NCBI GenBank assembly: GCA_052055015.1
Contig: JBQJIT010000026.1
Origin: Malassezia furfur
Lineage: Eukaryota
Reading direction: 5' to 3' (one strand)
DNA length: 53,979 nt
Shown here: positions 1 through 53,979 of the stretch, piece by piece
How the letters are laid out: every line of letters begins with the position of its first letter
Numbering within the stretch: the first letter of the stretch is position 1
Notes under the pieces: generated by a model
Database searches by the model: none
What the model was told of the DNA's origin: nothing
The model's input: the letters and a program-made list of their open reading frames with translations, nothing else
Translations under genes and position numbers: made by a program

Positions 1-3000
1 TGGCGAGGGCGGCGCGCGGGCCGCACCCGGTGCGGAAGGCGCGGCCGAGCGTGAGGCCCGCGTCGCGCACAAACATGCCACGGTGCATCACCGAGTCGGC
101 CAGCGGCGCATGCACCACGGGGATGCTCGGCGTGGCGGCAACCGACACCTCGGCGGCGTCGAGCGCCTCGTCCGCCGTCGCGTCTGCGTCGAGCGCCTCG
201 GCCTCGTCAATGTGCACGTCGTCGGCAGCGTCGCGCGCGACGTCATACGTGGGACCCCGAGGGGCGCCTACCGCCGGTCCCTGGGGCGGAGGCGCGTTCC
301 CAAAAAAACTCGCACGCATCACCTGCACTTTGCGCGGCAGCGCATCGGTCGCCGGCGCATCGAAGCGCGCACCGACAGCCGGCGTCGCGGAGCGGCGCAG
401 CGCGGGCGTCGCGCCACGCGTACGCTGCACGGCTGGCACCCATACGTCGGGCCCGTGCACATGGTCGTCGCGCAGCTCGCTCTCGCGCATCGCGTTCGAC
501 GAGCTGCTCGTGTCGCTCTCGGGCTCGTCACCCAGGTGCATCGCCGGCACTTCGTCCTCCTCGTCCTCGCCGTCCTCCTCGTCCAGCTCCGCATCTTCCA
601 CAGGCTCGTCGCTCTCCGAGTCGTCCAAGCCGTAGCGCGAAAAGTGCTGCACGACAAACGTCCACGTGCCGCTCTCCGGCTCGTACGAAACAAACTCGGT
701 GTCCTTCTTGTTCTTGAGCTTGGCGATGTGCTGCTTGACGCGCGCGTGCGCCGGGTCCGTGAGCGGCTCGCGCGTTGCGCGGTCCAGCGGCCAGCAGCCC
801 TCGAGGCTGACGCGCGCGGGCACGTTGAGCCCATGGCCGAGCGGCGCCTTGGGCACCGGGACGTAGCCCGACTTGAGCCCATCGAGCGGCGTGTCCGACT
901 CGAGGTCCTCTTCCTGCGGGTACACGAAGCACTCCTTGGCACGCAGCTGCACGACGCCGCCGCCAATGTACGACAGGTCGGGCAGCGTGGCGAGGTCGAC
1001 CGGTTCCAAGAACGCCACGGCGCCAAAGCCCACGCGCGACACCGTAAAAGGCTGCACCGCCGCGAGCCGCTCGTAGTCCATCGCGCGCAACTCGGCGAGG
1101 GGCGGCGACAACACATAGTCGCCGTGGCGCGCAGGCGGCGGCGACGCGGCACGCACAGGCGACGGCGCACGCGCCCCTTTCGTCGGGCGCGGCACCTCAC
1201 GCGACACCGACACATCCGCGCGGTCGTCGTCGAGGACCGGCGCCGCGCTGAGTGTGCTCGTGTTGCCCACGTCTGCTGCGCGCTCCACGGCCGGCGAGAA
1301 ACGCGCGCGCGGCGTCGAGAGGCGCAGCGTGTCGCGCCGCACGCTCGGCGAACGCGCAAAGCTCGCGTCGCCGTCAAGCACGAGACGCTTGCTCGTCGAC
1401 CGCGGGATGAACGCCTGCGGCGACAGCGTCTGCGTGTCGCTTGGGCCGCGGAACAGCATGCTGCTCGAGCGCGCGGGCGTCATGGAGCGCGACGCACCAA
1501 GGCCGGGCGTGCTTTCGCGCAGCGGCGTCCGCTCCCGCGGCGACAAGTCGAGGCCGGGCGTCGCGCCCCGCAGCCGCGTCACCCGCACGGCGTTGCGCGG
1601 CGAGGAGCGGAAGGGCGACACAAGCGGCGCCTTGCTCTTGGGCGCGACATTGAACGGGAGCGGCGGCTGCGACGCGGCATTGGGCGCCGCCGTGCCGAGC
1701 AGGCCGTCCGTGCCGAACGGATTCGTGGTGAGCGACGCGGGCGACGCCGTCGCCGCGCCGGGCGCACCGCCGCCCAGCGTCGGCGCACTGCCCGGGGCCG
1801 GCGCCGACGCGCCGAGCGGCTTCGCAGCGCCAAATGTCGACGCACCAAACAGTCCACCGCCCGTAGACGCCGGCTGGCTCTGGCCAAACAGCCCGCCGCT
1901 CGGCGCCTGGCCAAATGTCGAGGTGCCCGTGTTGGTGTTGGACGCGGGCGCCTGGCCAAACAGCGACGTGCTCGGCTGGCTCGGGTTCGACGCCGTGGTG
2001 TTGTTGTTGCCGAACGAGAAGAGCGACGGCTTCGACTGCGTGTTGTTGGCCCCCGCGCCGCCGGCTGCGCCACCGCCAAACAGGCCGCCGGTCGATGGCG
2101 CGCCCGATGCGCCCTGCTGGTTGTTCTGGCCAAAGAGCGACGTGCTCGGCTGCGACGTCTGCGACGTGCTCGACTGGCCGAACAGCCCCGTGCTCGGCGC
2201 GCTCGGCTGCGCGGGCTTTGCGCCAAATAGGCTCGAGCCCGAGGACGCCGTGGTGCTCTGCCCAAACGCGCCGCCGGACGGCTGCGAGGATGCACCGCCG
2301 AACCCAAAGCTCGGCGCCGCCGTCGCAGGCTTGGCACCAAACAGGCCGCCGGTCGTGCCACCGGTCGCACTTGCGTTGGTGCTCTGCCCGAACGCGCCGC
2401 CAGGCGCACTGGACGGCGCACTCGCGTTGTTGTTCTGTGCACCAAAGCCCCCGAACGAGAACGCAGGCTTGTTGGCCTGCGTGTTGTTTTGTGCACCGGC
2501 GCCAAAGCCGCCAAACGACGGCGTCGAAGACGCCGCGCCGGGTGCCGTCGACGGCGCACTGCCAAACAGGCCACCGGGCTTAGGCGCATTGTTGGCGTTG
2601 TTCGCCCCGAACGAGAAGGAGCTCGTGGTGTTTTGTGCGCCACCAAACGGCGTCGCACCCGGCTGCGTGCCGGTGCCGGTGGTGCTCGATGCGCCGAACG
2701 AGAACGGCGTTGACTGCGGCTGCTGCGCACCGCTACCAAACCCGCCAAAGGCGGGCTTGGCGCCCGTCGATGCGTTGTTTGCACCAAAGCTAAAGCCCGT
2801 TGAGCCGGACGACGGCTGTGTCGTCGCGCCCGTGTTCTGCCCAAAGCTGAACCCGGTCGAGGGCTGCGTCGTGCTCTGTCCGAACGGCGTCGCACCTGGC
2901 TGCTGCTGCTGCTGCTGTTGCTGCTGCTGTGCGCCTTGGCCGAACAGCGGCATGCTCGACGTCGAGCTGCCGAACGCCGTGCCTGCCGGCTTGTTCTGCC

Positions 3001-3940
3001 CAAACAGGCCCGCGGACTGCGTGGGCTGTGCACCGAACGCGGGCGTCGACGACGCGCCGCTCGGCTGGCCAAACAGCCCGCCGGTGCTGGGCGCCTGCGG
3101 CTGCTGGCCAAACAACCCGCCGCCGAGCGGCTGGCCGAACGTCGACGTGGGCTGCGAAGGGTTCGTCGCGCCAAACGCGCTAGGCTGTGCGCCCGTACTC
3201 GCACCAAACGCCGGCGTGGTGCTCGGCATCGCGGCACCAGGCGCTCCCGTGCCCTTGGAGCGGCCCTGGCGGTAGTCCTGCAGACGCAACTCCTCGGGGC
3301 TCATACTCGCATACGCGGGCATCGACGCGATGGACTGGTGCACGTCCCAGTTCTTGGCGTGCGCCTTGGGCTCGTTCGGCGTCGCATCCTCGCGGTAGGG
3401 CGCGTAGGGTGTCGTGGCCGTGCCCTGCGTAACCGAGGTCGCACCGAGCGGCGCGCCGCCAAATCCGCCAAACGCGGTGGGCGCCGCCGGCTGCGGGGCG
3501 CCCGTGTTTTGCTGTCCGAAGAAGCTGGTGTTTTGCTGTGCGCCAAAGCCGACGCTTGGCTGCGCGCCAAATGCCGTGGGCTGCTGCGCAGGCTGCTGCC
3601 CGAACCCGAGCGTGGGCTGCGAAGGCTGCGGCGTGGACGAAGCGCCAAACGCGCCAAAGCCCGTCGCCGGTTTCGGCGCACCAAATGTGCTGCCCGAGTT
3701 TGCCTGACCGAACGCGAACGGCGCCGGCTGCTGCGATGTGCTGGTCGGCTGGCCGAACGAGGTGCTCGGTTGCGACTGCCCAAACGCACTGGTGCCGGTA
3801 CTGCTCGGTTGGCCGAACGCGCCGAACGAGGGCGTGGCGCTGGTCTGGCCAAACATGCCGCCCGTGCCCGGTGCCGATGCGGCGTTAGACGCCTGCTGGT
3901 TCTGTTGGCCGAACCCACTAAAGGACGACGCGCCAAACAT
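1..3940 (-). CDS. NUP98: Nup98-Nup96 nucleoporin precursor (Nup145/Nup189-like), 3'-truncated by the window edge
   Basis: Absent from the ORF track because it has no stop in the window. Manual translation from ATG 3940 (MFGASSFSGFGQQ...) gives FG/GLFG repeats, a GLEBS-like segment (HQSIASMPAYASMSPEELRLQDY, ~3272-3340), and an autopeptidase domain ending GTWTFVVQHF|SRYGL (HFS codons 646-638, in frame with 3940). An acidic Nup96-like N-terminus follows (KVQVMRASFF). Confidence 0.93.
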   Translation of the reverse strand, partial: MFGASSFSGFGQQNQQASNAASAPGTGGMFGQTSATPSFGAFGQPSSTGTSAFGQSQPSTSFGQPTSTSQQPAPFAFGQANSGSTFGAPKPATGFGAFGASSTPQPSQPTLGFGQQPAQQPTAFGAQPSVGFGAQQNTSFFGQQNTGAPQPAAPTAFGGFGGAPLGATSVTQGTATTPYAPYREDATPNEPKAHAKNWDVHQSIASMPAYASMSPEELRLQDYRQGRSKGTGAPGAAMPSTTPAFGASTGAQPSAFGATNPSQPTSTFGQPLGGGLFGQQPQAPSTGGLFGQPSGASSTPAFGAQPTQSAGLFGQNKPAGTAFGSSTSSMPLFGQGAQQQQQQQQQQPGATPFGQSTTQPSTGFSFGQNTGATTQPSSGSTGFSFGANNASTGAKPAFGGFGSGAQQPQSTPFSFGASSTTGTGTQPGATPFGGAQNTTSSFSFGANNANNAPKPGGLFGSAPSTAPGAASSTPSFGGFGAGAQNNTQANKPAFSFGGFGAQNNNASAPSSAPGGAFGQSTNASATGGTTGGLFGAKPATAAPSFGFGGASSQPSGGAFGQSTTASSGSSLFGAKPAQPSAPSTGLFGQSSTSQTSQPSTSLFGQNNQQGASGAPSTGGLFGGGAAGGAGANNTQSKPSLFSFGNNNTTASNPSQPSTSLFGQAPASNTNTGTSTFGQAPSGGLFGQSQPASTGGGLFGASTFGAAKPLGASAPAPGSAPTLGGGAPGAATASPASLTTNPFGTDGLLGTAAPNAASQPPLPFNVAPKSKAPLVSPFRSSPRNAVRVTRLRGATPGLDLSPRERTPLRESTPGLGASRSMTPARSSSMLFRGPSDTQTLSPQAFIPRSTSKRLVLDGDASFARSPSVRRDTLRLSTPRARFSPAVERAADVGNTSTLSAAPVLDDDRADVSVSREVPRPTKGARAPSPVRAASPPPARHGDYVLSPPLAELRAMDYERLAAVQPFTVSRVGFGAVAFLEPVDLATLPDLSYIGGGVVQLRAKECFVYPQEEDLESDTPLDGLKSGYVPVPKAPLGHGLNVPARVSLEGCWPLDRATREPLTDPAHARVKQHIAKLKNKKDTEFVSYEPESGTWTFVVQHFSRYGLDDSESDEPVEDAELDEEDGEDEEDEVPAMHLGDEPESDTSSSSNAMRESELRDDHVHGPDVWVPAVQRTRGATPALRRSATPAVGARFDAPATDALPRKVQVMRASFFGNAPPPQGPAVGAPRGPTYDVARDAADDVHIDEAEALDADATADEALDAAEVSVAATPSIPVVHAPLADSVMHRGMFVRDAGLTLGRAFRTGCGPRAALA
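2900..2929 (-). repeat. (CAG)n microsatellite encoding Gln10 in the Nup98 FG region
   Basis: Plus strand reads (ctg)6 ttg (ctg)3, in frame with the NUP98 ATG. Confidence 0.9.
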
Positions 3941-4336
3941 TCCCACCGCCCGCGTCGCGCACTCGCCTAAACGAACGCACCACGGATGCGCTGTGACGCC
4001 CGCGCACGCGACGAGCCACGGGCCGGAAAAAGGGGCACGTGATTATGGAGGAAGAAACGACGTACATTGCTCGCCTCAAACAAGGGACGCCTACTTACGA
4101 GAAAAATTGCACCGTGCAAATGACACAAAAGGGGCCATGCAGGGGCCGAGGGGTAAAGGGGAAGAGTGAGGGATGTCGGCAGCAGACTAGGGCGCCAACC
4201 CGTTGCTGCGCGGCCCCACCCGTAGATCAAGTCGCGGGGGAAACCAGGAAAGAGAGGGGAAACGTAGAGGGGAACGAAACACCATCAAAGAGTCCATCGC
4301 ATAGAACCAAATCGTGCAGCACAAAGGGATCGTTGC

Positions 4337-7300
4337 TTAGAGCTCAAAGCGGTACGCCGGGGGCTCGGTCCAGAGGTCGCCCAGCACCTCCTTCGTGTGC
4401 GTCTGGTCAAACTGGGGCAGCTGCGCAAACTCGCCCTTGGCCACAAAGCCGCGCAGAGGCGCCAGAGGGTTGGTCGAGTTGGGCTTGGCCGCCTCCTTTT
4501 GGAAGGCATCGACCCAGTCATCGTACGCAACCATCTCAGGCTGCTTGAGACCCTGGGGCGCAGGGATGTCCTGGAGGTCGAGCGGTGCCTCGTTGCGGAT
4601 GTGGAAGACATCGTAGTTGCTCGTCCACGTCTTGGGCGACGCCACGAGCTTACCAAAGATCTCCGAGAACCAGTCGGCGGGCGTCTCGGTAAAGACGCTC
4701 TTGGACCGCGGCGCAAGGCCGAGCTCCGCGCAGCCCTTGTACAGGCGCCACAGGAAGCTGTCCTCGTTGGGGTGGTAGCGGCCCGAGGCGCTGCCGCCGA
4801 GCACACCGGGGCGCACCGTCATGGCAGGCACACCGCGCTCGTGCATGCGGCGCGTGAGCATCTCCGACACCCACTTGGACTGCGAGTAGCCGTTGAACAG
4901 GCCCGTCTTGAGCGTGTCCAGGTCGAGGTCCTCCATCACCACCTCGTCCGTCTTGGGCTCCGCTGTGAAGGTGAGCCACATGTTGGTCGAGCCAATGTTG
5001 GCCACCGCCTTGACCTTCTTGTCCGACGCCAGGCGCAGCACCTCGCGCGTCGAGTGGGTGTTGACGGGGGCAATACCCTGGTAGCCAATCAGGTGGTCGG
5101 CCTTGCCACTCGCGTGCACGATCAGGTCGACCGTCTCGGCGAGCTTGGTCCAGTCCGCCTCGGACAGGCCAAGGTGCGGCTTGCTCACGTCACCCGACAC
5201 GACCGACACACGGTTCAGCGACTTGAGCGACTTGAGCTCGCGCTTCTCGGCCATCTGCTTGATGCGCTGCAGGCCCTCGTCGGGCGAGCCGCGGACCAGG
5301 GCGGTGACGTGCGCGTTGGGGAGCGCCTCGAGCACCGCCTCCAGTGCCGAGCTGCCGAGGAAGCCCGTGGCGCCGGTCACCAGCACCTCTTGCTTCTTGC
5401 TCGGCTCGAGGATCGCCGGGTCAAACGGCTGCAGGTGGGCCACCGTCTTGGGCAGGTCGTCGAGCTTGTCGACCTCCGAGGCGTAGTCGAACTCGGCAAG
5501 CGGCGCCGTGACCTTGCTGGTGGGCGTCGCACCCGAGGCCGACGCACCGCCGGGCGCAGCGGCGGTCTTCTTGGCCGGCGCATCGCCCGTGTTGCCCTTC
5601 TCGGGAACGCCACCCTCCTTCTCGGCGATGGCGTCCGCGACAATCTGGCGCAGCGCAGCAATCGACACGGGGCCGAGCAGCTGCAGCTGCGTAACGGTCG
5701 CGCCAAACTCGCTCATGAGGATCGCGCTCAGCTTCGAGGCCGAGAGCGAGTCGAGACCGAGCGTGGACAGGAACATGGTGTCGTCCACGGTCTCGATGTC
5801 GACGTTGAGCAGCTTGCCGAGGAGCGTGCCAACCGGGTCGGCCTCTGCCTCGCCCTCCGCACCGTCGTTGTCGGCATCGTCGTAGTGCTCGACAAGGTGC
5901 GAAATGGACCAGAGGTTCGCAGGCGAGATCTCGTGCATGACCTTCCAGTCCATCGGCTGGATGAAGTAGCCGGCGTGGTTGGTGCCGCCCATGATGAGAC
6001 GCGCGATCGACTGCGCAATCGACGTGCACAGCTCACGCGAGTTGCATGCCAGGGCGTCCATCACCTTGAGCGCGGCGTTGTTCGACTTGGAGCGCATCTG
6101 GGCGTACACACCAATGTCCGAGATGGCGGGCACGGCGTACGAGATGACGTTGCGGTGCTCCTGCGCGAAGCGGTTGAAGTAGGCCTGCGCCGCGTTGTAG
6201 TTCGCCTGACCGGGGTTGAAGAAGAGCGCGGCGGTCGACGAGAACAGGAAGAGGAAGTCGAGCGTCTGGATGTCGATCAGCTCGCGCACGACGTTGAGCG
6301 CGCCAATCTTGGACTTGACGACCGTGTCGAACTTCTCCTTGTCCATCTTCATGAACTGGTCGTCGCGCAGGACGACCGACATGAGGAAGATACCGCCGAT
6401 CGGGCCGAGGCTGCGCGCCGTGTCAAACACGTCGTTCATCGCCGACGGGTTGAGCGCGTCGGCGGCCATCACCTTGATGGTCACGTCGGGGAACGCGGGG
6501 TCACGCACCAGACGCTCGAGCGCCAGACGGTCCGAGCGGGAGATCTGGCCGCGGCGACCGGTGAGCACAATGTTGCGCGCACCGAGGTACATGAGGAATT
6601 GCGTCAGGCGCGGACCGAGACCACCACAGCCACCGATCAGCACGTACGACTTGCGCGGGTCGTACACCTTGTACGCGTTCCACAGCTTGGTGCGCGCGTC
6701 GGGACCGATCTCGGACGAGAGGTCGGTCACGATCTTGCCGATGTGCTTGCCCGACTCCATCAGGCGGTACGACTCGACCAAGCCGTTGGCGCCCTCGAAC
6801 TCGTGGCCAATCAGGCAGCGGAACGGCTCGCGGGCGTGCTCGGCGGCAATCTCGTCGAGGAGCGCGCCCATGCGCTCGGGCGCGTGCACACCGAGCAGAC
6901 CGAGCTCGACGGCGATGTAGTTGATCGCCTTGGCGAAGCCGGCCATCGACATGGGGTTGCCTGCGAGATGGTCACGCTTCGAGATGTCGACAAAGCGGCC
7001 GAGGTAGCCGAGCGACTCGATACCGGCCTGGAGCGCAGCGCCCTGCAGCGAGTTGAGCACCACGTCGAAGCCCGTCTTGCCGCGCTTGGCGAGCCACTTG
7101 AAGCCGGCCTGCTGCCACTCGGCAATGCTGCGCGAGTTGGCCATGTTCTCGTACGGAACGCCGAGGTTGTTGTGCAGGTAGTCGCGCTTCTCCTGCGACG
7201 ACACCGTGCAGAACACCTCGAGACCCTTGCGCTGCGCAATCTGGATCGCGCACAGACCCACACCACCGGCGGCGGCGTGGATGAGGATGGTCTCGCCCTT

Positions 7301-10300
7301 GCGGATCTGCGCGAGGTGCACCAGACCGTACCACACGGTGCCGTACGCAATGGGGTACGCAGCGGCCTCCTTGTTGGTCATGTTGTTGGGGATCTTGGTG
7401 ATGGCGTACTCCGAGGCCATCGCGACAGTACCCTCACGGACACCGCCCGAGGTACCCATCACACGGTCGCCCACGGCCACGCGGCGCACATCCTTGCCCA
7501 CGGCCTTGACCACACCACCAAACTCCGACAGGCGGTCGGTGGCGGGGAGAAGACCGGTGGCCGACAGAATGTTCTTGAAGTTGAGCGCCACGGCGTCGGT
7601 CTGCACGAGCACATCGTGCGGGGCGAGGTGCGGCGGGTAGTGCGTGTGCGGCGCAATGGCTTGCACGCTGGCCGGCTGGCCCTCGATGAGCTCGAGCACC
7701 CAGTCCTGACCCTGGAACTCGGTGGGGTGCATCACGGTCTGCTTCACGAGACGGCGGCCGTACAGGCGGCCGTTGCGGATGATGTTGAACACCTCCACGC
7801 TGCCGTCCTTGACCTCGTGCTCGAGCAGGCGGTCGAGGATCGCGTCGCGCTGGCCGCGGGTGTAGGCCTTGTCGAACGCCACGTAGACCGACTTGAGCGT
7901 CGGAATCTCGTTGGTGATCGTACCGGCCAGACCCAGACCACGCGCACCGTCGGTCGAGTCGTCCGCAAGCACCCAGAGCTGGCCCATGGGCGACTCGCCA
8001 AACGCCTCGCGCACGGCCTCGACCACCTCGTACTCGGTGTCGGGCTCGTGGTAGTAGGCAAGCACGTGGTCGTTCACGCGGCGGAAGCGGCCCGAGCTGC
8101 GCGGCTCCTCGGCAGGCATCACCGAGGGCAGCGGGAAGCTCGGCCAGGCGTTGTCGCCGCGACGCAGGAAGCCGACGCTGAGCGTCGGGCTTGCCTTGCT
8201 GAACGCCGTCACGCCGAGCGCCTCGAGCGACACCGGGTTGCTCGTGTAGAAGAGCTGCGCAAGCGACTTGGCCGCAGGGTTCACCTCGGCAAACAGGGCG
8301 TAGCCGCCAGGAACCAGCAGCTCGTCCACGGCCTTGACCGCGGTCGAGGCGTCCGTCACCGAGCGCAGCACGTCGCTCGACACAACCAGGTCAAACGTCG
8401 AGGGGATCGTGCGCTGGAAGTCGGCAATCGCCGCCGGCACGTCGTACGGGCCGGTGAAGAAGGCATCGGTGCCCTTCGCCGGGTTGGCCACGTTCAGACG
8501 CACCAGGTCGATGTACAGGCCGCGCTTCTGTGCCCACGCCACAAGCGGCTGCAGGTTGAGCTTGCGGCGGCGCGCGTACAGCTCGAGCACGCGGAACACG
8601 CGGCGCGGCTCCTGCTGCAGCGACGACGAGATGAGCGACTGGGCCGCCTCGACGACGCTCTCGCCCACCTCGGCACTGACGCCGGGCAGGTCAAACAGGC
8701 GGTCCTGCAGGCCGTCGGCGCACACCTTCGCGGCACTGCCGCGCTGGAGCGCCTCGGCGACCGCGCCCTCCTCGTCGTGGGCGGCCATGTCCTGCACGAA
8801 GCTGCTCGACAGCTGCGGCTGCAGGCGGTACTCGTCGTTGAACGAGGCGGTGGCGTCAAACGCACGCGGCTCCCACGACTCGGTGTAGGCCTCGCGCTCC
8901 TTGACCGTGTCCTTGATACGCGTGCACTCGAGACCACGCAGGAACGCGAGCGTCTTGCCCGTGTTGCGGTCAAACATCAGAATGTTGTGCTTGATGTGGT
9001 GGTCGTTCGAGATGAGCGTCTGGACGTAGAGCACGATCTGCTTGGCCGCACGCACCTCCTCGGGCGTGGCGCGCATCGCGAGGATGTCGAGGTGGTTCGG
9101 CAGGAAGGCGTCCACACCGAGCTTGCTGCCGTCGAAGGGCAGCGCGGGAATCCACGTGCACAGGAAGGCCGAGTCCAGCAGACCAGGGTGGAACACCATC
9201 TGCTGCGACTCGGGGTGCGTCCAGAGGTCGGGGAGCACGTCGACAAACGCGAGGTAGTCGTCCTCGCGGGTGGTCGAGCCACGCACCTCGTTGATCATAC
9301 CAAAGGCGCCCGTGTGCTGCGAACCGTTGGGCTTCAGACGGTCGTAGAAGGTCTGGCCGTCCATGATGATGTCAAAGTGGTCGAGCCAGTTCTCACCAAA
9401 CACCTCCTGCAGCGAGTCGGGGCCGACGCGCGTGTACTCGGTCGACATGTGACCCGAGGCGTGCAGCTGGTCGTAGATGATACCACCGTCGTTGACCGCG
9501 TTCTTGCCCGAGGAGCGGAACTCCCAGCCGCCGTTGATGCCCGTCTCGACAAAGCGGGCGTACTTCGGCTGGCCCTCCTCCTCAATGACAAACGCACGGT
9601 GGATGTCCATGTCGGTGATGGTGCGCGCACCCGCCTCGAGCGCCGACTCGGCGTAGCCGGCACCGGGGAAGATGATCGTGCCACGGATCTTGTGACCCTT
9701 GGTCCAGCTGTGCGTCTGCGCATTGATACGGAGCATCTCGCTGCACAGCGGCGGACCCGGCGGGCGGCAGCGGATGTGCTCGGGGAAGCTGATCTCGGTC
9801 GTGCGCTTCGGCTTGGGCAAGAAGGGGTACGGCGGCAGCTCCGGCAGCTCCGAGTTGATGCCGAGCGGGCAGTCAACAAAGTCATCCGAGTACAGCTTGT
9901 ACACGATCATGTTGCGCTCGCCCGCCTGCATCGACTGGCCAACGGCAGTGAGGAACTGCGTGACCTCGCCGGGGGTGTCGCGCGTCTCGCCCTTCTTGAA
10001 GTTGGGGCGGCGCGCCGACGACACAATCGTCGTGCGCTCGGCCTCGATGGCACGCGTGATCTCGTCCATGTACGAGCCCAGCACCGAGTGCGGCGCAATC
10101 TCGACAATCAGCAGACCACGGTCCTGCTCCTTACGGTACTGCTCGAGCGCCTCGATCGACTCGCGGAACAGCACAGGCGAGCTGACGTTGTCCCAGCAGT
10201 ACGCGGCGTCGAGCGACTCGCCCACCTCGTGCATGCGGCCGTGCACCGTCGAGATGAAGCGGCGCGTCGGCACGTTCTTCTCGGCGTCGACCAGCGGGTA

Positions 10301-12586
10301 GACCTCCGACAGGAAGGGCTCCTTGCACGGCGACACCATCGGCGAGTGGTAGGGACCACCCACACGCAGCTCACGCGCAAAGATGCCGGCAGCCTCGCAC
10401 TTCTTGACGACCTCGCGGATGAGCTTCGTCTCACCCGACACCGACACGGCCTTGGTCGAGTTGCTCGCCGAGACCCACAGGCCGGTGGTCACGTTGTTCT
10501 CCTTCATGACCTCGTCGAGGATGGCCTGCGCCTCCTCGCGGCTGATACCGAGCGCGGCCATCGTACCGTCGACCGTGTCGAGCAGGCCGAGCGCGTTGGA
10601 GCGCGCAATGGCCGTGCGGATCGCCTTCTCGTGGCTGAAGGCACCCGAGGCGTACATCGCGGCAATCTCACCGACCGAGTGGCCCATGACCACGTCGGGC
10701 ACCACGTTCAGCGACACCCACAGGTCGTACAGAGCGATCTGGAAGATGGTGATACCAATCACAATCGCCTCGACCGACCAGTGACCCGACTGCGTCTTCT
10801 GAACGTTGGTGTCCTTCGACGAGGAGAACAGACCGCTGTTGACAAACTCGCCCTTGTGGTAGCGCTGCACCACCTCAAACGAGCGGTGCACCGAGTCACG
10901 GAACGCACCAAAGCGCGCGTACAGGTGGCGACCCATGTCCTCGTGCTGGGGACCCTGACCACAGAACACAAACGCCTTGAGCGGGTTGAAGTCGGGCGAC
11001 GAGGTGGCCGTCGTCTCGTTGAACTGCAGCGGCTCGTTGGGCGACGCCACGGCGAAGGCCATGTTGGGGTTACCGCGCGCACGCTCCGTAATGGCACGCG
11101 CCATGAGCTCCGCCTCCATCGGGTTCGACGACTTGCCCCAGAACTCCTCCATCGAGGTCTCGAGCGAGGTCACCGCGCGGTTCGACAGCGCACCCACCGC
11201 CACAAGCATCGGGTCCGTCGCAGCCGGCGGCTTGAAGTTCGCAATGCGCGCCTTGTTCGGCACACGCTCCATGACCGTGTGCGAGTTGGCACCACCGAAA
11301 CCGAACGAGGAGAGCGACACAATGAACTTGCCGTCCTTGCTCAGCTTCTTCTCGGGAAGCGGTTCGTAGGCAGTCTGCACCTGGATCTGGAAGTCGTCCC
11401 AGTGAATCTTGGGGCTCGGCTTCTGGAAGTGCAGGTGCGGCAAGAGGTAGCCCGTGTCGAGGGTGTAGCAGTTCTTGATCAGACCCACGAGACCAGCGGC
11501 AGGCTCCAAGTGGCCCACGTTCGTCTTGGACGAACCGATGCGCAGCTTGTCGTCGCTCGAGCGGCCAGGCGTGAAGACCTGGCCGACGGCGTTCGCCTCA
11601 ATCGGGTCACCGACCGGCGTACCCGTACCGTGGCACTCGACGTAGACCGTCTCGTTAAAGTCACGCTTCGCCTCCTTGTAGGCGGCGATGGTGGCGGCCT
11701 TCTGCTGCGGGCCATCGGGCAGCGTGATACTCTTACCCTTACCGTTCGCATTGATGTGCGTACCGGTGATCACCGAGTACACGTGGCTACCCAGGCGCAC
11801 GGCGTCCTCGGTGCGCTGCAGCACAATGACCGTGCAGCCCTCACCACGGACGTAACCGTCAGCAGACGCATCGAACGTGTGGCAGAGACCCGTCTTGGAC
11901 AGGGTACCGAGCGTCGAGAACGACAGCGAGGCATCCGGCGCAAGAATCAGGTTGACCGCAGCCACGACCGCCATGTCACAGTCGCCACGCAGGATGGCCG
12001 AGCGCGCAAGGTGCAGACACGTGATACTCGAAGAGCAGGCCGTGTCGAGGTAGATCGACGGACCGCGCAAGTCGAACAGGTACGACAGACGGTTGGCCTG
12101 CATCGAGAAGGCCGCACCGGTCGCACTGTAAGGACCCATGTCGTACATGTCCTTACCAAGGTTGTGCACGTCGGGCGAACCCGTGACGTACACACCCGTG
12201 TTGGTGCCACGGTAGTTGATACCCGAGTCCTCGAGCGCCTGGTACACACACTCGACCAGCACGACTTGGTGCGGGTCGATCTGACGTGCCTCGGCGGGCG
12301 AGATACCAAACTCGAGCGTGTCGACGTCCGTGTGAGGGTCGACAAAACCACCCTGATCGGTGATCACCTTACCAGGGACACCGCCGTCCTGGGTCATCGC
12401 CTCGGCGTTCCAACGGTCCGCCGGAACACGGCCAATGGCGCAGCGGCCCTCCTTGAGCAGCTCAAAGTACTCCTTCTTGTCGCGTGCTCCAGGAAGACGA
12501 AGGCCAATACCGACCACGGAGATGCTAGGCGGGCGCTCGTCCTGGCCTTGCGACTGTTGGTGCTGGTTGTGCGTAGTGCTATACAT
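4337..12586 (-). CDS. Iterative highly reducing type I polyketide synthase with terminal thioester reductase: KS-AT-DH-(pseudo-MT)-ER-KR-ACP-R, 2749 aa, intronless
   Basis: KS DTACSSS/HGTGT/GHLE; AT GHSVG and YHS; DH HKIRGTIIFP and HPGLLD; ER LIHAAAGGVG; KR GGCGGLG, LRDD, GQANYNAA; ACP LGLDSL; R domain VLVTGATGFLG and GYSQSKW. Confidence 0.95.
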   Translation of the reverse strand: MYSTTHNQHQQSQGQDERPPSISVVGIGLRLPGARDKKEYFELLKEGRCAIGRVPADRWNAEAMTQDGGVPGKVITDQGGFVDPHTDVDTLEFGISPAEARQIDPHQVVLVECVYQALEDSGINYRGTNTGVYVTGSPDVHNLGKDMYDMGPYSATGAAFSMQANRLSYLFDLRGPSIYLDTACSSSITCLHLARSAILRGDCDMAVVAAVNLILAPDASLSFSTLGTLSKTGLCHTFDASADGYVRGEGCTVIVLQRTEDAVRLGSHVYSVITGTHINANGKGKSITLPDGPQQKAATIAAYKEAKRDFNETVYVECHGTGTPVGDPIEANAVGQVFTPGRSSDDKLRIGSSKTNVGHLEPAAGLVGLIKNCYTLDTGYLLPHLHFQKPSPKIHWDDFQIQVQTAYEPLPEKKLSKDGKFIVSLSSFGFGGANSHTVMERVPNKARIANFKPPAATDPMLVAVGALSNRAVTSLETSMEEFWGKSSNPMEAELMARAITERARGNPNMAFAVASPNEPLQFNETTATSSPDFNPLKAFVFCGQGPQHEDMGRHLYARFGAFRDSVHRSFEVVQRYHKGEFVNSGLFSSSKDTNVQKTQSGHWSVEAIVIGITIFQIALYDLWVSLNVVPDVVMGHSVGEIAAMYASGAFSHEKAIRTAIARSNALGLLDTVDGTMAALGISREEAQAILDEVMKENNVTTGLWVSASNSTKAVSVSGETKLIREVVKKCEAAGIFARELRVGGPYHSPMVSPCKEPFLSEVYPLVDAEKNVPTRRFISTVHGRMHEVGESLDAAYCWDNVSSPVLFRESIEALEQYRKEQDRGLLIVEIAPHSVLGSYMDEITRAIEAERTTIVSSARRPNFKKGETRDTPGEVTQFLTAVGQSMQAGERNMIVYKLYSDDFVDCPLGINSELPELPPYPFLPKPKRTTEISFPEHIRCRPPGPPLCSEMLRINAQTHSWTKGHKIRGTIIFPGAGYAESALEAGARTITDMDIHRAFVIEEEGQPKYARFVETGINGGWEFRSSGKNAVNDGGIIYDQLHASGHMSTEYTRVGPDSLQEVFGENWLDHFDIIMDGQTFYDRLKPNGSQHTGAFGMINEVRGSTTREDDYLAFVDVLPDLWTHPESQQMVFHPGLLDSAFLCTWIPALPFDGSKLGVDAFLPNHLDILAMRATPEEVRAAKQIVLYVQTLISNDHHIKHNILMFDRNTGKTLAFLRGLECTRIKDTVKEREAYTESWEPRAFDATASFNDEYRLQPQLSSSFVQDMAAHDEEGAVAEALQRGSAAKVCADGLQDRLFDLPGVSAEVGESVVEAAQSLISSSLQQEPRRVFRVLELYARRRKLNLQPLVAWAQKRGLYIDLVRLNVANPAKGTDAFFTGPYDVPAAIADFQRTIPSTFDLVVSSDVLRSVTDASTAVKAVDELLVPGGYALFAEVNPAAKSLAQLFYTSNPVSLEALGVTAFSKASPTLSVGFLRRGDNAWPSFPLPSVMPAEEPRSSGRFRRVNDHVLAYYHEPDTEYEVVEAVREAFGESPMGQLWVLADDSTDGARGLGLAGTITNEIPTLKSVYVAFDKAYTRGQRDAILDRLLEHEVKDGSVEVFNIIRNGRLYGRRLVKQTVMHPTEFQGQDWVLELIEGQPASVQAIAPHTHYPPHLAPHDVLVQTDAVALNFKNILSATGLLPATDRLSEFGGVVKAVGKDVRRVAVGDRVMGTSGGVREGTVAMASEYAITKIPNNMTNKEAAAYPIAYGTVWYGLVHLAQIRKGETILIHAAAGGVGLCAIQIAQRKGLEVFCTVSSQEKRDYLHNNLGVPYENMANSRSIAEWQQAGFKWLAKRGKTGFDVVLNSLQGAALQAGIESLGYLGRFVDISKRDHLAGNPMSMAGFAKAINYIAVELGLLGVHAPERMGALLDEIAAEHAREPFRCLIGHEFEGANGLVESYRLMESGKHIGKIVTDLSSEIGPDARTKLWNAYKVYDPRKSYVLIGGCGGLGPRLTQFLMYLGARNIVLTGRRGQISRSDRLALERLVRDPAFPDVTIKVMAADALNPSAMNDVFDTARSLGPIGGIFLMSVVLRDDQFMKMDKEKFDTVVKSKIGALNVVRELIDIQTLDFLFLFSSTAALFFNPGQANYNAAQAYFNRFAQEHRNVISYAVPAISDIGVYAQMRSKSNNAALKVMDALACNSRELCTSIAQSIARLIMGGTNHAGYFIQPMDWKVMHEISPANLWSISHLVEHYDDADNDGAEGEAEADPVGTLLGKLLNVDIETVDDTMFLSTLGLDSLSASKLSAILMSEFGATVTQLQLLGPVSIAALRQIVADAIAEKEGGVPEKGNTGDAPAKKTAAAPGGASASGATPTSKVTAPLAEFDYASEVDKLDDLPKTVAHLQPFDPAILEPSKKQEVLVTGATGFLGSSALEAVLEALPNAHVTALVRGSPDEGLQRIKQMAEKRELKSLKSLNRVSVVSGDVSKPHLGLSEADWTKLAETVDLIVHASGKADHLIGYQGIAPVNTHSTREVLRLASDKKVKAVANIGSTNMWLTFTAEPKTDEVVMEDLDLDTLKTGLFNGYSQSKWVSEMLTRRMHERGVPAMTVRPGVLGGSASGRYHPNEDSFLWRLYKGCAELGLAPRSKSVFTETPADWFSEIFGKLVASPKTWTSNYDVFHIRNEAPLDLQDIPAPQGLKQPEMVAYDDWVDAFQKEAAKPNSTNPLAPLRGFVAKGEFAQLPQFDQTHTKEVLGDLWTEPPAYRFEL

Positions 12587-12701
12587 ATTGCGGGAAATGG
12601 AAAAGGAAGATGCAAGTGTAAGCGTTGGATGGAAGAAGTGTGGCGCTCACTTCAAGAACACAACGCAAAGGGATTGATAGAATGAGTATACAACCGAACC
12701 A

Positions 12702-12733
12702 GCGGAGAATATGAACGGCGGAGAATATGAACG
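12702..12733. repeat. Perfect 16-bp tandem duplication GCGGAGAATATGAACG x2 upstream of the PKS
   Basis: 12702-12717 and 12718-12733 are identical. Confidence 0.9.
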
Positions 12734-13270
12734 TCGTGTCAGACAAAAGTGGCGGTTCTGTCAGACAACAACAACGCGTATACCAAAGCTGATGGTAGTA
12801 GTTGGGAGAAAACCGACCGACCGGAAAGATACACCCAACTTCCCGCGTTTCGAACAACCCAACTCGTGCGCGAATCGAATCGTCTTGCGTGTCACAGCCC
12901 ATTCTATTATTTGCTATGCTACCCCAGTTTACGCCCAGCAACTGACATGCGCCACGCTGCTTGGGTCAACGTCTGCTATCACGCGGCCTGGTCAATGCAG
13001 GGATAGGCGGGCGTCTTCCTTTGTTCGGGGAAGCTATCTACGTTTACGCGATTTGATTCGCTGATGCGATGCTGAGAAAGCGAAGGATGGCGCCGAGGCG
13101 ATGGGAAATGGGCCAATGAAATTAAGTACGCAGCTTTCGCCGGCGCATCCCCTTTGTAGGGTGACGTCAGCCAGTGGGAGCCATGGTTGCACAGCCCTGA
13201 CGCGTCAGCACACGCAACACACGCCGCGGACCCTGGTTAAAGTCCGCCCTGACTCTGCTATCGACGGCGC

Positions 13271-16051
13271 TCACGCGAACGACCAATCAGCGCCCACGTC
13301 GCGGGGACTGACCCGGGAAGGCGCACGATCCGTGCGCGAAGGTCCTTGAGCGGCCGTAGCGGCGCCTCCGTCAGGCACCGCCGACGTCACACGGTCCGCC
13401 AAATCGCACTGGTTGAGCATATGCGCGAGCCGGCGATCCAAATGCTCCACGGATTCCTTGCTGTCAGTCCCCGCGTCCCACGGAGTGGCCGCCTTGTGTG
13501 TACGCTCCGGGACGGGCGCGCCGTCTTCCTGTAGATCCGCGTGGAACTGCCATAGGCTCTTGCGCAGCTCCATGATCTCAGCGCGCGAGCTCTCGATGGT
13601 ACCCCGTAAGCTTGCTTGTTGCGCCGCAAATTCCTCGAGCTGTGAGTGAAACGTTTGGTTGGCTTGGCTCTTCTCCATCTCCGACGCCGCCTGCGTCAGG
13701 TGCTGTGACAGCCGCGCGAGCGAGCGCCGCGTCGAACGCGAGCGCTCGGCCCGCCGCATCGATGCGTCGGGCACCATCGACTGCGTCACCGCGGCATCCT
13801 GTGTGGTGGGCGTGGACGACGGCGAGAGTGTTGCGTCGCGCGCATCGGAAGGGGCAGCGGCAGCGGCAGCGGCAGCGGCAGCGACGTTGCGCCGGGGCGA
13901 CAAAGATGCGATCCGTGCGCGTTCCTCGGTGACATCTGAGCCGTACACTTCGCGCGATGTATCGCCGTGTTCGCTCCACAGTACGCGCATCGTGTCGGCA
14001 CTTAGTAGCTCCGAATCTTGGGGCGTCGAGCGGTTCGAGGCAAGGGTCGCGCTCGGTGCATCGCGACTGTCTGGCTGAGACGGCGCCGTCCCAAACGCCA
14101 TGCGCCGTGGCAGCGGAGGCGCATGCGATGACGTGGCGGAGCCCGTACGGCGGGGGACGGGCACATTGGCCGACTGCGACGCGATGGCCACGTTCATGAT
14201 CTGCTGGAACGCGTCCTCAATCTGAACGATCAGCGCGTCCGGATCGGAAGTCGCGGACGCCGTCATGGGCGTTGCATGCGTCGGGACCCGGGGCGTACGC
14301 GGCGAAGGCGATGCGGATGCATGCGGCACCAAGGTATCGTGAGCGGCGCGCGCGACATCCGCACCCCGAGCGCGGGCCACGGGTGCGGGCGCAAGGGCGT
14401 CCAGGAGCGTACGCTGCATTGTAGGTGCTGCAGCCGCGGCCGGGCGCTCGACAACCTCATGCTCGGCAGCGGCCGACGTGGGCGGCTCGTCGTCGGGCAA
14501 GGGCGATGCAAAATAGACGTGCTCCTCTTCGCTCAACGGTGCGGCGGACGTAGCCGACGCCCGCGGCGCGGCCTGCGGCGTGAGGCTGAGCGCAGGGGTA
14601 AAGGAGGTGGGATGCGTAGGCGATGTGGGGCTCGTCGGCAAAGGAGAGGAGGTGCGTCCTTGTGCGGTTATCACCGGCGACGTGGTGCGCTCCAGTGTCT
14701 GGGTCGAGGACTCAGACGAGGAATCGAAAGACGTTGCGCTGCTGCGTGTCGAGATGGACGGGTTTCTTGCGGAGACGCGCCGCGGGTACTGAGCGTACGG
14801 CTGGCGCAACGAGCGTAGTGAGCGAAGGGAGCGTGCGTCGGCGGGGGCCGCACTAGCAGCCGCCGCAGGCTCCCATGCATGACCGACAGCCGTACCGAAT
14901 TGCACGTCCGTCTCACCCTCGTCACGCGCATGCTCCGGCGGCGGGGGTGACGTCGGCGCCGCATTCGGTGGCGTCGAAGTCGCGCCAGGCGACGTCGACC
15001 GCGAGGCGCTCAGGGAGCGGTGGCGCTCCGACGACTGGTCCGAGGTCGGAAGCTGCTCGGACAGCATGCGCGGCGATACCGAACTTGTCTCGGACGCCGC
15101 CAGGGTCGTGGGAGAGTGTACCAGCTCGTTTCGGTAAAACAGGGGCCCATTGCTGCGCGCCGGCGCCGAGTCCTTGCGTACCGGCTGCGGGAGCAGCGGT
15201 AATGACATACTCGAGACATTGCTTGTATCGTTTAGGTCCTGCGTCGATGGCGCGTCTTGCAGACGAGCCAGCGACGAGTTGCTCGAGTTGCGCGCCGAGT
15301 CCGACGTGCCTTGTGGGCGCGAAGGCGTTAGCGACGGGTCGGTAAACGTGCGCATGATTGGGAATGGCTTCGTGTGCGCTTTTTCACCGCGCGTTGTAGG
15401 CGAAGGCATGGGCGGAGTCGCGGTTCCCGAACGCATGCGCTCAAGCGTTTTGCGCATCGACGACAGTGACAGGCTAGGCGAGCGCCGCGTGCGGCGGCCG
15501 CTGCTCCCGATAGAAGCCGTGTCATCCGCATCGTCTTCTGCGCGTCCCTTGTTCTTGGGCGTGGCCGGGCGCCGCCGCGGCCGGAAGGTGGGCATCGCCG
15601 GGAGCGTCATAACTGAACCCGTGGGCGATTTGGGCAGCGGCGGCACATCGCGCATCATGATGGCGCGCCGCGACGCTTTCTCGGAATCTTCCATATCGTG
15701 CAAATTGGGTGCACTCACGGAACGCGGGAGTTCCGCGAAGCGCCGACGGGTATCCGGGGAGAACGGAGCCTGCCGCCGCCCGTCTTCTCGCATGCGCAGC
15801 GCAAAGTGGGACTCGCGCAGACGCGCGACGGCCAGTTCGCGGTTATAGTCCGGCGAACCGGCACGCTGCGCTGCGTTTGGATTTGGACCGCGCAGATAGC
15901 CCCGGAGCGCGCTGATCTCGCCATGCGACGGGATCAGCGGGAGGACCGACAGATCGTACCGGGACGCCGCAGTGCGGCCCAGTGCCCGATCTGTCTGGGC
16001 CTCCGTGAGGCTCCCCAGTGAGTCCTGTTGGCGCACCGTGGGTAACGACAC
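13271..16051 (-). CDS. Hypothetical Ser/Pro/Ala-rich, largely disordered protein with a C-terminal coiled coil; start uncertain (GTG 16051 or ATG 15793)
   Basis: 926-codon ORF filling the gap between the PKS and SMF; heptad-like C-terminus (SQLEEFAAQQASLRGTIESSRAEIMELRKSLWQF); no recognisable family motif. Confidence 0.75.
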   Translation of the reverse strand: MSLPTVRQQDSLGSLTEAQTDRALGRTAASRYDLSVLPLIPSHGEISALRGYLRGPNPNAAQRAGSPDYNRELAVARLRESHFALRMREDGRRQAPFSPDTRRRFAELPRSVSAPNLHDMEDSEKASRRAIMMRDVPPLPKSPTGSVMTLPAMPTFRPRRRPATPKNKGRAEDDADDTASIGSSGRRTRRSPSLSLSSMRKTLERMRSGTATPPMPSPTTRGEKAHTKPFPIMRTFTDPSLTPSRPQGTSDSARNSSNSSLARLQDAPSTQDLNDTSNVSSMSLPLLPQPVRKDSAPARSNGPLFYRNELVHSPTTLAASETSSVSPRMLSEQLPTSDQSSERHRSLSASRSTSPGATSTPPNAAPTSPPPPEHARDEGETDVQFGTAVGHAWEPAAAASAAPADARSLRSLRSLRQPYAQYPRRVSARNPSISTRSSATSFDSSSESSTQTLERTTSPVITAQGRTSSPLPTSPTSPTHPTSFTPALSLTPQAAPRASATSAAPLSEEEHVYFASPLPDDEPPTSAAAEHEVVERPAAAAAPTMQRTLLDALAPAPVARARGADVARAAHDTLVPHASASPSPRTPRVPTHATPMTASATSDPDALIVQIEDAFQQIMNVAIASQSANVPVPRRTGSATSSHAPPLPRRMAFGTAPSQPDSRDAPSATLASNRSTPQDSELLSADTMRVLWSEHGDTSREVYGSDVTEERARIASLSPRRNVAAAAAAAAAAPSDARDATLSPSSTPTTQDAAVTQSMVPDASMRRAERSRSTRRSLARLSQHLTQAASEMEKSQANQTFHSQLEEFAAQQASLRGTIESSRAEIMELRKSLWQFHADLQEDGAPVPERTHKAATPWDAGTDSKESVEHLDRRLAHMLNQCDLADRVTSAVPDGGAATAAQGPSRTDRAPSRVSPRDVGADWSFA
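13854..13883 (-). repeat. (GCAGCG)5 hexamer repeat encoding poly-Ala
   Basis: Five tandem gcagcg units on the plus strand; the protein reads NVAAAAAAAAAPS. Confidence 0.85.
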
Positions 16052-16316
16052 TTTGGTGATTACAGGCGACGCACGGGGACGGCGTCTATGTGGGTCGGAA
16101 GAGGGGAGAAAGAGGAGCGGTACTATGCCGACGCGCCGACCACACAGCGCGGTTGGTACGCTCTAAACCCCCTTAATTCCTCGAAAAGGGCCCAATTGGA
16201 ATTTTGCCAGCCAGCGTGGATCTGCACCGCGACGCGCCAAGCCCATAGGTGGAGGAAGGCGTGCTGCTGGCCTGTCAAGAGGAATTGGCATATAGGGTAT
16301 CAGGGGTATTCTACGA

Positions 16317-18269
16317 CTAAGCATTTGAGGGGTCCTTGAGAGTCGAGACGAGCACGTACACGTCCGCAATGCAAATCAGTGCAAACACCGCATAGGACAG
16401 CGTGTTTACCGCGATACTGTTGCTGAACGCATGGAAGTACGTGGGACCGGACGCCTCGTGGTCGCTGTTGGGCGAGCGGAAGAGCGCGGCATAGGCACGG
16501 CGCACACGTGCACCGAATGTCAGCGCCGGCACATCGGGCGCATCGGGACTGGCTCCCACCTCGTTTAGAATCGGCGTTACGCTGCCGTAGTTGGCAACGC
16601 CCGACTCAGGATGCATCGGTTCCTCTCGGATCAATTCGCGCCGCATTCGCTTCCGCGAACCGGTGAGGAGAAGGAGGGGCAGGGTCACAAATGGAAGGGC
16701 CATGGACAGTGCCACCTGCGAGGCAACAAGCATCTCGTCCAGCCCTGAACGACCCGCCAGTGCGGCCACTATCATCGAGGGAATCACAGCAATAGCACGC
16801 GTCAAGAGCCGGCGCATAAATGGCGTCAGCCGCCAGTGGATGAACCCTTCGGAGATAATCTGGCCCGCCAGCGTCACTGTGATACTCGACGATTGTCCAG
16901 CGGTCAGCAGCGCAATGGCAAATAGGATCGAGGGCACTTTACCGACCGTGTCGCGGAGCAGCTCAAAGGCCTGGAACAGGTCTCCGACAACCTCTGTGTC
17001 ACCCGTGTTGTTGTTGCCATAGTAGAACGCTGCAGATGCGACAATCAAAATGGCACTGTTAATCGTAATGGCAAACAGCACAAGGCAGATGGCAATGTCC
17101 CACGAAGCGTGCTTCAGACTGAGCTCGATGTGCTCCAAAGATGCTGGCTGCTGGGGAGGCAGCCTGTCGTCTTGCACCACCTCGGGCACCTTAAGGTGCT
17201 TGGCCTTGATGCTCCGATACAGGTTACGGCACGTCCGCCAGAATGTCATGGGACGTGGCCGCGAACGACTCCGCGAGCTTGTGCGCGACGCGGTGCGCGT
17301 AACCGAAGGCCTCGATTCCGGATTGTTGTGGTCCGTCTCTTCTTCGTTGTCCCCCTCGTCGGCCTCTGAACTCGCCGAGCTGCCCACCTCCTCATATCCT
17401 TCGAGGCGGTCGATCGTTGCAAAGTGTGAACCAAGCACCAGCGAGTGAGGCATGATGGTTGCACCCAAGATCGAGATAGAGACATAAAGTCCGTCCGCAT
17501 CGACAACTTTTTCAGAGGGGATATAGCCCTTAAACACGTCGCCCCAGTCCGGCTTGACGCGCACCAGAAGAATAATAAAGCACGCAAGCACAATTAGCAC
17601 GAGCGCACCAATAAGTGACTCGAAGATGCGGACGCTCATGCTGGGCCGGTACAAAAATAGGACGAGGAAAACATCTGCCGACGTGACAAGCACGCCGCCC
17701 CAGAGCGGCAGACTGGGAAAGAGGAGGTTGAGCGCAATGGCACTCCCGATCAACTCGGCCAGCTCGGTTGCGATGATCGCACCCTCGTTGATGATGTACA
17801 AAGGAATCAATAGGCCCCAGTATCGTGCACGCATCCCTGGTGCATCCCAGTCCGGCGGCGCATCGGAATCCGGCGGCAGGCCCAGGACCAAACGGCGCGT
17901 CTGCACGGCCAGATCCATGCCCGTTACTGCGCCAAGACGACAGCAAAGCACTTGTAGGAGTACGGCGAAAAGGCCGGACAGCAGCACCGTGAATAGCAGA
18001 CTGTAGCCAAAACGTGAACCGGCCTCCATGTCCGTGGCCCAGTTGCCGGGGTCACAGTAAGCCACAGCGGCAATGAGGCCCGGCCCCACAAACGACATGT
18101 GCCGGACCACCGTCTGTACAACTCCCTGCCACCATGTGGGCTTACTGTTGTCCCCAATCAAGGGCATGTGTTCACCCAGATCCTGGCGAACAGACGACAC
18201 CTTGGTTGTTGTTTGCTTCAAGGCGTCTTCCGCTCTGGAACCGCATCGGCTCCGAGATGTTTCCTCCAT
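16317..18269 (-). CDS. SMF: NRAMP/SMF-family divalent metal (Mn/Fe) transporter; alternative start at 18167
   Basis: GPGLIAAVAYCDPGNWATD (DPGN), GATIMPH, AGQSSSITVTLAGQIISEGF, SQVALS; multiple hydrophobic helices. Confidence 0.95.
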   Translation of the reverse strand: MEETSRSRCGSRAEDALKQTTTKVSSVRQDLGEHMPLIGDNSKPTWWQGVVQTVVRHMSFVGPGLIAAVAYCDPGNWATDMEAGSRFGYSLLFTVLLSGLFAVLLQVLCCRLGAVTGMDLAVQTRRLVLGLPPDSDAPPDWDAPGMRARYWGLLIPLYIINEGAIIATELAELIGSAIALNLLFPSLPLWGGVLVTSADVFLVLFLYRPSMSVRIFESLIGALVLIVLACFIILLVRVKPDWGDVFKGYIPSEKVVDADGLYVSISILGATIMPHSLVLGSHFATIDRLEGYEEVGSSASSEADEGDNEEETDHNNPESRPSVTRTASRTSSRSRSRPRPMTFWRTCRNLYRSIKAKHLKVPEVVQDDRLPPQQPASLEHIELSLKHASWDIAICLVLFAITINSAILIVASAAFYYGNNNTGDTEVVGDLFQAFELLRDTVGKVPSILFAIALLTAGQSSSITVTLAGQIISEGFIHWRLTPFMRRLLTRAIAVIPSMIVAALAGRSGLDEMLVASQVALSMALPFVTLPLLLLTGSRKRMRRELIREEPMHPESGVANYGSVTPILNEVGASPDAPDVPALTFGARVRRAYAALFRSPNSDHEASGPTYFHAFSNSIAVNTLSYAVFALICIADVYVLVSTLKDPSNA

Positions 18270-18412
18270 CGTCCAATGATTAAGGCCAGTCCTGCTTAAA
18301 AATGTGGGTTTACGCCTTCTCGCCTACGCAAACTGGGGCCGCAGCGTTCAAAGTGTCCGAAAGCTTCCGAGACAAATCGGGCGCCGCGCCTTACCAAGCC
18401 AGATTTCTTAGC

Positions 18413-18428
18413 CACGTGTTTCCACGTG
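18413..18428. promoter_or_regulatory. Paired CACGTG E-boxes in the SMF/MRPL4 divergent promoter
   Basis: CACGTG at 18413 and 18423 (10-bp period). Confidence 0.6.
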
Positions 18429-18466
18429 GCTACACGCGCACGGCGGAAGAAGTCCCATCGACGACG

Positions 18467-19141
18467 ATGGTCTTTTCGCGTGCAGGATCAATGCGCGCCG
18501 CAACAAGCGCGGCGCGGGGGATCTGCACGAGCGCACTCCGTGCGCAGGCCCCACGGCCACCGCGGCTGATCCCCGGGGCTCACGTCATGGCTGGCACTCA
18601 CACTCCGAAGGACCCTATTGAGGTCGCTCGCCTATACCCCGACCATCCATTGATGCGGTTTTTCCAACGCGTGCCTGTGGAAGTACCCAAGGCAGGCACT
18701 GAAGGGAAGCACGCCGATGAGCGCGATACACTATATGTTCCTCAAGCTGTCACAGAGGCTGATCTCGGCAAGGACAACTCGTCGCGCTCATGGCTCGCTC
18801 CAGAGCTGCGCCGCAAGAGTAGTGCTGATCTTCACAACCTCTGGTATGTGCTCTTGATGGAACGCAACCGCCTTGCAACGAGCTGGGAGGAGATCAAGCG
18901 AAACAATGCTGAGGGCGCTGCTCATATGCTCGGCGAGAGCCTGTCCTATCGTCACCACAGGGTATGTTGTCTATTCCGCTAACACCAGGTTCGCAAGTCG
19001 ATGGCGCGCATTAAGTTTGTCTTGAACGAGCGTCGTCTTGCTCTGATTGACGCGCAACGACGTGCGCGCGAACAACAATCGGCTGAGCCCCAAGAGGATG
19101 ATGGCAATCTGTTCGAGACATCGCAAGCAGCATCGAACTAA
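18467..19141 (+). CDS. MRPL4: Mitochondrial ribosomal protein uL29m (MRPL4/MRPL47); exons 18467-18961 and 18989-19141
   Basis: Presequence-like N-terminus; RSWLAPELRRKSSADLHNLWYVLLMERNRL; splicing out a 27-nt intron restores HR|VRKSMARIKFVLNER; stop TAA at 19139-19141. Confidence 0.9.
18962..18988 (+). other. 27-nt spliceosomal intron in MRPL4
   Basis: GTATGTtgtctattccgCTAACacCAG; removal restores a conserved motif; carries an in-frame TAA. Confidence 0.9.
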
Positions 19142-19445
19142 TTTATCAACTCCTCGATTCCCCATAGGCCCTGTAAGCTAGCTACTCCCGGGGTCCGATT
19201 CTACGGCGTCGCCGCGCTGCGCCTGCGCGCAGTCCCTGAATTGTTGGTCAGGGTAGGTCACCTGACCAAAACCCTGGGCGGGCCCCGCAAGTGCGCACTG
19301 TGCAGCACAAGCCCACACGCGTGCAATCCGCGTTGGTTTCACGAGCCGGGCACATCCTAGCTGGGTACTCCCACTTTCTGAGAAGAAGGTTACGACGATT
19401 TTGTACTATACGGAATAAGTACACCCTTGACGGGCGCTACCTACC

Positions 19446-22400
19446 ATGCTCGAGGGCGTGCTGGCCTCGGTGTTGAACCGATTCCTATCCGCATATGTGG
19501 ATAATCTGAGTACAAATCAGCTCAACGTCGGTATCTGGAACGGGGATGTGAAGTTGAAGAACTTGCGTTTGAAGCGTACAGCGCTAGAGAAGCTTCGGCT
19601 TCCGATCGATGTGAAGGAGGGCTACTTGGGCCAGCTGACGCTCTTCATCCCCTGGTCGAATTTGAAGGGGAAGCCCGTGCGGGTGTTGATCGAGAACGTC
19701 TCGCTGCTCGCTTCGCCGCGTGGAGCCAGTGTAGAGCTGGATGAAGCGGAGGAAGAAGAGCGTTTGCAGATTCAGAAGCAGGCTAAGTTGGAGCAGGCTG
19801 AGTTTCTCTCTCAGGGGCTGGTGAACAAGGGCGAGGACGAAGCCACGGCGAAGCAGAACGAATCGTTCATCAGTTCGCTGGTGACCAAGATTGTGGACAA
19901 CTTGCAGATTACCGTGCGCAACATCCATATCCGATACGAGGATGCCATCTCGAACCCCGAGTACCCCTTCGCGATCGGCTTGACGCTGGCCGAGCTTTCT
20001 GCAGTATCCACGGACGAGAACTGGGAACCGACGTTTGTGCACAACAGTGCACAGGGTATCCACAAGCTCGCACGTCTCGACTCGCTCTCAATGTATTGGA
20101 ACACGAGCACCGGGTTCCTTGACGCAAGCTCGCCGGAGGAGCTGCAGCAGAAGCTGAACGAGCTGATTCCCACCAGTGAGCAGAGCGCGAATCACCAGTA
20201 CATTTTGGAGCCCGTTTCGGGGGCCGGCAAGCTCGTGATTCGGCACCATGCCACCAAGGAGGAACCTGCCATCGACGCGCAACTCGCGTTTGACCAGATT
20301 GGCTTTACGCTGGACGACGAGCAGTACCGGGACGGGATCTGCATGATGGATTTGTTCCATTTCTACGCGCGCCAGGCGCAATATCGCGCCTTTCGTCCCT
20401 CGGCCGCGCAGCTCGAGGAGAACAGGCCGCGCGCGCTCTTCCAGTTTGCGGCTAAAGCTATCGTCAACGAGGTGCACCAAAAGCACCGCGTTTGGTCATG
20501 GGACTACTTCAAGGAGCGGCGCGACATGCGCCGCGAATATGTCCGTCTTTTCAAGTCGGTCGAGGCGTCTAAGCCCAAGGGGGCCACTGACGCACCACAG
20601 TCCGAGTCACTTGATGAGCTGAAGCTGCTCGAACGCAAGTTGGACTACCGCGACATTCGCCTCTTCCGTTCCATTGCGCGACGCGAGATCCGTAAGGAGC
20701 ACAGCGACGCATCGGCGACCCAGAAGGTGGAAGCAAAGGAGGCCAACGAGGCCGGCACAACCGAGGAGGCGGCCAAGACTGCGGACGGCAAAGCCGCCGG
20801 CAACGAGTCCAACAAGGGTGGCTGGTTCTCCTGGATCTGGCCCAGCTCGGGCCAGAATCAGACCAAGTCGGAGGATGTGACGCCATCGCTCAACACGGAA
20901 CAGCGCAAGGAGCTATACGATGCGATCGAGTGGGACGAGACGACAGGCTCGTCGCTACTTGCGCAGCTCGACGACTTGCCGCCCGAGGTGGTCAAGATGC
21001 ACGTCACGACGCAGCTGCGCCGTGGTTTCCTCAACCTGCGAGACCATGCAACGCAGCGCGATATTCTGTCATTGGTGTTTGACGATTTCGAGGGCGAGAT
21101 GAACCAGCGTGTCAACAACTTTGATGTCTCGGCCTCGCTCGGTGCGCTGTGCGTGATGGATGGCACCTCGTCGCAGACGCAGTACCCCCAGATTGTGCAC
21201 GTCAAAGACTCTCCGCTGCAGAGTCTGACTACGTCGGAGGCACAGGAACAGGTTGAGGAGCAGAGCGATCGACGGAACCCCTTCTTCCACCTGGTCTTTG
21301 AGCACAACCCGTTGGACGGACGCGCGGACAATGCGTTGTCGCTGAAGATGCGGTCAATGGAGATCGTGTACCATCGGTCGTACATCGAGTCTATCATCCG
21401 CTTCTTCACTCCGCCCGAAAATGAACTGGAGCTGATCGGTGCGCTGCTTGACGTCGCAAGCGAGACGCTCGAGGGGATCCGTAAAGAGACGCGTCTCGGT
21501 CTTGAGAATGCCCTCGAGAACCACAAGACGGTGGACCTTGCGCTCGACGTACAGGCGCCTATCATTGTACTGCCCGAGGACATCACGACGCGCGAATCGG
21601 AGCACGTGGTGCTGGACGCTGGCCACATTGCGGTGCGCTCGCTGCTGGCCGACCCCAAGTCGCTCGATGCGATTCGTGCCAAGCACAGTCGCCAGTACAC
21701 GGAGCAGGACTACCGTGAGCTCGAGGAGCTGATGTATGACCGCTACTTTATCAAGTTGGACTCGACGCAGCTCGTGCTGGGCGGCAACTACCAGGACAGC
21801 ATGGAGAGCTTGCAGGGCGAGCTCAAGGACCGCGATTTGCACCTACTCGAGCGGATCAACCTCACCTTTACCCTGCACAACTCGATCTTGCCTCGCGCGC
21901 CCAACCTGACCAAGCTCAAGGTGACGGGCAAGCTGCCGCGGCTCAACATCAACTTTTCCGACGGCAAGTACCACACGCTGATGCGCCTCATCGATGTGAG
22001 CATTCCGCGCACAGACGACGCTGCGCCCGCCCAGGTGCATGCGGCGCCCGTGCGGCCGGCGGAGGACCATGCGCGCTTTGACCTGGTGCAGGCGCGGCGT
22101 GAGCGGCTGGCCGAGCAGCTGCGCGGCGAGGAGGACGCCGCGATCCTCTCCGAGTACGGCGGCAGTGTCGAGAGCGACTCGAGCGGCGACTCGAGCGACG
22201 ACGAGGATGCCAAGGACTTATTTGAGGAATCGCAGGCAAACGTGCCCGATAAGCTGCATGCGCTGCAAAAGACGTTTGAGTTCTCGTTGGTGGTCGACTG
22301 CGTGCAAGGCACCATCAGCAAGTCGGCCACCGAGCCCGGCCAGGCCGACCAGCTGCTGGTGGAGGCCGTCTTCCAAAACTTCCGGTTAGGCGTGTCGGTG

Positions 22401-25400
22401 CTGCCGTATCAGCTCAACGTCGACGTGAACCTTGGGTCGCTTGACCTTGTCGACAAGATCGTTGTGCAGCCGCCCATGTTCCAGCATATGATCACCTCGC
22501 GCCCGCTCGAATCGATCACCGGCAAGGGGTCGCAGTCCGACGGCGTCGATGCCCACGACCTCGTGTCAGTACGCTACGTCCACATTGCGCGCGAGGCGCC
22601 CAACTATTGGGACGGGTTTGAGGGAATTGACCAGTCGATACATGTGGACCTCTCGACGATCAATCTGATGCTCACTCGTGTGACGGTGCTGGCGGTGTAC
22701 GACTGGATCATGCTCACGTTTGTTGGCAAGACGGACGCGACGCCCTCCGATACGCCAAGCGTATCAAGCGAAGAGCAGACGCCCTCGGCCCCGGCCGAGG
22801 ACCCGGCGCCTCCTGCACCCGAGGCTGACGACGCTCCGGCGCACAAGCTGCGGATCAAGGTCAAGCTGTCGTCCATCCAGTTGCGCCTGAACGATGACGC
22901 GACACTGCTGAGCACCCTGACGCTCTCGACCGCAGACATTGCGATTTTGCTGCGCAACAACACAATGCGTATCGCAACACGCGTTGGCTCTCTGTCGCTG
23001 CGGGACGAGATGGAGCGCCAGCGGGCGGACCCGGCGTTTGCCAACCTGCTCTCGATCGAAGGCGGCGAGTTGGCCGACTTTGCGCTCGAGACGTTTGACC
23101 CGAACGACGCGCAGTACCCCGGCTACGACACCTCCGTGTGGCTGCGGTGCGGCGCGCTCAAAGTCGCGGTGGTCAACGAGCCGATCCACGAGCTGCTTGC
23201 CTTCTTTAGCAAGTTTGCCCGCATGAAGGCCGTTTACGATGCGGCGTCGTCTGCGGCGTCGGCACAGGCTTCGCAGCTGCAGGCGTCCGAGGGTAAGGTC
23301 AAGTACGACCTACTGGTGAAGAGCCCCATTGTGCTACTACCACGCGACGTGTCCTCGCCGGACATGCTCACGGCGCATCTCGGCGAGCTGTACGCCCATA
23401 ATGCGTTCACTCTGGAGAAGGAGCAGGCGAAGATGACGCTCAATGCGGGCCTGCGTCAGATCCGACTCGACTCGCGCATTACCACGGACGGCAAGGGCAA
23501 TGACCTCCGCATGCTCGAGGATGTTGAAATCGGCGTGCAGATCCAGCAGACGGATCCCCCCACCGAGAGCGGCGGCTCTGGCGCTCGGCCCGAAGTCGCG
23601 TCGAAGGCCAAGGGTGAGGGTGAGGACAAAGGCGCGAGCGATCACGAGGACGGCGCGAGGGAAGACAAGACCGTCGAGGGGGACTCCCAGGCGCCCTCGA
23701 AGCCTGCTACCTCTGGAGGCGTGGTGTGTGCAACGCCGGCAACCGCGGATGCTACGACCGGGGCGGCGGTTATCGCCGCCGGTGCCGAGCAGGACCACCT
23801 GGCGGACGTCCGCCTACGCCAAATATTCTTTGCCGCGCACATGTCCGACATCCACCTCATGCTGACGCAGCAGCAGTACGCGCTGCTGCTCGCCATCCTG
23901 CGCACGGTGCCCGAGGCATTTGTGGTGCCCGAGGAAGATGCCGAGTTGGACACGGGCGATACGCCGCCGCTGCCCCTCGCGAGTGCGCGAGAGAATGCAT
24001 TGGCCGTCGACCGCGTGCAGGCCGCGCAGGCGGTGCCGCCCGCCGAGGCGATCCCCACGCTGTACCACGGCCACTTTGATGTGCACAATGTGACGCTCGA
24101 CCTGTACGACGAGAGCGCAACGACCGAGGCGAAGCTCGAGGCCGGCCAGCTGTTCCGCTTCACGCTGAGTGAAGCGCTGCTCAAGATGCACCAGCATCCC
24201 CGCACCGGTCTCGAGGCCGAGGTGAGTCTACAGAGCCTCTCGGCCACCGATACGCGCCCGAGCCGCGAGACGCACTTCCGCGAAGTGATCCCTGCCAGCT
24301 CGCACGATGGCAAGCAGTTTATGCTGAACTATTCGGCAACCCCGGGGCCGGACAGCAACGTGCTGGCCGTCGTGACGCTCGACAGTCCCAAGTTTATCTT
24401 TTCGCTCGACCCACTCTTTGCGCTACTCAACTTCTTTACGAGCGCGCTGCAGTCGGCCGAAGCAGCGGCCCCGACGTCCTCCTCGTCGCGGCACCAGCAC
24501 ACACGGCGCGCGCCGAGCGTCGCCAAGACGCTGCGCAGCTCACGCACGGCTGCCGGTGCGCCGGCGCTGCCAGACGCCAGCGAGCCGCGCGGTACAAGCA
24601 TTGCGTTCCGCGTGAACATCGTGGAGCCGCGCATCATTCTACTGTCGTCGCCGGAACGCGCCGACTCGGAGGCGATCGTGCTGCTTGTGCGGCAGGTGGT
24701 GATCTCGCAACAGACGGTGCTGGTGCTCAGTGTGACGCAGCTTGGTATCTTTGTGTGGCGCATGAACGCGCCCAAGGACCGTCAGCGTTTGCTGAACAAC
24801 GTCGACATCTCTGTGTCGATGGACTCGCGCGCAACGCCGACCGGCTCCGTGACCAGCATCGACGTGGAGATCGAGACGTTGCTCGTGCGCCTGACGCGCT
24901 CCGATGTGCAGTTGCTATCAAGCGTAACGGAAAACGCCATTGCGCTCTCGGCTCAGTCGAATGCCGAGACGCGTACGGAGTCGGCCTCGACCGCGAGCAC
25001 CGTCACGCAGGGCGTTGCGAGTGAGGCATCCATGCTCACGAAGAACGACGCGACGGACACCACCTCTGAGGGCGAATCGAGCGAGGCCGATGACAGCGAG
25101 GACGACGACGCCAAGATGCTCGCCGCACGCGAGGAGCTGAGCGTGCACATTGCGGGCGTGCAGGTGATGGTCATCAGCGAGGCGCACATGCTTCCTGCGC
25201 TCGACCTGCGCCTGGACCCGTGCACGATTAACGCGATCGATTGGTCCGCCGACCTGCGCGTACACACGACGCTCAACATGTGGCTGAACAACTACAACCT
25301 GTCACTGTCGTACTGGGAGCCATTAATGGAGCCGTGGATGCTCGACGTGCGCTATGAGCGACACCTGACGACACCCTCGTCGACGTTTACGCTGGCGGCG

Positions 25401-28400
25401 CAGCGGCGCCTTGAGCTGAATGTGAGCGCTACGATGCTTGAGACGACGCACAATGTGCTCCAGCTGCTCGACAAAGACCACAACATCCGCGAGGACATGC
25501 GGCACATTGCGCCGTTCCGCATCCGCAACCGCACCGGCTATCGTATCAGCGTCTGGTCCGAGCAGAAGAACTCGACCGGTCCGCGCCCGACACCGCACAA
25601 AATCGAGGACGGTGCACAGATCCCGTGGATGTTTGGCGACTGGAAGTCGCTGCGTGAGAACCCGCTCGATGTAACATACAACCGCCTCGCCGTGCAGATC
25701 GACGACATGCCGTGGGAGCGCGTGCGCAATGTGAGTGTCGACCGTGAGGGCGAGTCGGTCATGACGCTGCGCCCCAAGCTGAACCGCACGAGCTACCGTC
25801 TGCTGTGCGACATCAAGCTGGAGAACAACATCAAGGTGATCACGTTCCGCTCTACGTTCCGCGTCGACAACCAGGCGCTGATCCCGATCGAGATCGGAGT
25901 CCTCGACGAGGACGGCGCGCTGAGCGACACGGTGCTGCGCATCGCGCCGGGCACCGACAATGCGCTGCCGATCATCGACGCGTATCACCGCAAAGTGCGC
26001 GTGCGCCCCGACCCCGGCTTTGGGTACGACTGGTCGAAGGAGGCGGTCGCGTGGCGCGACCTGATGTACAGCTCGACGCACCAGTTTGAGTGCCCCGCGC
26101 AGAACGAGGGCGAGGCGCCCTTCCTGTTCCAGGGCTTTGCGGTGCGCGATTTAAAGAGCGCATCGCAGCGGCACTACCCCAAGCTTACGTTGTCGCTGCG
26201 CGCGCCGGTCGAGGTGGAGAATTTGCTGCCGTTCGACGTGCAGTACCGGCTGTTCGACAAGAATCTCAACCACAACTGGTCGAGCTTTTTGCGCTCGGGC
26301 GGCGTGTCGCCCGTGCACGTCGTACAATTGGAGCACCTGCTGCTCCTCAGCATCGAGATCGCCGACTCGGTGTATTCCCCGAGCGAGTTTGCCATCATCG
26401 CCTCGGACAATCCCGACGACTTCCCTGTGGAGCATGTGTTGCCGCTTGCAGACGCCGCGAACCAGAAACTCGAGCTGCGCCTGCACTACCACACCTACCC
26501 CGACTCGGGCGGTGCGTTCAAGGTGCAGATCTACTCGCCGTACATCTTCCTCAACCAGAGCCAGCTGCCGGTCGCCATCAAGGCACGTCACTGGGGCGGC
26601 CACACGCGCGCCGTCGCCGGCCAGGAGATGGGCAAGGGCGACGAGCCGCTCGGTGCGGCGTCGTGCGTGCCGTTCCTCGTGTCGCGCACCAATGAGCGGC
26701 GCAACCGGTTCGTGCTGCGCGCGGGCGACTCGCAGTGGTCGCGTCCCCTGTCGTTCGATGTGATCGGTTCCGAGGTGGAGCTGACGATCCAGTCGGCGAG
26801 TGGCGACCGCGAGGCGCACTTTGGTTTGAACGTCGAGGACGGTCTCGGCAAATTCAAGCTGTCCAAGGTGATCAAGCTGACGCCGCGTTACATGCTGCAC
26901 AATCACCTGCACGAAACCCTGCATCTCGCCGAGTCGGTCGGCGGCGAAGAATTTGCGATCCCCGCGCGGGAGCTGCAGCCGCTGCACTGGCTCCATGTGG
27001 ACAGCACCAAGCATGCCAAGATTAAGTTTGGCAACAGCGCATGGACCGCTCCGTTCAGCATCGACAACATCGGCAAGGTGTACCTCCGCGTAATGCGGCC
27101 CAACCAGCCGCAACACCTGCTCGATGTCGACGTCGAGATGAACGGCCCCGTGATCTTCATCCAGGTGCGCCATGCCACGGGTCCCTGGCCGTTCCTGATG
27201 CGCAACGAGACCGACTTTAGCGTGACGTTCATGCAGAGCTCGGTCGCGAACGACACACCCCGCGCGCGCCGGGCGCTCGAAAGCGAAGAGGGCCCCGACG
27301 CGACACTGAAGCGCTACGTGCTCAAGCCGCGCAGCAAGATGAAGTACGCGTGGGACTACCCCGCGGACACGGACAAGTACATCCGCCTCGTGATCAACGG
27401 CCGCGAGCGTGTGATCAATGTGCTTGAGATCGGCTCGCTGCTGCCCTTCCGCTTCCCCAACAGCACCGGCACCGGCACGAGCGTCGTGTCGCTCGATGTG
27501 CGTGCGGACGGCGAGACGCAGACGCTGGTCATCTCGCCCTACTCCGAATCGAAGAGCAACTTTAAGCTCGCCCAGACCGGCGCCCGCAGCGAGGTGCGCG
27601 AAGCGGGTTTCGAGGCCGTGGACGTGGACAACTCGATTGTGTTTGCGTTCAAGGTGCAGCTGGCCGGCGTCGGTGTGTCGTTCATTTCGAACAAGGTCGT
27701 GGAGATTGCCTACTGCACCTTCCGCGGCCTCGAGCTGAGCTACACCGAGTCGCAGGTGACCACGGCGGTGAATGTGATCTGCAAGTGGATCCAGATCGAC
27801 AACCAGATGTACGGAAGCATTTTCCCGATCGTGCTCTATCCCACCATCGTTCCCAAAGACGGAAAGGAGCTTGACGTGCACCCCACGCTGCAGGCAAGCG
27901 TCATCCGCCTCAAAGACGAGACGCACGGCGTGCAGCACATCAAGTACGCCTCGGTGCTCCTCCAGGAGCTCACGGCGGAGCTCGACGAAAACTTTTTGTT
28001 CGCCGTGTACAACTTTGTGCGGTTCAGTACCGCGGGCACGACAAGCCCGAGCGATGACACCGAGTTCATCGAGCACCCCCACGACATCCCGGAGCCGAGT
28101 GACACGATGCAGAGCCAGGACCAGATCTACATCGAGATTCTGCACGTGCAGCCGCTTGCGCTGAACCTGTCGTTCATGGCGACAGACCACGTCGATGTCG
28201 AGGAAACGGAGAGCTCGCGTACGCTCTTCCTGTTCATCTTCAACGCGCTGCTCATGGCACTCGGTAACGTCAACGATGCCCCCGTGCGCCTCAATGCGCT
28301 CGTGATGGAGAACGTGCGCATGTCCGAGTCGGTGCTGCAGCAACGCATCGCGTACCACTACGGCCAAGAGTTCTTGTTCCAGCTGCACCGCATCCTGGGC

Positions 28401-29359
28401 TCTGCCGACTTCCTTGGGAACCCGGTGGGCTTGTTCAACAACGTGAGCTCGGGTGTGGCCGACATCTTCTACGAGCCCTACTACGGCCTGGTCATGCACG
28501 GCAACCGCGAGCTGGGCTTCGGCATCGCGCGCGGCGCCAGCAACTTTGTGAAGAAGACCGTATTTGGCGTGAGCGACAGTGTGTCGAAGCTCACCGGATC
28601 CATCTCCAAGGGCCTCGCGGCGGTGACCATGGACCGCGAATTCCAGAACCGCTGGCGTGCGACGCACATGCGCAACAAGCCACGGCATGCGCTGTACGGC
28701 ATCACGACCGGCGCCAACTCGCTGTTCACCAGTGTCGCGAGCGGCATCGAGGGCCTGGCGCTGCGTCCGCTCGAGGGCGCGGAGCAGAGCGGCGCGGCGG
28801 GCTTTGTGCAAGGCCTGGGTCGCGGCCTGGTGGGTGCCCTGACGAAGCCGGCGGCGGGCTTCTTTGACCTGGCGAGCAACGTCACCGAGGGGCTGCGCAA
28901 CACCACGACCGTGTTTGAGCAGAACGACATTGACCGGGTGCGTCTGCCGCGGTACATTGCGATGGACGACATTGTGCGTCCCTACTCGGCGCGCGAGGCG
29001 CTGGGGCAGTATTGGCTGTACCAGCTGGACCACGGGCGGGTGCAGAACGACCACTACATTGCGCACGTGGACACGTCCGGCCCCGGCGGTGGCTCGACCA
29101 TCATGCTGACCGAGCACCGCATCCTGTACGTGCGCACGGCGAAGCTCAAGGTGCTGTGGGAGGTGGTGTGGCCCGATCTGTCTACGATTTCGTACGTATT
29201 CCCGACTTACCGTCCAGGCTCGAAAGCAGCGGCATTTCGCTCGTGCTGCGCGGCGGCGTGATTGGTCCCTTTTTGCCGATCAACGAGACGAGCACACGCC
29301 TGTGGCTCTTCAAGCAGATCTCGGGCGTGGTCCAGAAGTACAACACCGCGCATTCGTAG
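19446..29359 (+). CDS. VPS13: VPS13 bridge-like lipid transfer protein; exons 19446-29191 and 29218-29359
   Basis: Chorein-N start (MLEGVLASVLNRFLSAYVDNL...GIWNGDVKLKNL); VAB-region motifs (WEPLMEPW, RNRTGY); ATG2_C-like ILGSADFLGNPVGLF...GLVGALTKP; a 26-nt intron joins to LESSGISLVLRGGVIGPFLP...YNTAHS*. Confidence 0.95.
29192..29217 (+). other. 26-nt spliceosomal intron in VPS13
   Basis: GTACGTattcccgaCTTACcgtcCAG; removal shifts the frame into a plausible conserved C-terminus (LRGG..GPF.P). Confidence 0.85.
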
Positions 29360-29406
29360 TCACGTGATTTTCTCTCCGAGCCACGGTCTCGGCGCGTCAC
29401 GGGAAA

Positions 29407-29415
29407 AACCAATCA
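29407..29415 (+). promoter_or_regulatory. CCAAT box (AACCAATCA) in the HAP2 promoter
   Basis: Matches the NF-Y consensus RRCCAATCA, ~40 bp upstream of the HAP2 ATG. Confidence 0.55.
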
Positions 29416-29455
29416 AATCGCCCTCCGCGCCACGACGACGCTCAGATCGCTCGCG

Positions 29456-31008
29456 ATGTCGGACGCGCAAGGCGGCAACGGACTGGGGTCCGCGTCCGCG
29501 CTCAGCTCGGGGTTCCCGCTGAACTCCATTCTTGGTAACCAGACGCTGCGGCAGGGCGATTCGAACGCCATGTACTATCCGCAGGTACGTCCCCGACACA
29601 CCGCCCGCTCCGCGGCGCCCGCCCCGCGCTCCGGCCGGGGTACGCGCGCGTCGGGCGTGCGCGCCCACAGTGACTAACACCGCAGAGCACGCATCCCTTC
29701 TATGCTGGGCATCATGCGCAGCCGAATTCGCCGCCCGCGCGCGCGCCGCACGGGGCCGAGGGCGGCGCGTATCCCAGCGGGCACCTTGTGCCCTACCTCA
29801 ACCAGCACGGCGGCGATACGGGCGACATGGGCGCGGCGGGCGCGCCACAGCTTGACGCCTTCTACATACAGCAGCCGCCCGGCTCGTTTGTTGTGCCGCT
29901 GGACGTGCCCGACGTCAACTCGTACGCACACCCCCAGGCCGGCCTGCCGTCCGGCCTGCCGCTCCGCGGTCCGTCGAACCTGCCCGGCTGGGGTGCACCG
30001 TCGCGCCAGTCGCCCGCGAATGCGCCGCACGATGCGCACGATGAGGCTGACATGCTCAATGGCGCCCACGGTTACCCACCACTCTCCGGGCCCATGCCCG
30101 GCGCGGCGCGCGGCATGGGTCAACCCATGTATGCGCGCCCCACCGACGCACACCGCCAGATGATGCTCGAGCAGGAGGCTGCGGCGCGCGGCGGGCGCGG
30201 TGCGCCCATGCCCAAGCGGCGGCGCACGAGCCCCGTGCCGTTTGGCGAGCCTGGCGCGGATCTCATGTCGCGTTTCCGCGGTGCGCCGCAGGGGATGCGG
30301 GGCGCAGCACCGCCCAACGCGCGCGGCCTGGGCGGGCGACGCGACGACGGTGCGCCCCACGACGCCTCTAACCTGTCGGAGCTGATTCCCGGCGCGGACG
30401 ATGGCGCGCCGCCGAGTGGCGACCTCACCTCGTGGATTTTGGGCCCCGACGACCAGCGCAGCGCGCACTTTGCGATGCCCGATGCCGCCGCGTACTACCG
30501 GGCAAACAGCATGGGCCAGCCGGGCCTGCGCCTCGATATGCCGGGCATCCCGCCCAGCCATGCGGGCGCGCTCGATCCGAGCAAGGGCATGGCGCCACTG
30601 CGGTCGCACGCGCCCAACTCGGACGACGAGCCGCTGTATGTGAACGCGAAGCAGTACCAACGCATTCTCAAGCGCCGCATGGCACGTGCCCGCATGGAGG
30701 AGAAGCGACGGCAAACGTGGCTCATGCAGCTCAAGCAGCGCGAGGAGCAAAAGAACGGGGGTGCCCCCGCCGAGATCTCCGAGGAGTGGGTCTCCGGGCT
30801 GCTGGCGCTCGACGAGGAGTCCAAGAAGCCCTACTTGCACGAGTCCCGCCACAAGCACGCCATGCGCCGCCCGCGTGGACCAGGCGGGCGCTTCCTCACC
30901 ACGGAAGAGATCCGCAAGCGCGACGATGAGGCCGCCAAGAAGGCCCAGGCCGAACAGGCCGAGCAGGCCGAGCCGGCCCCCCCCGCAGCGGCGGCGGCGA
31001 GTACATAG
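29456..31008 (+). CDS. HAP2: CCAAT-binding complex subunit Hap2/HapB (NF-YA); exons 29456-29584 and 29686-31008
   Basis: [17 protein letters not shown] and [24 protein letters not shown]; a 43-codon first exon joins in frame through a 101-nt GTACGT...CTAAC..CAG intron. Confidence 0.92.
29585..29685 (+). other. 101-nt GC-rich intron in HAP2
   Basis: CAG|GTACGT ... gaCTAACacCGCAG|; phase 0; the downstream exon is in frame with the Hap2 domain ORF. Confidence 0.85.
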
Positions 31009-31046
31009 CCACGTGGTTGTATCTTAGTCTCCAGGGTCTGTGCGCC

Positions 31047-31898
31047 ATGCTGCGCCTCGCGTCGGGGCTCGCGCTCGGCACCGCGATCGCCGCGCTGCAG
31101 GTGCGCCGCCGCCGCCGACGGCGTGCCGCTCGCTACGCCGAGCGTGTGCGTGCCGCCGATCGGCCTGCCGCCTGGTGCGTGCGCCTCCCACCCGAGATCC
31201 GATTGCGGATCCTGGCGTGTGCGGTCCAGCACGCGGCGGCCGCTGCACCGGACAGCCGCGCCGCCTCGTTTGTTCCGCTCCTTACACTGTCGCACGCGTG
31301 CTGCCGCGCCCTTACCCCGGTCGCATACCACACAGTGCGCATCACGTCGCCGCGTGCACTGCACCAGCTCCGCCGCACGCTTGTACTGCTTCGGCCGGAC
31401 CTGGGCTTGTACGTGCACACACTGGCGCTCCATGGCCTCACAGAGGCGCTCGCGCTCGCGCTCGAGCACCTGCTTGTGCTGCTGCCTGCGCTCACGCACC
31501 TCGTGCTCGACGCACCGTCGTGCACCGCGCTCTGCCGCAGCACCGCCGAAGGGCTGCGGTGCGGCGCATGCCCCACACGCCTCTCGCTCGTGCTGCCCGA
31601 CAGCGAGGCAGCGCTGTGTGCGTCCGGTACGCTGCTCACCTATCCACTGTGCGCGCACGTTCATACGCTGTACGTTGCCGCGTCACCCGGCGCAGCGCTC
31701 GTGCTGCTCCAACGTCTTGATACGTGCCTCGGCGCACTGTGTGTCGTGCATCTCGGTGTTTATGGATCGGACGCGGGCGCACGGCGTGTGCGCGACATGT
31801 GCGCAGGCGGCTTGGCATGTCGCGACGTCGCGGTCCACGTCACGCACTCAGCCCACGACGTACCCGACACCCTCCCTCTGGGTTCTATTGTACACTAG
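31047..31898 (+). CDS. Hypothetical protein with an F-box-like motif and leucine-rich C-terminal region
   Basis: ATG 31047; hydrophobic N-terminus followed by an Arg run; RLPPEIRLRILACAV and later LTLSHACCRALTPVAYHTVRI...LGLYVHTLAL, resembling basidiomycete F-box/LRR-like proteins. Confidence 0.6.
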   Translation: MLRLASGLALGTAIAALQVRRRRRRRAARYAERVRAADRPAAWCVRLPPEIRLRILACAVQHAAAAAPDSRAASFVPLLTLSHACCRALTPVAYHTVRITSPRALHQLRRTLVLLRPDLGLYVHTLALHGLTEALALALEHLLVLLPALTHLVLDAPSCTALCRSTAEGLRCGACPTRLSLVLPDSEAALCASGTLLTYPLCAHVHTLYVAASPGAALVLLQRLDTCLGALCVVHLGVYGSDAGARRVRDMCAGGLACRDVAVHVTHSAHDVPDTLPLGSIVH

Positions 31899-31899
31899 C

Positions 31900-34800
31900 C
31901 TAGGCAGCACGTAGCGCGACGGCACGCAGCCGCGCGAGCGATGCATCAAACGTACGTGCCGCGGGGAGCGGCGTGTGCAGCAGCAGCTCGGTGCGCGCCA
32001 CATCGAGGTACACGGGCACGAGCGGCGCCTGCGCCTCGCCGTCGGCGGCGCGCGTCCATCGCAGCGCACACTGCGACACGCGCGTCGTTGTGCCGTCGTT
32101 CAGGCCCACGCCCTCGTCGGTGATGGCTGCACCGTCCAGCCATAGATCTGGTTTAGCTCACACAAACGTACCGTCCACCAAGTAGACACCGGGTGCACTC
32201 GTCTCGACCCCCGTCACCACGGCCGGCACAACCTCCTCGAGGTGCGTGTGCGTGGCACGTGCCGCAGCCTGACGCGCCGCCATCAAGAAAGCACGCACGT
32301 TAAACAGGCGGTGCAGCGCGACACGCACCGGCGGCGTACCGCACTGTGCAATGCGCGCACCGAGATCCGCGATCCACCCCGCGAGGCCCAGGTCGGGCGC
32401 GACGGGGTACGCGCGCCACGCGTCGGGCACGTCGTCGCGTACGATCGCCGTGGCCAGCGCCGCGCTCTCATTCGTGTGCCGGCCGTGCGTGTCGGCGGCA
32501 TCGACCACCGCGCCGAGTTGGGCGCGGACACGCTCAAGGAGCGCGTGCGCCGCGTCCTGCTCGCGCCGCCAGAAGCTGGGTTAGCCGGGGGTTACATACA
32601 AAGCAAAGGCCGGGTCCGAGGGCGCGCCGCGCTCAACCCGTTCGGGTAGCGCCGTAAGCCATCCAGATGCAAGCTCCGCGGCGCGCTGGGTTTCGTCGGT
32701 GTGCGCGTATTGGGCATCCGTGTCTGTGTGCTGCTGGAGCGACGCGAGGCGGTGCAGCGCGTCGAGCGCATGCGACGCCGCAACGCTGCGCTCTGCGTAC
32801 GGCGCGAGGAGCAGCCACTGCACGGGCTGGGGCGTGGGCAGCGCGTGCGCCCATGCAACAAACTGCTCGTGCCGCGTGCCCTCAGGCAGGACAAGGGGCA
32901 CCATGGGGTCGGGCGCGAGCACAAACGCCGCATCAAAGCTCGCTGGGACAAAGACGCGGTCGATGAGCGCATCGAGCATGGCGCGGTCCGGCGCGCGATC
33001 GAGTTTTGCACCATACACGGCCTGCTTGAGCATCGTGCGAAGCGCGTCCCACGGCACGTCGGCCGGCGCGAGGTGCGCCTTGTGCCCCGCAGCGTGCCGC
33101 GTCCACGTATCGATTAGGTCGAGCGACGCGAGGAAGTCGACTTCGTGGAACTCGTACACCTGCGTCCAGCCGATTGGCACGTACTGTACGCGCTCGACCA
33201 CGACTGCATGCACATACGCGGCAAGGCAGTAGAGCCGTACACGCTCCTGTGGCCCCGGCATGGCCGCGCGAGCCTCGGCGAGGCGCAGGCACGCAAGCAG
33301 CGCCGCTTTGACACCCGCCGGCGGCTCGTGCATCACGACATGCGCGCCGCGCAGCGCCGCACGCGGCAGCCGCGCACTCAGCTCGCACGTCACGAGCACA
33401 CGCGTCGCGGCGTGGGCGTGCAGCGCAGCTACGCGCGGCACCAGTCCCGCGAGCCAGGGCAGCGCCAGGTGCGCGTTTTGCACCAGCACCCAGTGCCCCG
33501 CGCGCGCCGCAAGCGCCAGCGTACGCTCCGCCGCCACGAGCGCCTCGGGCGCACCGAGCGCCACGTCCGGGCATGCGATGCCCCGCACCCGTGCGGCGTG
33601 CATCACCTGCCTGCTCGCGTCATGCCCCGGGGGACTGCACAGCACAACGGGCACGTGTGCCGGCGTGGCGTCGATCAGAGCATCGATGCCGGGCAACTCG
33701 TACAGCGGCACGTCCAGCGCGGCCTCGAGCGCACGTGCGATGCTTGGCACGGTATGATCGGCACGTACGATGCGCACGGCGATCGCGCGGCGCACGAGAC
33801 GCGCGACGTCCTCCGCTTCTGTCGCATCGTCGTCCTCGAGTGGAGTTGGCGCCGTTTCGGGCGCCGGGCGCGCGGCGTACGCCGTCCATGCCTTGGCGCG
33901 CTGCCCGCGATCGAGCTCAACGCGGCGCACGTACGGCACATCCGGCAGCCACGGCGCAAGCAGCGTGCGCAGCTCGTTGTCATCATCGCGCGCGATAAGC
34001 GCCAGGACGGCTGCGAGGACGAGGCGGTCACGCTGCAGCACAGAGGGCGCCGTCGCGCCGTACGCCTCGCGGAACAGCGCGCGTGTGAGCTCCGCGACGC
34101 GGTCGGCACCGTCGTGCGCGGGCGTACGCAGCACGCGGTCGAGCACGTCCCAAAACACGTCGAGGCTCCATTGGTAGTACGGCTGGAGCGTACCCATGTC
34201 ATGCAGCGCAAAGTAGACGGCGCTTGCCGCCTCGGCCAGCGGCTCGTATGCATCTGTCACTGTGCGGACGTGCGCGGCGAGCTCCGCCGCCTCGGTCGCA
34301 CGCGCTTGCACCTCCTCTGCCTCGGTCTTGAGCGTCTCGAGGGTGGCGACCACCTGGTCGCTCTCGAGCAGGTGCCCCTGCGCCTCGTTCAGCGCCGCAA
34401 GCAGAGCGTGGTCGAGGTGCTGCAGCCGCCGCTGGAACTCGCCCTGCGCCGCGGCAACCTGCGCACGCTGCGTCTCGATGTCGGGGCGCTCGGCGTGCAG
34501 CACACGGTGCAGCGCCTGCGCCTGCAGACTCTTGCGCGTGGTGGTAAAGTTGACCATCTGCACGCGACACGCGACGTACTCGGGCAGCACCGGCGCCGGG
34601 TCACGCGTCGTGAGGAACAGCCGGAACGACGGCGCACAGTCGACGTCCTGCTGCGCGACGCGCACCAGCACTCGCCCGCCCGTACGCCGCTTCTCCTGCT
34701 TGAGTACAGGCAGCAGCACCGGGTCGATGTGCTCGGCGTCGTGGAGCAACAGCGGCGTGCCAAATCGCAGCGCGCTCTCGAGCACCTTGACAAAACTTGT

Positions 34801-36315
34801 ATCCTGGCAACTCGCCACGGCGAGCTTCTGCGCAGCATAGCGCCGCTGTACGTACTGCGCCGCCTCGCCGGTCGGGTCGATCAGCATGGGGTAGCGTGTG
34901 CAGTGCTCCACAATCACGGCGTTGTCGACGGCGAGCGCGTCGCTCGGCAGCCCATGGGCATGCCACGTCGCGCGCGTGTCGGCCGGCACAAGCCAGTCGC
35001 GCACGCTCAACGCCACACGAAAGGGGATGTGGGCATCGCGCAGCATCCTCTCCCACTGCGCCCAGAGCGCATCCCGCACGCCCTGCTCAAAGTAGCCCGC
35101 ATACGCCACGAGCGCCGCACTCAGCAGCGCATCGCCCACGAGCGTCTGCACCTGCTCGTCAAAGTCGGCACGTCCACGCTCCCAGCGCGCACGCTCCGCC
35201 TCGAGACCCGCCAGCAGACGCACGCTGCGCTCGACGCGCTGCTCGATGCGCTCCATTTCGGCCTTGGTCGCCTGGATGTCGCTGATCAGCGCCGCATACT
35301 GCGCCTTGTAGTCCGCAATGCTCGCCTCGAGCGCTTGGACCGACTCGGCGGCGTGCGCCGCCTCGGCACGCGTTTGCTCCGCATGTTCCTCAACCGAGCG
35401 CATCTCGGCACGCAGCGGCGCGACCCGCTCCAGAATGTCGGCATAGTGCACCTGCGCCATGACCCAACGCGCCAAGGGTCCACACGCCTTGCTCGCATGG
35501 TTGATAATGTCGTAGCTGTACTCTTCGCGGCTCAGGTATTCGCGCTTAAGCCGCTCGCGCACCGCCTTGCGCACAGCATGCTCCGTGTCCAGATGCACAA
35601 CGTTCGCGATAAAATCGTCACGGCGCAGAATCGCCTGAACGCTCTTCCACCCTTCGAGCTGCTCATGGCCGAGCAAAATGCACACCGACTCCATCGTGCT
35701 TTTCACGGGGGCTGGTGGGTTGGAAAGCGAACGCAGCTCGGTCAACTGCTGCTTCTTGATGTTGCTCACCGCCGCCTGCGCGTCCAGCAGCGCCGGCTCT
35801 GCCTCGGCCAACTGGCGCAGCACCGACTCGCGCTGCGCAGCGACAGCGGATTCCTGCTCTCGCAGCGAGGCATGCAACACCAGAGATGCTTCACGCTGTG
35901 ACTCAGCCATCTGCTGGTTATGCACCATACTCTGCAGGCGCACGTTCGCCTCGTCGTTCATCTGCGCCAGCTTGGCGCGCTGTGTCGCCAGTGAGGCCTG
36001 CATCGCCTCGACCTGCGCGACCGTCTCACTCAGCCGGTCCAGACCCACGATGCGAAAGCGCTGCTGATCTTCCAGCACCTCTTTCTGGGCACTTAGGATC
36101 GCACCAAAGCTGTGCAGCTGCGCAAGAAGATGTTGAGGCGATGCGGGGAATCCGGGCGACGCAGACCCGGCCGCATACGTAGCAAAGTGCATTTCCACAG
36201 CGACACGGGATACGGCATCGCGGTGTATCCCGAGGTCCTGTGTGCGTGTCAGCTCCCGCGCGACCGTACGACACGCCTCTGCGGACCAGTCGCCGGTCGG
36301 ATGCGCGTCGATCAT
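31900..36315 (-). CDS. dyn2: Cytoplasmic dynein heavy chain C-terminal half (AAA4 small subdomain, stalk/MTBD, AAA5, AAA6, C-sequence); exons 36315-32600, 32575-32172, 32147-31900; 1455 aa
   Basis: MIDAHPTGDWS...; GLDRLSETVAQV; stalk tip AVSNIKKQQLTELRSLSNPP...SKACGPLARWV; RYPMLIDP; LESALRFG; GHWVLVQNAHLA; YEFHEVDF. Two 24-nt introns restore DPAFAFFWRRE and YLVDDLWLDGA...PVYL. Confidence 0.93.
32148..32171 (-). other. 24-nt intron 2 of dyn2
   Basis: GTACGTttgtgtgagCTAAAcCAG; carries an in-frame TGA; flanking exons share one frame. Confidence 0.85.
32576..32599 (-). other. 24-nt intron 1 of dyn2
   Basis: GTATGTaacccccggCTAACcCAG; carries an in-frame TAA; removal gives F-F-W-R-R-E, resembling dynein DPLFRFFERE. 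Confidence 0.88.
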
Positions 36316-36477
36316 CGCAGAGGGGTGAAGTGCCACGTGGGGTGTTGGACGTGTTGGACGGTGCACGGTGCGCCGAGCACCCAGCCACACACAACCGGGT
36401 AGTGCTGGGTGCATTGGTCCAGCCCAGCCTTGGCCCCATATATGGCCTTTAAGATACCATCTCATACTCTACATACA

Positions 36478-37380
36478 CTACTTGAGGTACTGCTTAAAAA
36501 ACTCGACGAGCTTCGGGCCCGACACATCGAGATGGTCGTACAGGTCAACGTGCGTCTCACCCGGCACCACAAACAGCTCGCGCGGCTCACGCGCATTCAG
36601 AATGGCACGCTCGCTGTAGAATTTCGTGTCGGCCTTGGAGCCGACAATCATCAACACGGGCCGCGGCGAAATCAGGTGCATGAACTGGAACGAGTCGTAG
36701 TTCACGAGGTACATCATGCTCGTCGCGTCCAGCTTGTTGGGTGCGTTCTTGTGCTGCGCACGCGGCGACTTGTAATAGTCCGGTGCCTCCTTGAACATCG
36801 TTTCATCCGGAAGACTCGAAACGTCTGTGGGGAGAATGTCGTTTGCGACAGGAGCTCCGCCCTGGTCCATCGCCGTGCGAACCTTGGCAGCCCCTGCGAG
36901 CTGCTCCTGCAGCGCGTCGTTCGACATCGGCCCCGTGGGCAGACCATCACGGAACAGGCAGCCTGCACACGCGGCACTAACGGTCGCGACCGCCTTGATG
37001 CGCAAGTCGGTTTGCGCAGTGAACGGCACATAGCCGCCCGAGGCACAGATGCCAAGCGCACCCACCTTCTCGGGGTCGACACAATCCTGCGACTGCACAA
37101 AGGACACGGCTGCACGGAAGTCCTCAGCACGCTGCGACGGGTCCTCCAGGAAGCGTGGCTCACCTTCGCTCTCGCCCTGGTAGGCGGCGTCAAAGGCGAG
37201 CGCCACGAAACCTTCCTTGGCGAGCAGCTCGGCATGTTGCCCTGCTGTCTGCTCCTTCACACCCGTCATAGGGTGGCCTACCACGACAGCCGAGTGCTTG
37301 CCCGAGCCATCAGGCTTGTACAGGTTACCGGCGATGCGGAGGCCACGGCTGCGGAAGTTCACTTTATCGACAGAGACCAT
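36478..37380 (-). CDS. Alpha/beta hydrolase of the YcjY-like/dienelactone-hydrolase-related type with a Cys nucleophile elbow
   Basis: HPMTGVKEQTAG, AFDAAYQGESEGEPR, elbow GICASGG, PRPVLMIVGSKAD, PGETHVDLYD; intronless, 300 aa. Confidence 0.85.
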   Translation of the reverse strand: MVSVDKVNFRSRGLRIAGNLYKPDGSGKHSAVVVGHPMTGVKEQTAGQHAELLAKEGFVALAFDAAYQGESEGEPRFLEDPSQRAEDFRAAVSFVQSQDCVDPEKVGALGICASGGYVPFTAQTDLRIKAVATVSAACAGCLFRDGLPTGPMSNDALQEQLAGAAKVRTAMDQGGAPVANDILPTDVSSLPDETMFKEAPDYYKSPRAQHKNAPNKLDATSMMYLVNYDSFQFMHLISPRPVLMIVGSKADTKFYSERAILNAREPRELFVVPGETHVDLYDHLDVSGPKLVEFFKQYLK

Positions 37381-37418
37381 GATTCTACGTGTAAGTAGGG
37401 CTGTCCGAGCGCGGCCCC

Positions 37419-37427
37419 TTTATTATA
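37419..37427 (-). promoter_or_regulatory. TATA-like element (TATAATAAA) ~40 bp upstream of the hydrolase ATG
   Basis: AT-rich box in otherwise GC-rich DNA, oriented toward the gene. Confidence 0.45.
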
Positions 37428-37883
37428 TTCGCACTCCCTTGTGGCCCGAGACGACCTATGCATCGCTGACCCAGGTTGAATAATCAGGAACCAGATCCCG
37501 ATGGAACGGTACCCAAGCGGGCGCAGAAAGGCGGTCGGCTGGACGGATTGGCCCGTGCTTCATATTCCCGCTGCGTCGAGGACGCAAAATGACATAATGA
37601 AGTCTAGCACGAAATGAACGGCGCCCGATCCTGGAAGGATTGACTGTCCTGTTATTAGAGGCGGCCGCGTGGTGTCACATTCAGCTGGATTTTGGACCGA
37701 CTTGGGTTGGGACAGGGTCATTACTCTCCCTAAATCATGTCGCCTGGGTTTTCGCTGTTAATTATCAGTAGCATAATGCAAGTAAGATCGATCGATTGCA
37801 TTGGATACACCTGCGTCATGAATTGTCACGAAGCTAGCGGGCATCTCATGGGTATTCATCCGACTCAATCTATGAGACACGCA

Positions 37884-38645
37884 TCAAGAAGCAGGCGCAT
37901 CACCGCCAGTAGCATCTGTGCTTGGCATGTACCCCATCTTCAGGCGCTCTTCCAAGCGCCGGATCTCGTCCAGCGACTCGCTCTTGTCAATCGCTTCCTG
38001 GATCGCTGCGCGGTCTTTGGCCGTAAGTTGGCGGCCTGCCGCACCAGGGATAGGTGCGCCTGGCTCGAAGCGTGCGGCATGCGTCGGTGCCGCCGCCGGA
38101 GCTGAGGTATCTGAGCCAGACAGCTGAATGGCTAGTTCCGAGGCTCGTCCCTCTGGCGTTTCCATCAGCCGCCGGGCATATTCGCGCTCCTTGTCAGTAA
38201 CGCGCTTAAAGTCCAGCACTCGCACATTTGGCAACCGCCAAATAACAAACTCGCGGTAGTGCTTCTCGTGCGATACCGGATTGCCGAGCAACGAGAGGTA
38301 TTCGAGGCGGCGCAGACGCCGGAGCGGCACGATCTGGCGCATATCCGCAATGGCATTATTTGTAAGGACAAGCGTGTGCAAGTACGGAAGCGACTTCCCA
38401 AGCAGCGGGTCCACGCGTGTCACGAGGTTGTTGGAAAGAATGAGGTGCTGCAAACGCAGGAGGCGGGGAAAGTTGCCGAGATATTTGATTTCGTTGTCGG
38501 TAAAGTCGAGCGCATCATTTTGGTCGCGTGTCACACCGAGGTTTTCGATGGAGACGATCTTCAGCCCTCGCAAGTCCAGCTCGCGTTCCTTCAGTGGGTT
38601 GAGCGACGAGTCGCTCTGTGCGAGCAGCTCCCCCGTGAGCTTCAT
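37884..38645 (-). CDS. LEA1: U2 snRNP protein A' (LRR)
   Basis: ATG 38645: MKLTGELL...NPLKERELDLRGLKIVSIENLG; LDFTDNEIKYLGNFP; LLGNPV...HYREFVIWRLPNVRVLDF; SLDEIRRLEERLKMG. Confidence 0.93.
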   Translation of the reverse strand: MKLTGELLAQSDSSLNPLKERELDLRGLKIVSIENLGVTRDQNDALDFTDNEIKYLGNFPRLLRLQHLILSNNLVTRVDPLLGKSLPYLHTLVLTNNAIADMRQIVPLRRLRRLEYLSLLGNPVSHEKHYREFVIWRLPNVRVLDFKRVTDKEREYARRLMETPEGRASELAIQLSGSDTSAPAAAPTHAARFEPGAPIPGAAGRQLTAKDRAAIQEAIDKSESLDEIRRLEERLKMGYMPSTDATGGDAPAS

Positions 38646-38665
38646 CGTCGCAACAGGAGGAGGGC

Positions 38666-38682
38666 CACGTGATGCACACGTG
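38666..38682. promoter_or_regulatory. Paired CACGTGA E-boxes in the 92-bp LEA1/CDC3 divergent promoter
   Basis: CACGTG at 38666 and 38677 (11-bp period). Confidence 0.6.
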
Positions 38683-38737
38683 ATCGCGGGGGCGGCGCCG
38701 CGCGACGGCACAGCTTGCTCCCAGCACCCCCGGTATT

Positions 38738-39931
38738 ATGGCAGCCGCGACGCAGACGCCCTCCGCGATTCCGCGCAAGAAGCTGACCTCGTATGTGGGT
38801 TTTGCGAACCTCCCGAACCAGGTGCACCGGCACACGGTGCGCAAGGGCTTCACCTTCACCATTATGGTTGTCGGTGAGACGGGACTGGGCAAGTCCACCC
38901 TGATCAACACGCTGTTCAACACGAACCTGGTGCCGAGCGGCGAGGAGCGCCTCGCTGCGCGCGAGCCCACCCAGTCGGTCGGCATCGACACCATCAGTGC
39001 GGACATCGAGGAGAACGATGTGCGCCTGCGTCTCAACATCATCGACACGCCGGGCTTCGGTGACTTTGTCAACAACGAGAACGCGTGGGAGCCCATCCTG
39101 CAGACGATCGAGGCGCGCTTCGATTCGTTCCTTGAGCAGGAGAACAGGATGAACCGCAACAAGATTGTGGACAACCGTGTGCACGCACTGCTCTACTTTA
39201 TCCAGCCGACCGGCCATGGGCTCAAGGCGCTCGACTTGGAGTTTTTGGCGCGCGTGCACAAGCATGTGAACGTGATCCCTGTGATTGCTAAGTCGGACAC
39301 GGTGGATCCGTTTGAGCTGCCGGGTTACAAACGGCGGATAATGCAGGACCTGGCCTTCCATAACATCCAGACGGTGCAGCTGCCCATCTCGCCGGACGAC
39401 GACGAAGAAAGCGTTGCCGAGATTGAGGAGATCCAGAGCAAGATTCCGTTTGCGATTGTCGGCTCGAACAACCTGGTCAAGACGCCCGAGGGCCGCACGG
39501 TGCGCGGCCGCGCGTACCCGTGGGGCGTGGTCGAGGTGGACAACGAGCGGCAGAGCGACTTTGTCAAGCTGCGTCAGATGCTCATCCGCAACAACATGGA
39601 GGACCTTCGCGAGCTGACGGAGCGTGTCTACGAGGAGTACCGTACGCAGAAGCTGCTCAGCCTCGGCATCAACCAGGACGACAGCGTCTTCCAGCAGGTG
39701 AACCCCGGCACGCAGCAGGCCGAGGCGCGTGCGCTGCACGAGGCGAAGCTTGCCAAGATGGAGCACGAAATGAAGCTGGTTTTCCAGCGCAAGGTCGCCG
39801 AGAAGGAGGCCAAGCTGAAGCAGAGCGAGGAGGAGCTCTACGCGCGGCACCGCGAGATGCGCAACGCGCTCGACCAGCAGCGCCAGGAGCTCGAAGAGCG
39901 CAAGCGGCGAATCCAAAACAGCCTCCGCTAA
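38738..39931 (+). CDS. CDC3: Septin Cdc3/AspB type
   Basis: YVGFANLPNQ, GETGLGKST, DTPGFGD, AKSD, GRAYPWG; C-terminal coiled coil EMKLVFQRKVAEKEAKLKQSEEEL. Confidence 0.93.
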   Translation: MAAATQTPSAIPRKKLTSYVGFANLPNQVHRHTVRKGFTFTIMVVGETGLGKSTLINTLFNTNLVPSGEERLAAREPTQSVGIDTISADIEENDVRLRLNIIDTPGFGDFVNNENAWEPILQTIEARFDSFLEQENRMNRNKIVDNRVHALLYFIQPTGHGLKALDLEFLARVHKHVNVIPVIAKSDTVDPFELPGYKRRIMQDLAFHNIQTVQLPISPDDDEESVAEIEEIQSKIPFAIVGSNNLVKTPEGRTVRGRAYPWGVVEVDNERQSDFVKLRQMLIRNNMEDLRELTERVYEEYRTQKLLSLGINQDDSVFQQVNPGTQQAEARALHEAKLAKMEHEMKLVFQRKVAEKEAKLKQSEEELYARHREMRNALDQQRQELEERKRRIQNSLR

Positions 39932-39973
39932 CTAGGTCCGTAGCGAAATTGCAGATTTACCACCGCGTCCAGC

Positions 39974-42900
39974 ATGGCGGAGGACAGTGCGCTGCACGCG
40001 TACATCGCGGCGCTGCTGCCGACGGTGCTCGGCGTGCAGGGCACGCTGTCCAACGCAAGTGCCGAAGAGGAATGGGACGAGGTTGAGCAGGCGTTTGTCT
40101 CGGACGCGCAGGTGCCTGTCGTGTTCGTTGACCAGTGCACCGAGAAGAACAACACTTGGTCGTATGCGCTGGCCCGGCGGCCGACGTACGCGCCCCCCGA
40201 GCACGTCTCGAGCATCGCGCTGATCAAGAGGCGCGCTCATATTGATACCCGTGCGCCGCTCGCGCATCAATTGCGCGTCGTGACGCTGCTCGGCAGCGCG
40301 GCGGCCGACGACGCGTCGGCCGGCGCTGCATTGCTCGAGACGCCCTACGAGGCGCTCGAGTCGGTGGTGCACAGCGTTATGGCACCTTGGTTTGACGCCT
40401 ACGCAACGCACGACCGTACGGATGACGAAAAGCGCACCAAGGAGGACGAGATCCCGCTTGTGAAGCGCAAGTTTGCCGAGCTCGAGCTCAGCCTGCGGCA
40501 CCTGCAGCAGAGCGTCGAGATCCCGCAGGTGGTGTTAGCCATCCACCCGACGATCCGAGCAGCGGTCGAGGCGTGCGAAGAGCAGCACATCCCCGTGTCG
40601 GCCGCGGCAATCGACCCGCCACGCCTGCTGCACGACGACCAGTTTGTGAACGAACTGCACGCCGAGATGAACGGCTGGGTTCGCGCCGTGCAAAAGATCA
40701 CCAAGCTCGACCGCGATGCGGCAAGTGGCACGGCGATGCAGGAGATTCATTTCTGGAACGCTATGGAGCACGCGCTCGAGGGGCTGGAACAGCAGTTGCA
40801 CGCCCCCGGCATCACGCTCACGCTCGAGGTACTGACGAACGCCAAGCGCTTCCATGCCACCGTCTCCTTCCACACGGACACCGGCATTAAGGACTCGCTC
40901 GAGCGCGTGCGCAGCTACAATGTGCTGATGCGCGACTTCCCGCTGCCCGACCTGCTCGCTGCGACGACGCTGCCGGCGTGCAGTGACGCGCTGCGTGCCA
41001 TCTTTAGCGTGCTGAGCAAGAAGCTGCGCGTGAGTACCTATCCCGTGTCGTGCGCGCTCGCATTTGTCGAGGCCATCGGGCGCGAGGCGAACGAAGTGCT
41101 GCTGCGCATGCTCACATCGCTCGCGCCGATGCAGCTCGCGTACGATGCGTGTGCCGCCATTTTCCACGAGGCGCTCCAGGTGCTGGGCGAGTGGGACGAG
41201 CATGTGAAAGAGTTTGTCTATGTCGCGCGCGACTTGACGCGCAAGCGCGCGGAAAAGTACATCCCCATCAAGGTCGCGCCCGTACATGCGGCACTGCGCG
41301 CGCGCGTCGAATATCTGCAGCGCTTCCGCGCCGCGCACCAAGAGCTTGTCGAGATGGTCGATGTGAGCCGGTCGTGGTCCTCGGCGCCGACGCCACTGCT
41401 CGCCGAACTGCGCGCAGCGCTCGACCCGATGCTCGCAATCGACGCACTGGACGTCTCTGAGAAGGGCACCGAGCTCCTTGCGCAGGCCGAGACTCGCTAC
41501 AATACGAAGATTACGCACGTCGAGAGCCTGTTGGTGGACAAACTGCGCACGCTCCTCGACGGCGCGCAGTCGGCTCGCGAGCAGCTGCGCATCTTGGCAC
41601 AGTGCAACCGGCTGTTTGTGCGGCCCAAGGTGCGTGCCGCGGTGCAAGAGTACCAGCAGGTGTTGTTGCACAGCGTGCAGAGCGATATTGATGCGCTCCA
41701 TGCCAAGTTCCGCGCGGGCTTCCGCCACTCGGACGCACACCTTGCGGCGCAGCTGCGGCACCAACCCGAGATCGTCGGCGCAGTAGTGTGGGCGAACGAG
41801 ATCGAGCGCCAGCTGCAAGTGTACCTACAGCGCGTGCACGACGTGCTTGGCGCGGGCTGGGAACACTACGCGGATGGCCAACGCATCCACGCCGAGAGCA
41901 CGACGTTTGCACGTAAGCTCGATACGCGCCCACTGCTCGCCGCGTGGTCACAGGACATGGCGCGGCGCGGCACACATGTCACCGGTGCATTGCTGCGCGT
42001 GGTGCAGGACCGCAGCACGGGTACGCTGCGCCTCGTGGCCAACTACGATGCGCAGGCGTTTGCGTTTGCCGACGAGGCGCACGCGCTCACCATGCTGGGC
42101 GTGTCGATTCCACAGGCGCTCGTGAGCGCGGCGCTGGATGCGCGGCGTATCTACCCCTTTGCGCTGTCCATTGTGCACTCCCTGCGCACACTCGACAAGA
42201 CGCGCGCACGGCTGGAGCCGACGTTTGCACCGCTACTTGCGCATGCCGAGAACGAGGTGCATGCGCTGCTGTCGCAGACAGTAAATGGGCGCTGGGAGCG
42301 CTTCCTGGACAGCTACAGCAGTGTGTACACCAGTGCGAATGCCGAGGCGCTGCGCGAGAATGCCCAGGTAACGCTCGTCGAGAAGCTGGCCGCGGCGTGC
42401 ATCGCATTTGAGGAACAGACGCAACACGTCGCGCAAGTCTCTGCGCACACCGATGAGGTGCTCGACGCGATGGGGTCGTGCGTGTACGATGCCGCGGTGT
42501 TGGGGGCGCACCTAGCCCAGCTGCAAGAGGATGTGGACGCACTCAGCCTCAAGGCATACCCCAACCTTGCACGGTTTGTCGCGGCGCTCGACGCGCGCAT
42601 CGAGCGCGTGCTCCAGCTGCGCGTCGTTGCCGAGCTGCGCCGCCTTGCGGCGAATTTTGCGACGCGCAGCGAGCGCGCAGCCGTGGCGTTAAGCGTGCGC
42701 CTCGTCAACGCCGTGCTCACCCTCGAGCCATCGTTGGAACACGCGCGTGCGCACGGATTCGGCGCGATCCGCGAGACGCTTGCGGTCGTGCTGCGCCTTC
42801 CGCGCGTGCACGCAACGCGGTATGCACTGCACCTCGGTCAGACGGCTGCGGGCACCTACCAAACCGTGCTCGATGCGCTCCCGAGCGACGTGCTCACTGC

Positions 42901-45900
42901 GCCGCTTGACCGCCTCGAGTCGCGTCTCGCGGCTGCCGCGGCGTACGCGCAGACGTGGCTCGCGCTGCAGTTCCTCTGGGACGTCGAGCCCGAGGCGGTC
43001 GCTGCACAGCTCGGCACGGATTTGCATGCCTGGCACACGTTTGTGCAGCACCTGCGGCATGCACGCGCGCGAATTGATGCCCGCGCACCGCGCCGTGCGT
43101 TTGCTTTTGTCGAGGTTGACCCTGAGCCCGTGCAGGCGCGGCTCGCGCAGAAGCTCGATGGCTGGGAAGAGGCACTGCTCGCGCACTACGCCGGTGTGCT
43201 TGCGAACGCGATGCGCGCGTCGCACACAGTGCTCGCCGAGGGTCGCGCTAAGCTCGAACCGATGCAGATTGCCGGCGCATCGACCGCGCAGGTCGTCGCA
43301 CTCATCACGCTCGTACAGCGCCTTGCGCACGAGACACAGCATGTGCGAAATGCGCTCGACGTGTACAGTGCGGGCCAGGATGCGCTGCAGCGCCGGCGCG
43401 TGTGTCCCGCCGAATGGCTGTATGCCGAGCACGTTGCCGGCGAGCACACGGCACTGGAACAGCTGCTTGTCGCGAAGCGCGCACTGATCGATGCCGAGCA
43501 CGAGTCAATACACGCGCAGATCGCGGCCGAGGACCAGGCAGTGGCTGTGCGCGCTGAAGAGCTTGCAGCCGCGTGGATCGAGGAGCGACCCGTGCAGGCA
43601 GCCATCTCGGTGCGCACTGCGCAACAGACGCTCGCATCATTCGCGGCGCGCCTTGGCGACGTGCAGCGTGCACGGTCCCAGACGACGGTCGCGCTCGAGG
43701 CGTTTGGCCTGCCGGCGCGCACAGACCAGGCGCTCAGCGTCGTCGCCGAGGAGCTCGACGAGTTGCAGTCAGTCTGGGGCGCACTCGCTGAGATCTGGGC
43801 GCAGCTCGATGAGCTACGCGCGACGCCCTGGGCCGCCGTGCAGGTGCGCAACGTGCGCCAGCGCCTCGAGGCGCTCCAGCGCACGGCACGCGCGCTGCCG
43901 AGCCGGATGCGGCAGTATGCCGCGTACGAGCATGTGCATGACGAGTTGCTCTTCCTCACGAAACACGTACCGGTGCTACAGGACCTACGTGCAGACGCGT
44001 TCCAGGAGCGCCACTGGCGCGCGCTGTACAAGCGTGTCGGGAAGCGCTACCTGCCCTCCTCGCAGACGCTCGGCCAGGTGTGGGATCTGAACTGGCGCGC
44101 CAACCTACCCCTGCTGCGCACGCTCCTAGCCGAGGCACAGGGCGAGTATGCGCTGGACGTCTACTTGCAGCAGGTGCGCGAGGCATGGACGGGCTATTCG
44201 CTCGACCTAGTAAACTACCGCAACGAGTGCATGCTGGTGCGTGGCTTTGACGCGCTCTTCCAGCTCGCCACCGAGCACGCCAACGGCCTGCGCACCATGA
44301 GCGCGAGTCCCCACTACCGCATTTTTGAGGAAGAGGCACGGCGTTGGGAGGAGCGCGTGGCGCGTGTGCAGACGACGTTTGAGCTATGGGCGCAGGTGCA
44401 GCGCCAGTTTGTCTACCTCAACGGCATTTTTACCTCGAGTCCCGAGATGAAGCACATGCTCCCGATGGAGACGAACCGCTTCCAGAGCATCACATCCGAG
44501 TTCCTTGCGATCTTACGACGTGTCCAAAAGGCGCCGTACGTGCTCGAGGTTGTGCAGCAGCCCGGTCTGGAAGCGGCGCTCGAGCGCCTCGCCGAGCTCC
44601 TGCACAAGATCCAGACGGCGCTCGGCGAGTACCTCGAGCGTGAGCGCGTGCGCTTCCCCCGCTTCTTCTTTGTGGGCGACGAAGACCTGCTCGAGATGCT
44701 CGGCAACCGCCAGGACATTGCGCGCATTGCGCCGCACCTGTCCAAGCTTTTTGCGGGTATTGGCCGCATCGACGACGAGGCGGGCATCGTCCGCCACGTA
44801 TATACACGCAGCGGCGACGCTCTTGCGCTTGATGCGCCCGTCGTCCTGGCGCAGCATCATGCACTGCACGAATGGCTCGCTGCGCTCGAGCAGAGCATTT
44901 CCACGACGCTACGGGCGCGCCTGCATGCGGCGGTTGAGGCATTCCCGAGCACGGAGCTCCTGCCGTGGCTCTCGGCGCACGTCCCACAAGTCGTGGTGCT
45001 GGCGTCGCAGGTGGTGTGGGCGCGCGATGTCGAGGCGGCGCTGGAAGGTACTGGGGCGCTCGCCGACGTCGCGGCGCGTCTCGATGTGCGCATTGCCGCA
45101 CTCGCCGAGCAGGTGACGTGCGTCGATGTGCCGTTGCGCCGCGCGTGCGAGCAGCTGCTCACTCTGTGTACGCACCAGCGTGAGGTGGTTGTGCGGCTGT
45201 GCTCCGCGGACGCGAATGCCGCGTCGTTCGCATGGCAGTACGAGCTGCGGCACTACCTCACCGCGTCGGGCGATGTCGAGGTGCGCATGGCCAACACCGT
45301 GTTTGCGTACGGCTTTGAGCTGCTTGATGCCAGCGAGCGGCTCGTGTCCACGCCACTTACCACGGCGTGCTACACGGCGCTGACGCAGGCGCTGCACGCG
45401 CGGTATGGCGGTGCGCCGTTCGGCCCTGCGGGCACGGGCAAGACCGAGACGGTCAAGGCACTCGCCCACGAGCTCGGGCGGCTCGTGTTTGTATTCAACT
45501 GTGACAGCCAGTTTGACGGCCTTGCGATGGCGCGCATCCTCGCGGGCCTGTGTCGTGTGGGTGCGTGGGGCTGCTTTGACGAGTTCAACCGTCTTGACGA
45601 GCACGTCCTGTCGAGCGTCTCGCAGCAGATCCAGGCGATCCAGCAGGGCCTCGCAGCGCCCACCCACACGGCCGAGCTTGGCGGCGTGGCGACGCCCGTG
45701 CATGCACACACGGGCATCTTTGTGACGATGAATCCGACGTACGCCGGGCGCTCACACCTGCCCGACAACCTCAAGCAGCTCTTCCGCAGCGTCGCGATGG
45801 CTGCACCGGACCTCGCGCGCATCGTGCACATTCTGCTGCTCGTGCACGGCTTCCAACACGCCGAGGCGCTCGCCTCCAAAATGGTGCTGCTGTTCGACAT

Positions 45901-48871
45901 GTGCGCCGAGCAGATCCGCGGCGGCGACCACTACGACTTTGGGCTGCGCGCGCTCAAGTCCGTGCTGCGGCGTGCTGCCACGCTCCGGCGCACGCACAAG
46001 CTCAACGATGAACACCGACTGGCGGGCGAGCAGGCAATCCTTGTGCAAAGCGTCGAGGAGATTGTCCCACCGAAACTTGCGGCTGACGATGTCGCGGCGC
46101 TGCAGGCGCTCGTGCGCGACGTCTTCCCTGGTGTGCAGCACGCCTCGGCGCCGCTCGAGGCGCTGCGTACGGCACTCGCGGTGGTGTGCGACGCGGCGCA
46201 CCTCACGCAGGGCGCATGGGCCGACAAGGTGCTCCAGCTGTACCAGATGCAGCAGGTGGCCCAGGGTGTCCTGCTGGTCGGCCCCGCGGCGAGCGGCAAG
46301 ACGTGTGCGTGGCGCATGCTGCTCGCGGCGCTCGAGCGTGCCGAGGGCACCCGGCATGCCGTGCACGTTGTCGAGCCCAAAGTGTGGAGCAAAGAGCACC
46401 TCTATGGCACGCTCGACCCCACCACGCGCGAGTGGACCGATGGGCTCTTGACGTTGCTCCTGCGGCGCATCCACGAAAACGCGCGGCGGGAGAGTGAACA
46501 GCGGCACTGGATCGTGCTGGACGGCGACATCGACCCCGAGTGGGTCGAGAGTTTGAACAGTGTGCTGGACGACAACCGTGTCCTCACGCTGCCCACCGGC
46601 GAGCGCCTCGCGGTGCCAGAACACGTGCGCTTCCTGTTCGAAGTCGAGAACGTGGCGCATGCGACGCTCGCCACCATCACACGGTGCGGCATGGTCGCGT
46701 TCGACGCGGCGCTTGTGCCGCTCCACGCGCGCCTCGCACATGCACTGGCCGAGCTCCGCGCCGCGCCGCTCCATGCCGAGGACGAGTTTGTGTCGCTTGC
46801 GAGCGCCGAGGCGGCCACCGACCATGTGCGCGCGTGGAGCGTCGAGGCACTCGCGCCGCACTGTGCGCCTGGCGCCCTCGTCGAGGCCGTGTGGGAGGCC
46901 GCGGCCACGCATTCCCACATTATGCCGCTCGATCCCGCGCGGTGCGTTGCGACGTTGTTTGCGCTGCTGCGCCGTGCGGCGCGGCACGTACTCGCCTACA
47001 ATGCGCGCCACATCGACTTCCCGCTCACACAGGAGCATGTTGGGCTGTACATGCAACGTGCGCTGTGCGTCGCACTTGTGTGGGCATGCGCGGGCGACGC
47101 GCCACTCGCGGTGCGCGCGGCGGTCGGCGAGGCGGTCCGTGCGCACCCGGGGACGGCGTCGCTCGGAGTGCCACCGGGCGAGCTGCTCGACTTTTACGTC
47201 GAGGCGGTGCCCGACGCGCGCTTTGTCCCGTGGTCTGACCAAGTGGTCGGCGTCGAAGTCGAGACCAGTGCGGTGGTGCGCGCCGACGCCGTCATTCCCA
47301 CGCTCGACACCGTACGGCAAGAGGAGCTGGTGCATGCCTTCTTGCTCGACGAGCGCCCCGTGGTGCTGTGTGGACCGCCGGGAAGCGGCAAGACGATGGT
47401 GTTGTATGCGACGCTGCGGCGCATGCCCGACGTCGTGCTTGCCGGATTGAATCTGAGCAGCCAGACGACCCCCGCGTCGCTCCTAACGCTGCTGGAGGAG
47501 CACTGCACGTACGAGAAGACGCCGAGCGGCACGCGTCTCGTCCCGAGCCAGCTTGGCCGCACGCTTGTGGTGTTTTGCGACGAGATCAACCTGCCGGCGC
47601 CGGACGCGTACGCGACGCAGCGTGTGATTGCCTTTTTGCGGCAGCTTGTCGAGCAGCGCGGCTTCTGGCGCGCGCACACCTGGGTGCGACTCGAGCGCGT
47701 GCAGTTTGTCGGTGCGTGCAATCCGCCGACGGACCCGGGGCGTACTCCCCTGAGCGCGCGTTTCTTGCGGCACGCGCCCGTGCTTATGGTCGACTACCCC
47801 TCGCGCCCGTCGCTGCACCAGATCTACCACACGCTCGTGCGAGCGACGCTGCGCGCCGCGCCGAGCCTCGTGGGCTATGCCGAGGCGCTGACCACTGCGA
47901 TGGTCGACTTCTTCGCCGCGTCGCAGCGGCGCTTCACACCCGAGCAGCAGGCGCACTACATCTACTCCCCCCGTGAGTTGATGCGGTGGGTGCGTGGCAT
48001 TCACCGTGTCGTGGGCCGCGCCGAGCTCACGACGCTCGCCGAGCTGGTGCGTGTGTGGGCGTATGAGGGGCTGCGCCTCTTCCAGGACCGCCTCGTTGCA
48101 GACGACGAGCGCCGCTGGACAGACGCGGCGCTGGACGAGGCGGCCGCCGCAGCTTTCCCCGCGCTGGACGTCGGCGCCGCGCTGCAGCGCCCCATCCTGT
48201 ACTCCGACTGGCTCTCGAAAGAGGTGCGCAGCGTGGCGCGTGCGCCGCTGCGCGAATATGCATCTGCGCGCCTGCGTGGCTACTCGGAAGAGGAGCTTGA
48301 CACGGACCTCGTGCTGCACGACGCGGTGCTTGACCTGGCACTTGGGTGCGACCGCGTGCTGCAGCAGCAGGGCGGACACTTGTTGTTGATCGGCGTGAGT
48401 GGCTCGGGGCGCACGAGCGTCGCGCAGTTCTGTGCTTGGCTGCGCGGCTTGACGCTGTACAGTGTGCCGACCGCACGCGCCTACCGCGACGCCGACTTCG
48501 ACGAAGACTTGCGCCGCCTGCTGCGCCGCGTCGGCGTGCGCGGGGAGCGTGTGTGCTGGACGATGGACGAGTCGCAGGTGGCGCATCCTGCGCGCCTTGA
48601 GCGGCTCAACACGCTGCTTGCCAATGCCGACGTGCCCGGCCTGTTTGAGGGCGAGGACCACACTGCGCTGCTCTCGGCGCTGCGCGAGGCCGCCCAGCGC
48701 GAGGGGCTTATGCTTGCGGCCGAGGACGAGCTGCTCGCCTTTTTCCGCGCGCAGGTGCTCGCGAACCTGCACGTGGTGCTCACGATGCAGCCCCCCCGCG
48801 GCGGCGTCGGCACCAAGGCCACGGCGTCCCCTGCGCTGTTCAACCGGTGCACGCTGGTGTATTGTTGGTAG
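39974..48871 (+). CDS. dyn1: Cytoplasmic dynein heavy chain N-terminal half (tail, linker, AAA1-AAA3, AAA4 large subdomain), 2965 aa, intronless
   Basis: Tail motifs EIHFW and KRFHATVSF; linker FPRFFFVGDEDLL; P-loops GPAGTGKT, GPAASGKT, GPPGSGKT, GVSGSGRT; WGCFDEFNRL; HYDFGLRALK; DPEWVESLNSVLDDN; ends ASPALFNRCTLVYCW*. Confidence 0.95.
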   Translation: MAEDSALHAYIAALLPTVLGVQGTLSNASAEEEWDEVEQAFVSDAQVPVVFVDQCTEKNNTWSYALARRPTYAPPEHVSSIALIKRRAHIDTRAPLAHQLRVVTLLGSAAADDASAGAALLETPYEALESVVHSVMAPWFDAYATHDRTDDEKRTKEDEIPLVKRKFAELELSLRHLQQSVEIPQVVLAIHPTIRAAVEACEEQHIPVSAAAIDPPRLLHDDQFVNELHAEMNGWVRAVQKITKLDRDAASGTAMQEIHFWNAMEHALEGLEQQLHAPGITLTLEVLTNAKRFHATVSFHTDTGIKDSLERVRSYNVLMRDFPLPDLLAATTLPACSDALRAIFSVLSKKLRVSTYPVSCALAFVEAIGREANEVLLRMLTSLAPMQLAYDACAAIFHEALQVLGEWDEHVKEFVYVARDLTRKRAEKYIPIKVAPVHAALRARVEYLQRFRAAHQELVEMVDVSRSWSSAPTPLLAELRAALDPMLAIDALDVSEKGTELLAQAETRYNTKITHVESLLVDKLRTLLDGAQSAREQLRILAQCNRLFVRPKVRAAVQEYQQVLLHSVQSDIDALHAKFRAGFRHSDAHLAAQLRHQPEIVGAVVWANEIERQLQVYLQRVHDVLGAGWEHYADGQRIHAESTTFARKLDTRPLLAAWSQDMARRGTHVTGALLRVVQDRSTGTLRLVANYDAQAFAFADEAHALTMLGVSIPQALVSAALDARRIYPFALSIVHSLRTLDKTRARLEPTFAPLLAHAENEVHALLSQTVNGRWERFLDSYSSVYTSANAEALRENAQVTLVEKLAAACIAFEEQTQHVAQVSAHTDEVLDAMGSCVYDAAVLGAHLAQLQEDVDALSLKAYPNLARFVAALDARIERVLQLRVVAELRRLAANFATRSERAAVALSVRLVNAVLTLEPSLEHARAHGFGAIRETLAVVLRLPRVHATRYALHLGQTAAGTYQTVLDALPSDVLTAPLDRLESRLAAAAAYAQTWLALQFLWDVEPEAVAAQLGTDLHAWHTFVQHLRHARARIDARAPRRAFAFVEVDPEPVQARLAQKLDGWEEALLAHYAGVLANAMRASHTVLAEGRAKLEPMQIAGASTAQVVALITLVQRLAHETQHVRNALDVYSAGQDALQRRRVCPAEWLYAEHVAGEHTALEQLLVAKRALIDAEHESIHAQIAAEDQAVAVRAEELAAAWIEERPVQAAISVRTAQQTLASFAARLGDVQRARSQTTVALEAFGLPARTDQALSVVAEELDELQSVWGALAEIWAQLDELRATPWAAVQVRNVRQRLEALQRTARALPSRMRQYAAYEHVHDELLFLTKHVPVLQDLRADAFQERHWRALYKRVGKRYLPSSQTLGQVWDLNWRANLPLLRTLLAEAQGEYALDVYLQQVREAWTGYSLDLVNYRNECMLVRGFDALFQLATEHANGLRTMSASPHYRIFEEEARRWEERVARVQTTFELWAQVQRQFVYLNGIFTSSPEMKHMLPMETNRFQSITSEFLAILRRVQKAPYVLEVVQQPGLEAALERLAELLHKIQTALGEYLERERVRFPRFFFVGDEDLLEMLGNRQDIARIAPHLSKLFAGIGRIDDEAGIVRHVYTRSGDALALDAPVVLAQHHALHEWLAALEQSISTTLRARLHAAVEAFPSTELLPWLSAHVPQVVVLASQVVWARDVEAALEGTGALADVAARLDVRIAALAEQVTCVDVPLRRACEQLLTLCTHQREVVVRLCSADANAASFAWQYELRHYLTASGDVEVRMANTVFAYGFELLDASERLVSTPLTTACYTALTQALHARYGGAPFGPAGTGKTETVKALAHELGRLVFVFNCDSQFDGLAMARILAGLCRVGAWGCFDEFNRLDEHVLSSVSQQIQAIQQGLAAPTHTAELGGVATPVHAHTGIFVTMNPTYAGRSHLPDNLKQLFRSVAMAAPDLARIVHILLLVHGFQHAEALASKMVLLFDMCAEQIRGGDHYDFGLRALKSVLRRAATLRRTHKLNDEHRLAGEQAILVQSVEEIVPPKLAADDVAALQALVRDVFPGVQHASAPLEALRTALAVVCDAAHLTQGAWADKVLQLYQMQQVAQGVLLVGPAASGKTCAWRMLLAALERAEGTRHAVHVVEPKVWSKEHLYGTLDPTTREWTDGLLTLLLRRIHENARRESEQRHWIVLDGDIDPEWVESLNSVLDDNRVLTLPTGERLAVPEHVRFLFEVENVAHATLATITRCGMVAFDAALVPLHARLAHALAELRAAPLHAEDEFVSLASAEAATDHVRAWSVEALAPHCAPGALVEAVWEAAATHSHIMPLDPARCVATLFALLRRAARHVLAYNARHIDFPLTQEHVGLYMQRALCVALVWACAGDAPLAVRAAVGEAVRAHPGTASLGVPPGELLDFYVEAVPDARFVPWSDQVVGVEVETSAVVRADAVIPTLDTVRQEELVHAFLLDERPVVLCGPPGSGKTMVLYATLRRMPDVVLAGLNLSSQTTPASLLTLLEEHCTYEKTPSGTRLVPSQLGRTLVVFCDEINLPAPDAYATQRVIAFLRQLVEQRGFWRAHTWVRLERVQFVGACNPPTDPGRTPLSARFLRHAPVLMVDYPSRPSLHQIYHTLVRATLRAAPSLVGYAEALTTAMVDFFAASQRRFTPEQQAHYIYSPRELMRWVRGIHRVVGRAELTTLAELVRVWAYEGLRLFQDRLVADDERRWTDAALDEAAAAAFPALDVGAALQRPILYSDWLSKEVRSVARAPLREYASARLRGYSEEELDTDLVLHDAVLDLALGCDRVLQQQGGHLLLIGVSGSGRTSVAQFCAWLRGLTLYSVPTARAYRDADFDEDLRRLLRRVGVRGERVCWTMDESQVAHPARLERLNTLLANADVPGLFEGEDHTALLSALREAAQREGLMLAAEDELLAFFRAQVLANLHVVLTMQPPRGGVGTKATASPALFNRCTLVYCW

Positions 48872-48882
48872 GGTACACAATG

Positions 48883-50553
48883 CTATGACAACGGCGCGTC
48901 GAGCTCTGGCACGATCTGAACCAGGCTTGTGCGGGGCCCAAGCACAAACGCACCGTGGTGCACCCCCGGACGATACACCACCACGGGCGACATGCCGTGG
49001 CGCGCAAAAAAGTGCTGCAGCGCGGGCGCATCGACCACCGTGTCGGCGCCCGCGAGGTAAATCCGCGTGCGTTTGGGGTCCGCACGGTGCGGCAGGTGCT
49101 CGAGCAGCAGCGTGTTGGCCGCCCAGTCAAAGTGGCGCATGAGGGCGTTGGCGGTCGCGACCTCGCGGGCGACAAAGTAGCGCAGCACGTACTCCACAAA
49201 CGTCACCGCCTTTTTGTACAGGAAGCGGTAGCACAGCTGCGGCGCCCACAGCTGGAAGCACACGGGGTCCACAAACACGTTGCGCTTGAGGACCTCGGGC
49301 ATCTCTTTGAGCAGCCACGAGTGGGCAATGGTGCCCATGCTGTGCGACAGCACCACGACGCCGCACGTGTCGAGGCCGTGGCGCTGCAATGCGCTCTGCA
49401 CCATCCACACGCACTCCTCTTTGTTCCATGGGCGCAAGAAGCGCGGCGAAAACAGCCCGTACGACGACCACGGCTGCAGCGGGATCACCACGGGCCGCGG
49501 GCGCGGGGAGAGCGCCGGGTCCATCAGCGCGCGCACCGCCTGGTAGTACTCGGAGACCCCGATGCCCAGGCCGTGCAGGAAGAGCAGAGGGAGCGCCATC
49601 TCGCCGCGCGCCGCGGCGTCCGCGCGCCAGCCCGGTGGTATGTGCACGAGGTACTGCATCGTGCCCATCTGGCGCAGCTCAAAGCCGTACAGCCACCACC
49701 ACGCGATGCGTGCCGTCTCGTTCAGCGACCAGGTCAGCAAGTACAGCCCGAGCGGCCGCGCGCTCACCCGCACAGGGTCGAGCGAGAGGAGCATGGTGCG
49801 TTTCGACCGCTGCTCGGCCGGTGTCAGCTCGCGCTCGGGGAAGCGGTCGATCCCGCATCGCGCCGCAAACAAGCGCACCGCGTCGTGTAGAAACTCGAGG
49901 CGCCGCTGCGCGCGGCCGGAGGAGGCGGCAGGTGCGTCGACCGCGTCCTGGACGTCGTCGTCGCGTACCTCTTCGTAGAACTGGCCAAAGAGCGCCCAGC
50001 TCAGCCACTCACACAGGTCGTGCTCGGTGACCTGCTCGGGCCGCAGCCCAATGAACCACCCCGACATTTCTTCGCGGAATGCCTTGGCACGGGGGTCGTC
50101 GTACGGCAGCTTTTGCACGGCACGCGGCAGCACGCCGGGGCCGGCATCCGCATCAAACGACAAAATTTTTCCCTCCTCCTCCCCAACGAGGCCATCCTCG
50201 AACGCCGACAGGACCGCCTTGACGACGTGCTCGCGCGTGGCCGCGCGCGGCGGTGCCGGCGGCTGCACACGGAACACGAGGTATTGGTAGTACACCGAAA
50301 AGAGCACCTCAACTATCGCATACACAAACACAACGCGCGCACTCAGCGTGTCCGCGGCGGCACCGCCCAGCGCCGTCTGCACACGCGGCGGCAGCGTCCC
50401 ATGCAGGACGTGGCCCCACGCTTCGGTGCGCGTTGCGGCGCCCAGGAGGCGTGGAAGCGCGTACGCCGTCACATATGCCCATGAAAGTGGCACAATGGCC
50501 CAAAAGATGGACACAAACGCCTCGGCAACGACCCTCGGTGGCTCGCGGATCAT
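48883..50553 (-). CDS. Membrane-anchored alpha/beta-fold hydrolase of unknown substrate (first ATG 50553; the track's start at 50631 is GTG)
   Basis: N-terminal hydrophobic helices; PLLFLHGLGIG; nucleophile SHSMG; FVDPVCF; putative D (GADTVV) and H (VHHG). Confidence 0.8.
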   Translation of the reverse strand: MIREPPRVVAEAFVSIFWAIVPLSWAYVTAYALPRLLGAATRTEAWGHVLHGTLPPRVQTALGGAAADTLSARVVFVYAIVEVLFSVYYQYLVFRVQPPAPPRAATREHVVKAVLSAFEDGLVGEEEGKILSFDADAGPGVLPRAVQKLPYDDPRAKAFREEMSGWFIGLRPEQVTEHDLCEWLSWALFGQFYEEVRDDDVQDAVDAPAASSGRAQRRLEFLHDAVRLFAARCGIDRFPERELTPAEQRSKRTMLLSLDPVRVSARPLGLYLLTWSLNETARIAWWWLYGFELRQMGTMQYLVHIPPGWRADAAARGEMALPLLFLHGLGIGVSEYYQAVRALMDPALSPRPRPVVIPLQPWSSYGLFSPRFLRPWNKEECVWMVQSALQRHGLDTCGVVVLSHSMGTIAHSWLLKEMPEVLKRNVFVDPVCFQLWAPQLCYRFLYKKAVTFVEYVLRYFVAREVATANALMRHFDWAANTLLLEHLPHRADPKRTRIYLAGADTVVDAPALQHFFARHGMSPVVVYRPGVHHGAFVLGPRTSLVQIVPELDAPLS

Positions 50554-50713
50554 TGCGCACAAAGCCAAGGGGGAACGGGCCACCCCATACTCCCACACGC
50601 GGGCAATCTCGATCGCCTCCACATGGCGCACGCCGCTTCGCAGGGGGCTGGAACGGCAGAGGTAGGGTTGCTCGCTATGTAATGGAGCGTGGAGGAGCGC
50701 CTACGTCGCACGC

Positions 50714-51922
50714 CTACACGGCGCCCGTTCCCAGCGTGGCTGGACGCCGTCGCGCCTCGGGCATCGGCTCGGCCGCAGACTCGGTCGACGCCGGCGCCGG
50801 CGCCTCTTCGGCGAGCGGCGCAAGCCGCTTGCTCTCGAAGCTCTTCATGCCCGTCAAGCCCCAGCGGCTGAGCATCGCCTTGTCCTCGTCCCAGGAGCTC
50901 GTCGGGGTGGTGAGCATGCGGTGGCCCGTAAAGATGGCATTCGCACCCGCCAAGAACGCCATCGCCTGCTCCGACTCACTGAACAGGTGACGCCCCGCGG
51001 CAATACGCACGATCGACGTCGGCAGAACAATACGCGCCGTGGCAATTGTGCGCAGCATCTCTTGGAAGCTCACCGGCTCCTGCCCTTCCATGGGGGTGCC
51101 CTTGATCGCCACCAGCGCATTCACCGGGAAACTTTCGGGGTGCTCCGGCAGACGGCTCATCTCCCAGATCAGACCCACGCGGTCCGATTCGTCTTCACCG
51201 AGCCCCAAAATCCCGCCCGAGCACACGGAAATCCCGGCATCGCGCACATTGGCGATCGTCTCGAGGCGGTCCTCGTAGGTGCGCGAGGTGATCACCTTGT
51301 TGTAGTATTCGCGGCTCGTGTCCAGGTTATGGTTGTAGGCAGACAGGCCGGCCTCCTTGAGCATCTGCGCCTGCTCGGCGCTCAGCATGCCCAGCGTCGT
51401 GCATACCTCCATGCCCATTCCGCGAATTTCGCGCACCATGTCCAAGATACGGTTAAAGCCGCGCTTCCGGCCGCCGATCTCGCGCCATGCAGCGCCCATG
51501 CAGAAGCGCGTGCTTCCGTTCTCCTTGGCGCGGCGCGCCTCGGCGAGGACATTGTCAAGCTTCTCGAGTGGGCTCGCCTTGGAGTGCGTCGAGTAGCGGC
51601 TGCTCTGCGAGCAGTAGGCACAGTCCTCCGAGCATCCACCCTCCTTAATATTCATCAGGGTACACAGCTGAATGCGCTGCGGATCATTGTGCTGGCGGTG
51701 CACCGTGGCCGCCTGGAAGACGAGCTCGAGGAGGGGCTGGTCGAACAGCGCCTGCACCTCCTCGCGCGTCCACTCGCGCCGCGCAGGTACCTCGTGGGCC
51801 CACGGCGCATTCGGCGAGTCAGATCCGGTGTATTTGTTCGTGGGTACCGCACGCAAAACTGCCGTGCTCTTCGCACGCTGGAACACGCGCGGCACACCCG
51901 CCCAGGCACGCGGCATCGGCAT
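50714..51922 (-). CDS. BIO2: Biotin synthase (radical SAM), mitochondrial
   Basis: CSEDCAYC (CxxxCxxC), TRFCMGAAWR, EVCTTLG, YNHNLDT, CSGGILGLGE, PESFPVN; first ATG 51922 begins a presequence-like N-terminus. Confidence 0.96.
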   Translation of the reverse strand: MPMPRAWAGVPRVFQRAKSTAVLRAVPTNKYTGSDSPNAPWAHEVPARREWTREEVQALFDQPLLELVFQAATVHRQHNDPQRIQLCTLMNIKEGGCSEDCAYCSQSSRYSTHSKASPLEKLDNVLAEARRAKENGSTRFCMGAAWREIGGRKRGFNRILDMVREIRGMGMEVCTTLGMLSAEQAQMLKEAGLSAYNHNLDTSREYYNKVITSRTYEDRLETIANVRDAGISVCSGGILGLGEDESDRVGLIWEMSRLPEHPESFPVNALVAIKGTPMEGQEPVSFQEMLRTIATARIVLPTSIVRIAAGRHLFSESEQAMAFLAGANAIFTGHRMLTTPTSSWDEDKAMLSRWGLTGMKSFESKRLAPLAEEAPAPASTESAAEPMPEARRRPATLGTGAV

Positions 51923-52015
51923 CGCAATCGTGGCAGACAGTGTCTGTGCTCGGCGCCGCGCCGCGGACGTCGGCCGAAAGCACGTGGTCGCAGGGCCTCG
52001 CAACACCACTCCAGC

Positions 52016-53979
52016 ATGGGGAAGGCAAAGGGCGGAGCGTCCGCCGAGGCTTCGGCCAAGTCGGTCGCGCTGCGCGACGAGCTCGAGAATTTGAGCTGTC
52101 GATTCATCGTGAACCTCCCTGCGAATGAACTGGCCAGCATCGAACGCATCGGCTTCCAGGGCGAGCAGGCGTATGTTGTCCGCCTCACACAGACATTGGT
52201 TCTACCTCGACTTTTTGTGCCCGCTCAATCCCGACCTGCCTGAACTTAACCTGAAGCGCTTCTCTGAGGAGCTTTTGCATGTCTCATCACTCGTGGTGCC
52301 GCTCATCCGGCTGTACATGGAAAAGGGGCCCAAGAGCCTCGAGCTGGCCTTTAGCCAGTTTATGCAGTATAAGACGCGCGTGCCCGTGTGTGGCGCGATC
52401 CTGCTCAACAAGGACTGGAACAAGGTAGGTTATGTGTACTGACACAGTGTGTACTTGTCAAGGGCTGGTCCAAGGGCGCCTCGTGGACGTTCCCCAAGGG
52501 CAAAATCAACCAGGATGAGCCCGAACGCGACTGTGCCCTGCGCGAGGTGCGCGAAGAGACGGGCGTCGATGCCACGCACCTCCTCCCGCCAGACAGCCGC
52601 GACTATCTCGAGCTGACGATGCGTGAGCAAAAGGTCCGCCTGTACATTGTGCCGGGACTCTCGGAAGACACGCCGATGGAAACACAGACCCGTCGCGAGA
52701 TTTCGGTAGGTCGACGCACGCACTGACCCAGCGCATCGAGTGGTTCCCCCTGTCGGACTTGCCCACGGGTAAGAAGGACAAAAAACCCCGTCCGGAGCTG
52801 GGCGGGAAATTCTACCTCATCACCCCGTTCGTTACCCGGCTGCGTCAGTGGATTCAGGCGAACAAGCGGACGCATCCACACAAGCCGCCGCGCCCACAAA
52901 CGCCGCAGCCGGTGCAGCAGGCGCAGAGCTCGGCACCAGCCAAGGCCGAGGGCGAGAGCGTGAGTCTCGATGCGCTCTTTGGAGCGGCGGCGCCCGTCCA
53001 GCGCCCGGGGCTCATTGCATTGCCCCCCGCCGCTCAAAAGCAGATGCAGGCCTCCCGGCCCCAGACACCTTCGTCGCCGCAACAAAAACGACAGGGCAAG
53101 GCCAACGGACGTACGCCAGGCAAGCCGCAGAACCGCTCTGCCAAGCCGTCGCCGCAGGGCACGCCGCAGGCGAACGACTCCAGCAAACTGCTCCTCAATC
53201 TTCTACAGGGATCGCAGCCAGTGCCGGCTCCCCAGGCCGAGAGCGAGCCGAGCCGCGAAGATGGCTCGACGGCGCTGCGCAACCTGCTGGGTCTGAAACC
53301 GGATGCCGTGCCCAGTACACTCCAGCCAGGTGGCCCCCAGTCGACGACTTCACGGGAAGAACACCAGGCCCATCTCTACTCGCTGCTGGGCATGCCGCAC
53401 CAGATGCCAGCTGCGCCGCCCGCGTCGCCGTGGCCCGCCGTGGGAGTGCCGCCGTCGCACGGACCGTGGCCGCCGGCACCAGCGCATGACAAGCCCGGCG
53501 CAGGCTCCGCCGAGTCGCCCGCGGCGCCTGCACCGCCCCCGGCACCTGCAGGCACCTCACAGGCCGAGGAGCACCGGAACCGCCTACTCGGGCTGCTTGG
53601 TGGGCCGCGGCCTGCTGCTCCTTCTACGCCGCACGCCGCCGAGGCGAATGGTGCATCGCCGCACCCGGCGCCGCAGGCCTCTGCCCCATTCGGCTATCCC
53701 GGCCAGGCGGGAGCGCATGCGCCGCATATGCCGTCGTACCCTCAGCACCTGCCACACTATCCCTCGCCCATGCACCAGATGCCGCCGCACCAGCCGCCGA
53801 GGCCGCCGCATTTTGGCGCATCTGCAGGGCACCCAGAACCGTGGCACGGCGCTCCCAGCCGATCGATGCCGACGAGCCCACCGGCCGCGGGCAACACGCC
53901 GCAGTCCCATCAACACGCACTCCTTTCTACATTGCTGAGTCCGCCGGCGTCTTCCGCACGGCCTGCGCACTTCCCCCCG
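52016..53979 (+). CDS. DCP2: mRNA decapping enzyme Dcp2; exons 52016-52170, 52193-52424, 52448-52705, 52732->53979 (3'-truncated)
   Basis: Box A LSCRFIVNLP...EQA|HWFYLDF; YKTRVPVCGAILLN; NK|CVLVKGW; Nudix box GKINQDEPERDCALREVREETG; EIS|RIEWFPLSDLP; FYLITPF; Pro-rich tail with leucine motifs. Confidence 0.93.
52171..52192 (+). other. 22-nt intron 1 of DCP2
   Basis: GTATGTtgtccgcCTCACaCAG; removal restores EQAHWFY. Confidence 0.9.
52425..52447 (+). other. 23-nt intron 2 of DCP2
   Basis: GTAGGTtatgtgtaCTGACaCAG; removal restores NKCVLVKGW. Confidence 0.9.
52706..52731 (+). other. 26-nt intron 3 of DCP2
   Basis: GTAGGTcgacgcacgcaCTGACcCAG; removal restores EISRIEWF. Confidence 0.9.

Follow-up and report, generated by a model that had tools for sequence, protein, structure and literature searches.

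Malassezia yeasts dominate among the fungi of human skin, and their biology is defined by a dependence on lipids. According to the available sections of Wu 2015, the genus lacks fatty acid synthase (FAS) and is lipid-dependent. Triana 2017 searched Malassezia genomes for FAS and polyketide synthases (PKSs); in its accessible text, FAS was not found, and conserved Malassezia PKSs with KR, ACP, NAD-binding and thioester-reductase-like domains were described, which share less than 32% identity with other basidiomycete PKSs and were likened to mycobacterial lipid PKSs (PMC5603697). The same text raised a PKS role in lipid dependency as a question (PMC5603697). Both the gene and the hypothesis of a lipid role are already in print. 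A genome note on M. pachydermatis names the PKS as the FAS homologue present (PMC4611691), and excerpts of a further paper mention "both copies" of the PKS in this species and report that acetyl-CoA carboxylase, ATP-citrate synthase and an elongase are kept, so the genus has a supply of malonyl-CoA (PMC12722467). M. globosa is reported to have a single PKS/KS (Saunders 2012, PMC3380954; the NaPDoS2 paper, PMC9582728), and among six Ustilaginomycotina, the portion of Sharma 2015 that was available places reducing PKS domains only in Exobasidiomycetes s.l. (PMC4607519). In the literature covered, which leaves aside subscription journals, we found no product, knockout or expression study of a Malassezia PKS, and the supplements of Triana 2017 and of the M. 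sympodialis proteogenomics paper yielded no mention of a PKS.

Systems outside the genus resemble the Malassezia PKS in part. CpFAS1 of Cryptosporidium parvum is alike by its description in the available text, being a fully reducing type I synthase that ends in an NAD(P)H reductase in a fatty-acid-scavenging organism; however, it is an elongase of three modules (25 kb) in which an N-terminal acyl ligase serves as loading unit, whereas the Malassezia PKS has a single module and no loading domain (PMC2995488). The R domain of CpFAS1 is reported to be active only on C20-C26 acyl thioesters (PMC2995488). Bet1, the betaenone synthase, is a highly reducing PKS (HR-PKS) with a terminal thioester reductase domain like the one studied here, but its cluster carries a stand-alone enoyl reductase and a stand-alone ketoreductase by antiSMASH, whereas the Malassezia PKS carries an intact ER motif within the protein itself and is unclustered in the stretch analysed; Xu 2007 is cited in that paper for thioester reductase domains in product release (PMC6657885, as excerpted). 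Animal-type FAS and mycocerosic acid synthase (MAS) have the same order as the Malassezia PKS, KS-AT-DH-(pseudo-MT)-ER-KR-ACP, but animal-type FAS has a thioesterase at its end, where the Malassezia PKS has a terminal reductase.

In the window (the whole 54-kb stretch of DNA analysed, 53,979 nucleotides), we found one complete PKS gene (Table 1), in contrast to the three truncated M. furfur models without KR, ACP and R in the accessible text of Triana 2017 (PMC5603697). Given the intact gene, those domain-poor models may be fragmented, if the species is the same. The ATG at 12586 is the first after the upstream stop in the list of open reading frames, and the 2749-residue minus-strand product is of ordinary composition. 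The alignment of homologs covers both the N- and the C-terminus, and since homologs align from the first residue to the last, the gene has no introns.

Table 1. Features of the PKS gene, its domains and its neighbors in the 54-kb window
Feature	Position	Strand	Evidence
Complete intronless PKS gene	4337..12586	-	2749 codons + stop; homologs of 2679-2752 aa collinear end to end
KS	11072..12526 (aa 21-505)	-	Pfam 233.8 + 108 + 45.7 bits; C184, H319, H359
AT	10007..10972 (aa 539-860)	-	Pfam 148.8 bits; GHSVGE S637, R662, GGPYHS
DH	8900..9730 (aa 953-1229)	-	Pfam 34.4 and 31.4 bits, each over cut-off; H965, D1138
Structural linker with predicted dead methyltransferase remnant	7622..8899 (aa 1230-1655)	-	Weak, sub-cut-off MT matches
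ER	6728..7621 (aa 1656-1953)	-	Pfam ADH_N, ADH_zinc_N, ADH_zinc_N_2; AAGGVG nucleotide motif
KR	6149..6649 (aa 1980-2146)	-	Pfam 130.5 bits; GGCGGLG, K2093, S2116, Y2130
ACP	5651..5827 (aa 2254-2312)	-	Pfam 24.4 bits; LGLDS2280 attachment serine
Terminal thioester reductase (R)	4355..5386 (aa 2401-2744)	-	TIGR01746; TGATGFLG, T2534, Y2567xxxK2571
Intergenic stretch 5' of the PKS gene, 684 bp, presumed promoter	12587..13270	.	Gene coordinates
Nup98-96 autopeptidase + FG repeats	2..3940	-	Family match; downstream neighbor of the PKS gene, same strand
Ser/Pro/Thr/Ala-rich disordered protein, 840 aa, without family	13271..15793	-	Upstream neighbor of the PKS gene
Nramp metal transporter	16317..18269	-	Family match
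VPS13	19446..29261		Family match
NF-YA subunit	29827..31008	+	Family match

We scanned 14 further open reading frames over the window for families, of which 4 had no family match. The initial annotation had named NUP98 and a disordered protein as neighbors of the PKS and had seen no tailoring enzymes, transporter or cluster regulator next to it, and both observations hold: no P450, methyltransferase, MFS/ABC transporter or Zn-cluster regulator occurs among the 14 frames scanned in the 54 kb. The second observation needs the qualification that a transporter (Nramp) and a regulatory subunit (NF-YA) are present, although neither is a kind of gene usual in polyketide clusters. Farther along lie a dynein heavy chain in two halves on opposite strands, an LRR protein, a septin and biotin synthase. 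Within the window, the PKS gene is unclustered.

The protein matched 20 Pfam families, which give the order KS-AT-DH-(dead MT)-ER-KR-ACP-R, with a single KS. None of the 20 is one of the fungal FAS-specific domains (MPT, PPT, FAS helical, meander), Pfam revealed no loading or acyl-ligase domain N-terminal to the KS, and neither Pfam nor NCBIfam matched a C-terminal thioesterase of the kind found in animal-type FAS, the terminal domain being a reductase. This reductase matched Pfam NAD_binding_4 (aa 2403-2641, 153.9 bits) and the NCBIfam model TIGR01746, "thioester reductase domain," at 216.3 bits against a curated cut-off of 213.35 (aa 2401-2744).

To the window protein we aligned 18 Malassezia-type homologs and 6 outgroups (45-48% identity), giving 25 sequences in which nearly every catalytic motif is invariant down to 46% identity. 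The KS motifs DTACS, HGTGT and GHLE, the AT motif GHSVGE with Arg662, the DH residues His965, Pro974 and Asp1138, the ER motif AAGGVG, the KR motif GGCGGLG with Lys2093, Ser2116 and Tyr2130, the ACP motif GLDS and the R-domain pair Tyr2567-x3-Lys2571 are unchanged in 25/25, while the AT motif GGPYHS has one GGAYHS variant and Thr2534 of the R domain is kept in 24/25, the exception being one outgroup. The full reducing set (DH, ER, KR) and terminal R domain of the initial annotation are thus borne out by both the family matches and the intact motifs. The catalytic domains of the 18 Malassezia-type homologs have a high mean identity to the window protein (KS 83%, AT 78%, DH 82%, ER 85%, KR 85%, ACP 90% and R 69%), and the value is lower in the DH-ER region, which holds the MT remnant and linker (58%), and in the ACP-R linker (51%). 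Such domain-biased conservation is the pattern expected under purifying selection for catalysis, which it would be consistent with here.

The methyltransferase is the exception; an active C-methyltransferase occurs in many HR-PKSs, though not in every one. A remnant at aa 1386-1440, absent from the initial annotation, falls under every Pfam cut-off, and in place of the expected GxGxG its motif I has VLELYARRRK, with the glycines gone in 25/25. By this motif, the remnant is a catalytically dead structural pseudo-MT, of a kind also present in animal FAS. Since the SAM motif is destroyed in all 25 sequences, the chain should be unbranched, as the initial annotation had proposed. The "methyltransferase domain" in the available text of Triana 2017 would therefore, by motif, be catalytically dead in every sequence aligned here (PMC5603697).

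At its third motif, the DH departs from the canonical GYxYGPxF: Malassezia sequences have the family variant GSxHTGAF, and the outgroups have GASYTREF. This non-canonical motif and the low Pfam scores of the domain (34 and 31 bits) are a caveat to the reading of the enzyme as active.

We compared the protein with solved structures over its whole length and domain by domain. Over the whole length, the best matches were two entries titled "Fatty acid synthase" (551 and 536 bits), whose titles give no species group and which we take to be mammalian, followed by MAS (520), Dictyostelium Pks16 (458) and LovB (372), which belongs to the same clade as Bet1. When the KS alone was ranked against solved entries with a single KS, CurL (331 bits) and PikAI (321) came first, ahead of Pks16 (288), MAS (269), LovB (243) and FAS (about 240). 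Since the KS is nearer to bacterial modular KS domains, the FAS-like impression comes from the shared domain set and not from the condensing domain. The AT alone is closest to the malonyl/acetyl transferase of FAS (96.3 bits), with PYHS aligned to AFHS, an aromatic Tyr where AFHS has Phe, and the Arg kept. The Tyr/Phe position and the carboxylate-binding Arg are pointers to a malonyl extender and possibly to starter loading, and these features suggest that the AT would use malonyl extender units and may load the starter as well.

For the R domain, the closest solved structure is the reductase domain of MxaA (PDB 4u7w; 130.6 bits, E 7.5e-37), with TGATGFLG and YxxxK aligned, followed in order by another PKS R domain, carboxylic acid reductases and a mycobacterial peptide-synthetase R domain. 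MxaA, a myxalamid synthase protein, is bacterial and belongs to a PKS-NRPS assembly line. With its motifs intact and MxaA as its nearest solved relative, the R domain would be expected to release an aldehyde or alcohol, in line with what had been claimed for it. The MxaA R domain carries out a four-electron reduction to the alcohol; likeness to it would leave both an aldehyde and an alcohol open for the Malassezia PKS. A redox-dead R* domain of the Dieckmann-cyclase type is marked by loss of the Tyr/Lys pair and of the nucleotide motif; we rejected this candidate, since both are intact here.

A full-length search returned 18 proteins of 2679-2752 aa with 67-97% identity to the window protein, of which seven carry Malassezia names: M. 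yamatoensis (86%), M. vespertilionis (76%), Malassezia sp. CBS 17886 (74%), M. pachydermatis (74% and 67%), M. sympodialis (72%) and M. nana (72%). The records in this orthogroup are variously named "Type I Iterative PKS," "hypothetical polyketide synthase" and "fatty acid synthase." The next six proteins, which include Exobasidium rhododendri and Spizellomyces sp., share 45-48% identity, and below them are only multi-module bacterial proteins with scores summed over several modules. We built a maximum-likelihood tree of the 25 sequences (quick search, LG+G4, SH-aLRT as the only support measure) and placed its root on the long branch of Spizellomyces. All 19 Malassezia-type rows fall into a single clade (SH-aLRT 100), and the Exobasidium group is its sister clade. 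The window protein pairs with the 97% relative, and the 90% relative and M. yamatoensis adjoin, a placement that puts the gene in the Malassezia clade holding M. yamatoensis. On presence across the genus, a check that the initial annotation had proposed, the gene is retained in the Malassezia-type homologs recovered here. By identity and tree position, the window gene is orthologous to the conserved Malassezia PKS that is described in the available text of Triana 2017. The two M. pachydermatis entries are mutual closest relatives in the tree, which argues for a lineage-specific duplication.

The DH-ER linker (aa 1230-1655) is the most distinctive part of the family. Against 1.84 billion cluster representatives, it retrieved only 9 proteins at E<=1e-3, of which 3 reached E<=1e-10 and 2 reached E<=1e-30, the top two representing the Malassezia and Exobasidium groups and the third being P0226, a 2641-aa protein with 26% identity and the order KS-AT-DH-ER-KR-ACP-R. 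The Exobasidium and Spizellomyces proteins likewise have this order. With so few relatives of the linker, and with Exobasidium, Spizellomyces and P0226 among the relatives, the architecture is rare yet extends beyond Malassezia. A bacterial origin of the gene was considered and rejected as unsupported, since bacterial proteins owe their ranks to scores added up over several modules and the closest genuine relatives come from fungi.

Together, these findings lead us to favor, with moderate confidence, an active single-module iterative type I HR-PKS, orthologous across Malassezia, that would make a linear, unbranched and largely saturated chain and release it by reduction. In this scheme, the AT would load malonyl units, and probably the starter acyl group too, onto the ACP; the KS would condense them, and KR, DH and ER would reduce the beta-carbon, fully in each cycle, with C-methylation absent. 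The terminal SDR-type R domain would then use NAD(P)H to release the chain from its ACP thioester, giving an aldehyde or primary alcohol that is linear, unbranched and largely saturated. Iterative use is suggested by the single-module architecture. Fungal HR-PKSs often omit ER or DH in programmed cycles, so full saturation is not guaranteed.

The alternative that survives best was put forward in the initial annotation, namely a FAS-like primary lipid role in which the enzyme would build long-chain fatty aldehydes or alcohols de novo, or elongate fatty acyl starters taken from the host, for the lipid-rich cell envelope. We consider this role possible but unlikely. It would suit a genus without FAS (Wu 2015; Triana 2017, PMC5603697) in which M. 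globosa is reported with only one PKS (PMC3380954; PMC9582728), all as given in the available portions of these papers, and CpFAS1 sets a precedent in another lipid scavenger (PMC2995488). Retention of the gene across the recovered Malassezia-type homologs, the whole-length matches to FAS and MAS and the absence of cluster partners nearby in the 54-kb window point the same way. On the other hand, the KS is not FAS-like, the sequence gives no chain-length prediction, and the family reaches beyond Malassezia, with relatives of like architecture in records of Exobasidium and Spizellomyces, fungi that would generally be expected to possess FAS. In addition, Malassezia still requires exogenous fatty acids in the account of Wu 2015, which means that the enzyme does not stand in for FAS in supplying the bulk of acyl chains, and an acyl-ligase or loading domain before the KS is absent, unlike in CpFAS1 as described (PMC2995488). 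What stands of the FAS-like proposal is the linear chain that is predicted to be released reductively, while the lipid dependence in Wu 2015 and the relatives outside Malassezia speak against a primary lipid role. The terms "long-chain" and "extends fatty acids" are not upheld, since neither chain length nor starter unit appears to be fixed by anything in the sequence and nothing resembling a loading or ligase domain precedes the KS. Overall, the observation made in the initial annotation is confirmed, and its interpretation is partly supported.

Next in probability, and likewise unlikely, is a specialised-metabolite synthase, whose partly reduced cycles would give a short or medium, or a hydroxylated or unsaturated, aldehyde or alcohol that might serve as a signal, volatile or antimicrobial, with any tailoring enzymes encoded elsewhere in the genome. 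Programmed partial reduction is the usual behavior of fungal HR-PKSs, the KS is nearest to bacterial secondary-metabolite modules, and the DH motif variant would fit such cycles. Bet1 also combines an HR-PKS with a terminal thioester reductase in the available description (PMC6657885). However, P450, MFS/ABC transporter and Zn-cluster regulator genes are absent from the 54-kb window, the ER and all other reducing domains are strongly conserved, and retention across the recovered members of the genus is unusual for dispensable metabolites.

More speculatively, and in our view improbable, the PKS could be the sole remaining de novo acyl-chain synthase, feeding fatty aldehydes or alcohols into a pool of their own (envelope waxes or ether-type lipids, for example) or, once these are oxidized, yielding a little fatty acid, and its duplication in M. 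pachydermatis could then contribute to the weaker lipid requirement of that species. That the gene is a silent or decaying relic with no present function is very improbable given the uninterrupted 8.25-kb reading frame and the invariant catalytic residues and domain-biased conservation of the 19 Malassezia-type sequences.

If the favored HR-PKS does build lipids, the auxotrophy of these fungi would be understood differently and a fungus-specific target would be offered. The gene itself, judged from its sequence, is functional-looking and already known. The window adds little beyond a gene model, clean and complete, from within the M. yamatoensis clade and motif-level evidence that the enzyme is probably active and non-methylating, with a product that would be released by reduction.

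A KS-only homolog search was dominated by multi-KS bacterial proteins with additive scores and did not serve for a phylogeny, in place of which the KS was ranked against solved structures; aa 900-2749 retrieved just generic KR/ER PKS clusters from the ESM Atlas (best score 0.90), and a metagenome scan with universal KS motifs gave 612 confirmed stretches, of which 80 were kept, representing 78 distinct loci at 29-45% identity, none of them Malassezia-like, and these loci were left aside. Peroxisomal targeting was also considered and rejected, since the C-terminus (...YRFEL) and its variants in homologs are unlike the PTS1 consensus.

GC content is 57-72% in 2-kb bins of the window and 64-66% over the gene, and because the DNA is so GC-rich, very long open frames run on both strands between 4.3 and 12.7 kb. 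The plus-strand frame (4397..12685) would encode 2762 aa rich in Arg, Gly, Val and Leu, and a Pfam scan of it matched 0 families. We rejected this frame as a gene; it is a high-GC shadow of the real gene on the opposite strand.

When the KS domain of the polyketide synthase (PKS) was ranked by score against solved structures, we found that bacterial cis-AT modular KS domains (CurL and PikAI) were nearer to it than LovB or animal FAS. An alignment of PKS homologs revealed that the third DH motif, canonically GYxYGPxF, reads GSxHTGAF in the Malassezia proteins; the outgroups, at GASYTREF, depart from it likewise.

Two PKS copies (P0009 and P0018) are found in Malassezia pachydermatis, the species whose lipid requirement is weakest. 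The maximum-likelihood tree placed these copies as sisters with markedly unequal branches, one being far longer than the other (0.21 vs 0.033), and the alignment revealed that both retain all catalytic motifs.

An open frame runs antisense to the PKS, and its product is rich in Arg, Gly and Val. A Pfam search of the 2762-aa product returned no families. This frame is a shadow ORF of the kind typical of high-GC coding DNA, and gene callers could be misled by it.

A family scan of ORFs identified further genes in the window. One of them, VPS13, encodes a protein for bulk lipid transfer; it begins 6.9 kb upstream of the PKS and is probably a housekeeping neighbor by coincidence. The biotin synthase gene may be relevant, since malonyl-CoA comes from acetyl-CoA carboxylase and this enzyme requires biotin. 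Lastly, the dynein heavy chain is encoded by two separate genes on opposite strands. Since dynein is also split in Ustilago maydis, this arrangement fits a Ustilaginomycotina origin.

Positions of the PKS regions, the antisense frame and neighboring genes in the window
Feature	Coordinates	Strand	Details
Antisense open frame	4397..12685	+	2762 aa
DH third-motif region	9311..9355	-	residues 1078-1092
KS domain	11207..12544	-	
VPS13	19446..29261	+	3271 aa
Dynein heavy chain, C-terminal part	32581..36465	-	1294 aa; stalk, AAA_9, C-terminal lid
Dynein heavy chain, N-terminal part	39974..48871	+	2965 aa; through AAA4
Biotin synthase	50714..51922	-	Radical_SAM and BATS domains

Follow-up and report, generated by a model that had tools for sequence, protein, structure and literature searches.

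Conserved head-to-head linkage of the split dynein heavy chain genes in Malassezia, and a tentative origin of the split by inversion

In Basidiomycota, the gene for the cytoplasmic dynein heavy chain is known to have been split three times independently, and the split of Ustilaginomycotina lies within AAA4, before the stalk (Kollmar, 2016, PMC5100056). The mechanism of these splits is not given in the sections of PMC5100056 and PMC4540427 considered here, the latter only noting a linkage of the halves in Agaricomycetes. Likewise, those sections of PMC5100056 do not describe a conserved head-to-head arrangement in Malassezia, and the word "Malassezia" is absent from its main text and one supplementary file (a search that did not extend to supplementary file 1). 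Neither the split nor its presence in Malassezia is new. At a locus of Malassezia furfur (GenBank assembly GCA_052055015.1, contig JBQJIT010000026.1), contained in a stretch of 53,979 nucleotides hereafter called the window, the two halves lie a few kilobases apart and point away from each other. The question raised by this locus is whether its geometry still records the event that divided the gene, as was supposed in the original prediction, which read it as the footprint of a single gene-breaking inversion.

The 5' half of the gene, dyn1 (39974–48871, plus strand; ATG at 39974, TAG at 48869–48871), was found to be one open frame encoding 2,965 amino acids of the N-terminal part of the cytoplasmic dynein-1 heavy chain, namely the tail, the linker, AAA1 to AAA3, and the large subdomain of AAA4. 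The Pfam domains DHC_N1, DHC_N2, AAA_6, AAA_5, AAA_7, and DYN_lid were identified, and the AAA_8 model was cut off, being matched over positions 1–187 of 259 only. The protein shares 82% identity with MOBT1_000756 of M. obtusa over residues 1750–2965. The 3' half, dyn2 (31900–36315, minus strand; ATG at 36315, TAG at 31902–31900), encodes the C-terminal part in 1,455 amino acids, comprising the AAA4 small subdomain, the stalk with the microtubule-binding domain, AAA5, AAA6, and the C-terminal region (Pfam MT stalk, AAA_9, Dynein_heavy, and AAA_lid_11). Alignment of the spliced product placed its three exons at 36315–32600, 32575–32172, and 32147–31900. The two predicted introns, deduced from the sequence and the alignment, are each 24 nt long: one at 32576–32599 (GTATGT...CTAAC...CAG) contains an in-frame TAA, and the other at 32148–32171 (GTACGT...CTAAAC...CAG) contains an in-frame TGA. 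The spliced product of 1,455 amino acids aligned from end to end with annotated Malassezia Dyn2 proteins, and its N-terminus reads MIDAHPT-GDWS.

The two genes, dyn1 and dyn2, are on opposite strands and have separate start and stop codons. The start codons are divergent, with a distance of 3,659 bp from ATG to ATG. By Pfam, the tail and the P-loops of AAA1–4 were assigned to Dyn1, and the stalk with the microtubule-binding domain, AAA5, and AAA6 to Dyn2. If the case of U. maydis is a guide, the two polypeptides must reassemble into one motor without a covalent link.

Together, the two proteins were found to account for the whole heavy chain. Residues 1–3102 of the intact Cryptococcus neoformans heavy chain aligned to 39956–48856 on the plus strand, and residues 3106–4612 aligned to 36294–31960 on the minus strand, leaving out three residues (DWF) with zero overlap. 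With the same query, no further dynein fragments were found in the window at E < 0.1. The position of the cut was determined by comparing the split termini with nine intact heavy chains and with Dyn1 and Dyn2 of other Ustilaginomycotina. It falls after the last strand of the AAA4 large subdomain (...FNRCxL) and before GDWS, with which the small subdomain of AAA4 and the stalk begin, corresponding to 3092|3095 of human DYNC1H1. Consistent with the size of the missing piece, exactly 9 nt separated the two homology blocks in all 76 intact-gene loci recovered from metagenomes. No connection between introns and the split points of Basidiomycota DHC1 genes was found, according to the sections considered of PMC5100056.

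The cut was identical in Malassezia, Ustilaginales, and Tilletiaria. Specifically, the ending NR[CT]..[YF]C[WF]-stop was shared by 18 of 19 Dyn1 proteins, all of them named or Malassezia-like, the exception being the Violaceomyces Dyn1 model, which has another ending and is accompanied by a Dyn2 that starts like the rest. Across the Ustilaginomycotina compared, Dyn2 started with a short variable leader followed by GDW. Since the same cut was shared by all of them, the termini point to a single old event, in which the gene would have been split once, long ago. These termini and the domain content of the halves also agree with the earlier assignment of the M. furfur split to the Ustilaginomycotina type known from U. 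maydis, within AAA4. In the four-residue tail of Dyn1, the place of DWF(G) in the intact protein is taken by residues that are likewise aromatic or hydrophobic, and the tail is conserved across classes. As a possible source of this tail, a frameshifted reading of the DWFGDWS codons was considered and set aside, as neither shifted frame yielded VYCW-stop in a translation made by hand with assumed codons, which is weak evidence.

Three genes lie between the two halves. Nearest to dyn2, beyond a spacer of 162 bp (36316–36477), is an alpha/beta hydrolase of the dienelactone-hydrolase (DLH) type (36478–37380, minus strand, 300 amino acids; Pfam DLH, Peptidase_S15, and Abhydrolase_1) that has many homologues at 45–55% identity. 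It is followed by LEA1 (37884–38711, minus strand; Pfam LRR_9), which encodes U2 snRNP A', is situated upstream of dyn2 on the same strand, and has homologues that carry the name U2 snRNP complex subunit. The third is a septin of the Cdc3/SEPT7 type (38738–39931, plus strand; Pfam Septin), directly upstream of dyn1 on the same strand, with 42 bp from its stop codon to the dyn1 ATG. Its best PDB matches were Septin-7 (SEPT7) and, among yeast septins, Cdc3. Beyond the 3' end of dyn1, a gap of 11 bp (48872–48882) separates its stop codon from that of a convergent open reading frame of up to 582 amino acids (48883–50631, minus strand), here called gene T, for which a Pfam search returned no family and the nearest Atlas clusters were basidiomycete alpha/beta-hydrolase-like proteins. 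On the other side, the CCAAT-binding factor subunit B gene HAP2 (29788–31008, plus strand; Pfam CBFB_NFYA) is convergent with dyn2, and VPS13 (19446–29261, plus strand; Pfam VPS13 domains) is the next conserved neighbour. The open reading frames, Pfam assignments, and alignments thus bear out the arrangement first described, with dyn1 and dyn2 divergent, 3.66 kb apart, and separated by a hydrolase, LEA1, and CDC3. A reversal of 36316–48871 (12,556 bp) does set the 3' end of dyn1 against the 5' end of dyn2 on one strand, in collinear order.

The linkage was examined in four independent Malassezia-like metagenome contigs. In three of the four, the order was found to be dyn1 and CDC3 on one strand, LEA1 and dyn2 on the other, and then HAP2 and VPS13 on the strand of dyn1, with dyn1 and dyn2 divergent. 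The remaining contig (L003) ends inside CDC3 and shows the matching order from CDC3 onward. The positions of LEA1 and the septin were conserved in all four, and both HAP2 and VPS13 were also present. Among annotated species, the locus tags of the two halves are three to four apart in M. obtusa (MOBT1_000753/756), M. yamatoensis (MYAM1_000686/690), and M. vespertilionis (MVES1_003145/142). In addition, the contig carrying LEA1 was of the same size as that of Dyn1 or Dyn2 in eight named Malassezia species. The head-to-head linkage is therefore conserved through the genus, and because it recurs in independent metagenome contigs and in the locus tags of three annotated species, it cannot be put down to faulty assembly. 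That the block is mis-oriented or mis-joined in the M. furfur assembly is accordingly most improbable, given that the same order and orientation were found in L001, L002, and L004, and from CDC3 onward in L003, in agreement with the tags of the three species.

The hydrolase was the exception to this conservation. In a tblastn search it was absent from all four of the other Malassezia loci, where LEA1 ends approximately 150 bp before dyn2 in its place. Its presence in the spacer thus varies among lineages, the junction of hydrolase and dyn2 is not ancient, and the spacer has been remodelled since the split by gain or loss of this gene. The 162-bp spacer had been put forward as the left breakpoint of the inversion and the 11-bp gap as the right one; as an old junction, the former has to be given up. 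A breakpoint signature was not observed either, with no inverted repeat joining 36.3 kb and 48.87 kb among the 25 longest of 98 pairs.

Outside Malassezia, dyn1 and dyn2 did not share a scaffold in Kalmanozyma, Violaceomyces, and Tilletiaria, and the same is probable for P. hubeiensis. These are draft assemblies that allow for a looser linkage; in Violaceomyces, for example, the contigs carrying the halves are 27.5 and 47 kb in size. LEA1 was on neither the dyn1 nor the dyn2 contig in Kalmanozyma and Violaceomyces, and in Melanopsichium, Thecaphora, and Ceraceosorus, LEA1 and dyn2 were on separate contigs. By locus tag, LEA1 is distant from dyn2 in U. tritici and from dyn1 in P. flocculosa. 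Judged by contigs and locus tags, the LEA1|dyn2 junction was therefore found in Malassezia only among the Ustilaginomycotina compared. The one neighbour of U. maydis dyn2 found in print is UMAG_04370, a TauD-type dioxygenase. In a tree built from Dyn1 and Dyn2, Malassezia was sister to Violaceomyces and Ustilaginales with Tilletiaria outside (SH-aLRT 99), on a very long stem branch of 1.02 substitutions per site. Since Malassezia branches among lineages whose halves are unlinked, unweighted parsimony on this dynein tree, in which one gain of linkage is set against two losses at equal weights, would read the linkage as derived.

Loci with an intact gene were also considered. In C. neoformans, the tag of CDC3 (CNAG_05925) is 31 locus tags from that of DYN1 (CNAG_05894), with CNAG tags taken to run in chromosomal order; the direct neighbour of DYN1 is CFT1, and VPS13 (CNAG_01722) is far away. 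A metagenome scan with an alignment of the Dyn2 N-terminus yielded 160 confirmed loci, the best 80 of which were examined. Four of these were the Malassezia-like loci and the other 76 were collinear heavy chains, most of them full-length and nine starting near residue 1100–1205, and no split locus of the smut or exobasidiomycete type was found among these best 80 of 160. None of CDC3, LEA1, HAP2, VPS13, and gene T was found in the flanks of the 76 intact-gene loci, which come from unnamed taxa with upstream flanks of approximately 0.4–1.1 kb. A scan of prokaryote genome contigs for contaminating fungal contigs with a split dynein found none.

The reading favoured here, with a probability of roughly 0.38, is that Malassezia retains the original heavy-chain locus in remodelled form, the gene having been split there by a single inversion. 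Under this scenario, an inversion in the ancestor of Ustilaginomycotina would have had one break at the codon position of the AAA4 split and a second break upstream of the septin–LEA1 pair, turning round the 5' part of the heavy-chain gene along with its upstream neighbours. The resulting head-to-head geometry would have been retained in Malassezia, while dyn1, dyn2, and LEA1 were later scattered in Ustilaginomycetes and Exobasidiomycetes, and the hydrolase gene would have entered the spacer before dyn2 in part of Malassezia. The further step of regarding the locus as a living fossil of the dynein-splitting inversion, for which every other class has lost the evidence, is a tentative one, held with slightly less confidence. 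The opposite strands of the halves, and the restoration of a collinear frame by reversal of the block, are necessary for a fission by inversion and not specific to it. Geometry alone discriminates only weakly between histories, because a split in place followed by a later inversion, or an inverted duplication followed by complementary loss, gives the same result, and linked halves that are convergent are as compatible with one inversion as divergent ones. The new junctions expected of an inversion were not common to all descendants, as was seen for both hydrolase|dyn2 and LEA1|dyn2, which later rearrangement could explain. The supposed footprint is thus upheld in its geometry and genus-wide linkage and falls short in shared junctions, in the tree, and in a signature at the nucleotide level. 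Also against an inversion are the distance of VPS13 from DYN1 in C. neoformans, the confinement of the LEA1|dyn2 junction to Malassezia, and the absence of all five neighbours from the short flanks of the 76 intact-gene loci. Moreover, cutting an essential gene requires both halves to be expressed at once, and in the sections considered of PMC4540427, the dynein heavy chain is described as essential in U. maydis. The position of CDC3 31 tags from C. neoformans DYN1, in turn, is in keeping with an ancestral gene that had a septin close to its 5' side. The linked halves of Agaricomycetes, described below, offer an independent precedent.

A somewhat doubtful alternative is that the gene was split by another route in the same neighbourhood, which is still kept, and that the head-to-head geometry arose in a second step. 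Either a new stop codon with a new start and promoter, or an insertion of DNA, would have produced tandem halves in the order dyn1, dyn2 that were subsequently rearranged by a local inversion, or an inverted segmental duplication would have come first, after which one copy lost the 3' half and the other copy lost the 5' half. This last course, duplication with complementary loss, spares an essential gene a lethal intermediate, which counts in its favour. All of the linkage evidence from Malassezia applies to it equally, the conserved Dyn1 tail fits point changes on the spot as well as a read-in to foreign DNA, and the spacer has demonstrably been remodelled since. It does, however, need two events where one suffices, and tandem halves were seen in no locus or annotation examined, Malassezia being the sole source of split-type genomic DNA. 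Leftover dynein fragments are also absent from the window, although none would be expected after so long.

An unlikely history, in which the geometry would say nothing about the fission, is that the halves were unlinked in the ancestor of Ustilaginomycotina and were joined secondarily on the Malassezia stem during genome compaction, by chance or by selection for balanced expression. The nesting of Malassezia between unlinked lineages makes this the most parsimonious course at equal weights of gain and loss, and the very long stem offers ample time for rearrangement; LEA1 is unlinked to both halves outside the genus, and the flank on the dyn2 side is common to neither Cryptococcus nor the 76 intact-gene loci with their short flanks. 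An ancestral lack of linkage, named at the outset as an outcome that would overturn the inversion, is thus what unweighted parsimony returns, and the rarity of chance juxtaposition speaks against it. In a genome of approximately 4,000 genes, the chance that two given genes come to lie no more than two or three genes apart is estimated at approximately 0.1–0.2%. The two unrelated genes between the halves leave no shared bidirectional promoter on which selection could act, adjacency is lost far more often than it is gained over such distances, and different scaffolds in draft assemblies are compatible with a looser linkage. The synteny comparison accordingly gave a divided answer, with the same order across Malassezia and with dyn1, dyn2, and LEA1 on different scaffolds beyond it. 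The case for a relic is drawn mainly from the improbability of chance juxtaposition, and the loose linkage of CDC3 and DYN1 in Cryptococcus, which also goes against a secondary joining, hints in the same direction.

A local flip of DNA as the splitting event is thus hinted at, and the result is a useful lead rather than a demonstrated mechanism. The Malassezia locus nevertheless provides a concrete and testable place at which to study the mechanism of fission: it predicts the flanks of the intact gene in outgroups under an inversion, and it indicates the lineages to be inspected for tandem or linked intermediates. If true, the living-fossil reading would supply the first concrete mechanism by which an essential motor gene of 4,600 codons was split without loss of viability, together with the ancestral locus of that event. 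By analogy, a very large motor gene may be cut at a subdomain boundary and stay functional, which would be relevant to the engineering of dynein proteins.

Compared with known systems, the Malassezia genes most closely resemble those of the smut fungi. A split cytoplasmic dynein consisting of Dyn1 and Dyn2 was reportedly described in U. maydis by Straube and colleagues (EMBO J, 2001). The split of AAA4 before the stalk and the domain content of the halves are the same as in U. maydis, where dyn1 and dyn2 are on different chromosomes, and the Dyn1 tail (..[YF]C[WF]) and the Dyn2 leader with GDWS are shared with Ustilaginales. In contrast to Ustilaginales, in which the halves are on different scaffolds, those of Malassezia are divergent, and in M. 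furfur they are 3.66 kb apart. The following comparisons refer to the sections considered of the two papers named. In Giardia and Spironucleus, axonemal dynein heavy chains are likewise encoded in several dispersed genes, some parts of which are joined by RNA trans-splicing (PMC5100056), although these belong to axonemal classes and the Malassezia protein to cytoplasmic dynein-1. In Agaricomycetes, the two halves always share a scaffold, at distances of up to 500 kb (Brunsch et al., 2015, PMC4540427). This split is independent and lies at another position, at approximately residue 1180 before the motor, and unlike in Malassezia, neither the orientation nor the intervening genes are conserved (PMC4540427). 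In Schizophyllum commune, Dhc1 and Dhc2 face opposite ways at a distance of 413 kb (PMC4540427); as in Malassezia, the halves of a split cytoplasmic dynein are thus on one scaffold in opposite directions, suggesting a local origin.

In Malassezia, the cytoplasmic dynein-1 heavy chain is cut cleanly at a subdomain boundary into two divergently linked genes, each with its own start and stop. In the window, which is GC-rich (58-72%) and comes from a Malassezia species, dyn1 (39974-48871, plus strand) is a single ORF of 2965 aa with the Pfam domains DHC_N1, DHC_N2, AAA_6, AAA_5, AAA_7, and lid, where the AAA_8 (AAA4) model was covered only at 1-187 of 259. In dyn2 (start 36315, end 31900, minus strand), Pfam matches the stalk, AAA_9, Dynein_heavy, and lid_11. 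Two 24-nt introns are predicted in this gene from sequence (32599-32576 and 32171-32148, minus strand); each keeps the frame, includes a stop codon in frame, and shows the splice signals GT..CTAA(A)C..CAG. The spliced 1455-aa product aligned over its whole length with Dyn2 as annotated in M. psittaci and M. yamatoensis. If the message stayed unspliced, its protein would break off shortly before the C-terminal region. The closest named proteins were those of M. obtusa (Dyn2 77%, Dyn1 82%, and LEA1 85% identical).

The two start codons are 3659 bp apart and enclose three genes identified by Pfam: a DLH-type hydrolase next to dyn2 (36478-37380, minus strand), LEA1/U2A' (37884-38711, minus strand), and a septin (38738-39931, plus strand). 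The septin belongs to the SEPT7/Cdc3 group (Septin-7, 376 bits; yeast Cdc3, 293, followed by Cdc12, 242, Cdc10, 232, and Cdc11, 205). HAP2 (29788-31008, plus strand) and, beyond it, VPS13 (19446-29261, plus strand) lie on the dyn2 side, while an unnamed ORF, gene T (48883-50631, minus strand), and a biotin synthase gene lie on the dyn1 side. A reducing polyketide synthase gene (4337-12586, minus strand; 2749 aa, KS-AT-DH-ER-KR-ACP plus a terminal reductase domain) was found 7 kb from VPS13, and an 840-aa ORF without a Pfam family (13271-15793, minus strand) separates it from an Nramp transporter gene (16317-18269, minus strand). The septin stop is just 42 bp (39932-39973) from the dyn1 ATG, and dyn1 and gene T converge with just 11 bp (48872-48882) from stop to stop. 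With packing this extreme, neighboring genes must overlap the promoter of dyn1 as well as both 3' ends. The coordinates and gene description of the original prediction are correct.

The head-to-head linkage is genus-wide. Among the best 80 of 160 confirmed loci from a scan of metagenome contigs with a Dyn2 N-terminal alignment, four were Malassezia-like, from another clade (53-54% identity), and the other 76 each had a collinear heavy chain. Searched by tblastn with the window proteins, three of the Malassezia-like loci (L001, L002, and L004) had the order <-dyn1 <-CDC3 LEA1-> dyn2-> <-HAP2 <-VPS13, and the fourth (L003) had the same order from CDC3 onward; ATG-to-ATG distances in these loci were 2.2-2.4 kb. 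Among named species, the Dyn2/Dyn1 locus tags are close in M. obtusa (000753/000756), M. yamatoensis (000686/000690), and M. vespertilionis (003145/003142). The dyn1 and dyn2 scaffold sizes agree in these three and in two further pairs of contigs (50,439 and 73,383), and the LEA1 scaffold matches the Dyn1 or Dyn2 scaffold in size in eight named Malassezia species. Given this recurrence of order, tags, and scaffolds, an assembly artefact is excluded for practical purposes.

The split point was located by comparing termini with nine intact fungal heavy chains. The window Dyn2 opens with MIDAHPT-GDWS, and in the Cryptococcus neoformans heavy chain residues 1-3102 correspond to dyn1 and 3106-4612 to dyn2, with only DWF unmatched and zero overlap. 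In all 76 collinear loci among those best 80, Dyn1 homology stops at residue 2961 and Dyn2 homology begins at residue 8, 9 nt apart. In human DYNC1H1 the cut corresponds to 3092|3095, and in yeast Dyn1 to about 2914. From the Pfam model break and the general AAA+ plan, it would fall where the AAA4 large subdomain ends, with the small subdomain and then the stalk following. The Dyn2 start was alike in every class sampled (GDW preceded by a leader of 4-25 residues), and Dyn1 ends with LVYCW in Malassezia, IMFCW or ILFCW in Ustilaginales, LLYCW in Tilletiaria, and LLYCF in Tilletia; the sole exception among those compared was the Violaceomyces Dyn1 model, which has unrelated sequence at its end. 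These termini point to one old split in Ustilaginomycotina, in agreement with PMC4540427 and PMC5100056, which describe it as single and old. The four or five Dyn1 residues past NRCxL are kept across classes ([VLM][YF]C[WF], or LFCFG in some assemblies). This aromatic/hydrophobic tail may be a diverged DWF(G) remnant needed to finish the last strand, not foreign read-through.

Outside Malassezia, the halves were found apart. They lie on different scaffolds in Kalmanozyma brasiliensis (Dyn2 545,293; Dyn1 647,740; LEA1 516,438), Violaceomyces palustris (46,967; 27,551; LEA1 75,483), Tilletiaria anomala (227,569; 463,366), and, less safely since two assemblies may be involved, Pseudozyma hubeiensis (560,939; 813,625); these scaffolds were told apart by size and not by maps, so that in fragmented drafts adjacency is excluded and looser linkage still possible. 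Wherever its position outside Malassezia could be assessed, LEA1 was apart from both halves. Locus tags separate it from Dyn2 in U. tritici (Dyn2 NDA13_005252, LEA1 NDA13_005943) and from Dyn1 in P. flocculosa (Dyn1 PFL1_03705, LEA1 PFL1_04584), and scaffold size separates it from Dyn2 in Melanopsichium, Thecaphora, and Ceraceosorus. Straube et al. 2001 reportedly placed U. maydis dyn1 and dyn2 on different chromosomes. In U. maydis, dyn2 is UMAG_04372, cdc3 is UMAG_10503, and UMAG_04370 is a TauD-type dioxygenase.

A maximum likelihood tree of concatenated Dyn1+Dyn2 (16 rows, 4571 columns, LG+G4, quick search, rooted with intact heavy chains) gave (Tilletiaria,(Malassezia,(Violaceomyces,Ustilaginales))), with an SH-aLRT of 99 at both relevant nodes. 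The Malassezia stem had the great length of 1.02, but any long-branch attraction should draw the genus toward the base of the tree and not into it. According to PMC7451774 and PMC6899921, relationships among the classes are unsettled.

Under a single inversion, the order before the event would be LEA1<->septin->DHC1. In C. neoformans, DYN1 is CNAG_05894 (PMC12584667, Table 4) and CDC3 is CNAG_05925 (PMC11651612, tables). The direct neighbor of DYN1, CNAG_05895, is CFT1, and VPS13 (CNAG_01722) lies elsewhere. DYN1 and CDC3 are 31 tags apart, a closeness that chance would produce in ~1% of cases, provided that tag numbers run along the chromosome, as is assumed here. None of the septin, LEA1, HAP2, VPS13, hydrolase, or gene T was found at the 76 intact-gene loci, within the ~0.4-1.1 kb upstream and ~6.5 kb downstream covered. 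Outgroup neighbors thus give a weak positive signal on the septin side and a negative one on the dyn2 side.

The hydrolase/dyn2 junction, originally predicted to be a breakpoint, did not hold up as one. The hydrolase had no tblastn match in any of the four Malassezia-like loci, where LEA1 ends ~150 bp short of dyn2. Judging by the spacing of locus tags, the gap would hold two genes in M. obtusa and M. vespertilionis but three in M. yamatoensis. The junction is therefore younger than the split. The hydrolase gene may have been inserted late or acquired by transfer. It has 7205 homologues at E<=0.001 (best representative 55% identical), its nearest clusters in the Atlas protein collection are mostly from Ascomycota and Actinomycetota and not Basidiomycota (a lead only), and it weakly matches UilS-type lactonases in NCBIfam (69 bits against a cut-off of 400). 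No inverted repeat pairing the two junction regions was present among the 25 longest of 98 pairs.

Inverting dyn1 with the septin-LEA1 block is the only single inversion that rebuilds the gene, and fission by such an inversion is our tentative reading of the history (probability about 0.38). The final picture would be identical if the gene had been split in place and then inverted, or if an inverted duplication had been followed by loss of complementary parts, and another in-place route of this kind is only a little less probable. Since divergent and convergent linked halves both fit one inversion, geometry adds little once linkage is given. Secondary juxtaposition of unlinked halves is less likely again. 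Equal-weight parsimony on the Dyn1+Dyn2 tree speaks for it, requiring one gain of linkage versus two losses, and so points to halves joined only in this lineage, contrary to the original prediction. However, by our own rough estimate two given genes would end up no more than two or three genes apart in ~0.1-0.2% of cases, with gene number assumed to be about 4,000, and with two genes between the halves there is no shared promoter for selection to favor. Because chance juxtaposition is rare, such a promoter is lacking, and adjacency loss over such evolutionary distances is commonplace, ancestral linkage is favored over derived linkage by roughly two to one. Of the proposed inversion footprint, the conserved linkage and the rebuilding of the gene by one inversion stand, while the left junction is later, a repeat was not found, and other histories fit; as a pointer to how the fission came about the locus is promising, but it is not a demonstrated footprint.

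That the gene is split, where the cut lies, and that M. globosa shares it were already known (PMC4540427, including supplementary Table A, and PMC5100056); the original prediction itself treated the split as known from U. maydis. Judging by a figure legend in PMC5100056, close opposite-strand cases may have been seen earlier without description. The one paper found on a split dynein heavy chain in Malassezia was PMC4540427. No description of how the halves are placed in Malassezia, nor of fission by inversion, came up in searches in which "inversion" was not a query and whose scope excluded parts of the PMC5100056 and PMC4540427 supplements; the word does not occur in PMC4540427. The arrangement of this known split gene is real and conserved, and apparently undescribed.

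Some metagenome loci show another start of homology. Heavy-chain homology starts at about residue 1179 in L061, L062, L064, L069, and L077, and at 1100-1205 in L036, L065, L067, and L078; the N-terminal half was absent from both strands upstream of these loci where 3.6-4 kb was covered. Such a start matches the split of the Agaricomycete type, which has been reported at aa 1180.

Follow-up and report, generated by a model that had tools for sequence, protein, structure and literature searches.

The 53,979-nucleotide stretch of Malassezia furfur DNA analysed here (contig JBQJIT010000026.1 of assembly GCA_052055015.1; referred to below as the window) carries seven ultra-short introns, which analysis of the sequence confirmed as genuine U2-type introns without a pyrimidine tract. 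Malassezia very probably splices thousands of introns of ~21–30 nt, and the combination of a sharp size floor with decay of the protein surface that normally reads the 3′ end suggests a modified splicing route. Introns far under the ~50-nt donor-to-branch limit of human extracts raise the question of how a multi-megadalton spliceosome acts on them; they are known chiefly from ciliates, nucleomorphs and obligate parasites, whereas Malassezia is a culturable yeast. With thousands of introns, a sharp floor and a candidate change in the U2AF65 RRMs, the question becomes directly testable in this genus, for which genetic tools are described (PMC7426719).

Ultra-short introns in the window

The initial annotation had placed seven introns of 22–27 nt in the window, and a check of the window sequence confirmed every coordinate and length (27, 26, 24, 24, 22, 23 and 26 nt in order of position), with two of the introns on the minus strand. 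The MRPL4 gene (MRP-L47 family) is interrupted on the plus strand by the 27-nt intron 18962..18988, which is supported by the sequence, the reading frame and Pfam; the MRPL4 profile picks up again at the first residue past it. The 26-nt intron 29192..29217 (plus strand) lies close to the end of the VPS13 gene and is supported by the reading frame. Two 24-nt introns (32148..32171 and 32576..32599, minus strand) interrupt the gene for the C-terminal part of a dynein heavy chain; each is 23 nt long in a second copy of the gene, and both are supported by the frame and by that copy. The remaining three belong to DCP2. All of the introns whose length is divisible by three (3/3: the MRPL4 intron and the dynein pair) contain an in-frame stop.

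All seven begin with GTA(T/C/G)GT, contain an internal CTNA(C/A) word and end in CAG, the pattern described previously. The donor-to-branch distance, first put at ~16–20 nt, is slightly longer when measured, with the branch A at +17 to +21. Every intron has GT...AG ends with the donor consensus, as U2-type introns do, and the donor consensus of U12-type (minor) introns, ATATCC/GTATCC, was found in none of the seven. The claim that each removal restores a conserved protein motif stands for the three DCP2 introns, and MRPL4 fits it. For VPS13 and dynein, Pfam showed no profile continuity across the junctions (VPS13_C ends at the exon end, with no match beyond the 29192..29217 intron), and the support is the reading frame, joined for dynein by the second copy. 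A further intron-like segment of ~100 nt lies at ~29585–29685 (plus strand) in the gene after VPS13 and is probably the eighth intron of the initial annotation.

The DCP2 gene model

DCP2 is encoded on the plus strand and its ATG is at 52016. Exon 1 (52016..52170; supported by the frame and by a match to Pfam DCP2 model positions 3–31) is followed by intron 1 (52171..52192; phase 2, branch A at +17), whose 22 nt compare with 23 nt in the second copy, and the profile resumes at model positions 33–83 in exon 2 (52193..52424), so that the two matches flank the intron. Intron 2 (52425..52447; 23 nt, phase 0, branch A at +18), which like intron 1 is supported by the frame, homologs and the second copy, precedes exon 3 (52448..52705), to which Pfam assigns the NUDIX domain. 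Intron 3 (52706..52731; 26 nt, phase 0, branch A at +21), supported by the frame and homologs, is also present in public M. furfur records, and the frame of exon 4 (52732..53979) is open up to the end of the window. The DCP2 and NUDIX profiles span the exons in order.

Only one of the eight possible combinations of intron removal, that in which all three are taken out, leaves DCP2 open to the window end; the unspliced product would have 75 aa, that without intron 1 134 aa and that without introns 1 and 2 221 aa. In an alignment of 22 of the 120 homologs found, gap-free matches at junctions 1, 2 and 3 were obtained for 14, 15 and 18 sequences, respectively, with smuts, mushrooms and Mucorales among them. 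In the others the region is absent, was trimmed away in the alignment or shows in-frame indels exactly at the junctions, as expected from a mis-annotated intron at the same position. Longer GT–AG junctions were considered and rejected: several keep the frame open, but they would remove conserved residues, and only the short introns give the gap-free match to orthologs. A search for Malassezia DCP2 loci in metagenomes returned distant NUDIX genes only. DCP2 codon 49 (window position 52161) encodes Gly, in contrast to the Val of the second copy and of almost every ortholog, which points either to strain variation or to an erroneous base.

The idea that gene finders overlook such introns is largely borne out, since all three junctions are correct in just one of the six named Malassezia DCP2 records, and introns of this kind are wrongly spliced in many of the public protein records for Malassezia. 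The limit of 30–40 nt proposed for the finders is too high, however: in both M. furfur-type DCP2 records the 26-nt intron is kept, and it is those of 22 and 23 nt that are missed.

A second gene copy as an independent check

The assembly comprises 13.7 Mb in 1,856 contigs and contains a second copy of DCP2 at 91% identity. Among named DCP2 homologs, the best matches come from M. furfur and related species. The genome is M. furfur-like with two subgenomes, and the second copy agrees with the doubled genomes that Wu et al. described in M. furfur (PMC4634964). The second copy spans window positions 31121–53969, so that five of the seven introns can be compared. The GT, the branch word and the CAG are kept in all five, and three differ in length by one base. 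Coding indels between the copies number four in 16,431 bases, all of them multiples of three, and 1-nt indels are confined to introns; identity is 596/645 over DCP2 exons 1–3 and 91/119 over the introns. As a one-base change in length is harmless only if the segment leaves the message, the second copy serves as an independent check on the introns.

Genome-wide intron architecture

Across the whole genome, the pattern donor–gap–CTRAC–gap–YAG gave 3,180 matches against 251 for the reversed pattern, from which we estimate about 3,000 consensus introns. A detailed sample covering 4.4% of the genome (603,979 bases, drawn from the window and from parts of seven contigs) showed intron lengths that peak at 21–26 nt, compared with ~1 per length in Markov controls. 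When all donor–branch pairs in this sample were counted, the branch A was found at +15 in no case, at +16 in 45, at +17 in 51, at +18 in 35, at +19 in 27 and at +20 in 24, over a background of 1.2, and the excess over the whole range +10 to +15 was 0.6. Genome-wide, the same signals with a branch at +15 or earlier gave 19 matches against 13 in the control. These motif scans detect near-consensus introns only, perhaps half of the total if intron density is like that of M. sympodialis, and weaker introns below +16 could escape them. Longer introns also exist, as in ARF1 (71 nt).

Donors anchored to branches at +16 to +23 were GTACGT in 100 cases, GTATGT in 37, GTGCGT in 14, GTAGGT in 12 and GTAAGT in six, and the branch words of 204 introns, which can pair with the U2 snRNA, were CTGAC (101), CTCAC (67) and CTAAC (36). 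Of 249 cases in the sample, 122 have the intron end 5 nt past the branch A. A separate class of 15–17 nt introns, hinted at by a bump at branch position +12 (8 against 1.0), was rejected: three of these are nested donors of 21–25 nt introns, one is a decoy in ARF1 and there is no genome-wide excess. In the ARF1 gene (contig C6:36915–36930) a 16-nt donor–branch–acceptor with perfect consensus opens the 71-nt intron and is unused judging by protein conservation; it offers a natural test of the size floor.

Recognition of the 3′ end and U2AF65

The absence of a polypyrimidine tract, claimed previously for the window, holds in the wider sample, where the linker is 49% pyrimidine compared with an overall 50% for the sample, and where 192 of 204 introns have no T run longer than 1–2. 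From the branch to the intron end the median is 5 nt, at 53% pyrimidine, and these 3′ ends thus lack the tract that marks a U2AF65-dependent 3′ splice site.

The aromatic and basic RNP1 residues of RRM1 have a role in stacking on uridines. Compared with the human structure sequence, RRM1 of the Malassezia U2AF65 has lost the lysine and both aromatic residues of RNP1. We aligned the best 120 of 697 U2AF65 homologs, among which the Malassezia clade comprised 18 sequences (six named Malassezia and the query included; support 0.76), and the best 120 of 1,515 SF1 homologs, with a Malassezia clade of eight sequences (support 0.58); clade support in both trees is moderate. Positions at least 90% invariant in other fungi were taken as invariant, and their retention was counted per domain. 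The Malassezia-clade U2AF65 keeps 64% of these positions in RRM1 and 66% in RRM2, against 96% in the UHM, and SF1 keeps 97% in KH–QUA2 and 91% in the helix hairpin. After sequences gapped at the motif had been dropped, the RRM1 RNP1 was intact in none of 17 clade members and in 100 of 102 others, both outside exceptions ranking among the Malassezia matches. The motif is broken in a different way in each Malassezia species, as expected under relaxed constraint.

Judged from these alignments, the decay is selective for the RNA-binding domains and is not a general fast evolution of the protein. The tryptophan that binds U2AF35 is conserved, the N-terminal RS region is short and U2AF35 itself looks intact. 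RRM2 retains part of its RNP1 and three of the 18 clade members retain both aromatic residues of RRM1; RNA binding by U2AF65 may be altered rather than gone. Tandem RRMs have a footprint of ~9 nt. The ~2 nt that separate the branch word from YAG cannot accommodate them, and the decay of U2AF65 therefore fits its substrate.

Spliceosome components and the U1 snRNA

The initial annotation had proposed an inventory of U2AF, SF1 and U1 components as a check. U1-70K (two copies, conserved RRM), U1C, SF1, U2AF35 and U2AF65, the last with its decayed RRMs, are all present, as are RBM39 and METTL16, and several splicing-machinery genes themselves carry 21–32 nt introns. SF1 retains its ULM, SPSP and PPxY motifs. 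One copy of U2 and two each of U4, U5 and U6 were found; the branch-pairing GUAGUA of U2 and the ACAGAGA of U6 are canonical. The U6 internal stem-loop has one extra loop base relative to the Rfam consensus, the same in both copies (L023 1501–1605), and an element resembling a C/D-box snoRNA, with weak similarity to snR39/SNORD2 below the Rfam cut-offs, was seen at L005 1960–2058.

The U1 snRNA was not found. Two genome searches with Rfam RF00003 yielded nothing U1-like, a match in one of them lying in coding-like sequence, and six U1-aimed and two snRNA-promoter patterns run over the genome gave nothing U1-like, with 41 of 173 candidates scored. For three of the U1 patterns the loci scanned with Rfam were 21 of 21, two of two and 19 of 30 (39 matches); for another the downstream sequence was inspected for 30 of 55 matches, and the last two were judged among the matches listed. 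An altered U1 5′ end complementary to GTACGT was built into four of these genome patterns, again with nothing found. The U1 snRNA is probably divergent, interrupted by an intron or outside the assembly.

The word AACGGCC lies ~75–110 nt upstream of all seven snRNA genes found (U2, L001; U4, L134/L135; U5, L132/L133; U6, L023/L024), and a TATA box is present ~30–38 nt upstream of those for U2, U4 and U5 as well. AACGGCC looks like a promoter element shared by Pol II and Pol III snRNA genes. When it was required with a TATA 50–80 nt downstream, the genome-wide matches were U2 and U5 only.

RED is needed for short human introns; a homolog search for it, run without a positive control, gave no match. 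That the C or T at donor position +4 stems from a lost METTL16 was rejected, because two intact-looking copies are present. These copies (L137 and L138) have the NPPF motif and one 21-nt intron each, and yet the donors have C or T, rarely A, at +4. In the text of PMC10581693, U6 m6A is called generally incompatible with a +4 U preference; the Malassezia +4 is mainly C.

A proposed minimal intron and its alternatives

We consider it probable that these are standard U2-type introns at the minimal size of the lineage, recognized in a branch-point-driven manner with U2AF65 acting as a scaffold. The minimal intron would consist of a donor of 6 nt, most often GTACGT, at least 6 nt of linker, CTRAC or CTCAC with the branch A at +16 or beyond, and YAG ~5 nt further on. 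SF1, bound to the branch word, and U2AF35, bound to the neighbouring AG, would select its 3′ end. U2AF65 would be retained as a protein bridge through its SF1-binding UHM and its U2AF35-binding tryptophan, leaving the U tract unread, since there is neither the sequence nor the room for one. The floor at +16 would represent a steric limit. In humans a donor-to-branch minimum of ~50 nt is ascribed to simultaneous snRNP binding, and the B-complex geometry requires ~52 nt (PMC6692369), so Malassezia must leave that geometry somewhere. Sequential binding of U1 and U2 and a shortening of the U6 and U2 helices are two ways in which it may do so; the engagement of U1 and of the U2/SF3b particle is probably either compacted or stepwise, unlike in the human A and B complexes. 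Both the floor at 16 nt and the decay of U2AF65 lend real support to the modified assembly route put forward in the initial annotation; the core machinery found is standard, and the exclusion of joint U1 and U2 binding is something that we infer. A bolder version, which we regard as tentative, is that early assembly has been rebuilt around a 21-nt minimal intron, with an RNA-blind U2AF65 bridging SF1 and U2AF35, a highly divergent U1 snRNA that hands off the donor before U2/SF3b docks (no joint A complex) and +16 as a hard limit.

It is also conceivable, though we think it rather unlikely, that the assembly route is fully standard, with 16-nt loops tolerated as in ciliates and the U2AF65 changes reflecting drift or a shift in specificity. 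The canonical U2 GUAGUA and U6 ACAGAGA, the SF1 motifs listed above and the core conserved in Stentor despite introns of 15–16 nt (PMC9505925) are all in keeping with this. A 10-nt loop with a conserved core, as in Stentor, means that a short loop alone demands no new route and that +16 is not a universal limit. Against it stand the restriction of decay to the RNA-binding domains of U2AF65, the UHM of the same protein being spared, and the ~52 nt that the human geometry requires (PMC6692369).

Loss or near-disuse of the U1 snRNA, with U6 and U5 reading the donor directly as proposed for Cyanidioschyzon merolae, would account for the failure of RF00003 and the patterns to find U1 whereas U2, U4, U5 and U6 were easily found, and the C or T that most donors have at +4 is a mismatch to canonical U1. 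It is nevertheless improbable, because the U1 snRNP proteins, which a U1-less system of the C. merolae type would lack, are represented by U1-70K and U1C. The assembly is moreover in 1,856 contigs, with U2 and SF1 each found in a single copy and 41 of the 173 U1 candidates scored, and microsporidian U1 was overlooked for years before proving divergent (PMC5499648). The least credible explanation is that the segments are frameshift artefacts of sequencing or assembly, or are mostly retained as in microsporidia, where the short introns of E. cuniculi are reported to be spliced at below 20% (PMC6349667). Against this, an independent second copy preserves the words at donor, branch and acceptor while length and linker vary, retention would cut DCP2 to 75 aa and 99% of the 5,350 introns in the curated M. 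sympodialis set have RNA support (PMC5389616).

Comparison with known systems

That Malassezia introns are short, as the initial annotation stated, is published, and its novelty was overstated: PMC7426719 describes the introns of the genus as very short, and the M. sympodialis set curated by Zhu et al. (2017) has a mean of 30 bp over 5,350 introns, 5,271 of them supported by RNA-seq, whereas in the automated annotation introns were longer and often wrong (PMC5389616). In the text of that paper, on the same genus, we found nothing on the geometry of the splice signals, on branch spacing or on which spliceosome components are present; a lower limit may be given in its Fig. S8 (length distribution) or supplements. 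No description of Malassezia branch spacing, spliceosome or U2AF65 was found in the literature searched, including the accessible text of PMC8476143, PMC3560662, PMC4634964, PMC12506658, PMC10158995, PMC10581693 and bioRxiv 2024.12.05.626984, a coverage that takes in few subscription papers and makes novelty on literature grounds weakly evidenced. The list of exceptions below 30 bp in PMC13644364 likewise does not name Malassezia in the text consulted.

Introns of comparable size are known from ciliates, microsporidia, dicyemids and myxozoans. In Stentor coeruleus, U2-type introns likewise fall short of what the human geometry requires, and snRNAs and core proteins are conserved. Its introns measure 15–16 nt, form a 10-nt loop and have a U-rich body, whereas those of Malassezia have a floor at +16, range from ~21 to 30 nt and more, and have strong donor and branch words; the changes reported for Stentor are in Cwc25 and Isy1, not U2AF65 (PMC9505925). 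A fixed Stentor-type length is not seen here, as there is no excess with a branch before +16. Encephalitozoon, a reduced fungal relative, has ~25-nt introns and a U1 snRNA that is hard to detect; microsporidia have few, poorly spliced introns and a much reduced spliceosome, while Malassezia is a free-living culturable yeast with thousands of introns and the tested components present (PMC6349667, PMC5499648). Myxobolids and dicyemids have ultra-short introns with medians of 22–27 bp, but their splice-site motifs are reduced and those of Malassezia are strong (PMC13644364).

The branch-point-led recognition proposed here has a parallel in budding yeast. The Mud2/BBP route of Saccharomyces cerevisiae is branch-point-led and uses a divergent counterpart of U2AF65. 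This route is outlined in PMC10158995; S. cerevisiae has no U2AF35 and long introns, whereas Malassezia has an intact-looking U2AF35 and an AG ~5 nt from the branch. Short introns in the genus are already known, and what appears to be new is the sharp floor at +16 together with decay of the RNA-binding domains of U2AF65.
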